Positions 1 to 64,000 of a DNA stretch of 64,000 bases are shown here, piece after piece. How positions within the stretch are numbered: the first letter of the stretch is position 1; every line of letters starts with the position of its first letter. A model generated the notes under the pieces. It ran no database searches. It had not been told where the DNA came from and saw nothing but the letters and a program-made list of their open reading frames with translations. The stretch covers positions 9,996 through 73,995 of the forward strand of contig CAYMQB010000007.1 of NCBI GenBank assembly GCA_964392665.1, read 5' to 3'. The translations under genes and the position numbers were made by a program. This stretch comes from an uncultured bacterium. GTDB taxonomy: Bacteria > Hydrothermota > E44-bin80.

Positions 1-233
1 ACTATCTCCTTTGTCGTAGAAAGCTCTATATTGAGTTTTGTCTTTATCTTTTTTCTTAACTTCCTTATATCTTCCTCTTTTATATGTCTTTTATCCTGTC
101 TTAAATGTGCCGTTATGCCATCACATCCTGCACCCTCGGCAATAAGTGCAGCCTCGACAGGATCAGGAACAACCCCTTTTCTTGCCTCCCTAATTGTTGC
201 AATATGGTCAACGTTTACGCCAAGTCTTATCAT
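1..233 (-). CDS. pdxJ: Pyridoxine 5'-phosphate synthase PdxJ (N-terminal part; 3' end runs off window start)
   Basis: Reverse-strand translation from ATG at 233 gives [44 protein letters not shown], the canonical PdxJ N-terminus. A GGAGG Shine-Dalgarno sequence lies upstream. It is absent from the ORF track because it is truncated by the window edge. Confidence 0.8.
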
Positions 234-335
234 CTCTATGCCTCCCTTAGAATTTGATCCGATACATTCCATTACATCTATAGATAAACATAACAGAATG
301 CTCGGGGAATTTCAAGCAAAAAATGGGCAATAGGC

Positions 336-1220
336 TTGACATCTTGCAATTTTGATGATACAATTCTAACGATGAGGAAAATCGAATTGAAACAAACAAT
401 TGAACAAATTGGTTTATCACCCAAAAAGGAACTTGGACAGAATTTCCTTGCAAGCGACAAAATCGCAGAAAGAATCGTCAATGCCGCATGTGTTTCAGAA
501 AATGATTTCGTTGTTGAGCTCGGTCCGGGGATGGGTATAGTCTCAGAAAAAATACTCAATAGAAACGCTAACTTACTGGCAATTGAAATAGACCGAAAAC
601 TCTCCACATTCCTGAAAGATAAATTTTCCACATTTCACAATTTTCAAATAATCGAGAATGACTTCTTTCGCCTTAAACTTAATCAATATACAAACGCTAC
701 AAACCGTGAAGCGAACAAGTTTATATCAAACCCTCCATACAAAGGTGCAAAAAAACTTCTTAAAGAGCTTTGTATTACGAACTGTTTTTCACGCTGTGTG
801 GTAACACTTCAAAAAGAGGTTGCTCGAACACTCTTCAGTAAACCAGGAGAAAGCAGCGCTCGCAGCTTGACATACTATACTCATTATAGATTTAAACCTG
901 TAAAACTATTTGACATTCCACCGGGTTTTTTTTATCCTCAACCAAGTATCACCTCAACCGTCGTTCTCCTGTCTTATAAGGACCACAACATAAATCCGAA
1001 AGATGAGAAATTCTTTTTTGCAACCCTTGATCTGTTGCTTAAAACAAGAAAAAGAAAATTGAGGAATTGTTTAACCTCCACTTTCAACGTGCGAAAAGAA
1101 ATATCGAGTAAAATTGTTGAAGAATCAGAAGTCTCGGAAAATGCAAGACCAACGGACCTTACAATGGAACAAATGATAACCGTTTCCAATCTCGTCAGAC
1201 AAGAATTTCAAAAAAACTAA
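336..1220 (+). CDS. rsmA: 16S rRNA (adenine1518/1519-N6)-dimethyltransferase RsmA/KsgA family
   Basis: LGQNFL motif, SAM-binding ELGPGMG, catalytic NPPY tetrad (variant of the KsgA NLPY), overall colinearity with KsgA; true start probably the Met at 372 (MRKIELKQ...). Confidence 0.8.
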   Translation: MTSCNFDDTILTMRKIELKQTIEQIGLSPKKELGQNFLASDKIAERIVNAACVSENDFVVELGPGMGIVSEKILNRNANLLAIEIDRKLSTFLKDKFSTFHNFQIIENDFFRLKLNQYTNATNREANKFISNPPYKGAKKLLKELCITNCFSRCVVTLQKEVARTLFSKPGESSARSLTYYTHYRFKPVKLFDIPPGFFYPQPSITSTVVLLSYKDHNINPKDEKFFFATLDLLLKTRKRKLRNCLTSTFNVRKEISSKIVEESEVSENARPTDLTMEQMITVSNLVRQEFQKN

Positions 1221-1227
1221 ACCGATA

Positions 1228-2994
1228 ATGAAGAGAATCTTGGTTAGTCATTTGGCGTTGGTAACTTCGTTATTTATTTTTTCCCAACCTTTTAAAGTTC
1301 TGTCTTCCCAGTATACATTTCTTTTTCACCATTACAATGATATCTCTTCCTACTCCCAAATATTCTTCCTGCCGACGCAAACAAGAAACATGTTCTCCCT
1401 TCGAATGGACGCTTTCCAGAGTTCAAATAAGAATGTTACGCTCTTAAAAGACGAAACTGCTTCAAACATTCTCTTTGACTTTGGATTCAAACCATGCCGA
1501 GATATTACACTTAAAATAAAGGAGAAAACCTCGAACAATATTTTGCAAGCAGAATCTTACAAATCGAGAATTGCCAAAAATGAGCTCCGCATAGAAACTA
1601 TATTGGAGCACAAAACCTGGTTAAGAATTAACCCTTATTTTCTTTTCTCAAACGACCATTATGTTAGACAATTTCAAAACAGTGTCGACATAAAAAATCC
1701 TGGGGTGGGAAAGGGTATCATGGCAAGTGCCGATATAAAAGATCTGGGCTATATTGCTTCCGAACTCTCTTTCCTTGATCAGTCCCTGAATAGCGATAAA
1801 AAGGCAAGCATAACGGGTACACTCGAAAAAGACTACTCAAATGCAAGAATTGGTGGAAATTTCGAAGGGAAAAATACCCTTACTCATTATCCCATACTAA
1901 ACGGAAAGGAAGAAAAGTTCTTTGAATCTGTAAAAGGAGTTGCTTTTACCGAATTCAGCCTTTTTAACAGATTAACCACGTACTTATCCTTTGAACGACG
2001 TTTCCGCAACGAAATATATACACTTCTTTCCGGTTATTCAGGTAAACATAATAATGAAAAAACGTTTTACAACAATTATTTCCAGACTTTTTCATATACT
2101 CTTAATTCAAGAATCTCAATCGATTTAAACTTAAACGAGTACAATGGAGAGAAAACCTTCCAGGATGGTTTGAACGATGAAAATTCAACTGTGAAAAACT
2201 TCGCTCCCGCCATATGCTTCAAACCCAATATAAATTCAGAAATAAAACTTAAGAGAATTATAAGATTAAGCTCGTTTTCTTTTCCTAATCCATTCACAGT
2301 GACAGATAGAGATGTTCTCGATAAATCGGTTATGCTTCTAACAAGGTATCTACTTCCGGGTGGCACCGATGTTTCTATCTCTTTAATGAGAACATTAAAT
2401 CACATAATCTTTGTGAAAAGTGAAATGTCGGCAAATAATGTCAGAAGAACAAAATACAATGTCGAAATGAACATAAAATACTTTGTTCACCGAAGTATAG
2501 AAATAGACGAAGTAATTACTCTTTCGGCAAACTATCAGCTGTATGATTTTTCGTCTGAAAGAAATCTATTTACCAGAAGCTTCTCAAACGATTCCGAGAT
2601 ATGTATTCTCAAATTACCATTTTTTCAACCCTCTTTCGCCTACAAAATTATGCTCCAGGACTGGGGACCTTATCTTCTTTCTTACGACTCCGGAAACTAC
2701 CTTTACTATCGTAGTCTTGAAAGCAAAAAAGAAGCATACCGTTTGAGCAGCAAGATTTTTCCAAACTCCTCGGTTGCTTTTACCCCTTCTTATGAAATCA
2801 AAAAAAATACCTTCAGAAATCTCAACCAGGTTGCAGGAAAACAAGAATCTTCACTTATAGAAGGACATTATGGATTGAAACTGACTTACCGAAATAGCAG
2901 CACTGCAAAAATTGATTTTCACTTTACCTTGATAAAAAGAAATAGTGGAAATGATTTTTATGAGTTAAAAACAAAACTAACTTATGGTGTTTAA
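1228..2994 (+). CDS. Hypothetical secreted protein, probable outer-membrane beta-barrel
   Basis: N-terminal signal peptide (MKRILVSHLALVTSLFIFSQ), long alternating hydrophobic/polar beta-strand-like pattern, no recognisable enzymatic motifs. Confidence 0.5.
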   Translation: MKRILVSHLALVTSLFIFSQPFKVLSSQYTFLFHHYNDISSYSQIFFLPTQTRNMFSLRMDAFQSSNKNVTLLKDETASNILFDFGFKPCRDITLKIKEKTSNNILQAESYKSRIAKNELRIETILEHKTWLRINPYFLFSNDHYVRQFQNSVDIKNPGVGKGIMASADIKDLGYIASELSFLDQSLNSDKKASITGTLEKDYSNARIGGNFEGKNTLTHYPILNGKEEKFFESVKGVAFTEFSLFNRLTTYLSFERRFRNEIYTLLSGYSGKHNNEKTFYNNYFQTFSYTLNSRISIDLNLNEYNGEKTFQDGLNDENSTVKNFAPAICFKPNINSEIKLKRIIRLSSFSFPNPFTVTDRDVLDKSVMLLTRYLLPGGTDVSISLMRTLNHIIFVKSEMSANNVRRTKYNVEMNIKYFVHRSIEIDEVITLSANYQLYDFSSERNLFTRSFSNDSEICILKLPFFQPSFAYKIMLQDWGPYLLSYDSGNYLYYRSLESKKEAYRLSSKIFPNSSVAFTPSYEIKKNTFRNLNQVAGKQESSLIEGHYGLKLTYRNSSTAKIDFHFTLIKRNSGNDFYELKTKLTYGV

Positions 2995-3541
2995 AATAGC
3001 TGTTTATGTAGCACTTTCGACGTTTCTTTTCTCATCTTGTGACTGGTTCAACCCCCGGGAAGCCGAGAAACCCTGGGAACAAGAATCAGAATGGCAAGAA
3101 CCTGTTAATCCGTCAACTGTGATTTTAAACTTAGTTAATGCTTTCGAAAACAGAAATATCGTAAATTACGTATCCTGTTTATCCGCCACTTTTGTTTTTT
3201 ACGGTGATCCAGCCGATTCGCAATATGTTGAACCAGGAATTTTCAACGACTGGAATATGCAAGTAGAAAAAGAAGTAGCGGTAGTGATTTTCAACACTTT
3301 CACCAATATAGAATTGTACTTCGTAGATTCACTAAAAGACAGTACTGGAACAGCTGCAACATTTTACGAAACCTATACTTTGAACCTTCAATCCATCGAT
3401 TCCACAATTATAGCAAAAGGACTTGGCGTATTTCAACTTACTGTAGATTCGACGAATCTTTGGAGTATTGTTGAATGGAAGGATTTCAGGACAGACTCTT
3501 CATTCATCGATTGGGGAATAGTCAAAGCAAAATCACGATAA
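2984..3541 (+). CDS. Hypothetical lipoprotein
   Basis: Signal peptide with lipobox LFSSC; overlaps upstream gene by 11 nt (operon-like). Confidence 0.5.
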   Translation: MVFKIAVYVALSTFLFSSCDWFNPREAEKPWEQESEWQEPVNPSTVILNLVNAFENRNIVNYVSCLSATFVFYGDPADSQYVEPGIFNDWNMQVEKEVAVVIFNTFTNIELYFVDSLKDSTGTAATFYETYTLNLQSIDSTIIAKGLGVFQLTVDSTNLWSIVEWKDFRTDSSFIDWGIVKAKSR

Positions 3542-3549
3542 GGACAAAA

Positions 3550-5385
3550 ATGGTGAAAAATGAACAGACAAAACCCGAAAATCTAAATGCAATCAAGAAT
3601 ATGGATGCGGCTGTCAGCAAAGCCTGGAAGCTCTTCCCCCAGGTGAAAAAGAAAAAGATAGTTCTGTCTCTGCTAAAACAATTGCTCAAATCGAAAGAAC
3701 CAAGCGTCTTATTTTTAGAAAAAAATTTGAAAAATAAAAAGTTACCCTTCTTTGTTCCTCTTTGTATTCTCAGCCCGGACTGGCCTGGTCTTTCAGACAG
3801 TTGTATTGGAGTCCTTCACGAAAAAGGCTGGAATATTTCCTATATTGAGGCATTTGTAATTGAATATGAAAATCTTCAGTTGGGGTTTCTTTTCCTTATT
3901 ATAAAAATAGAATCGCACATCGAAAGAAAACAGTTCTTCAGAGACAGACATGAAATCATCGGAAATCTAAAAGTAGTTGCAACAGGAAGCAAGGCAAAGA
4001 CATCGCTGTTGATTGGAGAAGCAAGGAAACTGGAAATTTACGGTCATGTGACGGAGAAAATAAAAGATACCGTGGAAGATAAAGAAGCACTCGCGGAAAT
4101 ACTGTCGGATGATGGTGAGGCATTTAAGTTTTTCTCAAGCAGAAGTGAATCTTACCTGGAAGAGAGAATCTATTCTGACCTTGCTCAACAGATCGTTGTA
4201 AACTATGGATTGCAGCGTCTGTCGAGGAAATCGGGAGGTAAACCACAGTTCTGGATAAAAAATTTAAAAACCAGTAGAGAACATTTAACAGGAATCACTA
4301 TAGCAGCTTTCGAACGCGATGTATCGCTTAATGATTGGCTTGAATCAATCTATCAGGCAGTGCCTGATTATAACATTAAATACAACAAAGAGTTTGTTAC
4401 CCACGATGGCATTGTTGTTTATAGAATCGAGATTTGTAATAAAATGGATAAACCCTATCCTAAAAAACGATTTGCTGAAATAAAACACGCATTGGTAAAA
4501 TCCCATATATCAAGAAGAATGGAAAGGGTTCGTTGGATGGAACTAATTGGAGGTTTTGAGCACTATATGCGCGCAATAATACCTTTACTTATCAAGGAAT
4601 ATTCCTTGTCAAGAATTCCCCAAGTCTACATCAGTGTTGTCCAAATGACTGCCTTTATGTTTAAATTCAAGATACTGATCGTTTCTAACGCGCCCAAATT
4701 AGGAAAAATGAGCTATGGTTATACGATTACAAAATTATTGGAAGTGAAAGATGGAATCCGTATTATTTCCGCAAAACCACCCAAAAACTATGGAGAAGTA
4801 GAAGTAAACATAATTGATATTGCTGCAACGCTTGATATGTTTCCCAATATTGAAGACGCTTATCAGCTAATAAGAAAAACTGTAAACGAAGTTATTGGTA
4901 AATTCAGGGACTTCGATGAAGGTATGAGAAAACTTGAGGTTTCAAAATCAACGATGGTAAAAAAAATACTGAAGTTATATCCCGATAACCTAATTAGAGA
5001 ATTTTACTATAGACTGGACGATTTTTACAGGATAGGAGCGGATGCAAATGAAATTGCCGAACAGATAAAGCTTGGTATAAAAGGTTTGGATACTTATGAA
5101 AAGAAGAAGGGGGAATACATAATACTGAGTAAGGAATACTCTTATAAATCCGAGGATAAGTTTATTCCGACTTCAACAATTCTTGTTTTGGTATACTCGG
5201 CGAAAATTAAAATTCTCTCACAAATATTGGAACTACTTCACAACATCGAAATAACACTAAGTAAAATTGAGAGAAGAGATGTAACAGTACTTATACTAAG
5301 ACTACAGCAAAACGGTAAACCTATTCCGCCTGTGGCGATAAAAAATGTCAAAAACCTTCTTGACAAGCTGACAGAAACAAATTAA
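3550..5385 (+). CDS. Hypothetical protein with several ACT-like small-molecule-binding modules
   Basis: ORF track frame 3475..5385. Start reassigned to the ATG at 3550, which lies just after the stop of the upstream gene. Repeated segments resemble ACT domains (e.g. LSPDWPGLSDSCIGVLHEKGWNISYIEAF; VTVLILRLQQNG). No catalytic motif recognised. Confidence 0.45.
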   Translation: MVKNEQTKPENLNAIKNMDAAVSKAWKLFPQVKKKKIVLSLLKQLLKSKEPSVLFLEKNLKNKKLPFFVPLCILSPDWPGLSDSCIGVLHEKGWNISYIEAFVIEYENLQLGFLFLIIKIESHIERKQFFRDRHEIIGNLKVVATGSKAKTSLLIGEARKLEIYGHVTEKIKDTVEDKEALAEILSDDGEAFKFFSSRSESYLEERIYSDLAQQIVVNYGLQRLSRKSGGKPQFWIKNLKTSREHLTGITIAAFERDVSLNDWLESIYQAVPDYNIKYNKEFVTHDGIVVYRIEICNKMDKPYPKKRFAEIKHALVKSHISRRMERVRWMELIGGFEHYMRAIIPLLIKEYSLSRIPQVYISVVQMTAFMFKFKILIVSNAPKLGKMSYGYTITKLLEVKDGIRIISAKPPKNYGEVEVNIIDIAATLDMFPNIEDAYQLIRKTVNEVIGKFRDFDEGMRKLEVSKSTMVKKILKLYPDNLIREFYYRLDDFYRIGADANEIAEQIKLGIKGLDTYEKKKGEYIILSKEYSYKSEDKFIPTSTILVLVYSAKIKILSQILELLHNIEITLSKIERRDVTVLILRLQQNGKPIPPVAIKNVKNLLDKLTETN

Positions 5386-5412
5386 ATATTTCAATTTCAA
5401 AAAGAGGGAAAA

Positions 5413-8205
5413 GTGAAAAAAGAGAGAATATTCAAAGAAGAGCTAATTGAAAAAAGACCTCCACTATACATTTACAAAGCAAGGATAGGAGACAAAAAAA
5501 TCTACTTGAATGAAGTAATACCTTATTTTGCAACCACAAAAGATGCTGTCGCAGGTTTTATTAAAACGGTAAATGACCTTTCAGATGCGAAACCCAAATA
5601 CATTGTAAATATTTCCAGGACGAAAAAGAAAGGAACAAGAATCGTTTCATTAGAAATGTTCTATGCGGGTTTGAATTTGGAAGAATTCATAAGAAATGAA
5701 GGAACACTAAATTTACTTGATTCAATCTCATTAATTGCTACAATCTGCAAAGCTTTTCAGGAATTTCATTCAAGAAAAGTATTCGGAATAGGCATCGAAC
5801 AGAAAAACATAATAGTTAAGAACCTGCAAAATATTAAGATTATACATCCCCTACTACCAATAGCAGAGAAATACCTGAGAAAGTCTAAGAGACCGGAAAT
5901 GCTCAATCCCCTATATCTTGCCCCTGAGCAGATTGAAAAGAACATAGCAGATGAGAAGAGTGATCTGTTCAACATTGGTACATTGCTTTTTTTGATAATT
6001 AACAGCAAACACCCTTCTAAGCAACAATCCAGCAAGGATTTGATCCCCGAGAACAACATGCCTTATTGCGTAAACTATATTACAAAGCGTTTACTGGAAA
6101 AAAAACCATCTGATAGATTTTCTTCCATTAACAGCTTTCTTGATGAGCTTTCTCTTTGCCGCAAAGAAATTCAGCTGCAAAAATCTGGGGATAGAGAAAC
6201 GTTGAGCGCAAAACATCCTGCAAAGGAAATACAGAAGCAAGAAAAAATCAAGGTTAAACAAGTATTGCAAAGCAAAACAAAACCAAAAAGGAGTAAAAAA
6301 GCTAAGAGAAGTGAGAAAATTGCAAAAGAAAAACCAACACATAAAGCAAAACCACTTAAAAGAATGCCGAAAACAAAAAAACGAATTAAGTTACCATTAA
6401 GTAAAAAGACTCTTGGAATTTCCGTCTTAATTCTTTTTACGCTTATCATCTGTCTCATCGTCATTCCTAAATTGCTAAGGACACTTAATCCCTATAAAAT
6501 ATCAAGTTTTTCCGTTTTGAACAACACACTTACAACGATGGATGATAAAGGAAAGGTATTATGGAAATTTAAGGTCGGTTCAGACATTTCCTTTTCTAAA
6601 CTTGTAGATTTTGATAAAGACAATAGAAATGAGGTCATATTGGGAACAACTTCACTGCTAACAAACCAAAGGAATAAAAAAGTCAAAGGCAGAGATAACG
6701 CAAGGTTCTATATCCTGAATGAAAATGGAAAAATTTTATATTCCCAAGGAATTGGATGTCCTTCCATTTATTCTGATGGCTCTTCCAATTGGTCAATTTA
6801 CGATTTGGAAATTACGAACTGTGATGATAAGGGAATAAACAATTTTGTAGCCCTTGCAATTACAAATGACAGTCTTGACTGCATACTATTTTTAAGAAAT
6901 GAAGACGGAAAATCCTCAAAGTTCTGGCATACAGGTCGAATATCAAACATAATTCCCTTAACATTGAAAGATAACGGAAAAATACTGCTTTGCGCCGGTG
7001 AGAACACAAGGATGGGTAAAAAACCGGTTGTTTTCGCACTAAAGCAAGAAATGTTCAATGATCAATCACCTCCGTGCCAGGGGGATGTAAAAAATCAAAA
7101 AAAAGGTCTTTTGTGGTACAGGTTCGAACCAGGTTCAGGAACGGTAAAAAACATAGGCAAGAAAGATTCTGTAACTGTCTTTGTTCAATTGACCAACGGA
7201 ACTGAAAAATTATATGAAACAGAGAGTGGATACGAAATAAACGAGCATGATACATGTTTTGAAATGTTCGAAGAAAGAGGACAAACATATGACGAAGCAT
7301 TTAGAACATTGATGAATGCGGAAGAATACAAGAGAAAACAGCAATTTGACTTGGCACTCTCAACTTATGACAAAGCATCAAACATTAAAACAGAGGATGT
7401 AGGATTTATAGGTACTGCTTTGTTTGAAAAAGCATTATTATACTTTGAGCAGAAGGAATGGCGATTATCCTCAATCGCCTTCAATAGTGCTACAAAGATA
7501 GACCCGCTAATCTGTGAAGCTTTTTACAGATTGGGCTTGACCTATTCGGAAAGAGAGCAATTCAGTAATGCTATAGTAGCTTTTCGAAAGGCATTCAAAC
7601 TCTCGGGAAAAGAGGAGCAATTCTATAAGATCATAGATTTATACACCGCGATTGGTAAATACAAAACAGCAAAAAAGCTTCTATCTGCTTACGAAAAGAA
7701 CGCAAAAAATAAATTATCCCTTCTAATGCACATTTCCAAAGTTAATAGGGAGGAGGGAAATTTCAAAACTGCGGCCGTCTCACTGGAAAATTTAGTAGAA
7801 AACTTTCCGAAGAGCTTAAATGCAAAAATATTACTTGCAGATATCTATGCAGATATGGATAAAAACCTCTCCTTAGCAGAATCCCTATTTAACTACTCTT
7901 GCAACAAAGACTCCATGCTTTATTTTGAAAATGTAGAAACCTCCGGCTGGATTTCTTATAGGAAAAGCAGCTTCGGAGCAGCTTTCAAAAAACTCACCGC
8001 AGCGGTAGACAGAGAAGAGAAAAACGAGAAAATAGAAGTCTCATCACGAACAAAACTGCCGAGACTCTATTACAGAACAGCTATCATTGCACAAACGTTG
8101 GGTAAGAAGGACATAAAAGAAGTGTCGATCGAAAAAGCCCGGAAATCAAAATTCTGCAAAGGCTATATCAAAAGACAGCTAAACTACTTGCTTGCAAGCC
8201 CATAA
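5413..8205 (+). CDS. Membrane-anchored Ser/Thr-kinase-like (probably pseudokinase) protein with extracytoplasmic beta-rich domain and C-terminal TPR repeats
   Basis: GTG start with GAGGG SD. Kinase-like fold remnants are present (APE-like YLAPEQ, DIWSLG-like SDLFNIGTLLF), but the HRD and DFG motifs are degenerate. A Lys-rich linker is followed by one TM helix (ISVLILFTLIICLIVIPKLL), then a Gly/Asp/Asn-rich beta-repeat region, then TPR-like helices at the C-terminus. Confidence 0.55.
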   Translation: MKKERIFKEELIEKRPPLYIYKARIGDKKIYLNEVIPYFATTKDAVAGFIKTVNDLSDAKPKYIVNISRTKKKGTRIVSLEMFYAGLNLEEFIRNEGTLNLLDSISLIATICKAFQEFHSRKVFGIGIEQKNIIVKNLQNIKIIHPLLPIAEKYLRKSKRPEMLNPLYLAPEQIEKNIADEKSDLFNIGTLLFLIINSKHPSKQQSSKDLIPENNMPYCVNYITKRLLEKKPSDRFSSINSFLDELSLCRKEIQLQKSGDRETLSAKHPAKEIQKQEKIKVKQVLQSKTKPKRSKKAKRSEKIAKEKPTHKAKPLKRMPKTKKRIKLPLSKKTLGISVLILFTLIICLIVIPKLLRTLNPYKISSFSVLNNTLTTMDDKGKVLWKFKVGSDISFSKLVDFDKDNRNEVILGTTSLLTNQRNKKVKGRDNARFYILNENGKILYSQGIGCPSIYSDGSSNWSIYDLEITNCDDKGINNFVALAITNDSLDCILFLRNEDGKSSKFWHTGRISNIIPLTLKDNGKILLCAGENTRMGKKPVVFALKQEMFNDQSPPCQGDVKNQKKGLLWYRFEPGSGTVKNIGKKDSVTVFVQLTNGTEKLYETESGYEINEHDTCFEMFEERGQTYDEAFRTLMNAEEYKRKQQFDLALSTYDKASNIKTEDVGFIGTALFEKALLYFEQKEWRLSSIAFNSATKIDPLICEAFYRLGLTYSEREQFSNAIVAFRKAFKLSGKEEQFYKIIDLYTAIGKYKTAKKLLSAYEKNAKNKLSLLMHISKVNREEGNFKTAAVSLENLVENFPKSLNAKILLADIYADMDKNLSLAESLFNYSCNKDSMLYFENVETSGWISYRKSSFGAAFKKLTAAVDREEKNEKIEVSSRTKLPRLYYRTAIIAQTLGKKDIKEVSIEKARKSKFCKGYIKRQLNYLLASP

Positions 8206-8279
8206 CAATCACGAGAGAAATTAAAAAGGTAAATTTTGTCAGGTGTTGAATGGAAAAAAGCTAATATGGGAGAAAAGAT

Positions 8280-9212
8280 ATGATATACACATTGACACTT
8301 AATCCTGCTCTTGATAGAACCTTACTCGTTGAAAACCTCGCATTTGAGGACTCAAACAGAGTGAAGAAAGAATTAAGATATGCGGGAGGAAAAGGCATTG
8401 ATGTATCGCGAGTAATAAACGAGCTTGGTGGAAACAGTATTGCGCTTGGTTTTGTTGGTGGCTACGATGGTATGGAGCTCGAAGGAAGACTAATAAACGA
8501 AGGCATTAACTGTGATTTTGTGAAAATTGCTGATGAGACAAGAATCAATGTGTTCATAAAAAATAAGGAAGATGGAAAAAGAACTTCACTCCATGCAAAA
8601 GGTCCAAAAGTGTCACCTTCCGAACTCGCTCTGCTCTATAATAAGATAAAAGATCTTAACCCCGTTCCCTCGTGGTTCGTTATGAGTGGCTCATTGCCTT
8701 TAGGTGTATCTAACAATATTTATACACAGCTTACTCGTCTCTTAAGAAACAAAATAACTAAAGTGTTCCTTGATTCGGATGGAATGCCGCTTAAAAAAGG
8801 ATTGGCGTCAATTCCTTTTGCAGTAAAGCCAAATGCGTTCGAACTTGAAAGACTCGCTGGAAAAAAACTGAAAAATCAAAAACAAATAATAACCTTTGGT
8901 ATGAAACTCATCGAAAAAGGAATAAGCTATGTCCTTATATCTTTGGGTGAAAAAGGAATGATTCTGGTCTCAAAAAACGAAGTGTTAAAAGGAGTTTCTC
9001 CCCGGGTAAAAGAAAAAAGTACAATAGGAGCAGGCGATTCATCTGTTGCGGGATTCATCTATGCCTACGAAAGGAACAAGCAGATTAGTGATTGTCTAAA
9101 AATGGCTGTTTCCTGCGGAACTGCAACCGTCCTGACCCCCGGTACAGCATTGTGTAAAAAAGAAGATGTAAAAAGGATAATTAAAAAAGTCCGAATTGAG
9201 AATTTGGGTTAA
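8280..9212 (+). CDS. fruK: 1-phosphofructokinase / tagatose-6-phosphate kinase (PfkB ribokinase family)
   Basis: N-terminus MIYTLTLNPALDR... and GGKGIDVSRV, TRINVFI closely parallel FruK/LacC; C-terminal GAGDS anion-hole motif. Confidence 0.8.
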   Translation: MIYTLTLNPALDRTLLVENLAFEDSNRVKKELRYAGGKGIDVSRVINELGGNSIALGFVGGYDGMELEGRLINEGINCDFVKIADETRINVFIKNKEDGKRTSLHAKGPKVSPSELALLYNKIKDLNPVPSWFVMSGSLPLGVSNNIYTQLTRLLRNKITKVFLDSDGMPLKKGLASIPFAVKPNAFELERLAGKKLKNQKQIITFGMKLIEKGISYVLISLGEKGMILVSKNEVLKGVSPRVKEKSTIGAGDSSVAGFIYAYERNKQISDCLKMAVSCGTATVLTPGTALCKKEDVKRIIKKVRIENLG

Positions 9213-9250
9213 CAACTAAGTATTTTTTGCTAAGTTCTTGTGTTTCCCTC

Positions 9251-9279
9251 TTGACATATTTTCTTTTTTCTGTATGATG
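9251..9279 (+). promoter_or_regulatory. Sigma70-like promoter of carA (TTGACA-17nt-TATGAT)
   Basis: TTGACA at 9251-9256, 17-nt spacer, TATGAT at 9274-9279. The ATG of carA is at 9287, which implies a leaderless or very short-leader transcript. Confidence 0.45.
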
Positions 9280-9286
9280 TATCCTA

Positions 9287-10360
9287 ATGAACAAAGGAAG
9301 TCAGGGGAAACTCATTCTCAAAGGCGGTTCTGTCTTTCAAGGTAACCTTTTCGGCTCAAAGAAAACTGTATCAGGCGAGGTTGTGTTTAATACAGGAATG
9401 CTAGGCTATCCTGAAACTCTCACTGACCCATCCTATAGGGGTCAAATACTCGTGTTAACATATCCTCTAATAGGAAACTATGGTGTACCCGGGAACGAAA
9501 TAGAAGATGACTTATTAAAGTATTTCGAATCCGATAGAATACAAATTCAGGGTCTGGTAATATCGGATTATTCTGATGCATATTCCCATTGGAATGCAGA
9601 AAAATCACTGTCCGAATGGATGGTAGAGTATGATGTCCCTGGTATATTTGGTGTGGATACGAGGGAGATAACGAAGATACTAAGAGAAAACGGTAGCCTG
9701 TTGGGTAAAATCGTCTACAAAGAAAAAAATATCCAGTTCCAAGACCCTAATAAGAGGAACCTTATTCAAGAAACGAGTATACTGAAATCCGTCTCTTATA
9801 ACAAAAATGGTACCAAACGTATTGTCCTTGTTGACTGTGGCACAAAAAATAACTTAATCCGTTCCTTTCTTAAAAGAGATATTTCGGTTATAAGGGTACC
9901 CTGGAATTACGATTTCACAAAAGAGAACGTGGATGGTATTCTTATTTCAAATGGTCCTGGAGATCCGAAGATGTGCAAAGAGACTATTGCCAATGTGAGA
10001 AAGGTTCTCAATGGAAACATTCCTATTCTTGGTATCTGTCTTGGTTCTCAGATTCTGGGACTTGCAGCCGGTGCGGATACATACAAGTTGAAGTATGGAC
10101 ATAGGAGCCATAATCAACCATGTGTCGAGGTGGGTACGAAAAGATGTTATATTACACCGCAAAACCACGGGTATGCCATTAATGCCGCTACATTACCGGA
10201 AGATTGGCGCGAATGGTTCTACAATAATAACGACGGAACAAACGAAGGTATCACACATATATCAAAACCCTTTTTTGGAGCACAGTTTCACCCAGAGGCA
10301 TCTCCAGGACCCGACGATACGGAATTCGTCTTCGATATGTTTGTTAGGGCAATAGGTTAG
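9287..10360 (+). CDS. carA: Carbamoyl-phosphate synthase small (glutamine amidotransferase) subunit
   Basis: CarA N-domain (LILKGGSVFQGNLFG...), class-I GATase catalytic triad context GICLGSQIL, HPE near the C-terminus. Confidence 0.9.
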   Translation: MNKGSQGKLILKGGSVFQGNLFGSKKTVSGEVVFNTGMLGYPETLTDPSYRGQILVLTYPLIGNYGVPGNEIEDDLLKYFESDRIQIQGLVISDYSDAYSHWNAEKSLSEWMVEYDVPGIFGVDTREITKILRENGSLLGKIVYKEKNIQFQDPNKRNLIQETSILKSVSYNKNGTKRIVLVDCGTKNNLIRSFLKRDISVIRVPWNYDFTKENVDGILISNGPGDPKMCKETIANVRKVLNGNIPILGICLGSQILGLAAGADTYKLKYGHRSHNQPCVEVGTKRCYITPQNHGYAINAATLPEDWREWFYNNNDGTNEGITHISKPFFGAQFHPEASPGPDDTEFVFDMFVRAIG

Positions 10361-10491
10361 AAGAGAAACAGAGTGTCGGTGTATCGGAGTAACGGTGATG
10401 GACTAAACAGACCAAACAGACTAAATGAACGCTCTCAACGATATTAACGCTACGAACGAACTTAAGGGACTAACTTTATTAACATAATGCA

Positions 10492-13400
10492 ATGCGAATA
10501 AAAAAAGTCTTAATACTCGGTTCGGGAGCTATAAGGATAGGACAGGCTGGTGAATTCGACTATTCAGGCAGCCAGGCAATCAAAGCGCTGAAGGAAGAGG
10601 GAATTAAAACTATTCTCGTAAATCCGAACATAGCAACCGTTCAGACCTCCAGTTATCTTGCAGACACGATATATTTCCTTCCTATCGATCCTCAATTCAT
10701 AGAAAGTGTTATCGAAAAGGAGAAGCCCGATGGTGTATTACTTGCCTTTGGAGGGCAGACTGCATTGAATGTTGGTTTTGAACTGGCAAAAAAATCAGTG
10801 TTTTCCAAACTGAATGTTAAAATTCTCGGAACCCCAATCGAAGCAATCAAAAATACAGAAGATAGAGACCTTTTTGTTAAAAAGCTACACGAAATTCACC
10901 TGAAGGTTCCTGAAAGCAAAGCAGTGACGTGTACAAAAGATGCAGTCTGTGTGGCAAAAAAGATCGGGTATCCCGTAATGTGCAGAATTGCATATGCTCT
11001 TGGTGGATTGGGTTCTGGTGTTGCATACGACAAAGAAGAATTATCAGAGATTGCAGAAAAAGCTTTCTCCTTCGCACATCAAATACTGATTGAAAAATAC
11101 TTCGGAGGATGGAAAGAAGTAGAATACGAGGTTGTAAGGGACCGTTATGATAACTGCATCGTTGTCTGCTCTATGGAAAATGTCGATCCTATGGGTATTC
11201 ACACCGGTGAAAGCATAGTAGTTGCTCCTGTACAAACCTTAAACGCTAGTGAAAATTTCAAATTAAGGTCCTTGTCCATTAAGGTAATAAGACATCTTGG
11301 AATAGTCGGTGAATGCAATATTCAATTCGCACTTGACCCATTATCAGAAGATTACAGAATCATCGAAGTTAATGCCCGGCTAAGTAGGAGTTCAGCTCTT
11401 GCTTCCAAAGCAACGGGTTACCCTCTTGCTTTTATTGCTACGAAACTTGCTCTGGGCTATAGCTTGACCGAGATAGAAAATAGCATAACAAAGGAGACAA
11501 AAGCATGTTTTGAACCTGCTTTAGATTACATAGTCTTGAAATATCCAAGATGGGACCTGCAGAAATTCAGAAAGGTGCAATTCGCAATAGGTTCCGAGAT
11601 GAAATCCGTAGGGGAAGTGATGGCGATCGGGAGAAATTTTGAAGAAGTTTTTCAAAAGGCAATCCGTATGCTAAATATTGGTCTTAAAGGTTTGGCCTGC
11701 AGTAAGATCAGATTTGGTAATTTAAATAAGGAGCTTAAACAGCCAACAGACAAAAGAATGTTTGCCATTGCAGAAGCAATAAAAAGAGGATATTCAATAG
11801 AAAGAATACATCAACTAACCAGGGTTGATAAGTGGTTTCTTTTCAAAATCAATAACATAATTGAATTAGCCGGAAAATTAAAGCAACATAGTCTTAAAAC
11901 CATACCTTTGGATCTGTTAAAGAAAGCAAAACAGAAAGGGTTCTCGGATTTACAAATCGCAGAACTTACGGATAGCGGAGAAGAGGACGTTAGAAGAAGA
12001 AGAAAAAAACTGGGTGTAATACCGTTCAGAAAACAGATAGATACGCTTGCAGCGGAGTATCCTGCAAAAACCAACTATTTATATATGACATATAACTGCA
12101 GTAAGGATGATATAGAAGCAGAGGCGAAAAACCAGGTCGTTGTTTTAGGTAGTGGAGCTTACAGGATTGGTTCTTCTGTAGAATTCGACTGGTGTTGCGT
12201 TAACTCTGCCGTAACATTAAGGGATATGGGATACGGCACGATAATGATAAACTGCAATCCGGAAACAGTTAGCACGGATTACGATATCTGTGACAAACTG
12301 TACTTCGAGGAATTGACCTTGGAAAGGATCCTTGATATCTATGATAAAGAAAAAATCCTGGGCATGATTGTATCAATGGGGGGGCAGATACCAAACAATC
12401 TCGCAATGGACCTACATAATTTCAACGTTCCTGTACTTGGAACTTCTCCGGTCAATATCGATAAAGCCGAGGATAGAAACAAATTTTCTCAACTCCTTGA
12501 TAGGTTAAATATTGATCAACCCTTTTGGAAAGAACTGAAAAGCGTCCAGGAAGCGGAAAAATTCGCAGATACGGTTGGTTATCCCGTTCTTATTCGACCA
12601 AGTTATGTGCTCAGCGGTGCTGCCATGAGTATCGTTCTCAGCAGGGAAGAATTGAAAAGTTATCTGAAGAAAGCTTCCGAAGTTAGCGAGAAATATCCTG
12701 TTGTTATAAGCAAGTTCATAACCGGTGCTAAGGAGATAGAAATCGATGTAGTAGCAAAAAAGGGTGATGTTTATTGCTATGCTATATCTGAACATATAGA
12801 GAACGCAGGTGTCCACTCCGGTGACGCTACAATGGTTTTGCCACCCCAGAGGACATATCTTGAGACAATGAGAAGGATAAAAACTATTGCTAAACAATTG
12901 GCAAAATCATTGGAAATAACAGGTCCCTTTAACATACAGTTCATTGCCAAGGATAACAATGTAAAGGTTATTGAGTGTAATCTGAGGGCATCAAGAAGTT
13001 TACCTTTTGTCTCCAAGGTCTTTAAGATAAACTTTATTGACATTGCTACGAAACTCATTATGGATAGAAATATTCCCAAAATAGAAAAATCATCCTTTGA
13101 CCTCGATTATGTGGGAGTGAAAGCACCGCAGTTTTCATTTAACCGACTGAAAGGTTCGGATCCAGTCCTGGGTGTTGAAATGGCTTCAACCGGAGAAGTT
13201 GCCTGTTTTGGAGATGATTTTAACGAGGCATTCCTAAAAAGCCTTATTTCTGTTGGATTCAGGCTGCCAAAAAAAACAATCCTCCTATCGACAGGTCCCA
13301 TAGACAGTAAAGCGGAATTCCTGCAGAGTACAAGAATATTGAGTAGTATGCACTTCAGGTTTTATGCTACTGAAGGTACTGCTCATTTTATGAGAAAAAA

Positions 13401-13674
13401 TGGTATTAAAGTGAAGATATTACACTGGCCACTCGAGAAAAAAGAACCGAACACACTCACTTATATGACTAAAAGGAAGATAGACCTTGTGATAAATATA
13501 CCGAAAAACATAGAAAAACAAGAACTTGAAAACGATTATATAATAAGAAGAAAAGCGGTGGATACCGGAGTTCCTCTGATTACAAACCTTCAACTTGCAA
13601 AAAGATTCGTAGAAGCGATTTCGAGCATCTCAATTGAAGACTTGAAGGTCAAAAGCTGGGGTGAATATGTTTAG
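10492..13674 (+). CDS. carB: Carbamoyl-phosphate synthase large subunit
   Basis: 1060 aa, duplicated ATP-grasp halves each starting with KVLILGSGAIRIGQAGEFDYSG / VVVLGSGAYRIGSSVEFDW, MGS-like C-terminal domain. Confidence 0.95.
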   Translation: MRIKKVLILGSGAIRIGQAGEFDYSGSQAIKALKEEGIKTILVNPNIATVQTSSYLADTIYFLPIDPQFIESVIEKEKPDGVLLAFGGQTALNVGFELAKKSVFSKLNVKILGTPIEAIKNTEDRDLFVKKLHEIHLKVPESKAVTCTKDAVCVAKKIGYPVMCRIAYALGGLGSGVAYDKEELSEIAEKAFSFAHQILIEKYFGGWKEVEYEVVRDRYDNCIVVCSMENVDPMGIHTGESIVVAPVQTLNASENFKLRSLSIKVIRHLGIVGECNIQFALDPLSEDYRIIEVNARLSRSSALASKATGYPLAFIATKLALGYSLTEIENSITKETKACFEPALDYIVLKYPRWDLQKFRKVQFAIGSEMKSVGEVMAIGRNFEEVFQKAIRMLNIGLKGLACSKIRFGNLNKELKQPTDKRMFAIAEAIKRGYSIERIHQLTRVDKWFLFKINNIIELAGKLKQHSLKTIPLDLLKKAKQKGFSDLQIAELTDSGEEDVRRRRKKLGVIPFRKQIDTLAAEYPAKTNYLYMTYNCSKDDIEAEAKNQVVVLGSGAYRIGSSVEFDWCCVNSAVTLRDMGYGTIMINCNPETVSTDYDICDKLYFEELTLERILDIYDKEKILGMIVSMGGQIPNNLAMDLHNFNVPVLGTSPVNIDKAEDRNKFSQLLDRLNIDQPFWKELKSVQEAEKFADTVGYPVLIRPSYVLSGAAMSIVLSREELKSYLKKASEVSEKYPVVISKFITGAKEIEIDVVAKKGDVYCYAISEHIENAGVHSGDATMVLPPQRTYLETMRRIKTIAKQLAKSLEITGPFNIQFIAKDNNVKVIECNLRASRSLPFVSKVFKINFIDIATKLIMDRNIPKIEKSSFDLDYVGVKAPQFSFNRLKGSDPVLGVEMASTGEVACFGDDFNEAFLKSLISVGFRLPKKTILLSTGPIDSKAEFLQSTRILSSMHFRFYATEGTAHFMRKNGIKVKILHWPLEKKEPNTLTYMTKRKIDLVINIPKNIEKQELENDYIIRRKAVDTGVPLITNLQLAKRFVEAISSISIEDLKVKSWGEYV

Positions 13675-13756
13675 TGCAGAATTGGTTTAATGACAAAACT
13701 CCCTATTGTTGTGAGAACTGGTTCATTTTCAAGGACGACTACACGCTCTTGAAGTC

Positions 13757-13784
13757 CCCTCTCGACGGAGGGAACTTTTCGTCA
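13757..13784 (+). terminator. Weak candidate intrinsic terminator after carB
   Basis: CCCTC-TCGACG-GAGGG hairpin followed by a short T tract (AACTTTTCG). The stem is only 5 bp. Confidence 0.3.
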
Positions 13785-13794
13785 TATAAAAAAG

Positions 13795-13822
13795 TTGACA
13801 AAATTATTTTTTGTGCTATCAT
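13795..13822 (+). promoter_or_regulatory. Sigma70-like promoter of rpe (TTGACA-16nt-TGcTATCAT extended -10)
   Basis: TTGACA 13795-13800; TGCTATCAT extended -10 ending 13822; rpe ATG at 13829, implying a leaderless transcript. Confidence 0.45.
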
Positions 13823-13828
13823 CTTGAA

Positions 13829-14476
13829 ATGATAAAAATAGCACCTTCAATTTTGGCGTGTGATTTTTCTAAATTAGAACAGGAAATACTGGATATTGAA
13901 CATGGGGGGGCAGATCTTATTCACCTGGACATTATGGATGGGCACTTTGTACCGAACATCACCTTTGGTCCAATCATTGTGAGAGCAATCCGAAAATTAA
14001 CCAAACTTCCACTCGATGCACATCTAATGATTTCAGATCCAGAAAAATACGCTCCTGAATTTATAACAAGCGGAGCTGATAAGATTACCTTTCACATAGA
14101 GGTTAAGGAAAATCCCACCGAACTTGCAGGCAAAATAAGAAATCTTGATTGCAATGTCGGCATTTCTCTTAATCCGGAAACACCTGTTAGCAAATTGCGA
14201 AGCTTTCTCTCGCTGTTTGATTCCGTACTTGTAATGAGTGTACATCCAGGATTTGGTGGACAACAATTTAAGCAGGAGAGCTACGGGAAAATTAGTGAAC
14301 TGAAAAAAATAAAAGAAGAGAGAAATTTACACTTTGACATTGAAGTAGATGGTGGTGTGAATCTTGATAATTCAACCCAACTCATACAATCTGGAGTTAA
14401 CACGTTAATTGCCGGAACAACCATATTTCACTCTAAAAATAGAGAAATGACAATTAACTCTTTAAGAAAAGCTTAG
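13829..14476 (+). CDS. rpe: Ribulose-phosphate 3-epimerase
   Basis: MIKIAPSILACDFSKL...DIMDGHFVPNITFGP, canonical Rpe signature; ORF track start 13811 but conserved N-terminus begins at Met 13829. Confidence 0.9.
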   Translation: MIKIAPSILACDFSKLEQEILDIEHGGADLIHLDIMDGHFVPNITFGPIIVRAIRKLTKLPLDAHLMISDPEKYAPEFITSGADKITFHIEVKENPTELAGKIRNLDCNVGISLNPETPVSKLRSFLSLFDSVLVMSVHPGFGGQQFKQESYGKISELKKIKEERNLHFDIEVDGGVNLDNSTQLIQSGVNTLIAGTTIFHSKNREMTINSLRKA

Positions 14477-14498
14477 CAATAGATTTTCAAGAGCAACC

Positions 14499-17213
14499 AT
14501 GTTAAATGAAAAAAACAGTTTTGACATAAGACAAGTAAGTAAGGATGCTCAGACAATAATAGGAAGACTGATTTCAGCATCCAAAAATCTAAAACTCTAT
14601 CCTGCTTCCCATCCTATTGCAAAAAGGATTATCTCTAATTCATTTGCGAAACTCAATGAAACGCTTCGCAAAATGGAATTTCTTACACTGTCCCTTGCCG
14701 GTAATGTTCTTCTGATAAATGAAAAACCCGCCTATGTTACAAATAAACAACTGGTGGACAATTTTCTAACAATACTTGGAACAAGAAAAATTGGCAAAAT
14801 TACATTTATCAAAGGCATAGATATGGATGAATTCAGTGGTCTTGCAGAAATACTTGGATTTGATCCGGATGAAATAGAAAAGATGGGAGGTATGAAAAGA
14901 CTAATTACCGAGAGAAACATACATCACATTTCCGTAAGCGGAATATCCTTTGGAGAACAAGATACAAAAAAAGAAACAGGAATTGAGTGGAGAGACCTTC
15001 TTTCAATAATAAGCGGGTCAGATGATTTTCTTCAAAGGGTTGAGAAAAACCCGATTGAATTCTCAAGAGTAATGGAAAAAACCCTAGGTGAACCTGGCGG
15101 AGCCATAGGTGGGGGAACAGGTGGGGGAACAGGTGGGGGAACAGGTGGGGGAGTTGGGGGAGTTGGAACAACGGGTATAAGTGCAGGAAGCGGTGGTGAA
15201 GGAGGTGGAGGAGTTGGCGGAGGTGGAACAGGAACAGGTGGGGGAGTTGGAACAACGGGGATAGGTGCAGGAAGCGGTGGTGGAGGAGTTGGCGGAGGTG
15301 GAACAGGAACAGGTGGGGGAGTTGGAACGGGGATAGCCGCAGGAAGCGGTGGTGAAGGAGGTGCAGGAATCGGTGTAGGTGGAATAGGGACAGGTGGAGG
15401 AGTTGGAACGGGGATAGGCGCAGGAAGTAGTGGTGAAGGAGGTGGAGGAATCGGTGGAGGTGGAATAGGGACAGGTGGAGGAATTGCAACGGGGATAGTT
15501 GCAGGAAGTGGTGCTGCAAGTTGGGGAGCAAAAGTGAAACAGGCAGTTGGAAACATCGCAGAAAGACTGTTCAATACATACGGGGGCCAAAATCCGGAAA
15601 CTTATGTGAAAACGGTTTCGAAATTAATTCTTGTTCTTACACCAAAGATGCAGAGCGAAATACTTTTCGGCAAACCTGATATTCCCCATTGGGACAAGGT
15701 GGTAGATGATGTTGTCGACAATATTACGCGAGAAGAACTGGGCGATTTGGTCGCGGAAGAAACAAAAAACTCTTCCGAAACAATGGTAATAAGCGGTGAA
15801 GAAAGTGAAGGTAAAAATAAATTGTCCAACATAAACTCTTTTATCGCCGACGTTGTTGATAGAAATAAGAGGAAAAATGAATTAATTCCAGCGATAAGAG
15901 AAAGTCTGCAAAAAAGGAGCATCAAACAATCAATGCTCGAATATATGGTTGGTGGAAAAGCGAAAAAAGAACTTTTTTCAATTATCGAAAATGACCTGAT
16001 GAAAACCGGTATAGACAAAGACGCTCTTCTTACTATAAAGACGCTGGTTCAGAAAAACGCAAGCATCGAAGAATTCTTGAAATCTCTCATCGATATGCTG
16101 AATAACAAAAAAGCAGAAACAAGAAAATCGGTAATCGATTCATTTGTTAACCTTTCTGACAAACTACTCCTTCTTGGAAGAATAGACCTTTTGAAACTAA
16201 TAATTGCTTCCCTATCCAACAGACTCGGTAAAGAACCTGAAAAAGACATATTTGCAGGAATAGTGGATGCCCTTTCGATAATTGCGTTAAAACTAATAAA
16301 GGAAGGGAAAGGTTTAATTGCAGAAACAATAGACAATGTAATAAATAATTATCTAAGGATATTAAATGATGAAGATAAATTAAAGGTTGTCGTATTGGCA
16401 CTTGCTAGAATTGATGACCAGCAATCATTGAAACACTTAATTTACTCTATAAACAGGGATATCGCATATAAAATCATTGTAACGGAGCTTACAAAAAAAG
16501 GGGAAGCCATACTCCCCCATCTGCTGCGCAGTATGAAAACTATCGAAGACAGAATAACAAGGATTCGTTTACTTTCTCTTCTTATCGATTCAGCAAAAGG
16601 TATTCCAAATGTAACCACATTTCTTGATAATTATACTGATGATCAGAAGTGGTATGTAAGAAGAAACATAGCTATCGTTCTCGGCGAAATAGGGAGCGAA
16701 GACGCTTACCAACTTCTATCAAAAATGGTAAAAGATGAAGAGCCAAGGGTCAGACTTGAAGTGATGCAATCTTTGAGCAAGGTTAAATCCGAAGATACCG
16801 AACTGCTTTTAATTGAAGCCTTAAAAGATAACAACAGAGATGTTTTAATAAGGGTTTTGAGTTCCCTAAGAAAAACCGGGACAGAAATGTCAATCTTTGC
16901 ATTAAAAGAACTCCTGGAAAAGCAAATGATTTTCAAAAAGGAAAGGACGGTCGAAGTTCAAGAACGCGTTATAGCAGTCTTACGTTCTATTGGTGGGAGG
17001 GAAGTTGAAGATATATTAAGAAAGATAATATTCACCAAAAGCCTGATTGGAAGATATAAATACGTAGATAAAATCAGGCTGATTGCCATTCAGGCTCTCG
17101 ATAAATTAGACACCAAAAGTGCATCAATAATCATTGCACGTGCCACAAAACTCAAAAACGATATAGTTGGTAGAAAAGCAGAAGAAATTATAAAAAAACA
17201 AACATTAATATGA
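14499..17213 (+). CDS. Hypothetical protein: N-terminal domain + Gly-rich repetitive linker + C-terminal HEAT (PBS-lyase-type) repeats
   Basis: C-terminal third shows repeated HEAT units (VRRNIAIVLGEIGSEDAYQLLSKMVKDEEPRVRLEVMQSLSKV; DNNRDVLIRVLSSLRKTGT). The central 150 aa is Gly-rich tandem repeat. No signal peptide is present. Confidence 0.6.
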   Translation: MLNEKNSFDIRQVSKDAQTIIGRLISASKNLKLYPASHPIAKRIISNSFAKLNETLRKMEFLTLSLAGNVLLINEKPAYVTNKQLVDNFLTILGTRKIGKITFIKGIDMDEFSGLAEILGFDPDEIEKMGGMKRLITERNIHHISVSGISFGEQDTKKETGIEWRDLLSIISGSDDFLQRVEKNPIEFSRVMEKTLGEPGGAIGGGTGGGTGGGTGGGVGGVGTTGISAGSGGEGGGGVGGGGTGTGGGVGTTGIGAGSGGGGVGGGGTGTGGGVGTGIAAGSGGEGGAGIGVGGIGTGGGVGTGIGAGSSGEGGGGIGGGGIGTGGGIATGIVAGSGAASWGAKVKQAVGNIAERLFNTYGGQNPETYVKTVSKLILVLTPKMQSEILFGKPDIPHWDKVVDDVVDNITREELGDLVAEETKNSSETMVISGEESEGKNKLSNINSFIADVVDRNKRKNELIPAIRESLQKRSIKQSMLEYMVGGKAKKELFSIIENDLMKTGIDKDALLTIKTLVQKNASIEEFLKSLIDMLNNKKAETRKSVIDSFVNLSDKLLLLGRIDLLKLIIASLSNRLGKEPEKDIFAGIVDALSIIALKLIKEGKGLIAETIDNVINNYLRILNDEDKLKVVVLALARIDDQQSLKHLIYSINRDIAYKIIVTELTKKGEAILPHLLRSMKTIEDRITRIRLLSLLIDSAKGIPNVTTFLDNYTDDQKWYVRRNIAIVLGEIGSEDAYQLLSKMVKDEEPRVRLEVMQSLSKVKSEDTELLLIEALKDNNRDVLIRVLSSLRKTGTEMSIFALKELLEKQMIFKKERTVEVQERVIAVLRSIGGREVEDILRKIIFTKSLIGRYKYVDKIRLIAIQALDKLDTKSASIIIARATKLKNDIVGRKAEEIIKKQTLI
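15108..15515. repeat. In-frame imperfect tandem repeats (3 x 12 nt, then about 4.3 x 72-84 nt) encoding a Gly-rich linker
   Basis: GGTGGGGGAACA x3, then units GGGATAGGNGCAGGAAGCGGTGGTGAAGGAGGTGGAGGARTYGGYGGAGGTGGAAYAGGRACAGGTGGRGGAGTTGGAAC repeated with indels; antisense Pro-rich ORFs are mirror artefacts. Confidence 0.85.
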
Positions 17214-17245
17214 ACATACTGTGGGAATAACCTTTCTATCAGTCA

Positions 17246-17896
17246 TTATTCTTTTGGTTTGTAACCAATCCTCGTAAAGGGATTTACAACACTTGAGGCA
17301 ACATTTTTAAGATGCGATGCAATTCTCTTAAGGTATCGTAACAATAGTGTTGCATGAATTGCGTCCCTGACTGTTAGCTCATCTTCGGAAAGCTTCTTGA
17401 GAAACGCTTCGCATTTTTGGGCAATCTGTGTGCATTTTTGCATCTCTCTCTTTCCTGTCTCCATATTCACTTCTCTGATAATAACTATTGTTTCATCAAA
17501 AATTGGCTCAAGTTCACTTTTTATACTTCTTATTTCATTAAAGTATTTCCCGGTTAATTTCTTATTTATTTGCGGAGTTAGGTCAATAACATTCTTAGAA
17601 TAATCACCGAGTCTTTCTATGTCAATTACTATAGTTATTAGTACAAGGGAAGCGCTGATATCCATTGCTGGATTTATAGACAGATGTTCAAGGATTTTTC
17701 TTCTTACATCCATTTGAATAGCGTTTAATCCCCTATCCATTTTGTAGATATTGGCTTCCGTTTCTTCATTGTCCAGCAAAATTGCCATCGCAATTTTAAA
17801 CATATCTTTTGCGATAAAAAGCATTTTTTCAACCTCTTTTTCAGCCTTATCGATTAATGTTTCTTTTTTCCAGAATTTCCAAATATCTCCAAACAT
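17246..17896 (-). CDS. PhoU-like domain protein (C-terminal regulatory half of a split Na/Pi cotransporter NptA)
   Basis: Two PhoU-like helical repeats with conserved acidic motifs; positioned 2 nt downstream of the PNaS transporter gene. Confidence 0.7.
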   Translation of the reverse strand: MFGDIWKFWKKETLIDKAEKEVEKMLFIAKDMFKIAMAILLDNEETEANIYKMDRGLNAIQMDVRRKILEHLSINPAMDISASLVLITIVIDIERLGDYSKNVIDLTPQINKKLTGKYFNEIRSIKSELEPIFDETIVIIREVNMETGKREMQKCTQIAQKCEAFLKKLSEDELTVRDAIHATLLLRYLKRIASHLKNVASSVVNPFTRIGYKPKE

Positions 17897-17898
17897 AT

Positions 17899-18999
17899 TT
17901 ACCTCCTGGTAATAAGTATCAAAATAAACGGTATCACAAAGAAAAGAACAAAAACATAAATAATCAAAAGATACCTGTGTTTCTTACTAAATCTACCGAC
18001 AGCTTTTGCTGCTTCTATGGGTATGAACTTGAACGGGTACCATATAATTATTCCGAGAACATTAAATGTTAGATGTGCAAATGCTGTCTGGACACCTACA
18101 ACAGAACATGTCATTAGCGATGCCAGAATTGCAGTTATCGTCGTTCCAATATTTGCCCCAAGCGTATAGGGAAAAATCCTTTCGATATTAAGTATCCCCG
18201 CTCCAACAATGGGAACAATAAGAGAGGTAGTAACAGAACTGGATTGAACAATAGCAGTAAAAATGAGTCCAAAAAGAAAAGCTTTCCATGTTCTTCCAAA
18301 AAGATATCTATCAAGGTTAACTTCCACCCTTCTTGTTGCCAATTTCCTTGCCGATTTTACAATAAAACCTAAAGCGAAAAACAGCATTAGAAGCGATATT
18401 ACGAGAATGATAATGGGATTATGAAAAAGTATTCTTTCAAAGAATAACACAACAGGTCCAACAAACACCTTCAATGGATTAAAAATCCGAACTCCTCCCA
18501 TAGTTTCGAATACATTGGCAAGGAGACCCGAAAACCTCTCAATAAAATGCAATTTGAGCTCGAGAGGAAAAAGGACGATAACGGTTAACACATTAAATAT
18601 ATCATGAACAATAGCTGCCGGGAATGCTCTGGAGAATTCCGTTTTTCTCCTAATGTGTCCAAAAGAGACAATGGTATTAGTAACTGTAGTCCCTATGTTG
18701 GAACCCATAACAATAGGAATGGCAGTAGCAATTGTCATTCCACCACTGCCCACAAGTCCAACGACTATTGATGTAACACAGGAGGAACTCTGGATCAGAG
18801 ACGTTGCAAGAATACCAATAAAAATGCCCGTAAAAGGGTGTTCAGCAACACTTAGAATGCTCATTACGTATTCTGTTCCTATTCCTTTAAGTGCACCACC
18901 CATCAGTTTTATACTAACAAGAAAGAAATATATGGATATGACAAAAATAAAAAGGCTTAGAAATGGACGAAATTCAGAATATGCAATTTCTCTTTTCAT
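17899..18999 (-). CDS. Na+/phosphate cotransporter (PNaS family, NptA-like) transporter domain
   Basis: Duplicated SSS(C/V)TTS and GxNIGTT(V/I)T signature loops of the Na/Pi-cotransporter II family; multi-TM. Confidence 0.85.
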   Translation of the reverse strand: MKREIAYSEFRPFLSLFIFVISIYFFLVSIKLMGGALKGIGTEYVMSILSVAEHPFTGIFIGILATSLIQSSSCVTSIVVGLVGSGGMTIATAIPIVMGSNIGTTVTNTIVSFGHIRRKTEFSRAFPAAIVHDIFNVLTVIVLFPLELKLHFIERFSGLLANVFETMGGVRIFNPLKVFVGPVVLFFERILFHNPIIILVISLLMLFFALGFIVKSARKLATRRVEVNLDRYLFGRTWKAFLFGLIFTAIVQSSSVTTSLIVPIVGAGILNIERIFPYTLGANIGTTITAILASLMTCSVVGVQTAFAHLTFNVLGIIIWYPFKFIPIEAAKAVGRFSKKHRYLLIIYVFVLFFVIPFILILITRR

Positions 19000-19760
19000 T
19001 CTTTTTTCAAATTAAAAAATTTTTCTGCATTACCTGTCGTAATTTCTCCAATATCCTCAAGTGACATGTTTTTTATCCATGCAAGTTTCTTCGCAGTATA
19101 TGCTATAAATGCAGGTTCATTTCTCTTTCCCCTCATTGGAGCAGGAGAAAGATATGGTGCGTCGGTCTCCAATACTATTCGTTCTAAGGGGATCGACTCT
19201 ATAACAGGAGAATATCTGTCGGAATAGGTGATATTCCCACCAAAAGCAACATAGCAACCCATACCCAATGCTTTTTTTGCATCATTATTATTCCCGCAAA
19301 AACAATGAAGTAGAACATTCGGGTAATTTACCTGTTCGAGGATTCTAAACACCTCATCATATGCATCCCTGATATGCAAAACAACCGGGATATTTCTTTC
19401 TTTTGCAAAATTCAACTGCTCAGAAAAAACTCTTATTTGTACTTCTCTCGGAGAATAGTTTCTCTTAAAATCAAGACCAATCTCCCCTACCGCCACGACT
19501 CCGTCCTTCTTCAAAAAATTATCCAATTTGGACAAAATAATATCGTCATATTTCACTGCATCGTGTGGATGTATCCCAACGGCGGCATACATTAAAGGAT
19601 ATTTTTCCGTAAATTCAACTGCCTCTTCACTCGACTTCAAGTCAAAACCGATATTGATTATCTTCTTCACTCCGGCAGACACTGCACTATCAACAACATC
19701 TTCTATGTCCTTTCTGAATGCTCTCATCTGAAGATGACAATGTGTATCTATCAGTTTCAA
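18996..19760 (-). CDS. tatD: TatD-family metal-dependent hydrolase/DNase
   Basis: MKLIDTHCHL..., GIHPHD, TIM-barrel TatD signature residues. Confidence 0.85.
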   Translation of the reverse strand: MKLIDTHCHLQMRAFRKDIEDVVDSAVSAGVKKIINIGFDLKSSEEAVEFTEKYPLMYAAVGIHPHDAVKYDDIILSKLDNFLKKDGVVAVGEIGLDFKRNYSPREVQIRVFSEQLNFAKERNIPVVLHIRDAYDEVFRILEQVNYPNVLLHCFCGNNNDAKKALGMGCYVAFGGNITYSDRYSPVIESIPLERIVLETDAPYLSPAPMRGKRNEPAFIAYTAKKLAWIKNMSLEDIGEITTGNAEKFFNLKKE

Positions 19761-20509
19761 CTCGGGAATCTCGAAAGTATTTCTGCTTTGTTGTCCGATA
19801 CCGCAATCGTGTGCTCGAAATGAGCAGACAATGATCTATCCAAAGTAACTGCTGTCCAACCATCCGAAAGTATTTCAATTTCATGAGAACCCACAATCAC
19901 CATAGGTTCTATTGCAAAAGTCATACCTTTTTCAATGACAATCCCAGTCCCTGCTTTCCCAAAATTTGGTATCGAAGGTTCTTCGTGTAAATTTCTCCCT
20001 ATTCCATGACCCGTGAATTCTCTAACTACAGAGAATCCGTTACTCTCAACATAGGTTTGTACTGCTGAGGATATGTCTCCTATTCTATTGCCTGGTTTCG
20101 CATATCCTATCCCTTCGTAGAGTGCTGCTTTTGTGACCTCAATGAGTTTGGACGCTTCCTCACTTATCTTTCCTACCGATACGGTAATTGCTGCATCACC
20201 ATAGAACCCATCAAGCACAACTCCGAAGTCAAGTCCAACAATCTCTCCATCTCTGAGCGTTCTATTGTTAGGAATACCGTGAATTACAACCTCGTCCACA
20301 GAAACACAAAGAGCAGAAGGATAGCCGTTATATCCCTTAAATGCGGGTATACCCCCTCTTTCTTTGGTCAACTCACAAGCTTTCTCTTCCAAAGTATTCA
20401 CTTTAATCCCCTGTTTGACTATTGCTTCCAGGGATAAAAGTACTTCCATTACAAGAGAATTTGCTCTCCTCATTTTCTCTATTTCTCTCTGGCTCTTTAT
20501 GTAGACCAT
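19757..20509 (-). CDS. map: Methionine aminopeptidase type I
   Basis: IKSQREIEKMRRA..., metal ligands D..D..H..E..E context (GHGIG, FTIEPM-like FAIEPM). Confidence 0.9.
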   Translation of the reverse strand: MVYIKSQREIEKMRRANSLVMEVLLSLEAIVKQGIKVNTLEEKACELTKERGGIPAFKGYNGYPSALCVSVDEVVIHGIPNNRTLRDGEIVGLDFGVVLDGFYGDAAITVSVGKISEEASKLIEVTKAALYEGIGYAKPGNRIGDISSAVQTYVESNGFSVVREFTGHGIGRNLHEEPSIPNFGKAGTGIVIEKGMTFAIEPMVIVGSHEIEILSDGWTAVTLDRSLSAHFEHTIAVSDNKAEILSRFPS

Positions 20510-20732
20510 TAACTGTTTTATATTAAATGTTATAAGTAAGTTCGTTCAGAGTGTTTATATCGTCCTAGTGAAACATGCTTCACATTTCACGGGATAGATT
20601 TAGTTCGTTATTATCGCTAGTTTCGTTCGTCTTTTTGCATTTACAGCTTACCATTTATTTACACTTTTTCCTTTTAACTTTTCACTTATAATTGCTGACT
20701 ATTCCTCACTGACTGCTGCATATTCTCCCGAT

Positions 20733-21398
20733 CTAGTGCGTAAGGGCATATAGAAAAATGTTAATCCCCATCTTGAATGCTTCTTCCCGCTTCTCCGGGG
20801 GGTCATTGTGAATCTCCGGGTCTGCCCACCCATCACTAATATTTGTATCATATGTATAGTAAACAACCATTCTCTCCTTGTGAAACATTCCATAGCCTCT
20901 CGGTGTCCCTCCATCGTGTTTATGAGTCTTAGGAAGTTCCTTTATATTGTAAAAATTGCGGTATATTGGATGGTTATATGGGATTTCAAGCAAATCTTCT
21001 TCCGGAAAAACCCTTTTTATCTCCCTTCTAAATGATTCATCCATTCCATAGTCGTCATCTGCATATACAAATCCTCCGTTTATAAGGTATTGTCTGATTT
21101 GCTTGATTTCATCCTCTGTGAATCGGATATTTCCATGACCTGTTATGAAAACGAAAGGATGACGGAAAATATCATCATCAGAAAATGATAACTCTTTTTC
21201 GTTTGTGTTAACTTTGACCTGTGTCCTTTTATTTATTTCCGCAGTTAAATTCGGTATTATGGAAGGATCGTTATACCAGTCTCCACCCCCTCTATATTTT
21301 AACCTAACAATTGTAATGTTCGCAGATATACTACCTGTTTGCAATAGCATCAAACATAAGATGGTTTTAACTACCTTTCTCGGATTGATCACAAACAT
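20733..21398 (-). CDS. DUF4159-like secreted protein
   Basis: Signal peptide; INGGFVYADDDYG motif reminiscent of DUF4159 (GGFLFxDD). Function unknown. Confidence 0.45.
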   Translation of the reverse strand: MFVINPRKVVKTILCLMLLQTGSISANITIVRLKYRGGGDWYNDPSIIPNLTAEINKRTQVKVNTNEKELSFSDDDIFRHPFVFITGHGNIRFTEDEIKQIRQYLINGGFVYADDDYGMDESFRREIKRVFPEEDLLEIPYNHPIYRNFYNIKELPKTHKHDGGTPRGYGMFHKERMVVYYTYDTNISDGWADPEIHNDPPEKREEAFKMGINIFLYALTH

Positions 21399-21405
21399 CC
21401 TTCAA

Positions 21406-24156
21406 TTATAGTTTTTCTTTTCCAATTCTTTTCTCAAGTAGTTCCTCGATTTTTTTCATTTTGTCAATCTTTGCATTTAGTTTCGAAACGGTTTTTTCAT
21501 ACTCTTTTATATTGGAAGTTTTTTCTATCTCTTCATCCTTCATTTTTTCAAGAGTTGACTCTTTCTCTCTTAGCTCTTTATTAACCCTATTTAGTTCTTT
21601 TCTGCTCTTCCCAACTTCTTCGCTTTCGACCAACTTCAATCCTTCAATAATGGACGTTTTTTCCTTGATTTCTTCGTTCATTCTTTCCAATTCCTCTTTA
21701 CCCTCTTTTTTCTTCTTTTCTACTGTTACATCAAGATTTTGCTTTATCTTCATAAGACTGCCTGTTTTCATTCCCAATCTTTTCTCTTCCTCTTCGAGCT
21801 TTCTTATTCTGTCTGTTATCATCTGTCGGTCCTCAGTGAGTTTTTTCGTCTCTAAAAGTAATTTCTCGAATTCCACCTCTTCTTCACTTTGTTTTTTAAT
21901 CTCTCTTTGCATCTCTTTTATCTTTGCTGCGAGCTCTTTTCTTTTTTCTATTTCACCTGTCATCTCTTGTTTTTGTTTGACTATATCTTCTAAAAGATTC
22001 TCCTTTTCTTGTTTATACCTTGAAATTTCCTTTTTCTCCTCTTCAAACTCCTTCTTCAGTGACTCTCTTTCCTCATTTATCCCTGTAATTCCCGATTCCA
22101 ATTTCTCTTTTATTTTCTCAAGGGTTTTCAAAGTTCCTTCGATTTTTATCTTTTTTTCTGTTAGCGAGTTTATCTCTTCCTTTATTTCTTCCGAAGCGTT
22201 CAGGTTGTCCTCTTTCTCGCTCTTAAGTAAATTAAGTGTTGACTCCAGCTGCCTTTTCTCTTTTTTAAGTTCTTCCACGACATCGTTTTCCTTCCCCATA
22301 TCAGACTTCACCCGACTAAAAGTTTCGAATAAAGTTTCCTTTTTCTCGTCCAGTTCTTCTATCTCTTTTTGTTTACCTTCCTTATCAATCTGTAATTCTA
22401 AAAGATCAGCTTCAATATTTTCCCTCTCATTCAGAATTGTCTGCCTTTCTGCTTTTAACTTCACGATTTCTTCGGTGGCTTTCTCCAATTCCTCGAGCAA
22501 GTTTGCGTGTTCTTTTTCTCTCTCCTTCGTTCCCCACAAAATCTCATCTCCTGCAGTTTTCAGATTCTCAATTTCTTGTTCTGTTTTCTCCTTTTCTTTC
22601 AACCTGTCTTCTATCGAACTTCTTACTTCATCTTCTTCCTTTTTAATGGCAGTAAGATTCTTCTCCTCTTCCTTTTTTTCATCATCAAATTCTACATAAG
22701 CTTTCTCAAGTGATTCCATCTCTTTTTTGAGTTTCTTAAGTTCATTGTTCGCCTTTCCTATCTCTTTGGCTCTTTCATCGAACTGATTACCAACTTCTAT
22801 AAGTTCCTGTTCTTTTTCAGATATCGATTGTATAAGTTGAGATTCCTGCTCTCCTAAGTGCTGAATTTTATGAGCAAGATCGAGTTCATCCCCCATTCCC
22901 TTACCAAGACCCTCCTCGAGCTTGTTCAAATCACTCTTCTTCTCTTCTATCAGTTTAAGAAATTTATCTCTTTCATCTGTAAGATCTTTCACTTGAGATT
23001 TCAGCTTCTCTGCTTTCTCTTTCTCTTTCTCACTCGAAGTAATTTCTGCCTTCAATTGCTTAAGTTCCCTCCTCTGTTCCTTTAATTCGTTTTCTTTCCC
23101 TTTTTGTTCTTCTTCCAAAACTTCAACATAATCTTTTTTCTCCTTAATTGAAGCATTTAGTTTTTCTATTTCATTATTTTTTTCCCGTTCCTCTTTTGTG
23201 AGTTCTTCCATCATTTTCTTTTCATCAATCGATTTTTTCTTCTGAAGAGCAACGATTTCTTCCTCGTACTTCCTTTTCTCTTTTTCAAAAATTTTCCGCG
23301 TTTTTGATATCTCTTTTTCCAGTTGGTTTTTTTCTTCTTCCAAACTTGCATTATCTTTTACAAATGTTTCGATTTTTTCTTTCTTTTTTTCAAGAACAGC
23401 TAAAGTCTGCTTGCATTCCTTTTCCCTCAGTTCTTCCTTTTCGACATCTCTTAAGACCAAATTTCTTTTTTTCTGAAGCTCTTTCAATGAGGTGGAAAGC
23501 TCCATCTCCTCACTCATTCTAATCCCGCTCTTTTCGGTAATCTTCTCCAATTCATCTTGTTTTTCTTTCAGTTCACTTGCTATTTCTTCCAAATCTTTCT
23601 GATTTCTTTTCAGCTCTGTCTTCATGTTCCTATTCTTCTGTGTATTCTCCTCTACCTCATCTTTCAACGAATTCATTTCCTTATTTAAGGATTTTATATC
23701 TTCCCTTTTTTTCTGTATCAGCTGTCCTGTTAATGCATCTTCTTCTTTGATTTCGGATATTTGCTTTCTTAAATTTTCAAGTTGCACGGTTAATTTTTCT
23801 TTTTCATCATTCAACTTTTTTATGTTGTCTTTAACTTCTTTTCCCTTGGCTCCTAATTCTGTTTCTATTCTCGGTGCTTTTTGCCCTTTTTGCTGTTCCT
23901 TCTTAAAAACCATTAATTCCTGTTTTCTCTTCCAAATCTCAACACCGATAGATTCTTTCTCCTCACTAACTTCTTCAACTTTCTTTTCGACACCCCTTAG
24001 TTCTTTCTTTTTTTCTTCGATTCTTTGTGTAAGGTCCAATTCCTCACTCCATATGGATGCAAGAGAATCTTCTATTTCTTTCTTCTCTTTCTTTCTCTGT
24101 TCAATTTCTGCTATTATTTTTGCAAGTTCTTTGTTCAGGACTTTTTTGTTTTTCAA
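21406..24156 (-). CDS. Large K/E-rich coiled-coil protein (916 aa), no enzymatic domain
   Basis: Continuous heptad-like E/K/L-rich sequence over the entire length. No Walker motifs, signal peptide or TM segment are present. Antisense ORFs are low-complexity mirror artefacts. Confidence 0.7.
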   Translation of the reverse strand: MKNKKVLNKELAKIIAEIEQRKKEKKEIEDSLASIWSEELDLTQRIEEKKKELRGVEKKVEEVSEEKESIGVEIWKRKQELMVFKKEQQKGQKAPRIETELGAKGKEVKDNIKKLNDEKEKLTVQLENLRKQISEIKEEDALTGQLIQKKREDIKSLNKEMNSLKDEVEENTQKNRNMKTELKRNQKDLEEIASELKEKQDELEKITEKSGIRMSEEMELSTSLKELQKKRNLVLRDVEKEELREKECKQTLAVLEKKKEKIETFVKDNASLEEEKNQLEKEISKTRKIFEKEKRKYEEEIVALQKKKSIDEKKMMEELTKEEREKNNEIEKLNASIKEKKDYVEVLEEEQKGKENELKEQRRELKQLKAEITSSEKEKEKAEKLKSQVKDLTDERDKFLKLIEEKKSDLNKLEEGLGKGMGDELDLAHKIQHLGEQESQLIQSISEKEQELIEVGNQFDERAKEIGKANNELKKLKKEMESLEKAYVEFDDEKKEEEKNLTAIKKEEDEVRSSIEDRLKEKEKTEQEIENLKTAGDEILWGTKEREKEHANLLEELEKATEEIVKLKAERQTILNERENIEADLLELQIDKEGKQKEIEELDEKKETLFETFSRVKSDMGKENDVVEELKKEKRQLESTLNLLKSEKEDNLNASEEIKEEINSLTEKKIKIEGTLKTLEKIKEKLESGITGINEERESLKKEFEEEKKEISRYKQEKENLLEDIVKQKQEMTGEIEKRKELAAKIKEMQREIKKQSEEEVEFEKLLLETKKLTEDRQMITDRIRKLEEEEKRLGMKTGSLMKIKQNLDVTVEKKKKEGKEELERMNEEIKEKTSIIEGLKLVESEEVGKSRKELNRVNKELREKESTLEKMKDEEIEKTSNIKEYEKTVSKLNAKIDKMKKIEELLEKRIGKEKL

Positions 24157-25133
24157 TCTTTTCCTCCCGATATAATAAGCAGTCCATTATTGCCTTTCCT
24201 TCCCCTTGGATGGAAATCCCTTATTATCTTTTGCAAATAATCTTTGGTAATGTGTGTGTATATCTGCGTCGTTGTTATATCGCTATGACCAAGAAGTGTT
24301 TGAACAACACGCAAGTCTGCTCCTCCTTCAAGTAGATGAGTTGCAAAACTGTGTCGGAATGTGTGAGGAGTAATCTTTTTTGATATACCCGCTTTCAAGC
24401 AGTATCTTTTGAATCGCTTCCAGAAACCCATTCTGCTCATTTTCTTACCACGCTTGCTAAGAAATAGCACACCATCTGATTTCCCCTTATCCAACTCACT
24501 CCTGGCTTTTGCAAGATATAAATTCAAAGAATCCATTGCATAATTCCCGATTGGTACAATTCTTTCTTTTTCACCTTTCCCGTAACAGATAAGGAAGGAT
24601 TCGTCGAAATCTATATTCTCAACTTTAAGACTTAACAATTCGGAAATTCTTAATCCGCAAGCATAAAGTAGTTCAAGTGCTGCCTTATCTCGTATCCCGA
24701 GAGTTTCTTTTCTCTCTGGTTGTTGAAGTATCTTCTCTATTTCACTAACATCAAGGACATTTGGCAGTTTTCTCTTGATCTGTGGTGACTCGATAATGGT
24801 TGTCGGGTCCTCCATTATTAATCCTTCTCCCATTAAGAATCTGAAGAAACTCCTGAGCGAACTAATTTTCCTTGAAAGTGTACTGGAGGCAATTCCTGGT
24901 TGATTAACAGATTGGATGAAATTTACTACATCGACCTCCTCCACCTTATCGAGTTTTCTGCTTTTGGATGTTACATATTTCGTAAATTGCCTGACATCTC
25001 TTTCATATGCATCAATGGTATTAAAGCTGAAGCCTCTTTCCCCGGCAAGATAATCCACATAGGATTTAACCACCTTTTCAATCCCATTAGAGTTCAAAAA
25101 CATCTCCTCTTTCCGGAATGTGAACGCTTCCAC
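24153..25133 (-). CDS. Tyrosine site-specific recombinase XerC/XerD
   Basis: C-terminal catalytic motifs R..HxxR..Y: HTFRHSFATHLLEGGADLRVVQTLLGHSDITTTQIYTH. Confidence 0.85.
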   Translation of the reverse strand: MEAFTFRKEEMFLNSNGIEKVVKSYVDYLAGERGFSFNTIDAYERDVRQFTKYVTSKSRKLDKVEEVDVVNFIQSVNQPGIASSTLSRKISSLRSFFRFLMGEGLIMEDPTTIIESPQIKRKLPNVLDVSEIEKILQQPERKETLGIRDKAALELLYACGLRISELLSLKVENIDFDESFLICYGKGEKERIVPIGNYAMDSLNLYLAKARSELDKGKSDGVLFLSKRGKKMSRMGFWKRFKRYCLKAGISKKITPHTFRHSFATHLLEGGADLRVVQTLLGHSDITTTQIYTHITKDYLQKIIRDFHPRGRKGNNGLLIISGGKD

Positions 25134-26475
25134 TATGCAATTCTTCGATTCCTTGATAAAGTTTTTCTATCTGGTCGCTGTCTCCATGAACGCAGAAAAT
25201 CTTCTTTGCACCACTTCCCTTAACATAATTTAAAAGGTCTTCTCTATCACCATGAGAACTGAACTCGTTAAGAATTACAACATCGGCTTTTCTCTCATAT
25301 TCTTCTCCAAAAATTCTTACGATTTTTTTCTTTTCAACTAAATTTCGTCCAAGCGTACCTTCCGCCTGGTAACCAACGATAAGAACAGTGTTTCTTTCAT
25401 CCCCTACTGAATTTTTCAAATGATGGAGTATTCTCCCCGCTTCACACATACCCGAAGCGGATATTATAATACAAGTTCCTTTAATGCTGTTCAATTGTTT
25501 CGATTCCTCAACATCCTTTATGTAGGTTAGACGTTCAAAACCGAAAGGATCTTCATGATTTCTTATAATCTGTAATGTTTCCTTATCAAAACACTCGGGG
25601 TGTCTCTTAAATACTTCGGTTACATTAACGCTTAAAGGACTATCGACGAATATTGGTATGTCAGGAAGTTCGTTCCTCTCGTGGATTTTTTGAATTTCAT
25701 AAACAATCTCCTGGGTCCTACCTACTGAAAATGCGGGAATAATAATTTTCCCTCTTCTCTTCACAGTACGGTCTATCAAACCCTCTAAAATGCTCGAAAC
25801 CTCTTTGTATGCTCTGTGGTACCTTCCACCATAAGTCGATTCGGTAATAAGAAAATCCACATCTTTAACCTGATAAGGATTTCTTATTATGGGAAGCTCT
25901 TTCCTGCCAAGATCACCGGTAAAGAGAAGCCTTTTTGTTCCGTTTTTCTCTTTCACTTCGATAAGAATAACAGCGGAACCAAGAATATGCCCTGCATCAT
26001 GGAAAATCACACGCAGGCTATCTGAAACAACAAACCACTTGTCGTATTCGATTGTTTCAATACGCTTCAAAGCTTCATCAACATCTTCCTTTGAGTAAAG
26101 CGGTTCTTTTGCCGGAAGACCTTTTCTCTTCCTTTTTCTATTAAGATATTCCGTGTCTTTCTTCTGAATATAGGCAGAATCGTAAAGCATAATACTGATA
26201 AGATCTGCAGTAGCAGAAGTCGTTACGATCTTTCCAGTAAATCCAGATTTAATCAGCGTTGGTATATTTCCGCTATGGTCGATGTGTGCATGAGAGAGAA
26301 AAAGATAATCTAAGCTTTCAAGATGCTTAACCGGAATCTTACGGTTTCTCGATTCCGCTTCATCCCGGTGACCTTGATAAAGACCACAATCAAGGATGAA
26401 CCTTTTGCCAGCAACTTCTACATAATGAAGAGAACCTGTAACAGTCCTTGTGGCTCCCCAAAACTGTAACAACAT
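25087..26475 (-). CDS. MBL-fold beta-CASP ribonuclease (RNA-metabolising metallo-beta-lactamase)
   Basis: HAHIDHSG zinc motif, beta-CASP and C-terminal motifs (HxSGHA-like SSHGD), about 460 aa typical of the RNase J/CPSF-like family. Confidence 0.8.
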   Translation of the reverse strand: MLLQFWGATRTVTGSLHYVEVAGKRFILDCGLYQGHRDEAESRNRKIPVKHLESLDYLFLSHAHIDHSGNIPTLIKSGFTGKIVTTSATADLISIMLYDSAYIQKKDTEYLNRKRKRKGLPAKEPLYSKEDVDEALKRIETIEYDKWFVVSDSLRVIFHDAGHILGSAVILIEVKEKNGTKRLLFTGDLGRKELPIIRNPYQVKDVDFLITESTYGGRYHRAYKEVSSILEGLIDRTVKRRGKIIIPAFSVGRTQEIVYEIQKIHERNELPDIPIFVDSPLSVNVTEVFKRHPECFDKETLQIIRNHEDPFGFERLTYIKDVEESKQLNSIKGTCIIISASGMCEAGRILHHLKNSVGDERNTVLIVGYQAEGTLGRNLVEKKKIVRIFGEEYERKADVVILNEFSSHGDREDLLNYVKGSGAKKIFCVHGDSDQIEKLYQGIEELHSGSVHIPERGDVFEL

Positions 26476-26498
26476 ATATTTACTCTTTCAAACGCCTA

Positions 26499-26972
26499 TT
26501 AAAGATTAAATGTGTATCGAATACCTAATCCACCTTCGAGGTCGAAATCCGTTTTGGGAACGAAACTCATAACAGGTGCAATTTCAATAAACATATCCAG
26601 GGGAACACTCCGCGGAATAAATTCCAATCCACCAACCCCCCTGAGACCGAATAAATTATCGTTATTCCCATTTGTATTGTCCTTGAATTTCATCCTCGCT
26701 CCAATACCAAGATATGAATAAAGAGTCCTTTTAGAAACACCCTCCATCGTAAGAGGAAAATGGTAAAGATAATCACCATGTAGATGGAAATAATCATTTT
26801 CAAAATTCCAGGCAAGCGCAAGGTCAAAAGCGACCTTTCTTGATTGCCAAAACTTAAGACTTAAACCTGTTGGGGCACCGAGAATTATTCCAACACCTAG
26901 TTGATTTGCAGACAATACCGAACAGAGAAAAATTGACGTCAATATGGACAAAAAACACCTTTTTAACAGCAT
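26499..26972 (-). CDS. Small outer-membrane beta-barrel protein (hypothetical)
   Basis: Signal peptide, alternating amphipathic strands, Gly/aromatic-rich; 157 aa. Confidence 0.5.
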   Translation of the reverse strand: MLLKRCFLSILTSIFLCSVLSANQLGVGIILGAPTGLSLKFWQSRKVAFDLALAWNFENDYFHLHGDYLYHFPLTMEGVSKRTLYSYLGIGARMKFKDNTNGNNDNLFGLRGVGGLEFIPRSVPLDMFIEIAPVMSFVPKTDFDLEGGLGIRYTFNL

Positions 26973-27232
26973 CTTTCCCTCCTTCTAAAGAGGTTTACAT
27001 AAAAGTTAACTATCCATATAACATTTCACAAGAGTTTTGTCAAGAAAAAACACAGGAACTTTCCGGTTCAGATAATAATACACAACAATGGAATACTGAC
27101 ATTTTTAATTTGCAAAAAACCTGACATTTTCTACTTGCAGTGACAAAAAATTAGAAATGTCTTGACAAAATAAGCTAATTATGATAGTTTTCTTCTGTGT
27201 TTTTTAAGTATCGCGAAACAGCGAAAGGAGTT

Positions 27233-27664
27233 ATGATGAAAAAATTACTGATAATTTTGTCACTCTTTGCTCTGGTCCTTACCCTAAGTAACTGCGAAAG
27301 AAAGGGAACAGTCACTGACATCGCAAGAATCAAACAGGCAGATAGAGCAACTAAAATGCTCAAGAATGCGCTCGAAGAATACTATCTTGAACATAATACC
27401 TATCCTGCAGAGGGAGTTAATATTAAAGAAACCCTATTACCATATATTCAAAAAACTGCTACGGCAGACGGAGACAGTGTGAGTAAGTGGGATACAGAGA
27501 TTCAGCCATCCTTCTCCGATGTGCTTGTATACTCGAGTAAAGATCCTAAGACTAATTATTTTCTAAAAACCAAGGCTACCGATATCAACAAAACTCCGGT
27601 TTTCATCAGACCTTCTATAATTCGAAAGACCGAAGAAGAGGAAAAAGAAAAGAAAAAGAAGTAA
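27233..27664 (+). CDS. Hypothetical lipoprotein with K/E-rich tail
   Basis: AAAGGAG SD then MMKKLLIILSLFALVLTLSNC lipobox. Confidence 0.55.
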   Translation: MMKKLLIILSLFALVLTLSNCERKGTVTDIARIKQADRATKMLKNALEEYYLEHNTYPAEGVNIKETLLPYIQKTATADGDSVSKWDTEIQPSFSDVLVYSSKDPKTNYFLKTKATDINKTPVFIRPSIIRKTEEEEKEKKKK

Positions 27665-27677
27665 CAGGAGGTTAATA

Positions 27678-28850
27678 ATGGTAAAAAAGCTTTTCGTTTT
27701 TTTCATTCTTTCATCCTTAATCGGATGCGCAACAACCCAGACCGTAAAAAAGGGGGAACCACCAAAGAAAGAAGAAAAGACAGGTGAATGTAAAAAACAC
27801 TTCAACATTGGCTTCGAATATCAAAAGATGAAAATGTGGGACGACGCAAGGATAAATTTTGAAAAGGCAATAACCTGCAGCACGACATACGTGGATGCTT
27901 ACTTGGGGCTGGGTAAGGTATATATCGAAATACAGCAGTATGGTCTTGCTGAACAAACATATAATTCATTAATAGAGAATGTTCCAAAGACTATTAAAGG
28001 GTATACCGGTCTCGGTGCTTTGCTTGTAAAAATTTCGAGATACGACAAGGCAAAAGAGGTTTACGATGAGGCTGTTGCAATCGATTCAACAAATTCCAGT
28101 ATCCATCACGGGATTGGATACATGTATGAGAAAATGAAGAAATACGAAAATGCAGAGAGACATTACCTGAAAGCTCATGAACTCGATCCTACGAACAGGG
28201 CAATTTCATACGCACTTTCCAAAATATTATTGAAATTGGATAAAAGTAGAGAAGCAATTGCTCTTCTTGAAAAAATTGCAAAGGAATTTCCTAACGATAT
28301 AGATGTTCGACTTACTCTGGGTGATGCATACTATGATATAAAAAACTACGCAAAGTCACTGAAAGAATATTTATTTGTAGAACCAAAACTTAAAGAATTC
28401 GGAACAATATACATAAAGATAGCAAAATCATATGAGGGGCTCAGGAATTACTCTAAAGCGGCTGAGTACTTTGTTATCGGTATTTCAAAAAGCGAAAACA
28501 AGATAATCCCATACTACAATCTCATAAATATGTACCTCGCAAAGGTAAAAAACTATGGTAAAGCACAGAAATATATCACTGAAGCATTTGCAATCTCCCC
28601 AGGTGACCCTGCGCTCAACTGCATGAATGGGGACGTATACATTGGGTATGGTAATGGGGCAAGGGCAAGAGCAAAAAAAACAGGTAAGAAAAAAGACTAT
28701 GAGACTGCAATTTCATACTACAAAACCTCTAAAGCGTGGTATGGAAAGGCTTTAGGAGACCCAAAATGGTGCACATATGCAGGCAAGGCAATAAACTTAG
28801 CTGATGCGAAGATCAAAAATACAAAACAAGAAATGTGGTATGGCGATTAA
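27678..28850 (+). CDS. TPR-repeat lipoprotein
   Basis: Lipobox LIGC; multiple 34-residue TPR units (AYLGLGKVYIEIQQYGLAEQTYN...). Confidence 0.7.
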   Translation: MVKKLFVFFILSSLIGCATTQTVKKGEPPKKEEKTGECKKHFNIGFEYQKMKMWDDARINFEKAITCSTTYVDAYLGLGKVYIEIQQYGLAEQTYNSLIENVPKTIKGYTGLGALLVKISRYDKAKEVYDEAVAIDSTNSSIHHGIGYMYEKMKKYENAERHYLKAHELDPTNRAISYALSKILLKLDKSREAIALLEKIAKEFPNDIDVRLTLGDAYYDIKNYAKSLKEYLFVEPKLKEFGTIYIKIAKSYEGLRNYSKAAEYFVIGISKSENKIIPYYNLINMYLAKVKNYGKAQKYITEAFAISPGDPALNCMNGDVYIGYGNGARARAKKTGKKKDYETAISYYKTSKAWYGKALGDPKWCTYAGKAINLADAKIKNTKQEMWYGD

Positions 28851-28867
28851 ATAAAAAAGGAGCCATT

Positions 28868-29218
28868 ATGGGCAAAAAGCTATTGTTTTTAATAATTTTG
28901 GCTTTAATTGTATATGGAATATGGTCAACAATAAACATGCTCGGAGTTAAAATTCGCTACGGAAAAATCCTTGACTCAACAAAATCAATTGTGAAATACA
29001 CTTCGAATGATACCGACCAAAAGATTCTAAGAAAACTGAAAAATAATGCTGAAGAGGCAGGCGTAACACTAACAGAAGAAGATATCGAAATATCAAGATT
29101 CGACAGTAATGACATCACGATTTACATATCGTATGCAGATAGTGCAATTTTACCTTTTTCTCTAAAAAAATTCTATTATGACCAGGAAATAGAAGTTTCC
29201 AAAGGCGATGTTGAATGA
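28868..29218 (+). CDS. Small membrane-anchored hypothetical protein
   Basis: AAGGAG SD; single N-terminal TM (LLFLIILALIVYGIW). Confidence 0.4.
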   Translation: MGKKLLFLIILALIVYGIWSTINMLGVKIRYGKILDSTKSIVKYTSNDTDQKILRKLKNNAEEAGVTLTEEDIEISRFDSNDITIYISYADSAILPFSLKKFYYDQEIEVSKGDVE

Positions 29219-29739
29219 CACCAAATAACGCTCTTTCGCGAGAGGCTCTCATTCTTAACCAGAACTACGAACCTTTGAGTGTTACGGAAGCCAAGAAAGC
29301 ATTCGTAATTTTTTACCTTGGGAAGGCTCAAATTGTCGAGAGTTACAAGGGAATAAAACTCAATACGGTAAGAAGCAGCTATCCAGTCCCAAGTATTGTC
29401 AGATTAAAAAAATATGTCAGCATATCACGAAGAACTATTTCCCCAACAAGAAGGAATATTCTGAAAAGGGATGGATATAGATGTCAGTACTGTAGAACCA
29501 AAAATGGGCCTATGACTGTTGACCACATCATTCCCAAAACAATGCATGGTAAAGATACCTGGGAAAATCTTGTATGTGCCTGCACAAAATGCAACACAAA
29601 AAAGGGTAATCGCACCCTAAGAGAATCTGGACTTGAGCTGATCCGTGCCCCAAGGAAACCCCACTTTTTCTATCTTGTTCACAATATTGTAAACATTCCT
29701 GACCCAACCTGGCGGCCCTATCTTTTTCTTGATCCGTAA
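29215..29739 (+). CDS. HNH endonuclease (McrA-like)
   Basis: CxxC...H-N-H core: DGYRCQYCRTKNGPMTVDHIIPKTMHGKDTWENLVCACTKCNTKK. Confidence 0.8.
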   Translation: MTPNNALSREALILNQNYEPLSVTEAKKAFVIFYLGKAQIVESYKGIKLNTVRSSYPVPSIVRLKKYVSISRRTISPTRRNILKRDGYRCQYCRTKNGPMTVDHIIPKTMHGKDTWENLVCACTKCNTKKGNRTLRESGLELIRAPRKPHFFYLVHNIVNIPDPTWRPYLFLDP

Positions 29740-29748
29740 ATAAGAAGA

Positions 29749-31401
29749 ATGGGTTTGCTTATACTTTTTCTTTTTAACTCTTTCTCTTCATTAAATTCTT
29801 CTCCTATAATTAAAATCGAAGGAAACAGACATTTCTCGGATTCTGAAATAATACATACACTTGACATCCCCGAATCTCAACAATCTTTGGCATCAAGGTT
29901 ACCTGACTATGCACAAAAGATAATTTCCCTATACAAGAGTGAAGGTTATCTAAAAGTAGAGGTTGCGTGCGAAATAAGCGATAATACAGTTTTCGTGCAC
30001 ATCTCCGAAGGAATTCTTTATAGGATGGGAAAAATTACATTCAGTGGCAATAAATTCATAAAAGACGATAGACTTGATAAATTTTTTATATTCGATAGAA
30101 ACCAAACATTTCACAAAATTTATTTTGATAGGAGCGTGGAAGAAATACTCATTTTCTATGGAAATAGAGGGTTCCCTTTTGCAAAGATCGTGCCTTCCTC
30201 TTTCTATCTTGAAAATGACAAACTAAACATCGATTTGGAAATTGAAGAAGGACCAAGGCTAAAATGGGGAGAAACTACAATCTCTGGTAACGCGATTACA
30301 AAAACATATGTCATAGGAAAACAGATGAGAATTCCCATAGGAAGGTACTTTTCAGAAGAGCAGTTTGACTTAAGCCGCGCCTGGCTCGACAAACTCTCTT
30401 TCATCGAACTAACAGACGAATTTGCACTTATAAGAGGGCAACAATCGGGAACGGTTAGTATTCTTGCTCGTTTCAAAGAGAAAAAATCCAACAGGATTGG
30501 CGGAATAGTTGGATATATACCTCAGGAGGAAAACACAAAGGGCGGTTTCATTGGCTCGTTTTCTGCTCTCTTTCTAAACCTATTCGGTACCGCAAGGTTT
30601 TTAAGTGTACGGTGGGAGAAGCACATCCCTCCGTATACAGAACTCGAACTCTCATATACCGAACCATGGATATTGAATAGTTATTTTAGCGCAACATCAT
30701 CCCTTTCGCACTTGATCCAGGACACACTTTACAGTTTCTCAAAAGCGAATCTTGAAGCAAAAACAGATATATCACTTAATCTTTCACTTGGAATCATAAC
30801 TGGATGGGAACATTTCGTTCCAGCAACCACAAATATGAAAGAATCGAGGAAATATACCGTCGCTTCAAATGTTGTATTTTCGAATGTAGATTATGTAGCC
30901 AATGCATTGCGTGGAATAGATTATTCATTCTATACAGAATACGGTAGAAAATCATCTGAAAACATAATGAAATTTACCGTCGAACTCTTGAATATCATAC
31001 CGATATTTTCAAACAATACCATTTCCGTGCTTTTCTCAGGCAAATCTATGAGAACAAATAATCCACCACTACCGGAATACGAACAATTCGCTCTGGGTGG
31101 TTACAAAAGTTTGCGCGGTTATAGGGAAAAGCAATTCAGAACGACACAAATGCTTAGATTGAGTCCGGAATTTTCTTATCTATTATCAAAAATGTCAAGA
31201 CTCTATCTGTTCTACGATTGTGCATACTTTGAAACATCAAATTATGAAACTGCGGAAACTAAAAAATATTTCAAGGACGCTTACGGTATGGGTGCAAAAC
31301 TTTCATCCCGCATAGGTATAATCTCTATCGAATACGCTTTGGGTGAAGAGAGAACTTTTATGAAGGGGAAAATCCATATCGGCTTGGACAGCGTCTTTTA
31401 A
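29749..31401 (+). CDS. Omp85/BamA-TamA family outer-membrane protein (POTRA + beta-barrel)
   Basis: POTRA-like N-terminal repeats, C-terminal 'surface antigen' barrel ending in the aromatic ...IGLDSVF. Confidence 0.65.
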   Translation: MGLLILFLFNSFSSLNSSPIIKIEGNRHFSDSEIIHTLDIPESQQSLASRLPDYAQKIISLYKSEGYLKVEVACEISDNTVFVHISEGILYRMGKITFSGNKFIKDDRLDKFFIFDRNQTFHKIYFDRSVEEILIFYGNRGFPFAKIVPSSFYLENDKLNIDLEIEEGPRLKWGETTISGNAITKTYVIGKQMRIPIGRYFSEEQFDLSRAWLDKLSFIELTDEFALIRGQQSGTVSILARFKEKKSNRIGGIVGYIPQEENTKGGFIGSFSALFLNLFGTARFLSVRWEKHIPPYTELELSYTEPWILNSYFSATSSLSHLIQDTLYSFSKANLEAKTDISLNLSLGIITGWEHFVPATTNMKESRKYTVASNVVFSNVDYVANALRGIDYSFYTEYGRKSSENIMKFTVELLNIIPIFSNNTISVLFSGKSMRTNNPPLPEYEQFALGGYKSLRGYREKQFRTTQMLRLSPEFSYLLSKMSRLYLFYDCAYFETSNYETAETKKYFKDAYGMGAKLSSRIGIISIEYALGEERTFMKGKIHIGLDSVF

Positions 31402-33100
31402 TCAACAATACTTTCCCTTTTTTTCTCCCTCTATCTGTTTTGACGGAATAGAAATATATACCCTGTGTTAATTCCCGATTTCTGTTGTCGGACAAGTTCC
31501 ACTCAACGGTGTGTTTCCCAGATTTAAATAGTCCATCTTCCAAAACCTTAACACTTTGACCGAGTATGTTGTAAATTTCTATCCTTACATTCGTTTCCTC
31601 TTTTAGATTTATTGAGAACGTCAGCTTGGTGCTAACAGGATTCGGGAAAATTGAGAAAGCAAGGCTGCTCTTTGTTAAACTATCTTCGGCAACTCCAACT
31701 CCCGGAGCAACAAGAAAAGAGTAGAGATGGGGCGGCACATCAACAGGGGAAGTCCTTCTGATATTATCAGTGTTCTTTGCATGCAGGTAATAGTAAACAG
31801 TATCACCTTGAGACTGTGCGGGAATATAGCCGTCATAGACTCCCAACGAACCGCTCACCGCGCTCAAAGGTGTTGCAGTAAAAGTGGGAGCACTGTTAAC
31901 CTTATAAAAAACGAGTGTAGACTCAGCTAGCACAGTGCTTGATGAAATAATCTGTGCTCTAACCCTGTAAGGATTCAGTGTATCGTTCGTTGAATCTGGC
32001 AAAGGCTCGTGTTTTATGTGAATATATTTGCTACTCGGTGCCTGCATTGTAATACAATGGATTGCACCACCTGAACCGGACATCGCGGAACAATCTATTC
32101 CAACCACTTCATAGTAGGGTAAGAGTTGTTCGTAGATAAATAATGCCGTATCATCCTCGGGCTCTCCCCAGAGAGGAACAAGCACTTTGTTGTCAACCAT
32201 TAACGAATTTAAGTATGTGGGGGGTGCATCGGACGTAGAGTAAGGCATTGGAATCCTCGCAATACGATAGTTAAAACCTTCTCTATTTTTGCATCTTGCG
32301 ATTGAATCGGCATTCTGATTCAAGAGATCGTGATTTGGATGACCCGATGCATACTCTCCTACCATCACGAGGGTATCATTTAGAATCTTGGTCCATAGGT
32401 CAATGTGACCCGTGTATTCTGTATTCATCCTCTGAAGCACAATAAGTTGCTCCAATCCGCTGTATGCGAGCATAAATGAATCGATCTCTTGATGGCTATA
32501 TCCAGGATTCTCTTGGTATATCAGGTTACTTGCGAAACCGGTCCCCAGACCATCCACCATAAAATTACCTCCAGGATGTTCCAGTGGCGAACCGTAAACT
32601 GGAATACTCCAGGCATTTCCAATACGCCATGGAATCGTATCATCAAGGGGTCTGGGACGGTTATATATAAAATCAACTATACCCTGTGCATTATCTTCTT
32701 TTCTCATAAACCATGGTCCATAATCCCGACTCCATATTGAATTGCGTGGCCAGATATAAAACGTTACTGAATCCAGTGGAACTCCATTGTTCTGCAAGTA
32801 ATTTGTAATATTGTTCTTTTCACTATTGCTACCTGCGATTATGTAAATTTTCGATACAGCCACAACCTCCCGAACAATCTCCCGGAAAACCGAGTTATAA
32901 TAACCATACAACCAGGTAACGAAAACACCTTCCAATGGTTCGAACTCTCCTGGTGTTTCTACCCAACCAGAAGGAGGTACTGTAATAATGTGATTTTTTC
33001 CTATTTCGTCAATCTTCGAAGTTTCTTCAGCTGTCATTGCTTGAGGAAGAAAAACATCGTTTGGCTGTCCTACTAACATTAAAATAAATAAAAATACCAT
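31358..33100 (-). CDS. Secreted PAD_porph/agmatine-deiminase-family (guanidino-group modifying) enzyme with T9SS C-terminal sorting domain
   Basis: Signal peptide; WSRDYGPWF and GSGGAIHCITMQ catalytic-Cys motifs of agmatine deiminase/Porphyromonas-type PAD; C-terminal about 80 aa Por/T9SS CTD (SIFPNPVSTKLTFS...GIYFYSVKTD...KVLLIK). Confidence 0.7.
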   Translation of the reverse strand: MVFLFILMLVGQPNDVFLPQAMTAEETSKIDEIGKNHIITVPPSGWVETPGEFEPLEGVFVTWLYGYYNSVFREIVREVVAVSKIYIIAGSNSEKNNITNYLQNNGVPLDSVTFYIWPRNSIWSRDYGPWFMRKEDNAQGIVDFIYNRPRPLDDTIPWRIGNAWSIPVYGSPLEHPGGNFMVDGLGTGFASNLIYQENPGYSHQEIDSFMLAYSGLEQLIVLQRMNTEYTGHIDLWTKILNDTLVMVGEYASGHPNHDLLNQNADSIARCKNREGFNYRIARIPMPYSTSDAPPTYLNSLMVDNKVLVPLWGEPEDDTALFIYEQLLPYYEVVGIDCSAMSGSGGAIHCITMQAPSSKYIHIKHEPLPDSTNDTLNPYRVRAQIISSSTVLAESTLVFYKVNSAPTFTATPLSAVSGSLGVYDGYIPAQSQGDTVYYYLHAKNTDNIRRTSPVDVPPHLYSFLVAPGVGVAEDSLTKSSLAFSIFPNPVSTKLTFSINLKEETNVRIEIYNILGQSVKVLEDGLFKSGKHTVEWNLSDNRNRELTQGIYFYSVKTDRGRKKGKVLLIKRRCPSRYGFSPS

Positions 33101-33191
33101 ACAGCCTCCTTTATTCTTTTAGTGACTCTACCTGTCCTAATTCACTAAAGATAATAATACGTAAAAAAATAAAAATGTCAAGAAAAAATAC

Positions 33192-33249
33192 TTGACAAAA
33201 CGGATTTTATAATGTATGATTATTTCTGTAAATTGTGAATTATCACAAT
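33192..33249 (+). promoter_or_regulatory. abiE promoter (TTGACA-17-TATGAT) with downstream near-palindromic operator ATTGTGAAT-TATCACAAT
   Basis: TTGACA 33192-33197, TATGAT 33215-33220; inverted repeat 33232-33249 directly upstream of the likely abiEi start. Confidence 0.4.
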
Positions 33250-33257
33250 CTTTGGAA

Positions 33258-33893
33258 ATGACATATTTAGAGTTTAAAAATATGTTTAGAGATTTCCCGC
33301 TTATATCATCAAGTCATCTCTTCAATGTTACCCGAAAACCGACCGCCCTAAGATGGAATTTGGTGCAATGGCAGAAGAAAGGACTGGTTATTAAGCTAAA
33401 AAGGGGATTATATATCCTCAATGAAAAGGACAGAAAAATCCACCCATCAAGAACTTTTATTGCAAACTCTCTATATTCGCCCTCGTATGTCACTAATGAA
33501 TATGCACTTGGATACTACGGTCTAATTCCAGAAATGGTGATAGACCTTACGTCTGTTACTACAAAAAAGACAAAAACATTTCAAAACGCATTTGGAACTT
33601 TCCTCTATCAACACTTAAAACAGGACTTATTCTTTGGATTTACTAAGGTTATGGATGAAAATCGTTTCCCGGTATTTATTGCGGAACCAGAGAAGGCTAT
33701 ACTTGATTTTATTTACCTCCACCAGAAGGACTTCAAGAATAAAGGAAAGGATATCTTCGTGCTCTCTTATCGTTTTCAAAACCTTGAAAGATTGAAAAAG
33801 AGTAAACTGATGTATTTTGCAAAAAAATATGGCAATAATATGGTTTTAGATAAAACATTCAATCTGTTAAGTTTTATGAAGGAAGGGGAATAA
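33258..33893 (+). CDS. AbiEi-family antitoxin/transcriptional regulator (type IV TA)
   Basis: Precedes and is translationally coupled to an AbiEii/DUF1814 nucleotidyltransferase; size and helix-turn-helix-like N-terminus fit AbiEi. ORF track start 33216 overlaps the promoter/operator, so Met 33258 is preferred. Confidence 0.6.
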   Translation: MTYLEFKNMFRDFPLISSSHLFNVTRKPTALRWNLVQWQKKGLVIKLKRGLYILNEKDRKIHPSRTFIANSLYSPSYVTNEYALGYYGLIPEMVIDLTSVTTKKTKTFQNAFGTFLYQHLKQDLFFGFTKVMDENRFPVFIAEPEKAILDFIYLHQKDFKNKGKDIFVLSYRFQNLERLKKSKLMYFAKKYGNNMVLDKTFNLLSFMKEGE

Positions 33894-33897
33894 TGCT

Positions 33898-34689
33898 ATG
33901 ATAGATTTAATTAAAAACATTCTATTAGAAATTCAAAGTCGCGAGGCAAAAATCCACAAGACAAGGGAGTTTTTGCAATTACTCCTTTTAAAGATACTAT
34001 ATGATTCTGGATATTTCAAAAATCTTGCCTTCTGTGACGGTACGGCTCTAAGAGTGCTCTATAATTCAAAAAGATTTTCGGAAGACCTTGACTTTTCACT
34101 CATTAATAAGGAAAGGTATAATTTTGCTGGCCTCGTAGATAAAGTTGTTTATCAGTTAGAGAAAAATGGATTTTCCACAGATGTTAAAAAGAGAAAGGAG
34201 AAAACAGTCCAATCCGCAATGATTAAATTTAAGCATATTTTATTTGTACTGGGATTATCTAATTTAAAAAGTGAAAAACTCTTCATCAGATTTGAAGTAG
34301 ATTCTAATCCACCGAAAGGCTGGAATACTGAAATCTCATTAGTGAACAAGGATTTCGTTTTTACAGTAACACATTTCGATATTCCTTCCCTTTTTGCAAC
34401 TAAACTTCATGCCTGTTTTTATAGAAAATACACGAAAGGCAGAGATTTTTATGACCTTCTCTGGTATCTCGGGAAAAGGGCGCTTCCTAATTTTGAGCTC
34501 CTCAATAATGCCATAGAGCAAACCGAACATAAAAAGATAAATATACAAAAAGGTAATTTTAAGGGTTTCTTGCAAGAAAGATTGGCTAATATTGATTTTG
34601 CAACAGTTAGAAAAGATGTAGAAAGGTTTATAGAAGATAAAAACGAACTCAGATTACTGGATAAAGATTTAATTCTAAAACTTATTTAA
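33898..34689 (+). CDS. AbiEii/AbiGii-family nucleotidyltransferase toxin (DUF1814)
   Basis: GTALRVLYNSKRFSEDLDF matches the AbiEii GSxxxR...S(E/D)DxDF nucleotidyltransferase motif. Confidence 0.8.
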   Translation: MIDLIKNILLEIQSREAKIHKTREFLQLLLLKILYDSGYFKNLAFCDGTALRVLYNSKRFSEDLDFSLINKERYNFAGLVDKVVYQLEKNGFSTDVKKRKEKTVQSAMIKFKHILFVLGLSNLKSEKLFIRFEVDSNPPKGWNTEISLVNKDFVFTVTHFDIPSLFATKLHACFYRKYTKGRDFYDLLWYLGKRALPNFELLNNAIEQTEHKKINIQKGNFKGFLQERLANIDFATVRKDVERFIEDKNELRLLDKDLILKLI

Positions 34690-34734
34690 GTCTCCCGTAT
34701 TCCCCAGAAGCTCGGTAATCATAATTCTTATGTT

Positions 34735-35178
34735 TTACTGCAGAGTTGCTCTCCACGGCTTTACCCAGAAACCGGTTAACTTACCCTTACCATCCAGCAC
34801 AACACGCACTTCTGCATTCTGATTCTTTGAGAATTCACCCTTGAATCTGAAAATATAAAGCAAAGGTTTTTCCTTAGTTACCCAGGTTTCGGCATACTCC
34901 ATTGATTTATACTCTCCAACTATTCCCATAAGTATTTCATAGCTTTTCTTTTGATTTTCCGGTGTATATTTCGAACGCATAACTCTTGTTGCTTCTTCTC
35001 CAAGAGACTCAAACCGACCTTCTCGCTGGGCTACGAGAAGATCATTTCCAATTTCCTCTGCGGTTGCTTTCATTGTTGCATTTACGTTTGACTCTGCAAT
35101 TTTCTCGAAGTTCGAGCTGCAACCAGAAAATAATGCAAAAATAAACAAAATTAGCATCAAAATCGAATTCTCTTTCAC
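34735..35178 (-). CDS. Hypothetical lipoprotein
   Basis: Lipobox LFSGC; 147 aa. Confidence 0.5.
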   Translation of the reverse strand: MKENSILMLILFIFALFSGCSSNFEKIAESNVNATMKATAEEIGNDLLVAQREGRFESLGEEATRVMRSKYTPENQKKSYEILMGIVGEYKSMEYAETWVTKEKPLLYIFRFKGEFSKNQNAEVRVVLDGKGKLTGFWVKPWRATLQ

Positions 35179-35193
35179 TTCTCTACTCCTTTT

Positions 35194-37254
35194 TTACTTC
35201 CCCCTGCTTTTGAACGGTTTATTCAAAACCTTAGTCCCGGGTAAAACGAATCTCCCGTTCCTGATAATATCAATCCCTTTGCCATTCCTGGGAACCGCTT
35301 TAATGAATTTGATAGATTCATATGGCACCGTGATATCCTGATGTCTATATGTATATGCTTCTTCTGGTCTGGTTTTTCTCAGCGCAGTTTTTTCGTTTTC
35401 CCTTGCAACAACCTCCTTACTATCCAATTTGTTAAAAACGCGCTTACCTTCACTCATTGCATAACAAGTATCACCAATTGCAAAGTGCGGTCCTGTTTTT
35501 TCAAGGATCAACACCGGTAGTATATTCATAATCCTATACTTTTTTGCAACAACATAAGCCAGGGTATTAGTACCAATAGCAAACTCTCCAAGCGGCAGGG
35601 TTTTATGCGGAAACAGCAGGTTTTCTTCGATATACTTTTTGTTGCTCTTGGTGGTCTTGAAATTTCTGCAATTATAATCCACAATATAACCGTCCTTGAA
35701 TTTAAGCATCAAGTCCCTGAATTCCAACCCTCCAAGGTATGTCCTCCCTATATGCAAAACACCATTTGTACCTTTCAATTGCGGTGAAGTAAATACTTCA
35801 CCAATAGGAATATTGATATCAGCACCACAATTCTCGAAATTGGTCTGTCTTTCAGGAAACTCTATTTCTTGCATCTTCACCTTAATATCCGTTTTTGATT
35901 TTCCTTTCCCTTTAATATGGACATATGTTGCAGTATCCAAAACATCTATTATTTTCTTCTGAATGTACTCGTATTTCTCAGGATTCAGCAAATTGATTCT
36001 GAGTATCTCCTTAAAAATCTTCTCGAAATTTTTCCCGACCTCCGGGGATGGAAAAGATATTACAGTGAAACTTATTTCACTTCTTGGCAAGTATCTGTCT
36101 TGAATCATTACCAAATTATTTTGATGAATTTGAAACACTTTTTGCTGCGCATCCGTAAACTTCAAATATTCAGGTTTTGCCTCTGGAGTAAAAGTTTTCT
36201 CGCCGAATTTGGAAAGAACAATAATACCGGAACATTGTTTCATTATTTTCTTGCACTTCTCTACTGCTTTTTCAAAAGTAATTCCATAGAAATTCGAATA
36301 CGCCTTGTCTAAATAAAGAGCCGCATCAAACCTATGGTCATAGCTGTATTGTCTGTTGATCTTCGTTGACGAAACGCTCATTATCGTTACACCAAGATTT
36401 TGTTTCTCCAAATCTCTAATCAACTGATGAACAATTCTCTCCTGTCCTATGCTGTACATTATTGATACCATAGATTTTTTTCTAATGTTCTTTCCGCTTA
36501 TCTTGAATCCCGCAATGTACGCATCGGTAATTACTTTTGAAAGTTTTTTTATCGAACTTTCCGGATATTTTTTTAGAAATTTACCGGTTTTTATCTCGTT
36601 CTGCGTAATATATTTCCCATATCGAAAAAGGTATCGCTGGTCTTTAAGATTGGATTTCATTACAATGTCTTTAAGAAATCTAAATTCCTTATCAAACCTT
36701 TGCTTAAGGTCAATAACAATGTCTTTGGTTTTATCTTTCTTCTCAAGCTCTGTTACGATTTTCTTTAGCGCTTTATAACCTAATCTACTTTTTCCTATAT
36801 AATCGAATATGTCGATAAAGAGTTTATTATATTCATACATTTTGAAAATCCTGCGCTCAAATGCAAAACGAGTATAACTTCTGAACTTTGTATATACATA
36901 GGACATCAACTGCCCATATCTGTCTCCAAAAATCTTCACGCAATATGTAGGGTTAGCATAGCTTGTTCTATAATTTCTCTTTTCCAGTTCACCAAACATT
37001 TCTTTGTTTTCTCTCTTTAGTTCCTCAAATGGTTTTCCGGTGAAATACCTTTCCCCTAGTTTCTTCTCGATATCAGCCATTTTTAGTATAAAATTCCCGG
37101 TTTTATGAAGAAACCCATAGTATTCTTTGTTTTTCTTTAAAAAACCTTTATCTTTCGTTTTGCTGCATATTTCTTCTATTTTGCTCAAGCTTTTCTCGTA
37201 ATTTTTTTGTACTCTTTTATTCTCTTTTTCATAATACTTTCTTACATCAAACAC
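35194..37254 (-). CDS. Hypothetical protein, C-terminal half aminopeptidase-like (possibly M29/AmpS-related)
   Basis: C-terminal region has GEVFTSP and HFAIGDTCY-like motifs reminiscent of thermophilic aminopeptidase family; 270-aa N-terminal extension of unknown function. Assignment weak. Confidence 0.35.
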   Translation of the reverse strand: MFDVRKYYEKENKRVQKNYEKSLSKIEEICSKTKDKGFLKKNKEYYGFLHKTGNFILKMADIEKKLGERYFTGKPFEELKRENKEMFGELEKRNYRTSYANPTYCVKIFGDRYGQLMSYVYTKFRSYTRFAFERRIFKMYEYNKLFIDIFDYIGKSRLGYKALKKIVTELEKKDKTKDIVIDLKQRFDKEFRFLKDIVMKSNLKDQRYLFRYGKYITQNEIKTGKFLKKYPESSIKKLSKVITDAYIAGFKISGKNIRKKSMVSIMYSIGQERIVHQLIRDLEKQNLGVTIMSVSSTKINRQYSYDHRFDAALYLDKAYSNFYGITFEKAVEKCKKIMKQCSGIIVLSKFGEKTFTPEAKPEYLKFTDAQQKVFQIHQNNLVMIQDRYLPRSEISFTVISFPSPEVGKNFEKIFKEILRINLLNPEKYEYIQKKIIDVLDTATYVHIKGKGKSKTDIKVKMQEIEFPERQTNFENCGADINIPIGEVFTSPQLKGTNGVLHIGRTYLGGLEFRDLMLKFKDGYIVDYNCRNFKTTKSNKKYIEENLLFPHKTLPLGEFAIGTNTLAYVVAKKYRIMNILPVLILEKTGPHFAIGDTCYAMSEGKRVFNKLDSKEVVARENEKTALRKTRPEEAYTYRHQDITVPYESIKFIKAVPRNGKGIDIIRNGRFVLPGTKVLNKPFKSRGK

Positions 37255-37360
37255 TACACCTCCTTAACGCTGGATAACAACTTCCGCAATGTTTAATAAC
37301 AAAATGTGAAAACCGAAATTCTAACATCTAAGACCATTCGCTTAACTTCTATACTCCACT

Positions 37361-37465
37361 ACTATTTTTTTTCTTCTTCTTCTCTTTTCTTCTTTCTTTT
37401 ATAGATAGTTGCCTCTTTTTCTTGGCTTCCTTTTTTGCCTTATCTCTTTTCCCTTTGTCTCCCAT
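37361..37465 (-). CDS. Candidate small ORF: 34-aa Lys/Arg-rich peptide
   Basis: ATG preceded at 7 nt by a perfect AGGAGGT SD. Translation is MGDKGKRDKAKKEAKKKRQLSIKERRKEKKKKKK. It is below the ORF-track size cutoff. Confidence 0.3.
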
Positions 37466-37547
37466 TTTATTACCTCCTGTTAAAAATCTTTTTCTCCCAT
37501 TATTTTACAGCAGTTCTTCTTGAGTTTGCTGAAGTTCTTTGAGCATA

Positions 37548-39953
37548 TTACTTAACAATTATGATTTTCTTCGTAACGGCAAAATGTTCCGAATTAAGTG
37601 ACACAAAGTATATACCACTGCCTCTCAATGTCCCAAGATTATCTCTGCCGTCCCAAATAATTCCATATTTGCCTGGTTTACTTGTTTCATTCAGCAATGT
37701 TTTCAATGCTCTACCTGAAACGTCGTATACCTTAATGGAAATATGAGTACTAACAGGAACGCTATAAGTAATCCTGGAATATCCACTAGCTGGAGAAGTT
37801 GCCGACATTGAGAATATCAGATGACCACTGTGATAGGGTTTTTCATTGATACCGGGTGGTAAAATTTGACCGCTCCCTTCGTAAGGTCTATAATTCTGGT
37901 GGTAAGCAGTCACAGTAATATTCGCAGTACCTTCATTAATAGGATCGAAAATAACCGTTGCAATACCCGACGTATTTGTAGTATCTATCTCATAAACGGT
38001 AGAATCCTCCATTGTTGTTACAATTGCACCCACAACAGCTGCCGTATCTGTGTATGATACATCTACGGTAAAGGTATCCGGACCACCACCTGCATATCCA
38101 AACACAGAGGGATGATAAACTGCAAGTGTCTTTGGTTCATCTCTCCACATCGGCATCTCGGGATCGCCGAAGAGATTAAGTTCATAGATACACCACCTGT
38201 ATGCTGTATCATTTGCCATTGATACCCAGGCATCCTTTGATGCACAATGAGCTTCACCCAAATGATACTTGTCCTGCTGGAATATTTCGTGATAGAAGGT
38301 TGTGTCAATAACCTCGCTTGGTCCCATCATTTCGTAGGCACCAAGTCCGAATCTTGAATTCATTATACTGCCAACACAACAATTTCCTGTCCGTTCAATA
38401 TAATGTTCACCAAGGCAGTCATTTCCATTACCTCCACCCGTGTTTTCGTCCATTGCCCCTGTGAAACAACTAATTGCATTAATTATCGTATACTTATTTC
38501 CATTGCTCGAGACATCTGCATCTGAATAATCGTAAACAACGCTCCCAAAGAGGTAATAGTGACCATCCTCGTTACCATGGTCTGCATGATGACAGAAACC
38601 AAAACCGCTATTCATAGAATCTATGGTTGCCTGATGTAATCCCCAGGAAGGAAAAATATTGTCATCATAAATTTTTGCCTTGTTCCAATCCGAAGGAACT
38701 ATGTCTGCTATTGCGTTATTTACCGCGCTCCCATACCAGTCAAAACCGTGTAGAAAGAGCCAGAACAACTGTACCGCTGGCAACATAATCCTTTTTGTAT
38801 AACCAGCGGGTGGTGTTTTCTCATATGTAAGAATTTTATTAACAAAATCGTTCACCTGAGCAACGGTCTTTACCGGAGCTCTACCCACATAGACATCAGA
38901 ATACATATCTACATTGTCACCGAATTCACCGTATGTACCATTGTTATTTCCATCCCAGGTCCCATCAAGGTCTGCATAGTATAGGTCACAAGGAATGGTG
39001 TCTTCATCCGGATAAGCTCCTCCCCCTATTACGCAAAACCATACATCCCTTCTCGGGACAAACTCTTCACCATGTTCATAATCACATTGTCCTCCAAGCA
39101 AAAACCACAGTGCACCGGAATCTGCCTTTGCCTTTATGAAATTTCTAATTTTATCTGGATTATCAACACCTGTTTGGTTGGAGTATATCCAGTTTGTAGT
39201 TACAATCTCTGCTGGGACACCTTTCTTTGTCTTCCAATCTCTAAGTGGTTCAAAGGCTGAAACGAATGCCGGATCCGTCACGATGTAATAAACAGGTGAA
39301 GAATTCAGTCGTAATCTGGCAGTCGGTCCCCAGATTTCGACCTTTTCAGGATTTTCAACCATGTTTTTAACCTGTTCCGAAAAAATAGCTTTTTGTCTCG
39401 GAGTGACAGTCTTCTCGGGGCATAAAGCATATTTGTAGGTTACTTCAAAAGTAATGCTTGTAAAAAGATTAAGCCTCTTTTCTTTCGGTATGTACTGCAC
39501 GGGACAAACCCTAATAACAGCAATCTTGTAACCGCAGAGACTGCCTGTTTTTTCGTATTCAACGCTTTGTTCCGGATAAGGGTTGTATGAGTTATATAAT
39601 TCTTCTTCTGGTGGGATGAATTGAAAATCCCTTCTTGCAGATAGGGGAATGGGCCTCTGACTTGGGAGGATATTATAAGTACCAGAAATGGCAAGAATTG
39701 TAGAAGACTTTACTCTTACTTTCTTTACTTCTGCGGTAGTCGGAATAATGAAGGATATGTACCGCACGGGAAGAGAAGGTGAACCGGTTTCTACCGTTTG
39801 ATTACACCCTCTTAATCGAACCACATCATAACCGCTGGAAACAGAAAAAGAAAGGTCGGACTTTGAGAAATCTACCGTATAATTAATCTCACCCGCAAAG
39901 CCAGAAATCGAAACGACAAGAATCAGCAAACCGAGTAAAGCTCTTATCTTCAT
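37548..39953 (-). CDS. Peptidase C25 (gingipain-like) family secreted protease with T9SS C-terminal sorting domain
   Basis: Signal peptide; gingipain-like N-terminal propeptide/catalytic region (His...Cys context: HADHGNEDG, AISCFTG); C-terminal Por-secretion CTD ending in ...GIYFVSLNSEHFAVTKKIIIVK. Confidence 0.75.
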   Translation of the reverse strand: MKIRALLGLLILVVSISGFAGEINYTVDFSKSDLSFSVSSGYDVVRLRGCNQTVETGSPSLPVRYISFIIPTTAEVKKVRVKSSTILAISGTYNILPSQRPIPLSARRDFQFIPPEEELYNSYNPYPEQSVEYEKTGSLCGYKIAVIRVCPVQYIPKEKRLNLFTSITFEVTYKYALCPEKTVTPRQKAIFSEQVKNMVENPEKVEIWGPTARLRLNSSPVYYIVTDPAFVSAFEPLRDWKTKKGVPAEIVTTNWIYSNQTGVDNPDKIRNFIKAKADSGALWFLLGGQCDYEHGEEFVPRRDVWFCVIGGGAYPDEDTIPCDLYYADLDGTWDGNNNGTYGEFGDNVDMYSDVYVGRAPVKTVAQVNDFVNKILTYEKTPPAGYTKRIMLPAVQLFWLFLHGFDWYGSAVNNAIADIVPSDWNKAKIYDDNIFPSWGLHQATIDSMNSGFGFCHHADHGNEDGHYYLFGSVVYDYSDADVSSNGNKYTIINAISCFTGAMDENTGGGNGNDCLGEHYIERTGNCCVGSIMNSRFGLGAYEMMGPSEVIDTTFYHEIFQQDKYHLGEAHCASKDAWVSMANDTAYRWCIYELNLFGDPEMPMWRDEPKTLAVYHPSVFGYAGGGPDTFTVDVSYTDTAAVVGAIVTTMEDSTVYEIDTTNTSGIATVIFDPINEGTANITVTAYHQNYRPYEGSGQILPPGINEKPYHSGHLIFSMSATSPASGYSRITYSVPVSTHISIKVYDVSGRALKTLLNETSKPGKYGIIWDGRDNLGTLRGSGIYFVSLNSEHFAVTKKIIIVK

Positions 39954-40082
39954 ATCTTCTCTTTGGACATTATAAGTTTCAAACCTTAGTAAACCAATTG
40001 CGGTTATTTGTTCTGTTACTAAGAATTTTATGTCAGAAAACTACGATTGTCAAGCAAATTTTCTTCCTATTCCCATTAGTCA

Positions 40083-40309
40083 TTGCGGCTACTTATAAAA
40101 AAGGCAGGCTTATGCCCCATTTTCACCCCAATTTTTAAAAACGAGATTGCTTCGTTTAAAATAACTGATGCATACTTGCAGTGAGTGCCAAAGCCAAAGG
40201 ATAAATATGCAGTTGTGCTACAACAAAGTAGGTTCAGATTTTGTTCTGCGAATGTAAGGCTTTGGAAACAGTAATTTACGCAACTTTAAGGTTGCGGCTA
40301 CTTATAAAA
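40083..40309. repeat. Pair of identical 18-nt direct repeats TTGCGGCTACTTATAAAA (40083-40100 and 40292-40309) in a 380-nt intergenic region
   Basis: Exact 18-mer duplicated 209 nt apart; a degenerate third copy (ATTGCGGTTATTT) sits near 40000. Confidence 0.8.
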
Positions 40310-40333
40310 TGTGAACTTGTCCAGTAATCGGCC

Positions 40334-40903
40334 CTACTTCGACCACTTCGGACTAACTATCTTAAAGGTCGCATCCTTTTTGAAGGTTTCATCGCTGCCT
40401 TCTTCTATGTACAAGTGGCTGTCTTTCTGTCTTATGTAGTACCCTGGATAATTGTAAGATTCAAATGATGCCCCTGAAGTTTTTGCTAAGCCCTCTACCT
40501 TTTTGAACGTTGCATCTTTTTTGAATAATTCATCATCACTATATTCGTTTAATTTAACTCGGAAGTCCTCGTGCCTTAAATAGTATTTAGGATAGTTAAT
40601 CGATTCGAATGAAATGCATTTACTGTCAGCTAAACCCGATACGATCTTAAAAGTTGCGTCCTTTTTATCCAAGTCCGAACTTATTGTAGTAATCTCACCG
40701 AGAAAATCCCTGTGCCGAACGAAATGGTTGGAATCATTATATGATTGTAAAGAGAAAGTATTAGATTTAGTCTGTACAGGTTCGGATTCATCCTTTCCAT
40801 CTTTGGTGCCGCAACCAATAAACAAGGTCACCAGCAGTCCTATAAGGACAAGTATAATGAATTTTCTTCTCATCCTTACCTCCTTTCTTTTCAGGGGCAA
40901 CAT
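40334..40903 (-). CDS. Lipoprotein with three tandem CBM42/AbfB-like (arabinofuranose-binding) modules
   Basis: Lipobox LFIGC; three about 45-aa repeats KDATFKIVSGLA...SFES.NYPgYY(L/I)R(H/Q).D matching the AbfB ricin-like domain signature. Confidence 0.55.
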   Translation of the reverse strand: MLPLKRKEVRMRRKFIILVLIGLLVTLFIGCGTKDGKDESEPVQTKSNTFSLQSYNDSNHFVRHRDFLGEITTISSDLDKKDATFKIVSGLADSKCISFESINYPKYYLRHEDFRVKLNEYSDDELFKKDATFKKVEGLAKTSGASFESYNYPGYYIRQKDSHLYIEEGSDETFKKDATFKIVSPKWSK

Positions 40904-40961
40904 GCCCTGTCATATACCATACGCTACATTACACCCCTCTCGTGAGGGGATTGTATCACTT

Positions 40962-42083
40962 CTACCCAAGTTCTTTGAGTTCGTCTTCTTTGAAGGTTAC
41001 AAGTGGTGCTTCTTCTTCTAAATCTCTACCAGGTTTGTAATCAAAAGCTGCCTGTGTTTCATCGCCGATAAGGTGGAAAAGTTCATAAACCTTTATATCA
41101 TTTGGGCAGGCATCGCTGCATAAACCGCAACCAATGCACGAAGTTGACATATGCGAAAGCCTTCCGAGGTGAAAGAAAATTGTATCTGTTGGCAATTTCA
41201 CTGCACCCTTTTTTTCTGCCCAACCAAGAAAATTAAGCGCGGTAAACTCAAATGTGGGTGATTCCCAGAAACATTCCTTACAGAAACAGATTGGACACTG
41301 TCCCATACAATTATGACAATCAATGCATTTCGAAAAATATTTTAGCAATCCGTCTATACTTACAACTTGTTTTTTCGTCTCTTCCTTTACCTTTTCCCAT
41401 TTTTCCTTTCTTGTATCCCCTATTTTTTGCAGTTTTTCATCCCGCTTTTTCGCTTCGCTTTTTTCCAAACCGAGTTTGGCAACTATTTCCTTCCCTTTGT
41501 TTGTATTACCCTCTACAATATATCCGTCACCTTCGGTACCGATAAAACCAATACCAATATCAGCAAAATCAGTTGGAAAGAAATTCTCGCACAGTTTACA
41601 AGCATCTCTTATGTTCTCGTCCTGCTCGCCTTTCGCGAGATTTTTGGAAAAGTATTCTGAATCGATATCTTTACCACTACCGAGCGCATCCTCGTAGTAG
41701 TCTGTCTTGTAAGCGCCCATACAGTCATAGCTTATGAGGATAAGATTATCGAGTGTTACCTGTTTGAATTTAGCCAATTCCAACAATGTCCGTAGTTCAC
41801 AGGGTTTAAGAAAAACAAGGATCTTTTCAGGTGAAGAAGAAAACTTAGTTATTTTCGACACCAGAGCAGCAGTACTTACGGGAAGTACAGGAGCAATTGG
41901 TTTTGCACTTTCCAAAAGTTCTTTGTTCTTTACAAGTGTTGGAAAAACATTGTTCTTGGATGGAATAAGCATTGGAATAACAATGTTAGTAATTTTATTA
42001 TTTTCCATTATCTGCAGAAGGAATTCTTTTAGGTTTTTATTCGGGTTATCACCTGCCACATTTAATTTATATTTTTCACCCAT
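40962..42083 (-). CDS. FrhB/FdhB-family iron-sulfur flavoprotein-like subunit
   Basis: FrhB_FdhB N-domain-like segment (ILVFLKPCELRTLLELAK), two Cys clusters (CIDCHNCMGQCP; CIGCGLCSDACP). Confidence 0.55.
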   Translation of the reverse strand: MGEKYKLNVAGDNPNKNLKEFLLQIMENNKITNIVIPMLIPSKNNVFPTLVKNKELLESAKPIAPVLPVSTAALVSKITKFSSSPEKILVFLKPCELRTLLELAKFKQVTLDNLILISYDCMGAYKTDYYEDALGSGKDIDSEYFSKNLAKGEQDENIRDACKLCENFFPTDFADIGIGFIGTEGDGYIVEGNTNKGKEIVAKLGLEKSEAKKRDEKLQKIGDTRKEKWEKVKEETKKQVVSIDGLLKYFSKCIDCHNCMGQCPICFCKECFWESPTFEFTALNFLGWAEKKGAVKLPTDTIFFHLGRLSHMSTSCIGCGLCSDACPNDIKVYELFHLIGDETQAAFDYKPGRDLEEEAPLVTFKEDELKELG

Positions 42084-42176
42084 ACTATCTCCTTTATGCT
42101 TTGTTTAGATACTAATTAACAGATACTCACTGATTGACTATCAAATAATTAGGTTGAACTTCTCTATATATTCTCT

Positions 42177-42592
42177 CTATACCGACCACTTTTTCCCTAT
42201 ATCTGATGGCCCCAGTTCTCTGATATGTTCCGTAAATTCCTTCATCGTTTGAGCGAATTTTCTTCCTTCGCTCGCACTTATCCATCTGAGCCAAAGTCTT
42301 CTCTGGTCCAGTCCTAAAGTTTTCATTATCGTTTCGAGAGTCTTTATTCGTCTCCTTGCTTTGTAGTTTCCCGATACATAGTGACAATCTCCCGGATGAC
42401 ATCCACCAATAATAACACCATCCGCACCTTCCAGAAAAGCCCGCCACACATAAGCAGTGTCTACTGAGCCCGAGCACATTACCCTGATGGGTCTGATATT
42501 GGGTGGATACTGCATTCTTGAGGTTCCTGCAAGATCGGCAGCGCTCGACGTACACCAGTTGCAAAAAAAACCTACAAGTTTTGGTTCAAATT
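42177..42592 (-). CDS. mvhD: MvhD-like (methyl-viologen-reducing hydrogenase delta subunit) Fe-S protein
   Basis: KLVGFFCNWCTSSAADLAGTSRMQYPPNIRPIRVMCSG is the canonical MvhD/FlxD signature. Start set at Met 42592 (MAGKFEP), which follows an AGGAGGGA SD. Confidence 0.8.
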
Positions 42593-42683
42593 TACCTGCC
42601 ATGTTCCCTCCTATGCAAATATTCAGCAAAATACGTGTTGAAACTTTCTAACTTAAAACTATGAACTCGTGTATTGTTTTAAG

Positions 42684-42700
42684 GTTACGATGCTCGTAAC
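42684..42700 (-). other. Perfect 7-bp stem / 3-nt loop hairpin (GTTACGA-NNN-TCGTAAC) in the sdhA-like/mvhD spacer
   Basis: Seen directly; not followed by a U-tract. Confidence 0.4.
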
Positions 42701-42758
42701 GTCTCACGGTTATGTCTTACGGGCATCTTTGCCTTATCCGTTACCAAAAACACATCCT

Positions 42759-44453
42759 TCATTCTTCTTCATAAAATCCTGTCACGCCTCCCCCAAGAAA
42801 CGGGTCGAATTCTTTCCTATGTTTTCTAATAACCTCGAAGTTTCTATAATCAGGCAAAAGAATAGGCGCAATTCTCTTCGTCTCTATTCCTGCATCTTTA
42901 ATTTCTTTCTCATATTTTCGAATATGGTCAAAATGAAGTTTTCCCAGTGTTACTTCCTTTGCTCGCTCCGCAGCGTTTATACCTGCCCTTCTTCCAAATA
43001 CATTATAATCAAGAACCGAGTTACCCATTAGTCTGTTTCTTCCATGAAGACCTCCGGATGCTTCCCCTGCAATGTAAAGGTTTGGAAGGTTTGTTTCACA
43101 CTTACTATTTATCTCTATTCCGCCATTTTGATAATGCAGCGTTGGAAAAACAAGCATTGGGTATTTGGAAATATCTATCTCGAATCTGTGATATTGCCTG
43201 ACCATTGCAGGCAACGCTTTCCCTATGGTTCCAGGACCACTCAAAATATCTATAATTGGCGAATCGAGCCATATGCCTACTCTACCTGCTGGTGTCTTTA
43301 TGCCTTTATCCCTTTCCGTGCACTCTCTTATAAAGGCAGATGCCTCAACATCTCTTGGTTCAAGAGGAAATACGAAAAGTTCACCAAATTTGTTGACAGG
43401 CTGACCCCCAAGCCCTCTTACCTTTTCCGTAACAAGAAATCCAAGTATCTGTTCAGGGAAAACCGCACCGGTCGGATGATACTGAACAGTATCCATATAG
43501 ATTAATCTTGCGCCAGCTCTGTATGCAATAACAAGACCATCCGCTGTTGCACCATAATGGTTCGTTGTAGCAAAACCCTGGAGATGCAATCTTCCAAAAC
43601 CACCGGTCGTAATGATAGTTGTCTTAGCCTTGACAATCACATATTCTTCAGTTTCGGTCTGATACAGAAGTGCACCTGCAACCTGACCTTTATCGTCCAG
43701 TAAGAGCTCTATCGCAGGTGTATATTCAAGAATCGTAATATCCTCCGGGTGGTTTTTTACCTCATCCCTTAGGGTTCTCATTATCTCTGCACCTGTGTAA
43801 TCTCGACAGGATAACATCCTTCTTCGTGAAGTTCCTCCGCCTGCTTTTGTTGAAAGTGTTCCATCCTCTTCCTTATCCCACATAACACCCAGTTCTTCCA
43901 GATAGGCGGTAATCATAGGTGCATCCATTGTTGCTGCTCGAACAAGTTTGGGCTTATTATCGAAATGTCCGCCACCAATAATGTCCAGATAGTGTATTAT
44001 GGGAGAATCGTGTGGGTTAATAGATGCCTGCATTCCACCTTGTGACATCATAGAATTGGAATCACCAATCCTCAACTTCGTAGAAACAACTACTTTTGCA
44101 CCATGTTTTTGTGCCCATATCGCTGCCATCGACCCCCCCCCACCACCACCGATAATGAGTACGTCAACATCGAAATCTACTTTAGAAAGGTCAACATCAT
44201 CTGGATTAATCCGCGAATGTGATTCAAGTATATCTACAACTTTCGTAATCAGCTTTTCGCCTTTATTCGGACCAATTCTTATTGACTTCCTCGCTTTTTC
44301 TTTATAATCCGGGTGAAATTTGTTGAGCAGTTCGTCCCTTTCTTTAAGCGTAGTCGGCTCAACTACCGGCTTGCCTAATTTTGCAAGTTCGACACGTTTA
44401 GGTCTTGTTTTCTCGACAAGTTTCAGTGATTCCATCATATATTCAGGATACAT
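42759..44453 (-). CDS. Fumarate reductase/succinate dehydrogenase flavoprotein-like subunit (SdhA/FrdA/TfrA-like)
   Basis: FAD-binding GxGxxG (LIIGGGGGGS), substrate HPT (QYHPTGAV), HYxxGG (HYQNGGIEIN) and C-terminal AGEASGGLHGRNRLMGNSVLD motifs. It carries a 90-aa N-terminal extension. L-aspartate oxidase is not fully excluded. Confidence 0.7.
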   Translation of the reverse strand: MYPEYMMESLKLVEKTRPKRVELAKLGKPVVEPTTLKERDELLNKFHPDYKEKARKSIRIGPNKGEKLITKVVDILESHSRINPDDVDLSKVDFDVDVLIIGGGGGGSMAAIWAQKHGAKVVVSTKLRIGDSNSMMSQGGMQASINPHDSPIIHYLDIIGGGHFDNKPKLVRAATMDAPMITAYLEELGVMWDKEEDGTLSTKAGGGTSRRRMLSCRDYTGAEIMRTLRDEVKNHPEDITILEYTPAIELLLDDKGQVAGALLYQTETEEYVIVKAKTTIITTGGFGRLHLQGFATTNHYGATADGLVIAYRAGARLIYMDTVQYHPTGAVFPEQILGFLVTEKVRGLGGQPVNKFGELFVFPLEPRDVEASAFIRECTERDKGIKTPAGRVGIWLDSPIIDILSGPGTIGKALPAMVRQYHRFEIDISKYPMLVFPTLHYQNGGIEINSKCETNLPNLYIAGEASGGLHGRNRLMGNSVLDYNVFGRRAGINAAERAKEVTLGKLHFDHIRKYEKEIKDAGIETKRIAPILLPDYRNFEVIRKHRKEFDPFLGGGVTGFYEEE

Positions 44454-44486
44454 TATTTTTCCTCCTTATTTCGCGATAGTAATCGG

Positions 44487-44515
44487 GAAATTAAGAAATT
44501 AGAAATTGCGAAATT
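44487..44515. repeat. 29-nt AAUUUC-repeat element upstream of the sdhA-like gene (copy B)
   Basis: GAAATTAAGAAATTAGAAATTGCGAAATT; 27/29 identical to copy at 45320-45348. Confidence 0.8.
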
Positions 44516-44603
44516 CATGAAGATAGTTTCCTTTTTGATTTTCGTACTTCCATACTTTTGTAATTTTGAACTTGCTTTTTTCTCATTTTCACAATTTCTT
44601 CTT

Positions 44604-45296
44604 TTATGTTATATCAAAATCCAGCGATCTCTCTTTATATTTTTGTTTTAATTGTTCCGTGGGCATATTCATAATTTCTTCCATATCTCTATCGAATTTT
44701 CCTTCCTCTATTTCCTTAATTCGCGCGAACATTTGATTCGACCTCTTCGTAAGATACCTTCCGTATAATCTCCTTGCCAGAATCGCAACATTATATTGCG
44801 CCATCTCAGCCGGACACCTTATTGTGCATAAGCCACACATAATACAATCGAATGACATGTCTGCTGCCAACCAGATATCTCCTCTAATGATAGCATTTAC
44901 ATAGTCCATCACTTCTATTTCCTGAGGACAAATCTTTGTGCAGGTATTACAGGATACGCATCTAAAAACCTCGGGATAAAGCTTCGTAAAACTGGAGACA
45001 TCGGGTTTCAATTCTTCAACATTATATATTGCTTTTTGCGCGGGTGTAAAAGGAATCTGAGCAAGGTACATCCCTGGTTGAACCACAGTTTGACAGGCGA
45101 GACCACCTATAAGTTTGAAATCTCCTGCTAATCTATAAACGGTTGCACAGGCACCACAAAATCCTTCCCTACAACCAATACCCTTTTTTAATTGGAAACC
45201 CGCATATTCAAGTGCATCAATGATCGTAGAACCTTCCGGTACAAGGACTTTTTCGCCGATTATGTAAATTGGTATCATGTTTTTTTCAGGTTCCAT
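44604..45296 (-). CDS. Succinate dehydrogenase/fumarate reductase iron-sulfur subunit-like (SdhB/TfrB-like, soluble type)
   Basis: N-terminal 2Fe-2S motif CREGFCGACA plus two full CxxCxxCxxxCP 4Fe-4S motifs (no 3Fe-4S-type CxxxxxC), as in soluble thiol:fumarate reductases. Confidence 0.7.
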   Translation of the reverse strand: MEPEKNMIPIYIIGEKVLVPEGSTIIDALEYAGFQLKKGIGCREGFCGACATVYRLAGDFKLIGGLACQTVVQPGMYLAQIPFTPAQKAIYNVEELKPDVSSFTKLYPEVFRCVSCNTCTKICPQEIEVMDYVNAIIRGDIWLAADMSFDCIMCGLCTIRCPAEMAQYNVAILARRLYGRYLTKRSNQMFARIKEIEEGKFDRDMEEIMNMPTEQLKQKYKERSLDFDIT

Positions 45297-45319
45297 TAAA
45301 ACCTCCTAAATAAAAATGC

Positions 45320-45348
45320 GAAATTAAGAAATTAGAAATTAGGAAATT
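45320..45348. repeat. 29-nt AAUUUC-repeat element upstream of the sdhB-like gene (copy A)
   Basis: GAAATTAAGAAATTAGAAATTAGGAAATT. The spacer further upstream contains (C/T)GAAAAT iterations. Confidence 0.8.
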
Positions 45349-45465
45349 GTTTCTTTTTGTGTTTATCCTGATTTTCGTAATTCCCATTTTCGCATTTTCG
45401 TCTGTTAAGAACATTCTACTCATTTTCCCTTCTGTATTTTCCTATTTTCGTGGTTTTCTCTTTTG

Positions 45466-47421
45466 TTAATATTCCTCTGTTGCAACTTCTACCATATCAA
45501 AAATCTGTTTCTTCGTGAAGTTCTTGTGCTGCATAGCACCACTGGGGCAGGCACCTGCACAGGCACCGCATCCTTCACAAAGAGCTTCATTTACAACTGC
45601 TACATTCTTTATAGGGTCAACCTCCACGGCAGTGTATGCGCATACACTTTCACAATTCCCACACCCGGCACATATCTCTTCGTCTACATATGCAATCACA
45701 GGATTTCCAAAAATATAATCTTTGCTGAAGAGTGCAAGTACCTTTGCGGCTGCACCGGAAGCCTGAGAAACAGCATCTGTAATGTCTTTTGGAAACTGTG
45801 ACATCCCGGCAATAAAAATCCCCGATGTTAAAGTCTCAAGCGGTCTTAGTTTCAGATGTGCTTCCTGAAACCATCCAAATTCGTCAGTTGAAAGTCTCAA
45901 TCTTTTTGCAAGTTCACTGCTCCCTTCCGATGGAATGATAGCGGTTGCAAGAACCACCAAGTCGGTAGACAACTCCACCTGCTCGCCTGTGAGTGTATCA
46001 ACGCCCCATAGTGTTAGATTCCCATTTTGCCTTGATATTTTCGAAATTTTCCCCCTTATATAAATTACATTATCTTCTTCTTTTGCTCTCTGTACGAATT
46101 CTTCATATCCTTTGCCATTAGAACGTATATCTATATAGAATATGTATGCCTGACCATCGGGAACTGCGTGTTTGTAAAGCATAGCCTGCTTTGCAAGATA
46201 CATACAACACACCCTTGAGCAGTATGCAACCCCATGTTCCGGGTCACGAGAACCTGCACAGGAGACAAAAGCAACATCTTTGGGAATCATTCTATTAGAA
46301 GGTCTTATTGGGACCCCATCTGTAGGACCCGAGGGGCATAAAAGCCTTTCGAATTGAAGTCCATTTATCACATCAGGGTCATTTACATATTCCTTTATTT
46401 GTTCGTTGGGCATCAGGTCAAAACCTGTTGCAACAACAATAGCGCCAACTTCCTCCTCGACTATTCTATCTTCTTGAGAAAAATCAACAGCCTCTCTCGG
46501 GCAAATGGACTGGCAGACCCTACAAGTCCCTTTAGTGAAGTGACCACAGTATTCTCTGTCTATAACGGGTATGTTAGGAACAGCCTGTGGAAAAGGTGTA
46601 TAAACAGCTTTCCTTTTACTCAAACCTAAATCAAACTCGCTTGTAACCGTAGTAAGACATTTTTCTATACACAAACCACAGCCATTACATTTTTCTCTAT
46701 CGATATAAGATGCCTTTTCTTTTATCTTCACCTTGAAATTCCCGACATACCCACTCACTTCTTCCACCTCGCTAAATGCATATATCTTAATATTCGGGTG
46801 CTGTGCAGCGGATACCATCTTGGGTGTCTCTATACATTGCGGACAATCAAGCGTGGGGAATGTTTCTGAAAGCTGTATCATTTTTCCACCGATGCTCGGG
46901 CTTTTCTCCACAAGAATTACCTCGTAACCTCCATCTGCAATATCAAGTGCTGTCTGTATCCCCGAAATCCCCCCACCTATTACCACTGCCCGTTTATTCA
47001 ATGGTATTCTTGCCGGTTCCAAACTGGCATCGTTTATAAGTTTATTTACCGTCATTTCTATTATCTTTAGGGCCTTGTTTGTAGCAAACTCCTTACCCTC
47101 ATGCTCGTGTGGCCAGGAACATTGTTCTCTTATATTCGCAATCTCACATCTATATGGATTAAGCCCTGCCCTCTCTGCTGCGTTTCTGAATGTCACCTCA
47201 TGAAGTGTAGGAGAACAGTTAGCAATAACAATACCATCAAGATGTTCCTTTTTTATCGTCTCTTCGACAAGTGATTGCCCCGGGTCAGCGCACATATACA
47301 TATAATGTGTGGAAAAAACCACACCTGGAATCTTTAATGATTCCGCTGCCGCTTTTTCTACATCAACTGCTTTGGCGATATTTAAACCACAATGACAGAC
47401 AAAAACTCCAATTCTGTTCAT
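45466..47421 (-). CDS. hdrA: Heterodisulfide reductase subunit A (HdrA-like FAD/FeS flavoprotein)
   Basis: N-terminal IGVFVCHCGLNIA domain, FAD GGGISG, inserted ferredoxin CNGCGLCIEKC..., C-terminal CAGCGNCESVC / CEGCGACAGACP clusters. Confidence 0.85.
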   Translation of the reverse strand: MNRIGVFVCHCGLNIAKAVDVEKAAAESLKIPGVVFSTHYMYMCADPGQSLVEETIKKEHLDGIVIANCSPTLHEVTFRNAAERAGLNPYRCEIANIREQCSWPHEHEGKEFATNKALKIIEMTVNKLINDASLEPARIPLNKRAVVIGGGISGIQTALDIADGGYEVILVEKSPSIGGKMIQLSETFPTLDCPQCIETPKMVSAAQHPNIKIYAFSEVEEVSGYVGNFKVKIKEKASYIDREKCNGCGLCIEKCLTTVTSEFDLGLSKRKAVYTPFPQAVPNIPVIDREYCGHFTKGTCRVCQSICPREAVDFSQEDRIVEEEVGAIVVATGFDLMPNEQIKEYVNDPDVINGLQFERLLCPSGPTDGVPIRPSNRMIPKDVAFVSCAGSRDPEHGVAYCSRVCCMYLAKQAMLYKHAVPDGQAYIFYIDIRSNGKGYEEFVQRAKEEDNVIYIRGKISKISRQNGNLTLWGVDTLTGEQVELSTDLVVLATAIIPSEGSSELAKRLRLSTDEFGWFQEAHLKLRPLETLTSGIFIAGMSQFPKDITDAVSQASGAAAKVLALFSKDYIFGNPVIAYVDEEICAGCGNCESVCAYTAVEVDPIKNVAVVNEALCEGCGACAGACPSGAMQHKNFTKKQIFDMVEVATEEY

Positions 47422-48083
47422 TTTTGTCGTCCTTTCGAGTCTATTTTTAGAACTTCCTCTATTGTCTCGCCGGTATTTTTCTTTCTGAACTCGTTCAGTT
47501 TCCCAAAAATGTTATCATTCAGTTTAATAAATTCACCATCAATAGTAATCGCTCCTGTGGGGCAAACATACGCGCATCCACCACAACCAATACAGGTATC
47601 AGAAATCTCAATAAACGGAGTTGCTACCTGTCTTTCCGATCCCCTTCCCACAAAATTTATGGCATGTGCTTCCGCAATTTCATCACAAACTCTTATGCAG
47701 AGCCCACATAAAATGCAATTGTTTTTATCTTCCAAAAACTTCCCTGCCTTAGCACCCATTTCCCTTGCAAGTTCTCTGATAACCTCTGAAGTTGAACTGC
47801 GGGCAAGCAGAAGTTCCATTATACCCTTTCGCAATTTCTTAATCCTCTCTGTGTCCGTTTTTACTACAAGTCCAGGTCGAACAATATACAGACACGAAGT
47901 TACTACCTTGCTCCTATTCCCTTCTTGGACTTCAACACTACAAAGCCTGCAAGCCCCCGATGGAGAAACTGCTTCATGATAGCAGAGCGCTGGGATTTTT
48001 ATCCCAACTCGTCTTGCAGTAGTAAGTATTGTTTCCCCTTCTACTGCCCCAAATTTTTTGCCATCTATTTCTATCTCTATCAT
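47418..48083 (-). CDS. 2Fe-2S + 4Fe-4S ferredoxin-like protein homologous to the N-terminal domains of NuoG/HydA (no catalytic domain)
   Basis: MIEIEIDGKKF...CYHEAVSPSGACRLCSV (plant-type 2Fe-2S) followed by CILCGLCIRVC and CIGCGGCAYVCP; only 221 aa. Confidence 0.7.
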   Translation of the reverse strand: MIEIEIDGKKFGAVEGETILTTARRVGIKIPALCYHEAVSPSGACRLCSVEVQEGNRSKVVTSCLYIVRPGLVVKTDTERIKKLRKGIMELLLARSSTSEVIRELAREMGAKAGKFLEDKNNCILCGLCIRVCDEIAEAHAINFVGRGSERQVATPFIEISDTCIGCGGCAYVCPTGAITIDGEFIKLNDNIFGKLNEFRKKNTGETIEEVLKIDSKGRQK

Positions 48084-49903
48084 TTTTTAAACACCGCATC
48101 AAAATTGCACACTTGATAACATATTCCACATTTTATGCATTTCGATGTATCTATCACATGGTTCTCCTTTTGCTCCCCGGAAATAGCACCTACAGGGCAT
48201 TTCCTTGCGCACAGAGTACATCCTGTACACTTTTCCGGGTCAATCCCGTATTCTATTAATTCCTTACATACACCAGCAGGGCATTTCTTATCCTTAATGT
48301 GTGCGTTAAATTCGTCTCTGAAGAATTTTATCGCAGTGAGAACCGGATTTGCTGCACTTTTGCCAAGCCCACATAGAGCACCATATTGAAGGGTAAACGC
48401 TATCTCTTCTAATAACCCAATGTCTTCCTCTTTGCCTTCTCCACTTGAGATCCGATCCAATATTTCTTTCATTCTCTTCAGTCCTTCTCTGCAAGGAACA
48501 CATTTCCCACAAGATTCTGTTACAAGGAATGAAATGAAATATTTGGCCATATCTACCATACAGGTATCTTCATCCCCTACGACCATTCCACCCGAACCCA
48601 TCATCGAGCCGGCATTAGTCAGGCTGTCAAAATCAACAGGAAGGTCAAGCAGTTCTTCTGGCAAAAACCCCCCTGAAGGCCCACCGGTTTGAACCATTTT
48701 AAACTTTTTTCCCTTCTTGATTCCGCCACCAATATTGAAGATTATGTCCCTTAATGTGACACCCATTGGTACTTCGACAAGCCCAGTATTATTAACTTTA
48801 CCTGTCAAGGAAAAAACCTTTGTTCCTTTACTACCTCCCCATGGGCTCCTCGATACATCACCTGTCCCTATAGTGGTAAACCACTTCGCACCTCTGTTTA
48901 TTATCACAGGTATGTTAGCCCATGTTTCAACATTGTTGAGACAGGAAGGTTTGTTCCATAGACCATACTCAACGGTATGAATGTATTTCGCCCTTGGAAC
49001 CCCGGCTTTCCCTTCTAACGAAGCCATCAGTGCAGTTGATTCGCCGCAAACAAAGGCACCTGCACCTCTGTGAACTTCAATGTCAAAATTAAAACCCGTA
49101 TCAAAAATATTGTTACCAAGAAGTCCATATTCTCGAGCCTGCATAATAGCAGTATTCAAGCGATCCAATGCGATTGGATATTCTTTTCTTATATATACAT
49201 ACCCTTCTTGGGCGCCTACAGCATATGCACCTATAATCATTCCTTCAATAACAGAATGAGGATCAGACTCCATAATAGTCCTATCCATATATGCTCCAGG
49301 ATCACCCTCGTCTGCGTTACATATCACATATCTAATTTCCGACCTTTTTTCACCAGCCCGTCTACAGGATTCCCATTTGATACCCGTGGGAAAACCCCCT
49401 CCTCCCCTACCACGTAAACCTGATGCTTTAATCTCCTCAATTACCTCTTCTGGTTTCATAGTAGAAACCACCTTTGCGAGCGCAGAATATCCATCACGTG
49501 CGATATAATCAGTAATTTTTTCGGGGTCTATTAATCCCCTATTACGCAAGGCGATAAGAACTTGTTGTCTAAAAAACGGTATTTCCGGCAGAGTAGGGAT
49601 AGGCATTTTTTCCTTAGGTGGTGTATACATTAGTTTCTTTACAGGTCTACCTTTAAGAAAATGCTCTTCAACAAGAAACGGCACATCCTTTTCCTTAACC
49701 CCTTGGTAGAAAACGCCATCCGGTTGAACCAATATTATTGGTCCCGCATCACAAAAACCGAAGCATCCGGTTGAAACCAGCCTAATTTCTTCCGTAAGAT
49801 TGTGTTTCTTCAATTCTTTTGCAATACTTTCCCTTATTTCAAACGAGTTGTTTTCTATACAAGTTGTTCCCATACAAATCAAAACATCTGTTCTAAATGG
49901 CAT
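48080..49903 (-). CDS. NuoF/HndC/HydB-like NADH-binding FMN flavoprotein subunit (51-kDa-type)
   Basis: N-terminal thioredoxin-like 2Fe-2S, GRGGGGFPTG FMN/NADH site, SCGKCVPCREG N3 cluster, C-terminal 2x[4Fe-4S]. Confidence 0.85.
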   Translation of the reverse strand: MPFRTDVLICMGTTCIENNSFEIRESIAKELKKHNLTEEIRLVSTGCFGFCDAGPIILVQPDGVFYQGVKEKDVPFLVEEHFLKGRPVKKLMYTPPKEKMPIPTLPEIPFFRQQVLIALRNRGLIDPEKITDYIARDGYSALAKVVSTMKPEEVIEEIKASGLRGRGGGGFPTGIKWESCRRAGEKRSEIRYVICNADEGDPGAYMDRTIMESDPHSVIEGMIIGAYAVGAQEGYVYIRKEYPIALDRLNTAIMQAREYGLLGNNIFDTGFNFDIEVHRGAGAFVCGESTALMASLEGKAGVPRAKYIHTVEYGLWNKPSCLNNVETWANIPVIINRGAKWFTTIGTGDVSRSPWGGSKGTKVFSLTGKVNNTGLVEVPMGVTLRDIIFNIGGGIKKGKKFKMVQTGGPSGGFLPEELLDLPVDFDSLTNAGSMMGSGGMVVGDEDTCMVDMAKYFISFLVTESCGKCVPCREGLKRMKEILDRISSGEGKEEDIGLLEEIAFTLQYGALCGLGKSAANPVLTAIKFFRDEFNAHIKDKKCPAGVCKELIEYGIDPEKCTGCTLCARKCPVGAISGEQKENHVIDTSKCIKCGICYQVCNFDAVFKK

Positions 49904-49921
49904 TTTACTTATCCTCTTTAG

Positions 49922-50305
49922 CTACTCTGTCTTTTCGCTTCCCGCGGCCAATGCATATTCCTTAATTATCTCGCCCTTCTGAACATGCTTTTCAAATATT
50001 TCCTCTATTTTTTTCTCCGTAAGGTCAACATATTTAACAGGCGGCATCCCTTTAACTTCAACCGTTGCCATTGGCTCGCGGCTGCAAAGACCAGCACATC
50101 CACTGGTCGTAAGTATAACATCTTCCACTTGTTTTTCTTCTATTATCTTCAAGAGTGCATTCATAATTTTGCGTGCGCCTGCGGCAATTCCACAAGTTCC
50201 CATATGTACTACAATCTTAGCTCTTCCTTTTCCTTCTCGAAGAATGGAGGTTCTCCGAGCCTTTTCCTTTATCTTCTTCAAGTCCTCCGGTGTTATTCTC
50301 GGCAT
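49922..50305 (-). CDS. Thioredoxin-like [2Fe-2S] ferredoxin (HydD/HndB-like)
   Basis: About 127 aa, Cys pattern HMGTCGIAAG...SGCAGLC. Confidence 0.65.
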   Translation of the reverse strand: MPRITPEDLKKIKEKARRTSILREGKGRAKIVVHMGTCGIAAGARKIMNALLKIIEEKQVEDVILTTSGCAGLCSREPMATVEVKGMPPVKYVDLTEKKIEEIFEKHVQKGEIIKEYALAAGSEKTE

Positions 50306-50314
50306 TAATTCCTC

Positions 50315-50851
50315 CTAACCTTCCTCTGCTTTCAATTTTTCTTTTATCTCTTTGTATTTCTTGCTAATATCTACTTTCTTTCTTGGAATAGACCTGTACT
50401 TTTCCAGTATGCTCGGCACCTGATCGGGAGTAAAATTACCATATATTTCCCTGTTTATTGAAACTACAGGAGCCAATCCACAGCAACCGAGACATCTTAC
50501 AATATCCAGACTGAAATCCATCTTCTCGTCCATCTCATCAACCTTTATTCCAAGTTCCCTCTCGAATGCCTCAAGAATTATGTCTGCCCCTTGCACATGG
50601 CATGCTGTACCCATACAGACACCTATTCCGAATCTACCTCTTGGTTTTAAGCTGAAAGCCCTATAGAATGTTGCGATACTGACTATTTCTGATAAGGGTA
50701 CCTCTAAGCATTTGGACAACTCAGTCAATGAATTTTTAGGGAGATAGTTATACTCCTCTTGAATATCATGCAAAATCTCGATTAAGCAGTCTTTACGACC
50801 ATCCCATCGCCCTACTATTTCTTCAATTACCAGAGGATTTACTTCGTTCAT
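50315..50851 (-). CDS. NuoE/HndA/HydC-like 24-kDa-type [2Fe-2S] subunit
   Basis: CMGTACHVQG...RCLGCCGLAPV signature. Confidence 0.85.
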   Translation of the reverse strand: MNEVNPLVIEEIVGRWDGRKDCLIEILHDIQEEYNYLPKNSLTELSKCLEVPLSEIVSIATFYRAFSLKPRGRFGIGVCMGTACHVQGADIILEAFERELGIKVDEMDEKMDFSLDIVRCLGCCGLAPVVSINREIYGNFTPDQVPSILEKYRSIPRKKVDISKKYKEIKEKLKAEEG

Positions 50852-50867
50852 CTGTAATCCACCTTTT

Positions 50868-51401
50868 CTAAGTATTTCTCTTTTTTTTTAGACCTTCTCT
50901 TAATATTCTAATTCCCTGTGAAGAGCTTATGGGTATATCCTGGAGTTTTTCTCGAATCTCTTCTGTATCGAAAATAGAGAGTTTTCCATCTTTTCTGTGT
51001 TCATAAAGAAAATTAACCGATGGATTTCCAATAACAAGTGTTTCAATTGTTTTCCCGACATCACCGAGTGGCTGGCGATCAATATGGCTATATTGGAAAC
51101 TAGCTCTTACGATAGTTCCTTTTCCCTCGTTTGACTCTATGGAGAATTTTCCATTAGCCATTTCGGCTGCTTGTTTCAAGAGTGTAAGACCCAGACCAAC
51201 CTTTCTCACCTTTTTACTTGTGAAAAAGGGATCTGTTGCTTTTTCCAATATGTTACGTGACATACCCTCACCATTATCTCCAATTTCAATAGTTAGCTTA
51301 TCTTCCTGTATGTTTTCGTTTACAGCAATATGCACCTTGCTTGCTCCTGCTCTTACTGAGTTTTCGACAATATCCAGAACATGTAAAGAAATATCTTCCA
51401 T
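50868..51401 (-). CDS. Histidine-kinase-like ATPase (HATPase_c) domain protein
   Basis: GHKL N/G1/G2 boxes (ENSVRAGAS; DNGEGM; GLGLTL). Confidence 0.7.
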   Translation of the reverse strand: MEDISLHVLDIVENSVRAGASKVHIAVNENIQEDKLTIEIGDNGEGMSRNILEKATDPFFTSKKVRKVGLGLTLLKQAAEMANGKFSIESNEGKGTIVRASFQYSHIDRQPLGDVGKTIETLVIGNPSVNFLYEHRKDGKLSIFDTEEIREKLQDIPISSSQGIRILREGLKKKRNT

Positions 51402-51402
51402 G

Positions 51403-52146
51403 TTACTGTGCGCTTAAAACCTTTCTCCCCTCTACACCCTTAAATGCCTTGTAAAGTTCTTCCGCATTCGTATCTTCAAGTAAAAACGATGTTGTTTTCT
51501 TCCCGATGTCCTCCAAATAGTGAGCATCGGAGAAACTAACGATCGGAAAATTGTCAATCTCCGGATGAGTTACGCGTAACTGTCTCAATTTGCCTAACGA
51601 TGAAACCTCGACACCATCCAGCTTGAGTCCACTGGGGATAAAACCTAATTGACCAATAATGCTAAAAGCTTCTCGGTCAATATGTGAGGCAATAGCAACA
51701 CCACCCAGGTTATGAACTATATCGATAATTTGCTCGAGAAAAAGTGTTGTGGCTCCAATCAATAATCTCTCATTGATGCCGAGCATTTCGTCTTTGTCGT
51801 CCACTATTACCTGTTCACCAAAAACTACTTCATTATTGATTCCGGGTAAGTGTTCGTAAACTATATTTTTAATGTTTTCAAGTCCGGCGCCTGTCCTGAA
51901 AAATGCAAGAATGTGAGCTTCTTCCTGAGAGGTTATTTCAATCCCTCCTATAACAGACACCCCTTCTTTCTCTCCCGCTTTCTGAACAGCTGCAACATTT
52001 TCAGTTGTATTGTGGTCACATATTCCAATTATGTCCAAGTTTTTCTCCTTTGCCTTCATAATTATCAAAGTTGGTAGCATACTCAAATCACCACAGGGAG
52101 AAAGGCATGTATGAATATGCAAATCTCCTCTAAATTCCTCCAGCAT
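51403..52146 (-). CDS. PHP-domain (polymerase/histidinol-phosphatase-like) protein
   Basis: FRGDLHIHT..., later HxD metal motifs; probable start at internal Met (MLEEFRGDLHIHT). Confidence 0.7.
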   Translation of the reverse strand: MLEEFRGDLHIHTCLSPCGDLSMLPTLIIMKAKEKNLDIIGICDHNTTENVAAVQKAGEKEGVSVIGGIEITSQEEAHILAFFRTGAGLENIKNIVYEHLPGINNEVVFGEQVIVDDKDEMLGINERLLIGATTLFLEQIIDIVHNLGGVAIASHIDREAFSIIGQLGFIPSGLKLDGVEVSSLGKLRQLRVTHPEIDNFPIVSFSDAHYLEDIGKKTTSFLLEDTNAEELYKAFKGVEGRKVLSAQ

Positions 52147-52489
52147 CAGCAGTCCCAGGAATACCCATTCTATGTAATTTCCCAACAACTTCGAAAGCTG
52201 GTAAATTGCTCACCAAAATAGGTATTCCCTCTTTTTCAGCTTTTTTGATTGTTTCATTTTCAGGTACTCTACTATTAACCAACACAATTCCCGCAAGGTT
52301 CTTAAGCGAAGCAACAGCAACTATATTTTGATGAATTTGGAGTGTAATCCAGATATCTCCCTCGCGGCTATTTGCCATAACATCACTTAACAGATCACTA
52401 ACGTATCCTCCACTGATTTCTTTGTCAAGATTACTGGATCCAGTTTTTACATCAAGCTCCAATTTATCAACGATCTCTTTAAGTTTCAT
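52130..52489 (-). CDS. DRTGG-domain protein
   Basis: About 119 aa with the conserved D-R-T-G-G-like segment (GDIWITLQ...VNSRVP). Confidence 0.6.
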   Translation of the reverse strand: MKLKEIVDKLELDVKTGSSNLDKEISGGYVSDLLSDVMANSREGDIWITLQIHQNIVAVASLKNLAGIVLVNSRVPENETIKKAEKEGIPILVSNLPAFEVVGKLHRMGIPGTADAGGI

Positions 52490-53406
52490 TCTTTCCCCAT
52501 TTTGATAATTATCGTAATACGCGTCCCTTTTTCAACGGAAGAATCAATGGACATCTCATCGCTACACTTCTTAATGTTTGCCAACCCCATGCCTGCACCA
52601 AAACCCATCTCCCTGACCCAGTCGGGGGCAGTTGAATATCCGGGTCGCATCGCTTTCTCTACATCAGGAATCCCAGGGCCACTATCTTCCGCTTCAATTT
52701 TGATCAGCTCAGGTCTAACCTCTGCCTTTATTTTCCCTTTATCAGTAAAAACCACAATGTTCATTTCCGCTTCATAGGTTGCGATAGCCACCCTGCGAAT
52801 AATGCTGGGACTGATATTGAGACGGGTTAGAGTTTTCTTTAACTCACTCGAGCTCTTCCCTGCTTCCGAGAAATCTCTTCCATTAATACTGTAAAGTAGT
52901 ATCAGAGCAGCGTGGTCCGCAAGCGTATCTTCAAATATATGGCTTGCACGATAACGATGAATTTCCTCTTCATGATAATCTATTTCCAGACGTTTCAGCA
53001 ATCCTTTTATAATGTCACCTTTGGTAAGCATTCCAACAAGGTTTTTTGTTCCTCTGTCAAGAACAGGAAATCTCCCAAGCCCAAATTGGTCAAACTTACT
53101 TACCGCATGGATAACCGGATCATCCGCATACACGGTTTTTACACCTTTACTCATTCTTTTTTCTATTTCCGTATCCACTTCGCCACTTGATAGCCAGTTG
53201 ATAAAGTCCTCAATGCTGATAATACCCACAAGTGAATGCCCGTTAACAACAGGCACGCCGGATATATTGTTATCCTTCAATATTTTTCTTAACTCGCTCA
53301 TTAGCATCCTTGGAGAAACTGTAATAGTATTTTTCTTCATTACCTCACTCACCTTCAACTCGTAAGCAAGCTCTTGAACCCTGGTAAAACTCTGATCCTT
53401 CATCAC
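52486..53406 (-). CDS. CBS-pair + HATPase-like domain protein
   Basis: Two CBS motifs (ISGVPVVNGHSLVGIIS; LGRFPVLDRGTKNLVGMLT) then GHKL-like C-terminus (GFGAGMGLANIK). Confidence 0.65.
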   Translation of the reverse strand: MMKDQSFTRVQELAYELKVSEVMKKNTITVSPRMLMSELRKILKDNNISGVPVVNGHSLVGIISIEDFINWLSSGEVDTEIEKRMSKGVKTVYADDPVIHAVSKFDQFGLGRFPVLDRGTKNLVGMLTKGDIIKGLLKRLEIDYHEEEIHRYRASHIFEDTLADHAALILLYSINGRDFSEAGKSSSELKKTLTRLNISPSIIRRVAIATYEAEMNIVVFTDKGKIKAEVRPELIKIEAEDSGPGIPDVEKAMRPGYSTAPDWVREMGFGAGMGLANIKKCSDEMSIDSSVEKGTRITIIIKMGKE

Positions 53407-53765
53407 TTACTCTCTTTATACTCTATCCTCCCGAGTAAACCATTCTGATACAATTTTCCACACGCTTCAAACATTGTCAAATCAGTTGAAAGAAGTACAA
53501 TACCTTTTTCCTTTGCCAGTTCCACAGTCTCTTGTAATGGTTTTTTTGACCGAACAAAACAGATGGCAACCAGGTCAGCCATTTCTGCCGTGCGCACCGA
53601 CTGTGGATTTATAAGCCCTGTTAGTAACAGAGAACCTGATTTCATAAATGCCAGAACATCGCTCATCAGGTCTGAACCACCAGCCATTTTAATCTCTTTG
53701 TTCAAATCGTTGTCACCTGCAAGTACTACTGCATCTAGTATCTCTTTTATCCTTTCCAGTTTCAT
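53403..53765 (-). CDS. DRTGG-domain protein
   Basis: Paralogous to 52130-52489 (LLTGLINPQSVRTAEMADL). Confidence 0.6.
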   Translation of the reverse strand: MKLERIKEILDAVVLAGDNDLNKEIKMAGGSDLMSDVLAFMKSGSLLLTGLINPQSVRTAEMADLVAICFVRSKKPLQETVELAKEKGIVLLSTDLTMFEACGKLYQNGLLGRIEYKESK

Positions 53766-53840
53766 CTATTATACACTCTCTTCCTTTTTTACAGCCGAAT
53801 CCTCGAGATCATGGATTTATTCCGACAACGCATATACAAA

Positions 53841-54734
53841 TCATACTTTCCCCTTAACCAAAAAACCCTTTTCTTCCATTTTCTCGGTTGGACTAACTAT
53901 ATTTAGGTCAAAACGAGTCCCTGATTCATCGTAACCGAAAGCAAGAGCCAACAGTTGAGTGAAGTAAACAATAGGCATTTTTTTGAAGCCGAAATATTTC
54001 TCAGCCACATCCTCCTGCTTTGCTTCAAGGTTATAGGCACAGAGTGGACAGGAAAGCGCTATAAGATCAGCGCCTGCATTCCTTGCCGAGTTGACTATCG
54101 TTCGTGTTCTTTCGATAACAATATCCGGTCTTCTCAATGTCTGATAACTTCCACAACATTCATTCTTATACGGAAATTTAACGGTTTCCGCTCCTGTCAA
54201 ATTAATCACATCTTCAAAAATCGTCGGTTCTTCAATGTCATCGATTGCTGCTTCTTCCGGTCGAAGGAGCATACAACCATAATAAGTTGCAATTTTTAAA
54301 CCACTTAGAGAAATCTTTGTTTGCTCTTTTAACCTATCAAATCCAATTCTCTTCAGTAACTCGAGCAGATGAATGACTTTGACCTCTCCGTCATATTTTA
54401 CGATTTCTTTGTACATAAAATCCTTTATTTTATCTTTCTTTTCAATATCCTTCTTAACAAGTAAATTTGCCCTCTTCAATGTGTTGTAGCACATCGAACA
54501 TAAAGTAACAACTTCACTTCCACCTTCTTCTTTAACCCTGAGAAGGTTTCTAACCGGAGCAAGCTGGTGTATGATATCATCGGAAGTTAGTGAATATACT
54601 GTTCCACAACAGGTCCATCTTTTCAACTCGTCCAATTCAATCCCGAGTTTTCCAAGAACTGCAATTGCTGAAATCTCAAAATGCTGAGCAGTCGTTTTTA
54701 TTGTGCATCCAGGATAATATTTTACCTTTTCCAT
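53841..54734 (-). CDS. hdrB: Heterodisulfide reductase subunit B (two CCG domains)
   Basis: YYPGCT...CCGT and YYGCM...CCGS: duplicated Cx(n)CCGx(n)CxxC cysteine-rich domains. Confidence 0.85.
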   Translation of the reverse strand: MEKVKYYPGCTIKTTAQHFEISAIAVLGKLGIELDELKRWTCCGTVYSLTSDDIIHQLAPVRNLLRVKEEGGSEVVTLCSMCYNTLKRANLLVKKDIEKKDKIKDFMYKEIVKYDGEVKVIHLLELLKRIGFDRLKEQTKISLSGLKIATYYGCMLLRPEEAAIDDIEEPTIFEDVINLTGAETVKFPYKNECCGSYQTLRRPDIVIERTRTIVNSARNAGADLIALSCPLCAYNLEAKQEDVAEKYFGFKKMPIVYFTQLLALAFGYDESGTRFDLNIVSPTEKMEEKGFLVKGKV

Positions 54735-54739
54735 GTTTC

Positions 54740-55231
54740 CTAAGAAGTAAGCTTTCTGAATGTTCCAACAAGAAGTATCGGTGGAGCTTTTTCTAATTCT
54801 TCGGGATTGACATCCTTCAGTTCGAAATCATCCTTCTTTGCTCGTAAAGATACCTGCCTTAAGGATTCCATAATAGCAGCAACGTCTATTCCTTTTGGAC
54901 ATCTCGAAGAACACACAAAACAGGAACAACAAGCAAAGGGTGTATTTGTTTCCAGAATTCTCTTAACATTTCCAAATTGCAGAAGCCTCATTACCTGATT
55001 GGGGAGCAAGTCCATAAAAGGAGCGGAGGGACATCCTGCCGAGCACTTGCCGCATTGATAACAGGAATACTGGTTTTCGAGAGAAAGGGTTATTACTTTT
55101 GTTGTTTCTGCGTTTCTAATATCTTTCGTTTCTATCTTTCCCACTATAGTACTCCTTTCCGAATAAAAAAAACACTTTATTGTATACAACTTCTTGCTTT
55201 CTTTGTCAAGCCTTTTTGTTAAACTTTTCAC
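54740..55231 (-). CDS. hdrC: Heterodisulfide reductase subunit C (2x[4Fe-4S])
   Basis: CYQCGKCSAGCP and CCSCFVCSSRCP; 60-aa N-terminal extension suggests the real start may be internal/non-ATG. Confidence 0.75.
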   Translation of the reverse strand: MKSLTKRLDKESKKLYTIKCFFYSERSTIVGKIETKDIRNAETTKVITLSLENQYSCYQCGKCSAGCPSAPFMDLLPNQVMRLLQFGNVKRILETNTPFACCSCFVCSSRCPKGIDVAAIMESLRQVSLRAKKDDFELKDVNPEELEKAPPILLVGTFRKLTS

Positions 55232-55281
55232 AAGTTCTAAGTTGGCAATTCTATCGCGAAAGTAAATTTCTAAAAAAATAT

Positions 55282-55310
55282 TTGACAGTACTTTTTTTCT
55301 ATGGTATAAA
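55282..55310 (+). promoter_or_regulatory. Sigma70-like promoter of recA (TTGACA-17-TATAAA)
   Basis: TTGACA 55282-55287, TATAAA 55305-55310, about 75-nt leader to GGAGG SD. Confidence 0.45.
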
Positions 55311-55384
55311 GAAAAGGATCAGATGAGAGAACTGATTTCTGTAAATGATAACACAAAGTTCTATAGCATTACCCGGGAGGATAA

Positions 55385-56461
55385 ATGACCGATAATAACA
55401 AAGAAAAAGCTTTAGACCTCGCATTAAGACAGATAGAAAAACAATTTGGAAAAGGCACGATAATGTGGATGGGAGAGGGTGCAATCCACACCGAAGCAGG
55501 AGTAATCCCGACTGGTTCCATCACACTCGATGCAGCTCTGGGGATTGGGGGCGTCCCAAGAGGTAGAATTGTAGAAATTTTTGGCAAGGAAGCTTCGGGT
55601 AAAACAACCATCGCTCTTCACATAGTCAGTGAGGCACAGAAACTTGGCGGCGTGGCTGCATTTATAGACGCAGAACATGCTCTGGATCCAATATATGCAA
55701 GGAAACTTGGTGTCAACATCGAACAACTTTTAATATCACAACCCGATACAGGAGAACAAGCTCTTGAAATCGTTGAAATGTTAACAAGGAGTGGAGCTGT
55801 CGATGTAATTGTCGTAGATTCTGTAGCTGCCCTTGTTCCAAAAGCGGAAATCGAAGGAGAAATGGGAGATGCACATATGGGCCTAAGGGCAAGATTAATG
55901 TCTCAGGCATTAAGAAAACTAACGGCTGTTCTCAGTAAATCATCAACCTGTGCAATATTTATAAATCAGATAAGATATAAGATCGGTGTCGTCTTCGGCA
56001 ATCCTATGACCACCCCCGGGGGTCTTGCTTTGAAATTTCACTCTTCTGTTAGACTCGACATCAGAAGCGTAACAAGAATAAAAAAGGGTGATGAGATAGT
56101 TGGAAACAGGGTTAGTGTGAGAGTTGTTAAAAATAAACTTGCTCCTCCTTTTAAGGACGCACATTTCGACATAATTTATGGGGAAGGAATCTCCATGGAA
56201 GGTGAAATACTCGATTTAGGAGCCGACCTCGATATTCTTGACAAGTCAGGAACCTGGTTTTCCTTTGGAGATACGAGACTGGGTCAGGGAAAAGAAAACG
56301 CCAGGGTGTTTCTAAAAGATAATCCCGATGTTGCCAGGGAAGTAACAGATAAAATCAAAGAATCAGTTGGACTCACACCTGGAAAAGAAAGCAGCACGGA
56401 AGAAACTACAGAAGCAGTTGAAAAAAATAACGAAGATAGAACGCCAAAAGAAAAGAAATAA
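55385..56461 (+). CDS. recA: Recombinase RecA
   Basis: Walker [11 protein letters not shown]1/L2 loops, GNPMTTPGG; full length. Confidence 0.95.
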
Positions 56462-57044
56462 CAGATTTTCCCTTTTTCTTGACGACACATTCTTCTGTGG
56501 TATTCCGGAAAATCTCCTTCTTGAATTAAATCTATTCCAGGGAAAGGACGTTGACGAAGAAGAAATCGAAAAGATTTTAGAAGAAAAAGAGCATACAGAA
56601 GCAAAACGACACGTAATAAGACTTTTTAATAGACGTATCTATTCTGAAAAAGACATAAGAGCAAAACTCAAGAAAAAAGGGTATCAAGAAAACATCATTG
56701 AAGATGTTGTAGTCGAACTTAAACAAAGTTCGCTAATCGACGACTACTTATTTACAAAAGCATTTGTCCATGACAGACTTAATCTAAAACCTAAGGGAAG
56801 TTTTCAAATCGCATATGAACTAAAAAATAAGGGTATCAGTAAAACAATAATTGATAAGGTTTTCAGCGAAGAAGGCGTCGTCCAGGGGGACTTCGACCGG
56901 GCGTCCGCACTTGCCAAGAAAAAATTGTTGTCACTGAAAAACATTAAAGATAAAAAAACGATAAAGAGACGTCTCTATAATTCCCTTCTGATAAGAGGTT
57001 TCCCCTACGAAGTAATAAAAAAAGTTCTTGAGGAACTTATTTAA
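56367..57044 (+). CDS. recX: RecX regulatory protein
   Basis: Three-helix-bundle repeats typical of RecX ([23 protein letters not shown]...). Start codon uncertain: the track start at 56367 overlaps recA by 95 nt, and no in-frame ATG lies after the recA stop. Confidence 0.65.
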
Positions 57045-57257
57045 CTTCGGAAAAATCTGCAAGCAAGCCCGCTAAAATGTAAATAATCAGTAAACCCGCC
57101 TTTGCGAGCGTGGCAATCTTATAGTGCGAAAAACCGAGATTGCTTCGAAAGAGATTATGAAAAAACACTCGCAATGACACTCTTTCAAGAGAATGCAACG
57201 GAGTCCACTGATTATTTACGCAAAATTTTGAATCTCGGACCGCGATTTACCTTCTTT

Positions 57258-59288
57258 CTACGGTTCCAAGCCAACCTTTCCCATAATGGCTTTGCCTACA
57301 TTTGAAATGTGAAAATTCACCCTCTCAAGGTCGTCAATAAAATCAAGATGAATCGTGCTCGTTTCTATTGTCTCGACAAAACCCTTTTTTAGTCTTTCAA
57401 TGTGAGCATTATGAAGTTCTATATGTTTATCCACTCCCCATTTTCTTGTCCCCATTAATCTCGCTGCAAGGGTTTTATCATAAGTTGTTATTGCACTTAT
57501 TGCATTACTGAAGTTTTTTCCTATCTTTCTATGAAAATCAATTATCTCACGAAATCCCTCGCGCGAAAATAAAAAACTTTCTTTTATTTTTTTTCCGGCA
57601 TATACCATAAAACTTTTACTCACAATATCTCCTATATGCTCCAATTCACCCGAAATGAAGAACAAAGATGTAATTCTTTTGGATTGATAATCCGTCAATT
57701 CCTCTTGCGATATACTTGTTAAGTAGTCATTCACCGCTTCTTCTAGTTCATCTAACTCATCATCCTTTTTAATGATGTCACGCATCTGGTCCTTGTCGTT
57801 TGTCTTAAATACGTCTATTGAATCAGCAAACATCTCGTAAGCCATATCTGCCATTCGGAGAACTTCTCTATTTGTATGAGCAATTGCCGCCGCGGGGTTT
57901 TCCAGTAAGCCTTTGTCAAGAAATTTTGGTCCCTTTGACAATTGTTCTTTTCCTTCCGGGACAATTCTTTGAAAAAGATTCGCAATTGGTTTAATTAGCG
58001 GCAAGAAAATTATTGCAAGTGCAACATTAAAAACTGTATGCATATTTGCAATTTGTCTTGCAGTGCTCCCACCAACTGAAAAAAGCATTCGACTCCAAAA
58101 ACCCATAAACGGGAAAAATACAAAAACCGTGATAAACTTAAAAAGAAAGTTTGCTGCCGCATACATTTTGGCTTCCCTGTTCCCTTTGATGCTTGCAAGA
58201 AGTGCGGTTGCACTTGTCCCAAGATTGGCTCCAAGTATTACGGGAAAGGCTTGTTCTAAACCTATTATTCCCTGAAAAGAAAGACTTATAGTAATCCCGA
58301 TTGTTGCTACGCTTGAATGAACAATTGCAGTGAAGATAGTTGAAATTAAAAAAATTAATATCGGGTGTTCTGTAAAGCTCAGGAAAAATTTCTCAAGCGA
58401 GCCACTTAAACTTAAAGGTAAAAAAGCCTGCCCCATAATCTTTATTCCAAGAAATATCAATCCGAAGCCCAGAATAAATTGCCCGTAGTACCTAATGGGT
58501 TTTTTTAGGCTGTTTAATAAAAAACCAAAGGCGACTATAAGAAGTGAGTAATTGTAAATTCTGAATGCAATTAGCTGAACCGTTAACGTTGTTCCGACTG
58601 CAGTCCCTATTAAAACAGACAAAACACTTATAAATGTGATTAAACCTGTTGTTAAAAAACCGACAAGCATAACCGTTGCAGCAGTGCTTGATTGTAAAAG
58701 AAATGTTAGCATTGCGCCCGAAATTAAACCCAGCAATCGGTTTTTCGTAAAGCGGAATAGCATTTCCCTCAACCGATCTCCTGCTGATTTTAGTAAACCC
58801 TTTGAAGCGACTCTGAAACCAAAAAAGAACAGCGAGAATCCACCAATAAGTTGAATAAAAAGTAATAAAACCCATGCTTTAGAAAAAACACTGTAGGAGA
58901 ATATTAACCTTTTTGCAGGTTCTTCTACAACTTCGGCTTCAAGCAAAAATTCACCTGGTTCCCTCCCTGTTTGCACTATACATTTGGCATATCCGTCACT
59001 GCTCGTAAACGAAACTTTCGGGTTGCAGTCCGCTATATCGTCGTTGAGCATCCTGAAACGTACTGCAACATTTCCAATGCCTTTTCCTCTCTCGTCCCTT
59101 ACGGAAACTAAAATTGGCTTTGACAGTTCGCTTTTTGGAACACCTATTTGTCGATTACCCGAAATGTCATTCCCAAGTGCATCTTTTGCTTTTTCTAAAA
59201 GGAGATTCTGACTCGTCACACTGGAACCTACTTCGTTAGCACAAATCACCACAATAAGCAAAAATACAAAAATAAGTTTCTTATACAT
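57258..59288 (-). CDS. Na+/phosphate cotransporter (PNaS, full-length NptA with C-terminal PhoU-like domains) carrying an N-terminal secreted extension
   Basis: Signal peptide plus about 140-aa extracytoplasmic domain, then PNaS membrane core (SSTAAT/GANLGTSAT loops), then two PhoU-like repeats. Confidence 0.8.
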   Translation of the reverse strand: MYKKLIFVFLLIVVICANEVGSSVTSQNLLLEKAKDALGNDISGNRQIGVPKSELSKPILVSVRDERGKGIGNVAVRFRMLNDDIADCNPKVSFTSSDGYAKCIVQTGREPGEFLLEAEVVEEPAKRLIFSYSVFSKAWVLLLFIQLIGGFSLFFFGFRVASKGLLKSAGDRLREMLFRFTKNRLLGLISGAMLTFLLQSSTAATVMLVGFLTTGLITFISVLSVLIGTAVGTTLTVQLIAFRIYNYSLLIVAFGFLLNSLKKPIRYYGQFILGFGLIFLGIKIMGQAFLPLSLSGSLEKFFLSFTEHPILIFLISTIFTAIVHSSVATIGITISLSFQGIIGLEQAFPVILGANLGTSATALLASIKGNREAKMYAAANFLFKFITVFVFFPFMGFWSRMLFSVGGSTARQIANMHTVFNVALAIIFLPLIKPIANLFQRIVPEGKEQLSKGPKFLDKGLLENPAAAIAHTNREVLRMADMAYEMFADSIDVFKTNDKDQMRDIIKKDDELDELEEAVNDYLTSISQEELTDYQSKRITSLFFISGELEHIGDIVSKSFMVYAGKKIKESFLFSREGFREIIDFHRKIGKNFSNAISAITTYDKTLAARLMGTRKWGVDKHIELHNAHIERLKKGFVETIETSTIHLDFIDDLERVNFHISNVGKAIMGKVGLEP

Positions 59289-59292
59289 ACTT

Positions 59293-60813
59293 TTATTTTC
59301 CCGTTTTTTTCAACAAGGATTTCAGTCCCATCTTTCTGGAAGCTCTTCCCGCCTTATTTCGATATTCTTCCGATTCAAAAACCTTTTTTAGATGACCTAA
59401 AATAGCTGATTTCTGAAAATAAATTTCTGGCAAATATTCGTTAAATTCGATTGTTTCTGCAAGTTTCTCTGCTTCTTCTATATAACGGAGCGCCTTTTTG
59501 TAATTCTCTGTCACGCAGTTAAGTCGACTGTCGCAGACTAAAATCCTGCAATATTCGAATTTCCTCTCTTCTTTCTTCATAAGTGCCCCGCTGTTTTTGA
59601 TCAAATTTTTGGCTTTTTTTAATGGAAAAAGTGGTTTCTTCCCCGCTGTTTCGGAATCGATAATAACTTGCGCGAGTTCTCGCAAGAATCTAATCTTATC
59701 ACTCAAAATATCATATTTTTGGCTTATTACAAGAGCCTTTTTGTAAAGCTCATAGCTTTCCGCGCAGCGTTTCCTTGCATTTAAAATATATGCTTTCAGA
59801 GCATAGTAGTTCATCAATCTTGGTTCATTCTTAATCTCTTTGCACAGTCTACCCTCTTTCTCATTCAACAGAAGCGCGTTTTTATAATCTCCTCTCAAAG
59901 CATAAATCATACCCATCTGATTCAAATTTATGGTCATTCCAAACTTATCTCCAATTTCATTTCTTATCTTAAAACTTTCTCTGTGTAATTTCAAAGATTC
60001 TGTAAATCTTCCGTGAATTCTGTATATAATTGCAAGATTATTCAAGTTTATTGCTATTCCGCTTTTGTTACCAAGTTTTCTCTGAATTTTAAGACTTTCC
60101 TCCCAAAACTCAATCGCCTCTGTAAATCGTCCTTGCTTCCAATATACTACTGCAATATTATTTAAGCATAATGCGCTACCCTGAATATATCCTGTTTCTC
60201 TTCTTAATTTCAGGCTTCCCTTAAGATAGTTCAGGGCATTAGAAAATCGCTGGAGACTCTCAAATGCCATTCCTATATTATTCAATGACACCGCCATTCC
60301 CTCTTTATCGTTCAGGGAATTCTTCACGCTTAAACTTTTTTTATGAAACTCTAATGCCTTCGTTCGCTTCCCAATGCGAGAATATATTCCGCCGATATTA
60401 TCCAGACTTTCGGCAATTGCTTTTTTCTTCTGAATCCTGTTTCCCTGAACTTTCTTGAGTAATTTAATTGCTTTTGTGGCATAATCTAAGGCTGTGTCGC
60501 ATTTTGCTTCATCAAAACTTTTCCCTGACAGAGCATTCAGTATTTCCGCTTTTTTTAGTTCCAATTTTCTTTTATTTGCAATTCTCAATGCATATTTCAA
60601 ACAATACTCGGATTTTGACTTCCCCCCAATTATTCCGTAAAGCCTTGCACGACCCAAACTTGCGTTGATAACAGTTTCCGGGTTTTTCGAAAACCCTTCC
60701 ACTTTCCGAAAATCTCTTATTGACTCCTTATACTTGCCTACGATACTAAAAATTTCTGCTCTTTGCATAAGCGATCTTTCAAAGAGTTCTTTTCTTCGCT
60801 CTACTCTTGACAT
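59293..60813 (-). CDS. TPR-repeat protein (TPR_12-type, regulator-like)
   Basis: At least 6 consecutive 40-42-aa TPR units (ALSLNNIGMAFESLQRFSNALNYLKGSLKL...). Start taken at internal Met (MSRVERRK) to avoid overlap with the upstream CPBP gene; the ORF track extends to 60948. Confidence 0.65.
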   Translation of the reverse strand: MSRVERRKELFERSLMQRAEIFSIVGKYKESIRDFRKVEGFSKNPETVINASLGRARLYGIIGGKSKSEYCLKYALRIANKRKLELKKAEILNALSGKSFDEAKCDTALDYATKAIKLLKKVQGNRIQKKKAIAESLDNIGGIYSRIGKRTKALEFHKKSLSVKNSLNDKEGMAVSLNNIGMAFESLQRFSNALNYLKGSLKLRRETGYIQGSALCLNNIAVVYWKQGRFTEAIEFWEESLKIQRKLGNKSGIAINLNNLAIIYRIHGRFTESLKLHRESFKIRNEIGDKFGMTINLNQMGMIYALRGDYKNALLLNEKEGRLCKEIKNEPRLMNYYALKAYILNARKRCAESYELYKKALVISQKYDILSDKIRFLRELAQVIIDSETAGKKPLFPLKKAKNLIKNSGALMKKEERKFEYCRILVCDSRLNCVTENYKKALRYIEEAEKLAETIEFNEYLPEIYFQKSAILGHLKKVFESEEYRNKAGRASRKMGLKSLLKKTGK

Positions 60814-60854
60814 TTGCAAAAACGTGTCGCGAGACACCGCGCTCCAACCCTTTT

Positions 60855-61688
60855 TTACTTTATTACTGCAAAAAAATCCATCGAAAACTGAATACCCCAG
60901 TGAATTAGAAATGCCGGCAGAAAGGTCTTTGAACGCCAGGCAAGCCATCCAACGATAAGACCTCCCGCGAGTGCGCTGTAAACTTCCAGTTCAGGCTTTC
61001 CAAAGTGCATAAAAGCAAATGCCATTGCCTGGATTGCATTGGCAACCAGGAATCCTGTCCTTTTCTCCAGGGAAAAGAGCATATACCCTCTAAAAAAGAA
61101 TTCCCAGAAGACAAAGAAAATCCCGAGCGAAAGCTCAGCAACAATAAAACCCGTGACACTTTTTCTTGCCAAGGAAAACATTGGATAGGTTTTTTGAAAA
61201 GAGGGCATTCTTGATGCACTGTAAATAATGGGTATCATAATCAGAAAAAACAGTATCGTAATTGGAACCCAAAATTTGGGTTTTCCAAAGGAAATACCAA
61301 ATTTTCGAAGGTCAACGCGTGAAAGAAATAGTATTATCACCGTTACAGCGACAACAGCGCTTGAAATTGCAAGAACTGCGTTTCCATACCTTACTGTTCT
61401 AAAAAAATGCCTGTTTAATGAAAGCGTAATAAGCAGACTAAAGACTGTCGTTATCGCAATTACCGATATAATCTTAACAAAAATTCTCGTCTTTTTACCA
61501 ATCAAAACCAGGGATAGCAGTGGAATTATGAAAAGTATCAATCCATTCAGAAATAACCAGTATTTAACGGGTCTCCAGCAGTCATTGTGATACAGAAAAA
61601 GTAGGAGAAAAGTCGAAAGTAATATTACAAAAAGAAATTCTGCACTTTCTTTGCTTAAAAATTTAAGTTCTTCTCCTTTTATTTTCAT
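60855..61688 (-). CDS. CPBP-family intramembrane metalloprotease (CAAX protease/Abi)
   Basis: Motifs EExxxR-like (WEFFFRG), FxxxH (FAFMH) and HxxxN/Q (IHWGIQ); multi-TM. Confidence 0.75.
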   Translation of the reverse strand: MKIKGEELKFLSKESAEFLFVILLSTFLLLFLYHNDCWRPVKYWLFLNGLILFIIPLLSLVLIGKKTRIFVKIISVIAITTVFSLLITLSLNRHFFRTVRYGNAVLAISSAVVAVTVIILFLSRVDLRKFGISFGKPKFWVPITILFFLIMIPIIYSASRMPSFQKTYPMFSLARKSVTGFIVAELSLGIFFVFWEFFFRGYMLFSLEKRTGFLVANAIQAMAFAFMHFGKPELEVYSALAGGLIVGWLAWRSKTFLPAFLIHWGIQFSMDFFAVIK

Positions 61689-61751
61689 TTCGCTAAAAAG
61701 AAAAACCCAACCCTGAGTAAAGAGTTGGGTTTTTCTTTTTCTTTTTTTCTC

Positions 61752-63002
61752 TTACGAAACTACACCATACTTCTTTCCAACCTTTGTAAATGCATCTATT
61801 GCCTTGTCAAGGTGTTCCCTTGTCTGTGCGGCAGAAACCTGTACCCTAATTCTCGATTGTCCCTTCGGAACAACAGGATAATAAAAACCAATCACATATA
61901 TTCCAAGGTCGAGTAAATCGCTCGCCATATCTTGTGAAAGTTTCGAATCATTTGGAAATTTTCCAAGCATAATTGGGACTATTGGGTGGTCTCCTGGAAT
62001 AATATCGAATCCTGCTTCCGTCATTTTTTTTCTAAAATATTTAGTGTTCTCCTCTAGTTTATCTCTTAGTTCCGTTGTTTCTGAAAGCAAATCAAAAACC
62101 GCAATTGAAGCCCCGACGACTGCGGGTGCTAAAGTGTTACTAAAAAGATATGGCCTGGAACGTTGCCTTAAGAATTCGATTATTTCTTTCTTCCCGGAAG
62201 CAAAACCGCCAGATGCTCCTCCCAGTGCTTTTCCGAGCGTTCCCGTAATTATATCTATTTTCCCAAGTACTCCGCGGTATTCTGGTGTTCCTCTTCCTGT
62301 CCGGCCTAAAAATCCTGTCGCGTGTGCGTCGTCTACCATAATGAGTGAATCATACTTCTCTGAAAGTGGAACTATCTCGTTTAATTTAGCTATATCTCCG
62401 TCCATTGAAAAAACACCGTCTGTTGCTGTAACTCTATATCTAGCGCCTTGCGCCTCTTTCAATTTTTCTTCGAGACTTTTCATATCCGCATGTTCAAAAA
62501 TGAATCTCTGCGCTTTACACATTCTTATTCCATCTATAACGGACGCATGGTTAAGCTTATCTGTAATTATTGCGTCTTCTTTCCCAAATAGTGGCTCGAA
62601 GACCCCTCCGTTTGCATCAAAACAGGCGGCATATAGAATCGTATCTTCAGTTTGTAAAAACTCTGTTATCTTCTTTTCTAAAATTTTGTGTATCTCCTGT
62701 GTTCCACATATAAATCTTACCGAACTCATCCCATAACCCCATTTGTCAAGAGTTTTATGCGCTGCTTCAATAACTTTTGGATGACTTGAAAGTCCCAGGT
62801 AATTATTTGCGCAAAAATTCAAAACTTTTTTTCCGCCTTCTACGGTTATATCGACTCCCTGTGGTGTCATAATTATTCTTTCCGCTTTATAAAGACCTTG
62901 TTCTTTAATTGACAGAAGCTCCTTTGATAACTCCTTTTTCATTTTTCCGAACATTTCATACCTCCTTTTTAATGAAGCTTTATCATTGCGTCTTTTTTTC
63001 AA
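61752..63002 (-). CDS. kbl: Glycine C-acetyltransferase (2-amino-3-ketobutyrate CoA ligase)
   Basis: Near-colinear with E. coli Kbl: [41 protein letters not shown] (PLP lysine), [22 protein letters not shown]. The start may be an internal Met (MFGKM/MKKEL). Confidence 0.9.
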
Positions 63003-63252
63003 TCCCCCTTTCTAAAATATTATTTGGCATTCTCACACACTTCTTAAAAAAGTAAATAAATGTTTAACAATTACTAAAAAAGTAGTAGTAGAAACGGTGG
63101 AATGTTTAATAAATAGCGAAACTAATAGAGGACGCTCTCCTTGTGATGTTATATGTGTGGACAACATGTTAACTTTTTGTTGATTTCTAAACCCCTTTTT
63201 AAAACTCCTTATTTCTTGACACATTATAAACAGGTATTTAACAGATTTTCCA

Positions 63253-64000
63253 CTAAGTTGTCAACTTTCTAATAATTTTATCGATTTTGTTGCTAAACTC
63301 GTTGTCTTCCCTTATCATCCTGCAAATTTTATCATAAGCATGCAGAACGGTAGTGTGATCTCTTCCGCCAAACCTAGCGCCAATTTCCTTAAGAGAAAAA
63401 GATGATAATTCTCTTAAAATATACATTCCGACCTGTCTCGGAAGCGCAACGGAAGCGGTTCTTCTTTTACCAGTAAGAGATTCTTCAGAGACATCAAAAA
63501 AATCGGCAATTACACGAAGAACCTTTTTGATGTTTAAAGTATCCTTTTTACTAACAATTATGGAACTAAGCATTTCTTTAGCAGTCGACAAATTTATTTC
63601 TGTTTTTGTGAGAGAAGAAAGCGCAAGAAGTCTTACAAGAGATCCTTCTAATTCACGTATATTTGTTCTGATGTTAGAAGCAATATAGAAAATGACTTCT
63701 TCCGGGACCAAAATGCCGTCCATCTCCGATTTTTTATTCAGGATTGCAATCCTCGTTTCAAGATCCGGTGGTTGTATATCAACGACCAAACCCCACTGAA
63801 AACGAGAGATAAGTCTTTCCTCGAGAGAGGGGATTTCTCTAGGCGGTCTATCACTTGTTACAATGATTTGTTTATGTGCACCATAAAGAGCGTTGAATGT
63901 ATGAAAAATTTCTTCCTGCAAACTCTCTTTATCTCCAAGAAAATGTATATCGTCTATCAGTAACATATCCAGATTTCGGTACTTATTCTTGAATTCAAGC
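63253..64000 (-). CDS. dnaA: Chromosomal replication initiator DnaA (C-terminal domains III-IV; 5' end beyond window)
   Basis: LLIDDIHFL (Walker B/sensor region), RELEGSL, and C-terminal DNA-binding helix-turn-helix (LPRQVGMYILRELSSFSLKEIGARFGGRDHTTVLHA). Confidence 0.9.
   Translation of the reverse strand, partial: LEFKNKYRNLDMLLIDDIHFLGDKESLQEEIFHTFNALYGAHKQIIVTSDRPPREIPSLEERLISRFQWGLVVDIQPPDLETRIAILNKKSEMDGILVPEEVIFYIASNIRTNIRELEGSLVRLLALSSLTKTEINLSTAKEMLSSIIVSKKDTLNIKKVLRVIADFFDVSEESLTGKRRTASVALPRQVGMYILRELSSFSLKEIGARFGGRDHTTVLHAYDKICRMIREDNEFSNKIDKIIRKLTT

Follow-up and report, generated by a model that had tools for sequence, protein, structure and literature searches.

The window, that is, the whole 64-kb stretch of DNA that was analysed, carries 16 co-directional minus-strand genes between positions 40962 and 55144, forming an operon of ~14 kb. 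The order is HdrC, HdrB, five regulator-like proteins, NuoE, a thioredoxin (Trx)-like protein, a HydB-type NuoF, a HoxU-like ferredoxin, HdrA, an SdhB-like and an SdhA-like protein, MvhD, and an FdhB/FlxC-like protein. All the genes that a sequence-only reading had placed on this strand were found in the order it gave, and each call was backed by Pfam, NCBIfam, and PDB searches:

54740..55144, minus strand: hdrC-like; Fer4_17 and TIGR03290 matches, two CxxCxxCxxxC [4Fe-4S] motifs
53841..54734, minus strand: hdrB; two Pfam CCG domains, all 10 cysteines present
53403..53765, minus strand: DRTGG-domain protein; Pfam DRTGG at 23.6 bits, slightly under the 25.2-bit gathering cut-off
52486..53406, minus strand: CBS-CBS-HATPase protein with SpoIIAB-like kinase fold; Pfam CBS (twice) and HATPase_c, TIGR01925 (anti-sigma F factor) 54 bits
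52130..52489, minus strand: second DRTGG-domain protein; Pfam DRTGG
51403..52146, minus strand: PHP-domain phosphoesterase; Pfam PHP and PHP_C, relatives of 246 aa
50868..51401, minus strand: HATPase_c protein; Pfam HATPase_c 65 bits
50315..50851, minus strand: NuoE/HoxE/HydC-like [2Fe-2S] subunit; Pfam 2Fe-2S_thioredx 160 bits, HoxE 138 bits, NuoE 122 bits
49922..50305, minus strand: small thioredoxin-like protein in the HndB/HydD position; weak 2Fe-2S_thioredx match
48080..49903, minus strand: HydB/Bfu-type NuoF; N-terminal [2Fe-2S] domain, FMN/NADH module, C-terminal 2x[4Fe-4S] (Pfam)
47418..48083, minus strand: HoxU-like ferredoxin, [2Fe-2S] plus 2x[4Fe-4S]; Fer2_4 and Fer4, HoxU 143 bits
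45466..47421, minus strand: hdrA, full-length flavoprotein; HdrA2 model 752 bits
44604..45296, minus strand: sdhB-like Fe-S subunit; Pfam Fer2 and Fer4, C-terminal charged extension
42759..44453, minus strand: sdhA-like flavoprotein, predicted fumarate-reducing subunit; FAD_binding_2 232 bits, fold matching SdhA/FrdA
42177..42602, minus strand: mvhD/flxD; Pfam FlpD 181 bits, VhuD 133 bits
40962..42083, minus strand: FdhB/FrhB-like Fe-S protein; FrhB_FdhB_C and Fer4

The most probable start of hdrC is the GTG at 55144: an AAGGAG ribosome-binding site precedes it, and the product has 134 aa, the length seen in homologues; the ORF called mechanically extends too far upstream, to 55231. The mvhD gene starts at ATG 42602 (141 aa), and a start-codon scan places the PHP start probably at ATG 52146. 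Intergenic gaps did not exceed 169 bp and no terminator-like hairpin was detected within the cluster, the first on the minus strand lying at 40118-40101, in agreement with the single transcription unit suspected earlier. When gene neighbourhoods were compared, as the sequence-only reading had suggested, the identical order was seen again in the independent assemblies L083/L084, L093, L004, and L090, indicating that the cluster is not a chance juxtaposition.

The NADH-input cassette consists of NuoE, the Trx-like protein, NuoF, and the HoxU-like ferredoxin. NuoF matched HydB of bifurcating hydrogenases over its full length with 795 bits (7q4v_B), and also the NiFe-Hyd B subunit 7t2r_B, against only about 364 bits for NuoF of complex I. 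Its motifs for FMN, NADH, and the N3 cluster were intact and the Bfu-type domain set was complete. Alignment of the Trx-like protein with its relatives and with the NuoF N-terminus revealed a conserved H-x3-C...C-x3-C pattern. The ferredoxin, previously labelled HydA/NuoG-N-terminal-like, is present as described, but it belongs to a HoxU-like family of short, 200-240-aa proteins, and its closest homologues are all within 200-255 aa; the His-ligated [4Fe-4S] motif was missing in all aligned members, and the protein has no H-cluster domain. The nearest neighbours of the cassette outside the family were located in [NiFe]-hydrogenase operons, so that the scaffold is not specifically [FeFe]-hydrogenase-like as had been thought. 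The absence of a hydrogenase was borne out: neither an Fe_hyd_lg_C (H-cluster) domain nor any other hydrogenase catalytic domain was present in the window ORFs scanned (at least 150 aa and not embedded in a larger gene, other than those at 27197-27664 and 56367-57044). An H-cluster gene completing HydABC, which would have spoken against the sequence-only reading, was found neither among these window ORFs nor in the syntenic relatives.

Residues 3-645 of HdrA aligned to HdrA of the solved Mvh-Hdr complex (5odc_A, 646 bits). HdrB scored 174 bits with TIGR03288 and 164 bits with NF042965, the type-E SdhE anchor model; it also matched the C-terminal half of the TfrB model, of which the SdhB-like protein matched a short central Fe-S stretch. 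The best PDB matches of the FdhB/FrhB-like protein, 9t1s_M, 8rvu_E, and 7bkb_E, were FdhB subunits of Fdh-Hdr complexes, and by position it corresponds to FlxC.

The SdhB-like and SdhA-like proteins form a tight family, with 65-91% identity across many phyla. They are invariably paired, and a naturally fused SdhB::SdhA homologue (P0372) exists. When aligned with E. coli FrdB, the SdhB-like protein kept every cluster ligand, which argues against its being an unrelated ferredoxin. It carries two full CxxCxxCxxxCP motifs, and thus the usual [3Fe-4S] site is a four-cysteine site; the earlier description of an all-4Fe-4S SdhB needs correction in that the [2Fe-2S] cysteines are present too. At its N-terminus, the SdhA-like protein bears a 95-aa extension specific to the family; the canonical C-terminal domain is missing. 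Its top NCBIfam model was TfrA (338 bits), and it fell under the cut-off of every NCBIfam model. L-aspartate oxidase (NadB), the identity that would have undermined the sequence-only reading, was rejected: the score of 247 bits fell short of the cut-off of 453, and at the position of the NadB-specific Glu121 the family has an invariant glycine. The equivalents of the FrdA catalytic residues His232/Thr234 (HPT), Arg287, His355, and Arg390 were all retained, whereas the histidine that binds FAD covalently (FrdA His44) was replaced by asparagine. In complex II enzymes, non-covalent FAD favours fumarate reduction, so the replacement suggests this direction.

Neighbours were counted over 41 SdhBA loci with long flanks. 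HdrA lay beside SdhBA in 38 of them, HdrB in 37, and MvhD in 36, and a ferredoxin-dependent 2-oxoacid oxidoreductase was inside the operon in about 28. Three related operons (L030, L042, and L053) had the order fumarase alpha-beta, HdrA-HdrC-HdrB, SdhB-SdhA, malic enzyme; fumarase also occurred in L021 and L024, and a CitMHS carboxylate transporter in L011/L085. The 64-kb window itself contained no fumarase, malate dehydrogenase, or other C4-branch gene. The acceptor had been regarded as unreadable from sequence, but because related operons include class I fumarase and malic enzyme, this comparative context points to fumarate as the most likely electron acceptor. What varied was the input module attached to the constant core. 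In some loci it was FlxAB together with a 2-oxoacid oxidoreductase, in others an HdrA-GltD fusion or a Vhu/Mvh-type [NiFe] hydrogenase; the cluster described here has NuoE-Trx-NuoF-HoxU along with regulators. The locus closest by SdhA (L088, 91% identity) was without NuoE, Trx, NuoF, and the regulators, indicating that the core does not depend on the NADH cassette.

The HydB/Bfu-type NuoF, the full-length HdrA, and the conserved catalytic residues agree with the soluble, NADH-linked, HdrA-containing complex with a fumarate-reductase-like end module proposed at the outset. With moderate confidence, we suggest that the cluster encodes a cytoplasmic HdrABC-based NADH:fumarate oxidoreductase, in which flavin-based electron bifurcation most likely lets exergonic fumarate reduction drive the endergonic reduction of ferredoxin. 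In the predicted complex, the FMN of NuoF, together with NuoE and the Trx-like protein, would oxidise NADH. The FAD of HdrA would then receive the electrons by way of the HoxU-like ferredoxin, the FdhB/FlxC-like protein, and MvhD. From there, one electron of each pair would reduce ferredoxin, and the other would travel via HdrC, the non-cubane clusters of HdrB, the SdhB-like protein, and the non-covalent FAD of the SdhA-like protein to fumarate. The net reaction would be 2 NADH + fumarate + 2 Fd(ox) -> 2 NAD+ + succinate + 2 Fd(red), at about -35 kJ/mol as estimated from standard potentials. HdrBC would thus serve as an adaptor wiring HdrA to SdhB rather than as a free disulfide reductase, similar to the HdrB-like domain fused in TfrB and to SdhE in type-E complex II. 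Two bifurcating-type flavoproteins, Bfu-type NuoF and HdrA, share the operon, which counts against a firm assignment of the bifurcation site. Two copies of a repeated motif also bear on this reading:

45320..45340, minus strand: 21-nt AT-rich motif, copy 1; upstream of sdhB within a 169-bp spacer
44487..44507, minus strand: 21-nt motif, copy 2; upstream of sdhA within a 150-bp spacer

This motif, AATTTCTAATTTCTTAATTTC, occurred twice in 64 kb against 0.06 occurrences expected. The 130-170-bp spacers with the repeat around sdhB and sdhA could reflect separate regulation, which counts against the bifurcating complex.

All the gene-content evidence would fit equally well a soluble NADH:fumarate reductase that does not bifurcate, in which electrons run through the Fe-S chain and the Hdr subunits to SdhAB without reducing ferredoxin, much like the five-subunit NADH-dependent enzyme of Hydrogenobacter thermophilus. 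Soluble NADH-dependent fumarate reductases are known, and are described as irreversible, in a passage of PMC13147460 citing Miura 2008, and some non-methanogen HdrABC and some HydABC enzymes are thought not to bifurcate (PMC5861303). However, a full-length HdrA with 646 bits to the bifurcating archaeal enzyme would be a costly plain wire, a loss of about 350 mV would be unusual among strict anaerobes, and the in-operon 2-oxoacid oxidoreductase of so many relatives is easily explained if the complex yields reduced ferredoxin. We therefore regard this alternative as possible but unlikely.

Still more doubtful are two enzymes joined by a soluble thiol/disulfide or a DsrC/TusA-like protein, with SdhAB and HdrB-type chemistry acting as a TfrAB-like thiol:fumarate reductase and NuoEF-HdrABC re-reducing the disulfide while bifurcating to ferredoxin. 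Both CCG motifs of HdrB, the disulfide-reducing site in methanogens, are complete, TfrA is the top model for the SdhA-like protein, TusA and DsrE-like genes adjoin the cluster in L001, and the Endoriftia model permits transfer via a DsrC-like protein (PMC11636981). Yet the SdhB-like protein itself lacks a CCG domain, which means that HdrB would have to be physically attached for thiol oxidation, and thiol-cofactor, DsrC, and TusA genes were absent from the cluster and its syntenic relatives. SdhE-type HdrB homologues, moreover, need no thiol substrate for their function in complex II.

Operation in reverse, with succinate and reduced ferredoxin confurcating to NAD+ in syntrophic propionate/succinate oxidation, appears very improbable. 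Bifurcating enzymes are in principle reversible (PMC5861303), and a role in syntrophic propionate oxidation has been proposed for Cloacimonadota, most of which have no classical succinate dehydrogenase (PMC12590816). But the reverse reaction would cost about +34 kJ/mol by standard potentials, the SdhA-like protein lacks the covalent-FAD histidine on which efficient succinate oxidation depends, relatives carry malic enzyme and fumarase in their operons, and the similar Pseudoclostridium thermosuccinogenes operon comes from a succinate producer (PMC7282089). Finally, the scores under every curated family cut-off, NadB models at 200-250 bits, the unusual N-terminal extension, and the truncated C-terminus might suggest an L-aspartate oxidase or a reductase of another unsaturated acid placed incidentally beside Hdr, but we give this hardly any credence given the invariant glycine at NadB Glu121, the constant SdhB-like and nearly constant Hdr partners, the fumarase and malic enzyme in the same operon in several lineages, and the higher scores of TfrA and SdhA/FrdA models than of NadB.

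The Hdr-linked fumarate reductase is a predicted enzyme type, already proposed for P. thermosuccinogenes, Endoriftia, and some Cloacimonadota; to our knowledge, no member has been purified so far. In P. thermosuccinogenes, the succinate operon comprises fumarate hydratase, Flx-Hdr, and fumarate reductase and was reported to be up-regulated about 4-fold under CO2 limitation (PMC7282089). Endoriftia combines Hdr-Flx with tfrAB and korABCD (PMC13147460), in a cluster expressed in an operon-like manner except for tfrAB, which did not share the pattern (PMC11636981), and Ca. Celaenobacter has Mvh, Hdr, and TFR in one cluster (PMC8542988). The window cluster resembles the P. thermosuccinogenes and Endoriftia operons in gene content and count (PMC7282089, PMC13147460, PMC11636981). 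The sequence-only reading had set it apart from Flx/Flox-Hdr systems, but its core (HdrCBA, MvhD=FlxD, FlxC-like, then SdhB-SdhA) matches the one in the Flx-Hdr-linked loci L001/L002; FlxAB is the sole part replaced. We found no published description of a NuoEF-fed Hdr-linked fumarate reductase; the locus analysed here differs from the already predicted enzyme type in its NADH-input module. The regulatory module noted earlier is present and was resolved into five genes (DRTGG, CBS-CBS-HATPase, DRTGG, PHP, and HATPase). The first DRTGG-domain protein was kept in L083, L090, and L093, and the HATPase_c gene lay immediately upstream of nuoE in these three loci as well as in L094 and L095. All five accompany the NuoE-Trx-NuoF cassette, of which they are presumably regulators.

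On the minus strand between 40962 and ~55144, 16 co-directional genes were found, and Pfam, NCBIfam and PDB sequence searches assigned them to the order below. The cluster that the sequence-only reading had listed is thus real, with its genes in the order given there.

Genes of the cluster in order
Gene 1, minus strand: HdrC-like protein with two 4-Cys motifs; start most likely GTG 55144, with an AAGGAG site ahead of the start codon
Gene 2, minus strand: HdrB with two CCG domains
Gene 3, minus strand: DRTGG protein
Gene 4, minus strand: CBS-CBS-HATPase
Gene 5, minus strand: second DRTGG protein
Gene 6, minus strand: PHP phosphoesterase
Gene 7, minus strand: HATPase
Gene 8, minus strand: NuoE/HoxE-like protein
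Gene 9, 49922-50305, minus strand: thioredoxin-like protein, 127 aa
Gene 10, minus strand: NuoF, 607 aa; [2Fe-2S] domain at the N-terminus, 2x[4Fe-4S] domain at the C-terminus
Gene 11, minus strand: HoxU-like ferredoxin, 221 aa
Gene 12, minus strand: HdrA, 651 aa
Gene 13, minus strand: SdhB-like protein, 230 aa
Gene 14, minus strand: SdhA-like protein, 564 aa
Gene 15, minus strand: MvhD, start corrected to ATG 42602
Gene 16, minus strand: FdhB/FrhB-like Fe-S protein

Most of the genes overlapped or lay no more than 20 bp apart, the larger gaps being 75 bp after hdrB and spacers of 93-169 bp around sdhB, sdhA, and mvhD. No terminator-like hairpin was found inside the cluster, and its flanks were unrelated, with a divergent recA upstream and an AbfB-domain lipoprotein and a C25 peptidase downstream. 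A scan for sigma-70-like promoters returned fewer sites than in shuffled sequence, and an Rfam search of the window returned no RNA family. All genes of the cluster fell into soluble Fe-S or flavoprotein families, and none encoded a membrane anchor of the FrdC/FrdD/SdhC/SdhD type. Pfam scans of the remaining window ORFs revealed housekeeping genes only and no C4-pathway context.

A 21-mer, AATTTCTAATTTCTTAATTTC, occurred on the minus strand exactly twice in the 64 kb, against 0.06 expected: at 44487-44507, in the spacer upstream of sdhA (44454-44603), and at 45320-45340, in the spacer upstream of sdhB (45297-45465). Both spacers were AT-rich, with an A-rich 5' half able to pair with the 21-mer. 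Related AATTTC-repeat spacers were present at two of the loci fetched from relatives, L093 and L088, and in other phyla the same genes were packed tightly.

Neighbourhood comparison bore out that this exact gene order recurs elsewhere. The order, including the regulators, was found in the relatives' loci L083/L084 (SdhA 85% identical to that of the window), L004 (SdhA 82%), and L093 (NuoF 73% identical, with recA/recX upstream as in the window), and more distantly in L090 (SdhA 66%), which carried an extra second large HdrA-like gene. The exact proteins of the window were found on 25-29 contigs in public metagenomes, with JGI 3300031365 and 3300031575 among the samples. Because of this recurrence and these identical proteins, the cluster appears to be a stable, inherited operon. 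The closest relative by SdhA (91% identity) was L088 (7525-16372), which showed the same recA/AbfB synteny and lay on a scaffold bearing a protein labelled by NCBI as candidate division WOR-3. Missing from it were NuoE, Trx, NuoF, and all five regulators; its HdrB was split into two ORFs, and the HoxU-like gene that it retained was just 53% identical to that of the window. Simple deletion does not account for the difference between L088 and the window.

In an alignment of the SdhA-like protein to FrdA and NadB of E. coli, the HPT motif (His232/Thr234 of FrdA) was retained, and the catalytic Arg287, His355, and Arg390 of FrdA corresponded to R346 (within TEKVRGLGG), H440, and R474, respectively. 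The covalent-FAD histidine, His44 of FrdA, was replaced by Asn133, so the flavin should be non-covalent. In complex II enzymes, a non-covalent flavin goes with fumarate reduction, not with succinate oxidation. The best-scoring curated model was that of TfrA (NF004900), and at 338 bits against a cut-off of 718 the protein is not a TfrA equivalog; the match began at residue 94, leaving a 95-aa N-terminal extension outside it. The C-terminus was short, without a PF02910 (Succ_DH_flav_C) match. The SdhB-like protein retained all four [2Fe-2S] cysteines of FrdB and two complete CxxCxxCxxxCP motifs, and its third cluster site had four cysteines. It had no CCG domain, the CCG domains sitting in the separate HdrB, so it is not a fusion of the TfrB type. 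The pair was also distinct from membrane-bound complex II (QFR/SQR), with no covalent-FAD histidine, Succ_DH_flav_C domain, [3Fe-4S] site, or anchors. An AlphaFold2 model of the SdhA-like protein (pLDDT 68.7, low in the active-site loops) supported the SdhA/FrdA fold only, and its N-terminal extension was unreliable.

Homologues of the SdhA-like protein with 65-91% identity were found in MAGs labelled Cloacimonadota, WOR-3, Hydrothermota, Aminicenantes, Caldisericota, Aerophobetes, Stahlbacteria, Clostridia, and Bacteroidales, and in one Bathyarchaeia. There were 351 relatives among ~185,000 GTDB species representatives. A library clustered at the 50% level contained essentially a single full-length member of the family (61% identity, 730 bits); the next-nearest relatives were 37-48% identical and partly shared the N-terminal extension, and ordinary SdhA/NadB-like proteins scored ~250 bits. 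We then compared the ORFs of 80 fetched loci with the window proteins, and 41 of these loci had at least 8 kb upstream and at least 4 kb downstream. SdhB adjoined SdhA in all 41, accompanied by HdrA in 38, HdrB in 37, MvhD in 36, and the FlxC-like protein in 31. SdhA was the best-conserved component, at 65-91% identity compared with 38-84% for HdrA and 45-73% for HdrB. The SdhAB-like pair thus forms a family of its own, strongly conserved and linked to Hdr. A natural SdhB::SdhA fusion of 727 aa, P0372 of the representative library, was 48% identical to the SdhA-like protein of the window.

Around the constant core of SdhBA, HdrCBA, and MvhD (plus FlxC), four types of input were found. The commonest, in Aminicenantes and others, consisted of FlxB and FlxA, with a four-subunit 2-oxoacid:ferredoxin oxidoreductase between hdrB and hdrA. 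In the second, HdrA and a GltD-like NAD(P)H module formed one fusion protein of 1125-1475 aa, and in the third a Vhu/Mvh-type [NiFe] hydrogenase was present (L005, L006, and L021). The fourth, that of the window, was the NuoE-Trx-NuoF-HoxU cassette with five regulator-like genes; the cluster had no FlxA/FlxB homologues, and the cassette stood in their place. The NuoF aligned over its full length at 795 bits with HydB of HydABC (7q4v_B) and with subunit B of the bifurcating NiFe hydrogenase, compared with ~364 bits for complex I NuoF, and is of the bifurcating-enzyme (Bfu/HydB) type. A HydB-type NuoF (N-terminal 2Fe-2S, FMN, C-terminal 2x4Fe-4S) and a HydC-type NuoE were thus both present.

The sequence-only reading had also held that the cluster contains no hydrogenase, and this proved correct. 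Neither the 221-aa HoxU-like protein nor any other window ORF that was scanned had the H-cluster domain (Fe_hyd_lg_C), and it was also missing from the stretches fetched around the clusters at L083 and L093, ~10 kb on each side. The HoxU-like family comprised proteins of 200-255 aa, the closest homologues of the window protein being all short, and the His-ligated [4Fe-4S] motif of HydA, NuoG, and HoxU was gone in 8/8 aligned members. An incomplete HydABC with a hydrogenase nearby was therefore rejected for the window and its syntenic relatives. The thioredoxin-like protein (49922-50305, minus strand) had only three cysteines, its first ligand being replaced by a conserved His (H-x3-C...C-x3-C) in 6/6 aligned homologues.

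A HATPase-NuoE-Trx-NuoF cassette (NuoF 68% identical) also occurred within [NiFe]-hydrogenase operons with MvhD, at L094 (3342-14648) and L095 (694-9632), and its companions at L094 were HdrC/HdrB, a DRTGG protein, and a HydS-like sensory [FeFe]-hydrogenase domain. Because of this second setting, the regulator-plus-diaphorase cassette looks like a portable, mobile unit. At L089, a NuoE-NuoF-HoxU trio accompanied a 2-oxoacid oxidoreductase.

Full-length HdrA, HdrB with two CCG domains (10 Cys), HdrC with 2x4Fe-4S, and MvhD were all present. Their scores were all under the curated equivalog cut-offs, so the Hdr proteins of the window are homologues and not equivalogs of the CoM-CoB Hdr. HdrA matched 5odc_A over its full length with 646 bits, and the best PDB matches of the FlxC-like protein were FdhB of solved Fdh-MvhD-Hdr complexes. 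In the TfrB model, the C-terminal half was matched by the HdrB of the window and a short central Fe-S stretch by the SdhB-like protein; TfrB therefore looks like a fusion of an HdrB-type and an SdhB-type protein. HdrB also matched SdhE, a subunit of type-E complex II, over almost the whole length (164 bits). These two precedents, TfrB and SdhE, support direct contact between HdrB and SdhB.

Gene context, together with the active-site residues, makes fumarate the likely acceptor, and the context is the decisive evidence. The operon of the Caldisericota-type loci L030, L042, and L053 ran class I fumarase alpha, fumarase beta, HdrA(-MvhD fusion), HdrC, HdrB, SdhB, SdhA, malic enzyme; fumarase was also carried by L021 and L024, and a CitMHS carboxylate transporter stood at the end of L011/L085. 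The NADH-linked Hdr-fumarate function proposed by the sequence-only reading was essentially right, whereas its statement that the acceptor cannot be read from sequence gave way to fumarate by gene context.

The most economical reading of the gene content is a NADH-dependent, HdrA-based fumarate reductase. We infer that the proteins form a complex, that it bifurcates, and that electrons would follow this path. NuoF would oxidise NADH, and electrons would pass from HoxU through the FdhB/FlxC-like protein and MvhD, the last two bridging proteins as in the Fdh-MvhD-Hdr complexes, to HdrA. There the pair would be split between ferredoxin and the HdrC-HdrB branch, from which HdrB would deliver electrons to SdhB and then SdhA. 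With standard potentials of -320 mV for NADH and +30 mV for fumarate (our own estimate), the drop should comfortably cover the cost of raising a second NADH pair to the level of ferredoxin. It is possible, and in our judgement rather unlikely, that this is the first natural complex uniting two independently evolved bifurcating modules (Bfu-type NuoF/FMN and HdrA/FAD), with the non-cubane clusters of HdrB as an electrical adaptor to fumarate reductase and no disulfide reduced.

The main alternative is a NADH:fumarate reductase that does not bifurcate, which suits the gene content equally well. A two-step scheme through a thiol or DsrC carrier is possible because HdrB keeps all ten cysteines, but the SdhB-like protein has no CCG domain and a carrier gene is absent nearby. 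The lack of the covalent-FAD histidine and the energetics both speak against reverse operation, in which succinate would be oxidised for syntrophy. An SdhA-like protein acting as L-aspartate oxidase (NadB) or on another substrate is rejected: it scored 247 bits against the NadB model TIGR00551 (cut-off 453), its family has an invariant glycine at Glu121 of E. coli NadB, which we take to be a NadB-specific residue, and its Fe-S partner is obligatory, the SdhB-like protein with its FrdB-type cysteines being no unrelated ferredoxin.

Among the predicted soluble fumarate reductases linked to Hdr, the cluster is best filed as a variant with a new input module; the basic idea of such enzymes is already published. 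For Pseudoclostridium thermosuccinogenes, a real succinate producer, bifurcation was proposed for a fumarate reductase whose genes follow Flx-Hdr (2019 preprint of Koendjbiharie & van Kranenburg, cited in PMC7282089). Its succinate operon comprises fumarate hydratase, seven Flx-Hdr genes, and two reductase genes, and is reported to be ~4-fold up at low CO2 (PMC7282089). In both systems a soluble two-subunit fumarate reductase directly follows the Hdr/Flx set, and bifurcation from NADH to fumarate and ferredoxin is proposed. The window differs in that NuoE, the Trx-like protein, HydB-type NuoF, the HoxU-like protein, and five regulator-like genes replace FlxA/FlxB, and in that no fumarase lies within its operon. 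The cluster carried hallmarks of the Flx-Hdr-FR type, an anchorless SdhA/SdhB pair with hdrA, hdrB, hdrC, mvhD/flxD, and flxC adjoining the reductase genes. It had HdrC, HdrB, HdrA, MvhD (FlxD), FlxC-like, SdhB, and SdhA in common with the Flx-type loci L001/L002, and orthology held at the SdhA level (67-68% identity to these two, 65-91% across all input types). The earlier view that the arrangement differs from Flx-Hdr systems was therefore not upheld: the core is the same, and just FlxAB are replaced.

A cluster of Hdr-Flx, TfrAB, and KorABCD is described for Ca. Endoriftia persephone / Thiobarba (Rubin-Blum 2019 model; PMC13147460, PMC11636981), and in Endoriftia it was proposed to supply the rTCA cycle (PMC13147460). 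The Endoriftia cluster mostly acts as one operon by expression, with tfrAB outside the shared pattern (PMC11636981), and Ca. Celaenobacter (Cloacimonadota) has a Mvh-Hdr-TFR-OGOR cluster (PMC8542988). Like the window, these place Hdr beside a soluble AB-type fumarate reductase, with NADH- or H2-driven bifurcation to fumarate and ferredoxin as the idea. The Aminicenantes-type loci had the Endoriftia-like layout with the 2-oxoacid oxidoreductase in the operon, and the [NiFe]-hydrogenase version was that of L005, L006, and L021. The window, in contrast, had no 2-oxoacid oxidoreductase, Flx, or hydrogenase, and rTCA genes were absent nearby.

TfrAB of Methanothermobacter resembles the SdhAB of the window in its non-covalent FAD (predicted here), its four-Cys Fe-S sites, and the parts of TfrB, an SdhB-like half and an HdrB-like CCG half. 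In the window, however, the two halves are separate genes and the host is a bacterium. We know of no CoM/CoB thiol pair, or of its synthesis, in such bacteria. With methanogen MvhADG-HdrABC and Fdh-MvhD-HdrABC, the window shares an HdrA, HdrB, HdrC, and MvhD of canonical length and with canonical ligands. Its FlxC-like protein is similar to FdhB, the bridge from Fdh to MvhD and HdrA in the methanogen complex. The donor in the window would be NADH via NuoEF instead of H2 or formate, and the likely acceptor fumarate via SdhAB instead of CoM-S-S-CoB.

In domain content, NuoE, the Trx-like protein, and NuoF corresponded to HydC, HydD/HndB, and HydB of the Bfu-type enzymes (HydABC, HndABCD, NiFe-HydABCSL, NfnABC, HylABC-Fdh), and regulator-like genes beside the cassette were common to the window and [NiFe]-hydrogenase operons. 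Unlike these enzymes, the window had no catalytic hydrogenase, Fdh, or GltD module; its A-subunit was a 221-aa ferredoxin without the His-ligated cluster, and the partner was HdrA, a second, evolutionarily independent bifurcating-type flavoprotein.

Recent surveys of WOR-3 and Cloacimonadota still class their Hdr as methanogen-like heterodisulfide reductase (PMC12542636, PMC12590816). In Hydrogenobacter thermophilus, a soluble NADH-dependent multi-subunit fumarate reductase (Miura 2008) serves a reductive C4 branch (PMC13147460). With five subunits, this enzyme is likewise soluble, NADH-dependent, and multi-subunit, as proposed for the window. Its extra subunits are probably GltD-like and HdrB/C-like, with no HdrA known among them, which would make it a non-bifurcating cousin. 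In the literature we found no published description of the NuoE/NuoF, HdrA, and SdhAB combination, of the NuoE-NuoF-HoxU-fed form, or of the family-wide modularity, and no published demonstration of NADH-dependent, ferredoxin-coupled fumarate reduction for any family member.

HdrABC genes are common in anaerobic bacteria without CoM-S-S-CoB, and their substrate is mostly unsettled. Two points are of interest here. A single operon combines HdrA with a NADH module of the Bfu type, and the family suggests a concrete and testable acceptor for bacterial HdrABC. The SdhAB-Hdr family, spread over many uncultured phyla, ties HdrABC to a specific and thermodynamically suitable acceptor, fumarate. If HdrB does act as an adaptor, this would be a general answer to the role of "heterodisulfide reductase" in bacteria lacking heterodisulfide. 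If the complex bifurcates, succinate formation would yield extra reduced ferredoxin and hence extra ATP via Rnf, or extra H2, which would alter the energy balance of fermenters and of carbon fixation by the reductive TCA cycle. The swappable inputs (H2, NADH/Flx, NAD(P)H/GltD, and NADH/NuoEF) are a natural experiment in modular redox-enzyme evolution, and the NuoEF version, compact and complete as an operon, could suit heterologous expression.

Other features of the window were recorded. A 916-aa ORF (21406-24156, minus strand), an extremely Glu/Lys-rich coiled coil without a Pfam match, accounts for a strong GC and AT skew and overlaps the end of a XerC/D-type tyrosine recombinase gene (24153-25133). 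Gly-rich tandem repeats with periods of 12, 81, and 156 nt (15107-15513, plus strand) lay in ORF 14499-17213, which encodes a 904-aa HEAT-repeat protein. The type IX secretion C-terminal sorting domain was matched strongly by a Porphyromonas-type peptidyl-arginine deiminase (31358-33100, minus strand) and weakly, under the Pfam cut-off, by a C25 (gingipain-family) peptidase (37548-39953, minus strand). These matches indicate a host of the FCB group, and the nearest named MAGs carry the label of either WOR-3 or Cloacimonadota. Three ORFs in a row of 588, 185, and 636 aa (1228-5385, plus strand) had no Pfam match at E <= 1e-5 and were followed by a Ser/Thr kinase-TPR protein. An HNH endonuclease gene lay at 29215-29739 (plus strand), and at 33216-34689 (plus strand) an AbiEii-type toxin gene followed an unannotated 225-aa ORF, and the two may form a toxin-antitoxin pair. 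An ORF matching the DnaA ATPase and C-terminal domains was located at 63253-63966 (minus strand), ~8 kb from the cluster, so the operon may lie close to a replication origin.

Follow-up and report, generated by a model that had tools for sequence, protein, structure and literature searches.

The short iron-sulfur protein encoded at 47418-48083 on the minus strand of the window (the whole 64-kb stretch of DNA that was analysed) is most likely the link between a heterodisulfide-reductase (Hdr) module and a bifurcating module for NADH and ferredoxin, a role to which we give a probability of about 70% from sequence comparison and gene order. The protein itself is ordinary: short BfuA subunits lacking cluster A3 are already classified, and a structure has been solved. 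What the window presents is a known protein type in an apparently undescribed combination of modules. The identities and cofactor motifs of the parts, their conservation, the gene arrangement and, elsewhere, fusions of BfuA and BfuC to the halves of HdrA are directly established.

A short BfuA subunit with three clusters

The gene is an ATG-started open reading frame of 221 aa, and its translation contains the three motifs quoted in the preliminary description, CILCGLCIRVC among them. One [2Fe-2S] and two [4Fe-4S] sites had been reported there, together with a 4-nt overlap with the NuoF-like gene, and all of these were confirmed in the sequence. The [2Fe-2S] site consists of C34, C45, C48 and C64, and the two [4Fe-4S] sites of C123/126/129/133 and C163/166/169/173. 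In Pfam, residues 1-78 matched Fer2_4 (E 3e-18) and residues 122-178 matched the 4Fe-4S dicluster family Fer4_7 (E 1e-10), with the Fer4_7/Fer4_21/Fer4_Nqo3 matches spanning residues 119-180. No catalytic domain was found by Pfam, which gave neither an NADH-G_4Fe-4S_3 nor a Fe_hyd match. All 12 cysteines were invariant among 19 homologues of 50-86% identity, which puts the observation far beyond chance. The dN/dS was 0.09-0.11; the gene is functional and under purifying selection.

The alignment with the HydA N-terminus that had been proposed gave two matching blocks, in which residues 1-97 and 114-182 corresponded to HydA1 residues 3-96 and 137-207. The A3 segment of HydA was skipped between them, and its place is taken in BfuA by 16 residues free of Cys and His (98-113). 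BfuA is without the His-ligated [4Fe-4S] cluster (A3/N5, His-Cys3), unlike the N-termini of HydA and NuoG, a feature overlooked earlier. Residues 182-221 form a Cys-free tail that is conserved among close relatives only.

Type-2 BfuA is a class of the Bfu family (Schut et al. 2022). Such subunits carry only clusters A1, A2 and A4, and electrons enter via A4 (PMC12318220, PMC9304861). Judged by its sequence, the 221-aa protein is a Type-2 BfuA, a known kind like WorA and BamI. Its [2Fe-2S] cluster A1 lies in a Fer2_4 fold with four invariant Cys, and its [4Fe-4S] clusters A2 and A4 lie in a ferredoxin-like dicluster domain in which 8 of 8 Cys are invariant. A3, A5 and a C-terminal catalytic domain are absent, as the protein stops at residue 221, and a BfuC and a BfuB with extra N- and C-terminal clusters are co-encoded. 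Candidate third-substrate subunits (HdrABC, MvhD, TfrAB-like) adjoin the bfu genes, and fusions occur in other lineages. The best match among solved structures was WorA, both in sequence (9mqx_A, E 4e-38, colinear over residues 2-181) and in fold (TM 0.78/0.70, E 8e-21). These results support the preliminary view of a stand-alone electron-transfer module of the HydA/NuoG N-terminal type in the A-subunit position of a HydABC-type (Bfu) operon.

An exhaustive search recovered 278 clusters (50% identity) at E<=1e-30. Lengths were at most 320 aa in 105 of the best 150 of these 278 clusters, and the 120 protein clusters nearest to BfuA were all 186-256 aa. The family is best described, from these sequences, as an old and large set of short subunits without A3, and membership in it does not fit the local domain swap of hydA that had been suggested. 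The scores of BfuA with the curated models all stayed well short of the cut-offs (138 against 765 for the HydA model NF040763, 104 against 470, and 143 against 333).

Two features would fit a pseudogene left over from the truncation of a complete hydA: the HydA-like N-terminal domains, and a gene position equal to that of hydA in HydC-(HydD)-HydB-HydA operons. The tests that were run refute this alternative, and we leave it practically no weight. The H-cluster motifs TSCCP (L1) and ExMxCxxGCxxG (L3) were absent from all six frames of the 64-kb window, and three loose matches to [MF]PCxxK (L2) were spurious and lay in non-coding frames. The overlap with hdrA leaves no spare DNA, and the start of HdrA, which had been named as a possible site of an H-domain remnant, carries none: its alignment with M. 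wolfeii HdrA begins at residue 3, opposite residue 5 of the latter. Recent truncation of HydA should have left A3 in place; this origin is rejected because A3 is missing and the nearest 120 clusters are uniformly short. BfuA is not a truncated hydrogenase, because H-cluster motifs are lacking, dN/dS is about 0.1 and 12 of 12 Cys are invariant. Membership among the [FeFe] hydrogenases (HydA) likewise fails, on the L1 and L3 motifs and on the NF040763 score.

Several public annotations of homologues would make BfuA the diaphorase subunit, of HoxU type, in an NAD-linked [NiFe] hydrogenase. HoxU is the best NCBIfam model (E 1e-41), many homologues are named 'bidirectional [NiFe] hydrogenase diaphorase subunit' by JGI, and at one related locus (L029) MvhG/MvhA-like genes follow a BfuA::HdrA fusion. 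However, the HoxU model has a cut-off of 333 and BfuA scores 142.9, matching well at residues 3-96 only, and BfuA lacks the region of the His-ligated cluster. Within the 64-kb window, tblastn found no MvhA, MvhG, CooS or AOR homologue, and neither a homologue of the [NiFe] large or small subunit nor a [NiFe] motif was detected. We therefore do not place BfuA in HoxU, and regard this reading as very improbable.

Gene neighbourhood and the bifurcating-type core

All genes described here lie on the minus strand. BfuA is flanked by 4-nt overlaps with the NuoF-like gene (48080-49903) and hdrA (45466-47421), both junctions being ATGA; the reported succession of BfuA by hdrA thus holds, and the two are translationally coupled. 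The order upstream is NuoE-like, small 2Fe-2S protein and NuoF-like. The NuoE/HydC-like BfuC (50315-50851, 178 aa) matched 2Fe-2S_thioredx over its full length (E 5e-47), and a small thioredoxin-like [2Fe-2S] protein (49922-50305, 127 aa) lies between it and BfuB. The NuoF/HydB-like BfuB (607 aa) comprises an N-terminal Trx-like [2Fe-2S] domain, an FMN/NADH core, NADH_4Fe-4S and a C-terminal pair of [4Fe-4S] clusters. The bifurcating HydB/WorB/NfnB align colinearly with all of it (E 1e-193 to 1e-238), but NuoF/Nqo1 only with its residues 126-540. Because of this end-to-end alignment, the BfuB/BfuC core is classed by its sequence as bifurcating-type.

An hdrCB...hdrA-tfrBA-like-mvhD-frhB-like cluster encloses the bfu genes, and a synteny of 16 genes is kept in three WOR-3-like lineages. 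Upstream lie a HdrC-like protein with a 4Fe-4S dicluster (54740-55231, 163 aa) and a HdrB-like protein with two CCG domains (53841-54734, 297 aa), followed by a regulatory cassette of five genes (50868-53765; DRTGG, CBS+HATPase, DRTGG, PHP, HATPase). The same cassette accompanies Bfu genes at seven related loci (L001, L009, L029, L038, L057, L062 and L063). HdrA (651 aa) is complete, with N-terminal, FAD, inserted ferredoxin and C-terminal ferredoxin domains. It matched the HdrA2 model (E 6e-226) and, as a single canonical copy, M. wolfeii HdrA (5ODC_A, E 8e-193, residues 3-645 to 5-647).

Downstream of hdrA are an iron-sulfur protein resembling SdhB and the N-terminal part of TfrB (44604-45296, 230 aa) and a SdhA/FrdA/TfrA-like flavoprotein (42759-44453, 564 aa), which keeps the Frd/Sdh substrate-site motifs, lacks the His for covalent FAD and has a 95-aa N-terminal extension. 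They are followed by a MvhD/FlpD [2Fe-2S] adaptor (42177-42629, FlpD E 7e-54), of 150 aa from a TTG start and 141 aa in public gene calls, and by a FrhB/FlxB-like iron-sulfur (flavo)protein (40962-42083, 373 aa). Gaps of 93-169 bp separate the genes downstream of hdrA. Promoter and terminator scans between 40 and 56 kb gave counts at or below shuffle expectation and do not define operon boundaries; given these scans and the gaps, the tfr-like genes could be transcribed separately.

Related loci and fusions to HdrA

Among 78 related loci, HdrA was fused to BfuA in 11, was the next gene in 4, lay within 10 kb in 9 and was absent in 54, so that it is near BfuA in only about one third. The usual neighbour is BfuB, which adjoins BfuA in 71 of the 78. 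The expectation that these short ferredoxins always adjoin hdrA was not borne out. Other partners of BfuA included CODH/ACS, AOR/Bam, glutamate-synthase-like and F420-type fusions, and operons terminating at BfuA were frequent. By itself BfuA is a generic adaptor, since 54 loci have no HdrA nearby; the generic fragment without Hdr linkage, which the preliminary description had set against its own reading, is therefore found in part of the family, and the Hdr linkage stands in the rest.

The 11 fusions, distributed over several phyla, join BfuA to residues ~260-650 of HdrA, the C-terminal portion of a protein that is split at these loci, and several of them also have BfuC fused to HdrA residues 1-255. 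Because BfuA is fused to the C-terminal HdrA part, these loci support a direct BfuA-HdrA link. The fusions place BfuA beside the inserted ferredoxin domain of HdrA. Most Hdr-linked loci have a gene for MvhD after their Hdr genes. In a neighbour-joining tree of 79 BfuA domains, used only qualitatively on account of its long unsupported branches, Hdr-linked BfuA fell into at least five separate groups.

BfuCBA might also be self-contained, perhaps an NADH:ferredoxin module with its partner elsewhere, beside an independent enzyme encoded by the Hdr/Tfr-like genes. The 54 loci without HdrA within 10 kb, the operons that often finish at BfuA and the intergenic gaps after hdrA are in favour of such an independence. 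Set against it are the ATGA overlap of BfuA and hdrA, the position of hdrC and hdrB upstream and hdrA downstream of the bfu genes on one strand, the identical arrangement in three lineages, and the BfuA::HdrA and HdrA::BfuC fusions. On balance we consider independent neighbours unlikely and prefer BfuA as the connection between the two modules.

Proposed role and comparison with known systems

In the proposed role as a connection, BfuA, which has no substrate site of its own, would dock on the BfuB/BfuC core, where NADH would be handled at FMN and ferredoxin at the extra clusters. BfuA would then act as a wire from this core to a third-substrate module, most likely HdrA-MvhD-HdrBC with the TfrAB/fumarate-reductase-like flavoprotein pair and the FrhB-like protein. 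Such an assembly would couple two electron-bifurcating hubs, one at the Bfu FMN/FeS site and the other at the FAD of HdrA, and would in this respect resemble BamGHI-BamFED of class II benzoyl-CoA reductase (BCRII). HdrA had been taken for the terminal module; with HdrBC, MvhD, the TfrAB-like pair and the FrhB-like protein around it, it appears instead as a second hub. For the source organism we infer that BfuA physically touches HdrA/MvhD, which way the electrons run and that the high-potential acceptor is of the fumarate type. Orthologues of the flavoprotein (68% identity) occur in HdrB-Kor-HdrA-MvhD-Flx-like clusters, a type discussed in Ca. Endoriftia as an NADH-driven bifurcating fumarate/ferredoxin reductase (PMC11636981, PMC13147460).

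The energetics present a puzzle. If BfuBC confurcates NADH and reduced ferredoxin and HdrA re-reduces ferredoxin, the net gain of ferredoxin is nil, which is avoided only if the low-potential acceptor is something other than ferredoxin.

Cryo-EM of BCRII shows that BamI, through its clusters I1-I3, relays electrons from BamH to both BamE (HdrA-like) and BamF (MvhD-like), with entry through the C-terminal ferredoxin domain and MvhD, and a 2026 preprint presents the enzyme as the first to couple HydBC-type and HdrA-type bifurcation modules (10.64898/2026.04.10.717634). The geometry of the fusions, with BfuA by the inserted ferredoxin domain, differs from this route of entry, which makes any contact site and direction of flow in the proposed assembly tentative. 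Judging by the window, by its relatives and by the fusions to split HdrA, Bfu-Hdr coupling may be far more widespread and have other outputs, the one in the window being a conserved fumarate-reductase-like flavoprotein. Tentatively, and with more doubt than confidence, one may see in assemblies that couple Bfu and Hdr bifurcation a class that is widespread, has gone unrecognised and extends beyond benzoyl-CoA reductase. For the WOR-3-like version in the window the output would be TfrAB/fumarate-reductase-like. Elsewhere, in at least 11 further lineages, the complete bfuC-bfuB-bfuA cassette would be inserted into hdrA at the inserted-ferredoxin domain, giving HdrA(N)::BfuC and BfuA::HdrA(C), and Bfu would then sit on the HdrA arm that delivers low-potential electrons in methanogens, a geometry unlike that of BCRII. 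If true, this would make new systems available, smaller and perhaps easier to handle, in which to study the coupling of two bifurcation sites, and would bear on the balance of NADH, ferredoxin and C4-dicarboxylates in uncultured sediment bacteria (WOR-3, Zixibacteria, Chloroflexota, Aminicenantes). A literature search did not find the Bfu-Hdr arrangement, although it or the fusions may be described in the review of HdrA modules by Appel et al. (2021). Several genome papers covering both NuoEFG and HdrA do not describe the arrangement, and one supplement of the Bfu family paper makes no mention of Hdr.

The closest known protein is WorA of Acetomicrobium mobile WorABCSL (9MQX chain A, PMC12318220). 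Like BfuA of the window, it is short and stand-alone, carries A1, A2 and A4 without A3 or a catalytic domain, and has complete BfuB and BfuC partners of the bifurcating type encoded with it. A C-terminal zinc finger and a helix of WorA recruit WorS of the tungsten aldehyde oxidoreductase (PMC12318220), whereas the BfuA of the window ends in its Cys-free tail and has no AOR homologue beside it. The N-termini of HydA (bifurcating [FeFe] hydrogenase), NuoG/Nqo3 and HoxU share with BfuA the fold, the order of [2Fe-2S] and ferredoxin-like domains and the gene position after a NuoF-like gene. They possess the His-ligated A3/N5, and HydA and NuoG also large C-terminal domains, which BfuA does not have.

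BamI of Geobacter metallireducens BamBCDEFGHI (10.64898/2026.04.10.717634; Bam-Bfu, PMC9304861) is likewise a three-cluster wire placed between a NuoF/NuoE-like pair and a HdrA-like/MvhD-like module, with two bifurcation modules per system. Loci with a Bam-like gene order (L061, L066, L015, L025) carry BfuA of the same family at 41-51% identity. Bam differs in its fused double HdrA (BamE), HdrD-like BamD, long MvhD (BamF) and tungsten BamBC catalytic unit. In the window, HdrA is single, HdrB and HdrC are separate proteins, MvhD is short and a TfrAB-like pair is present. The system of the window is accordingly not a BamI/class II benzoyl-CoA reductase, given its single canonical HdrA and the lack of an AOR homologue.

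The Hdr-Flx-Kor-TfrAB cluster of Ca. Endoriftia persephone (PMC11636981, PMC13147460) has orthologous HdrA, HdrB(C), MvhD/FlxD, FrhB/FlxB-like, TfrB-like and TfrA-like proteins. Compared with two clusters of this layout (L087 and L088), most proteins of the window showed 52-68% identity, while the FrhB-like protein matched weakly (26-32% over part of its length). The window does not belong to the Hdr-Flx-TfrAB type, as FlxA and the Fer4_22 subunit are absent, the rest is present and BfuCBA serves as the putative NADH module. In the Endoriftia-type cluster a FlxA-type NAD_binding_1 protein provides the NADH input and korDABC lies between hdrB and hdrA; in the window, which has neither FlxA nor Kor genes, this place is held by the regulatory cassette and BfuC-Fd-BfuB-BfuA. 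The idea of a replacement, which did not hold as a domain swap within hydA, therefore survives at the level of the operon: since a Hdr/Tfr core like that of the window pairs elsewhere with a Flx-type NADH module and no BfuCBA, the swap is one of whole modules.

BfuA as a short electron-transfer subunit

The open reading frame at 47418–48083 on the minus strand encodes BfuA, and translation and Pfam searches bore out the preliminary description of it as a 221-residue protein with three cluster motifs and no catalytic domain. Pfam placed a Fer2_4 [2Fe-2S] domain at the N-terminus (E = 3e-18); residues 119–180 matched a single 4Fe-4S dicluster domain, and no further Pfam domain was found. As also described, the frame overlaps the upstream NuoF-like gene by 4 nt (ATGA) and hdrA is the next gene, joined by a second ATGA overlap. 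Among the curated NCBIfam models, those of HoxU, group A6 [FeFe] hydrogenase and NuoG covered just the N-terminal part, scoring 143, 138 and 104 against cut-offs of 333, 765 and 470, respectively. The proposed kinship with the N-termini of HydA and NuoG was supported. HydA1 of the bifurcating hydrogenase aligned in two blocks only, and the skipped HydA segment holds the His-ligated cluster A3, while the matching 16 BfuA residues contain neither Cys nor His.

Among solved structures, the top match was chain A of PDB 9MQX (247 residues), which was colinear over residues 2–181 (E = 4e-38). This is the tungsten aldehyde oxidoreductase WorABCSL, whose WorA subunit carries clusters A1, A2 and A4 and lacks both A3 and the α/β catalytic domain (PMC12318220), as does BfuA. 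An AlphaFold model built from an alignment of 19 homologues (mean pLDDT 86) was closest in fold to WorA (TM 0.78/0.70), followed by HydA, NiFe-HydA, formate dehydrogenase, the complex I 75-kDa subunits and HoxU. Type-2 BfuA subunits, such as WorA, HytD and BamI, lack A3 and A5, and electrons enter them through A4 from extra subunits (Schut et al., 2022; PMC9304861). BfuA is a new member of this known and structurally characterised class. Residues 182–221 (window positions 47418–47540) form a Cys-free tail (GKLNEFRKKxTGET...) kept just in the closest relatives; other subfamilies have a WorA-like CxxC...CxxC zinc-finger tail or stop straight after the ferredoxin domain. The tail, where model confidence is low, may be a partner-docking element.

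The alternative that BfuA is a truncated hydA pseudogene was excluded. All twelve cluster-ligating Cys were invariant in 19 homologues (50–86% identity), dN/dS against two relatives was 0.09 and 0.11, with similar values for neighbouring genes, and none of the reading frames across the 64 kb held an H-cluster signature. The short form is also a family trait: the nearest 120 clusters (90% identity) all measured 186–256 aa. HMMER, run exhaustively against 1.84 billion representatives, returned 278 clusters at E ≤ 1e-30; among the best 150 of these, 105 were ≤320 aa and only eight carried the HxxxCxxCxnC motif. HdrA begins at its canonical start, with no H-domain remnant fused there.

Gene order and recurrence of the link to HdrA

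The minus-strand cluster is transcribed in the order HdrC, HdrB, a regulatory cassette, BfuC (NuoE-like), a small 2Fe-2S protein, BfuB (NuoF-like), BfuA, HdrA, an SdhB/TfrB-like FeS protein, an SdhA/TfrA-like flavoprotein, MvhD and an FrhB-like protein. The bifurcating chains HydB, NiFe-HydB, WorB, StnB and NfnB matched BfuB over its full length (E 1e-193 to 1e-238), whereas non-bifurcating NuoF/Nqo1 reached residues 126–540 only. The additional cluster domains at both termini, a hallmark of bifurcating cores (PMC9304861), are therefore present in BfuB. HdrA was colinear with the Methanothermococcus/Methanothermobacter HdrA structures (E = 8e-193). Homologues of [NiFe] hydrogenase, CODH and AOR were absent from the 64-kb window.

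The regulatory cassette (DRTGG, CBS-HATPase, DRTGG, PHP and HATPase; 50868–53765, minus strand) comprises five genes between hdrB and bfuC. It travels with Bfu genes in many loci, lying between bfuB and bfuA in L009, L038, L062 and L063, and in L090 BfuC (362 aa) carries its final HATPase as a fusion. The complete 16-gene arrangement was also found in two more lineages, whose BfuA proteins are 86% and 73–74% identical to that of the window. Within 45466–49903, HdrA and the TfrA-like protein are 87–88% identical to both relatives (L084 and L090), while identity is 93% to one and 73% to the other for BfuB, and 86% and 73% for BfuA; this uneven divergence is a hint of unequal rates or of a Bfu module that has been exchanged.

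With each GTDB species represented by a single genome, a scan gave 393 relatives; the analysis covered the 80 best loci, and BfuA was present in 78 of them. BfuB adjoined BfuA in 71 of the 78. The expectation that such short ferredoxins always lie beside hdrA failed: HdrA was fused to BfuA in 11 loci, was the next gene in four, lay elsewhere within 10 kb in nine, and was absent within 10 kb in 54. Further downstream partners, judged by sequence, were CODH/ACS genes, AOR in Bam-type Desulfosarcina loci, glutamate-synthase-like proteins, [NiFe] hydrogenase subunits and FrhB-type C-terminal fusions. The published Type-1/Type-2 catalogue agrees with this variety (PMC9304861). BfuA thus serves the BfuBC core as a generic adaptor, with Hdr as one recurrent partner.

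In the window, hdrCB and hdrA flank the bfu genes, which are coupled to hdrA in translation. The 11 fusion loci (L029, L032, L036, L037, L038, L045, L052, L057, L062, L063 and L075), whose taxa include Chloroflexota, Acidobacteriota, Altiarchaeales (an archaeon), Aerophobetes, Bipolaricaulota and Zixibacteria, are a more telling sign of a real Hdr link than this sandwich and coupling. In these, the bfuC-bfuB-bfuA cassette splits hdrA inside the inserted-ferredoxin domain. The first CxxCxxCxxxCP motif lies in a separate protein made up of HdrA residues 1 to ~255, and this piece, or its 152–255 part, is joined to the BfuC N-terminus in six of the 11; the order is HdrA N-piece (free or ::BfuC), BfuB and BfuA::HdrA(~260–650). 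Both chimeras of L075 (Zixibacteria; 6796–8088 and 9980–11767) were backed by Pfam, and this locus has MvhD and the same TfrB-like/TfrA-like pair. No description of split-HdrA/Bfu fusions was found in the searchable literature, whose coverage excludes a key review of HdrA modules; the fusions and the Bfu-Hdr-Tfr-like combination appear to be undescribed.

The TfrA/TfrB-like pair and the flanks

The TfrA/SdhA-like flavoprotein (42759–44453, minus strand) has a 95-aa N-terminal extension and retains the HPTG, RGxGG, HxxGG and RxxGNS motifs of fumarate reductase/succinate dehydrogenase flavoproteins, with no His at the covalent-FAD position. Its top curated model was thiol:fumarate reductase TfrA, under the cut-off. 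The SdhB/TfrB-like FeS partner (44604–45296, minus strand) lies beside Hdr/MvhD genes, and the pair recurs in such surroundings with differing NADH modules (L087, L088 and L089). The flavoprotein family is about 70% identical between phyla, and a >90% identical protein is annotated to a candidate division WOR-3 bacterium; identity was unusually high (67–90%) across WOR-3, Cloacimonadota, Aerophobetes, Aminicenantes and Clostridiales MAGs.

An AbfB-domain lipoprotein gene (40334–40903, minus strand) follows the cluster, and a public contig of the cluster (L081) adds a C25 (gingipain-type) peptidase. Flanks vary across the three lineages on the lipoprotein side, while recA-recX is kept on the other side in all three. 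Elsewhere, a 916-aa reading frame without a Pfam match (21406–24156, minus strand) occupies the most composition-skewed stretch of the window (22–24 kb; GC skew −0.43, AT skew −0.44), with a tyrosine recombinase gene directly upstream (24153–25133; 4-nt overlap).

Proposed electron path and comparison with known systems

Class II benzoyl-CoA reductase (Bam) offers a direct structural precedent for a BfuA-type wire between a BfuBC-like core and an HdrA/MvhD-like module. There, the electrons that BamGH (BfuCB-like) receives from NADH and reduced ferredoxin pass from the H4 cluster through I1–I3 of BamI to the C-terminal ferredoxin domain of HdrA-like BamE, and onward through MvhD-like BamF to the bifurcating FAD (10.64898/2026.04.10.717634). 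The identity of the parts in the window is established, and from this analogy we infer their contacts, the direction of electron flow and the substrate. BfuA would wire BfuB to HdrA/MvhD, where HdrA would split electrons into a high-potential branch, through HdrC/HdrB and/or the TfrB-like and TfrA-like proteins to a fumarate-type substrate, and a low-potential branch to ferredoxin or the FrhB-like protein. If Bfu consumed and Hdr regenerated reduced ferredoxin, the net gain would be nil; either NADH alone would be the effective donor, as partly seen for BamGHI (10.64898/2026.04.10.717634), or the low-potential acceptor would differ. The fusions attach BfuA at the inserted ferredoxin domain of HdrA, whereas entry in Bam is at the C-terminal ferredoxin domain; a reverse topology, with Bfu on the low-potential arm of HdrA, is therefore possible.

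The Hdr/Tfr scaffold also has close counterparts. In a Clostridiales and an Aminicenantes MAG, the TfrA-like gene ends a cluster of HdrB, KorDABC, HdrA, MvhD, FrhB-like, Fer4_22, NAD_binding_1, TfrB-like and TfrA-like genes, and HdrA, MvhD and the TfrB-like and TfrA-like proteins of both are orthologous to those of the window (52–68% identity). Both clusters have the Hdr-Flx-Kor-Tfr layout, which has been discussed in Ca. Endoriftia as a candidate bifurcating reductase of fumarate and ferredoxin that would be driven by NADH and supply 2-oxoglutarate synthase (PMC11636981; PMC13147460). The window shares the Hdr/Tfr core with this layout but places BfuCBA and the regulatory cassette at the Kor site and lacks FlxA. 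What is swapped is therefore the NADH-input module as a whole, with Hdr/Tfr as the scaffold, so that the domain-swap idea of the preliminary description stands at this level, and not as an H-domain replaced by HdrA.
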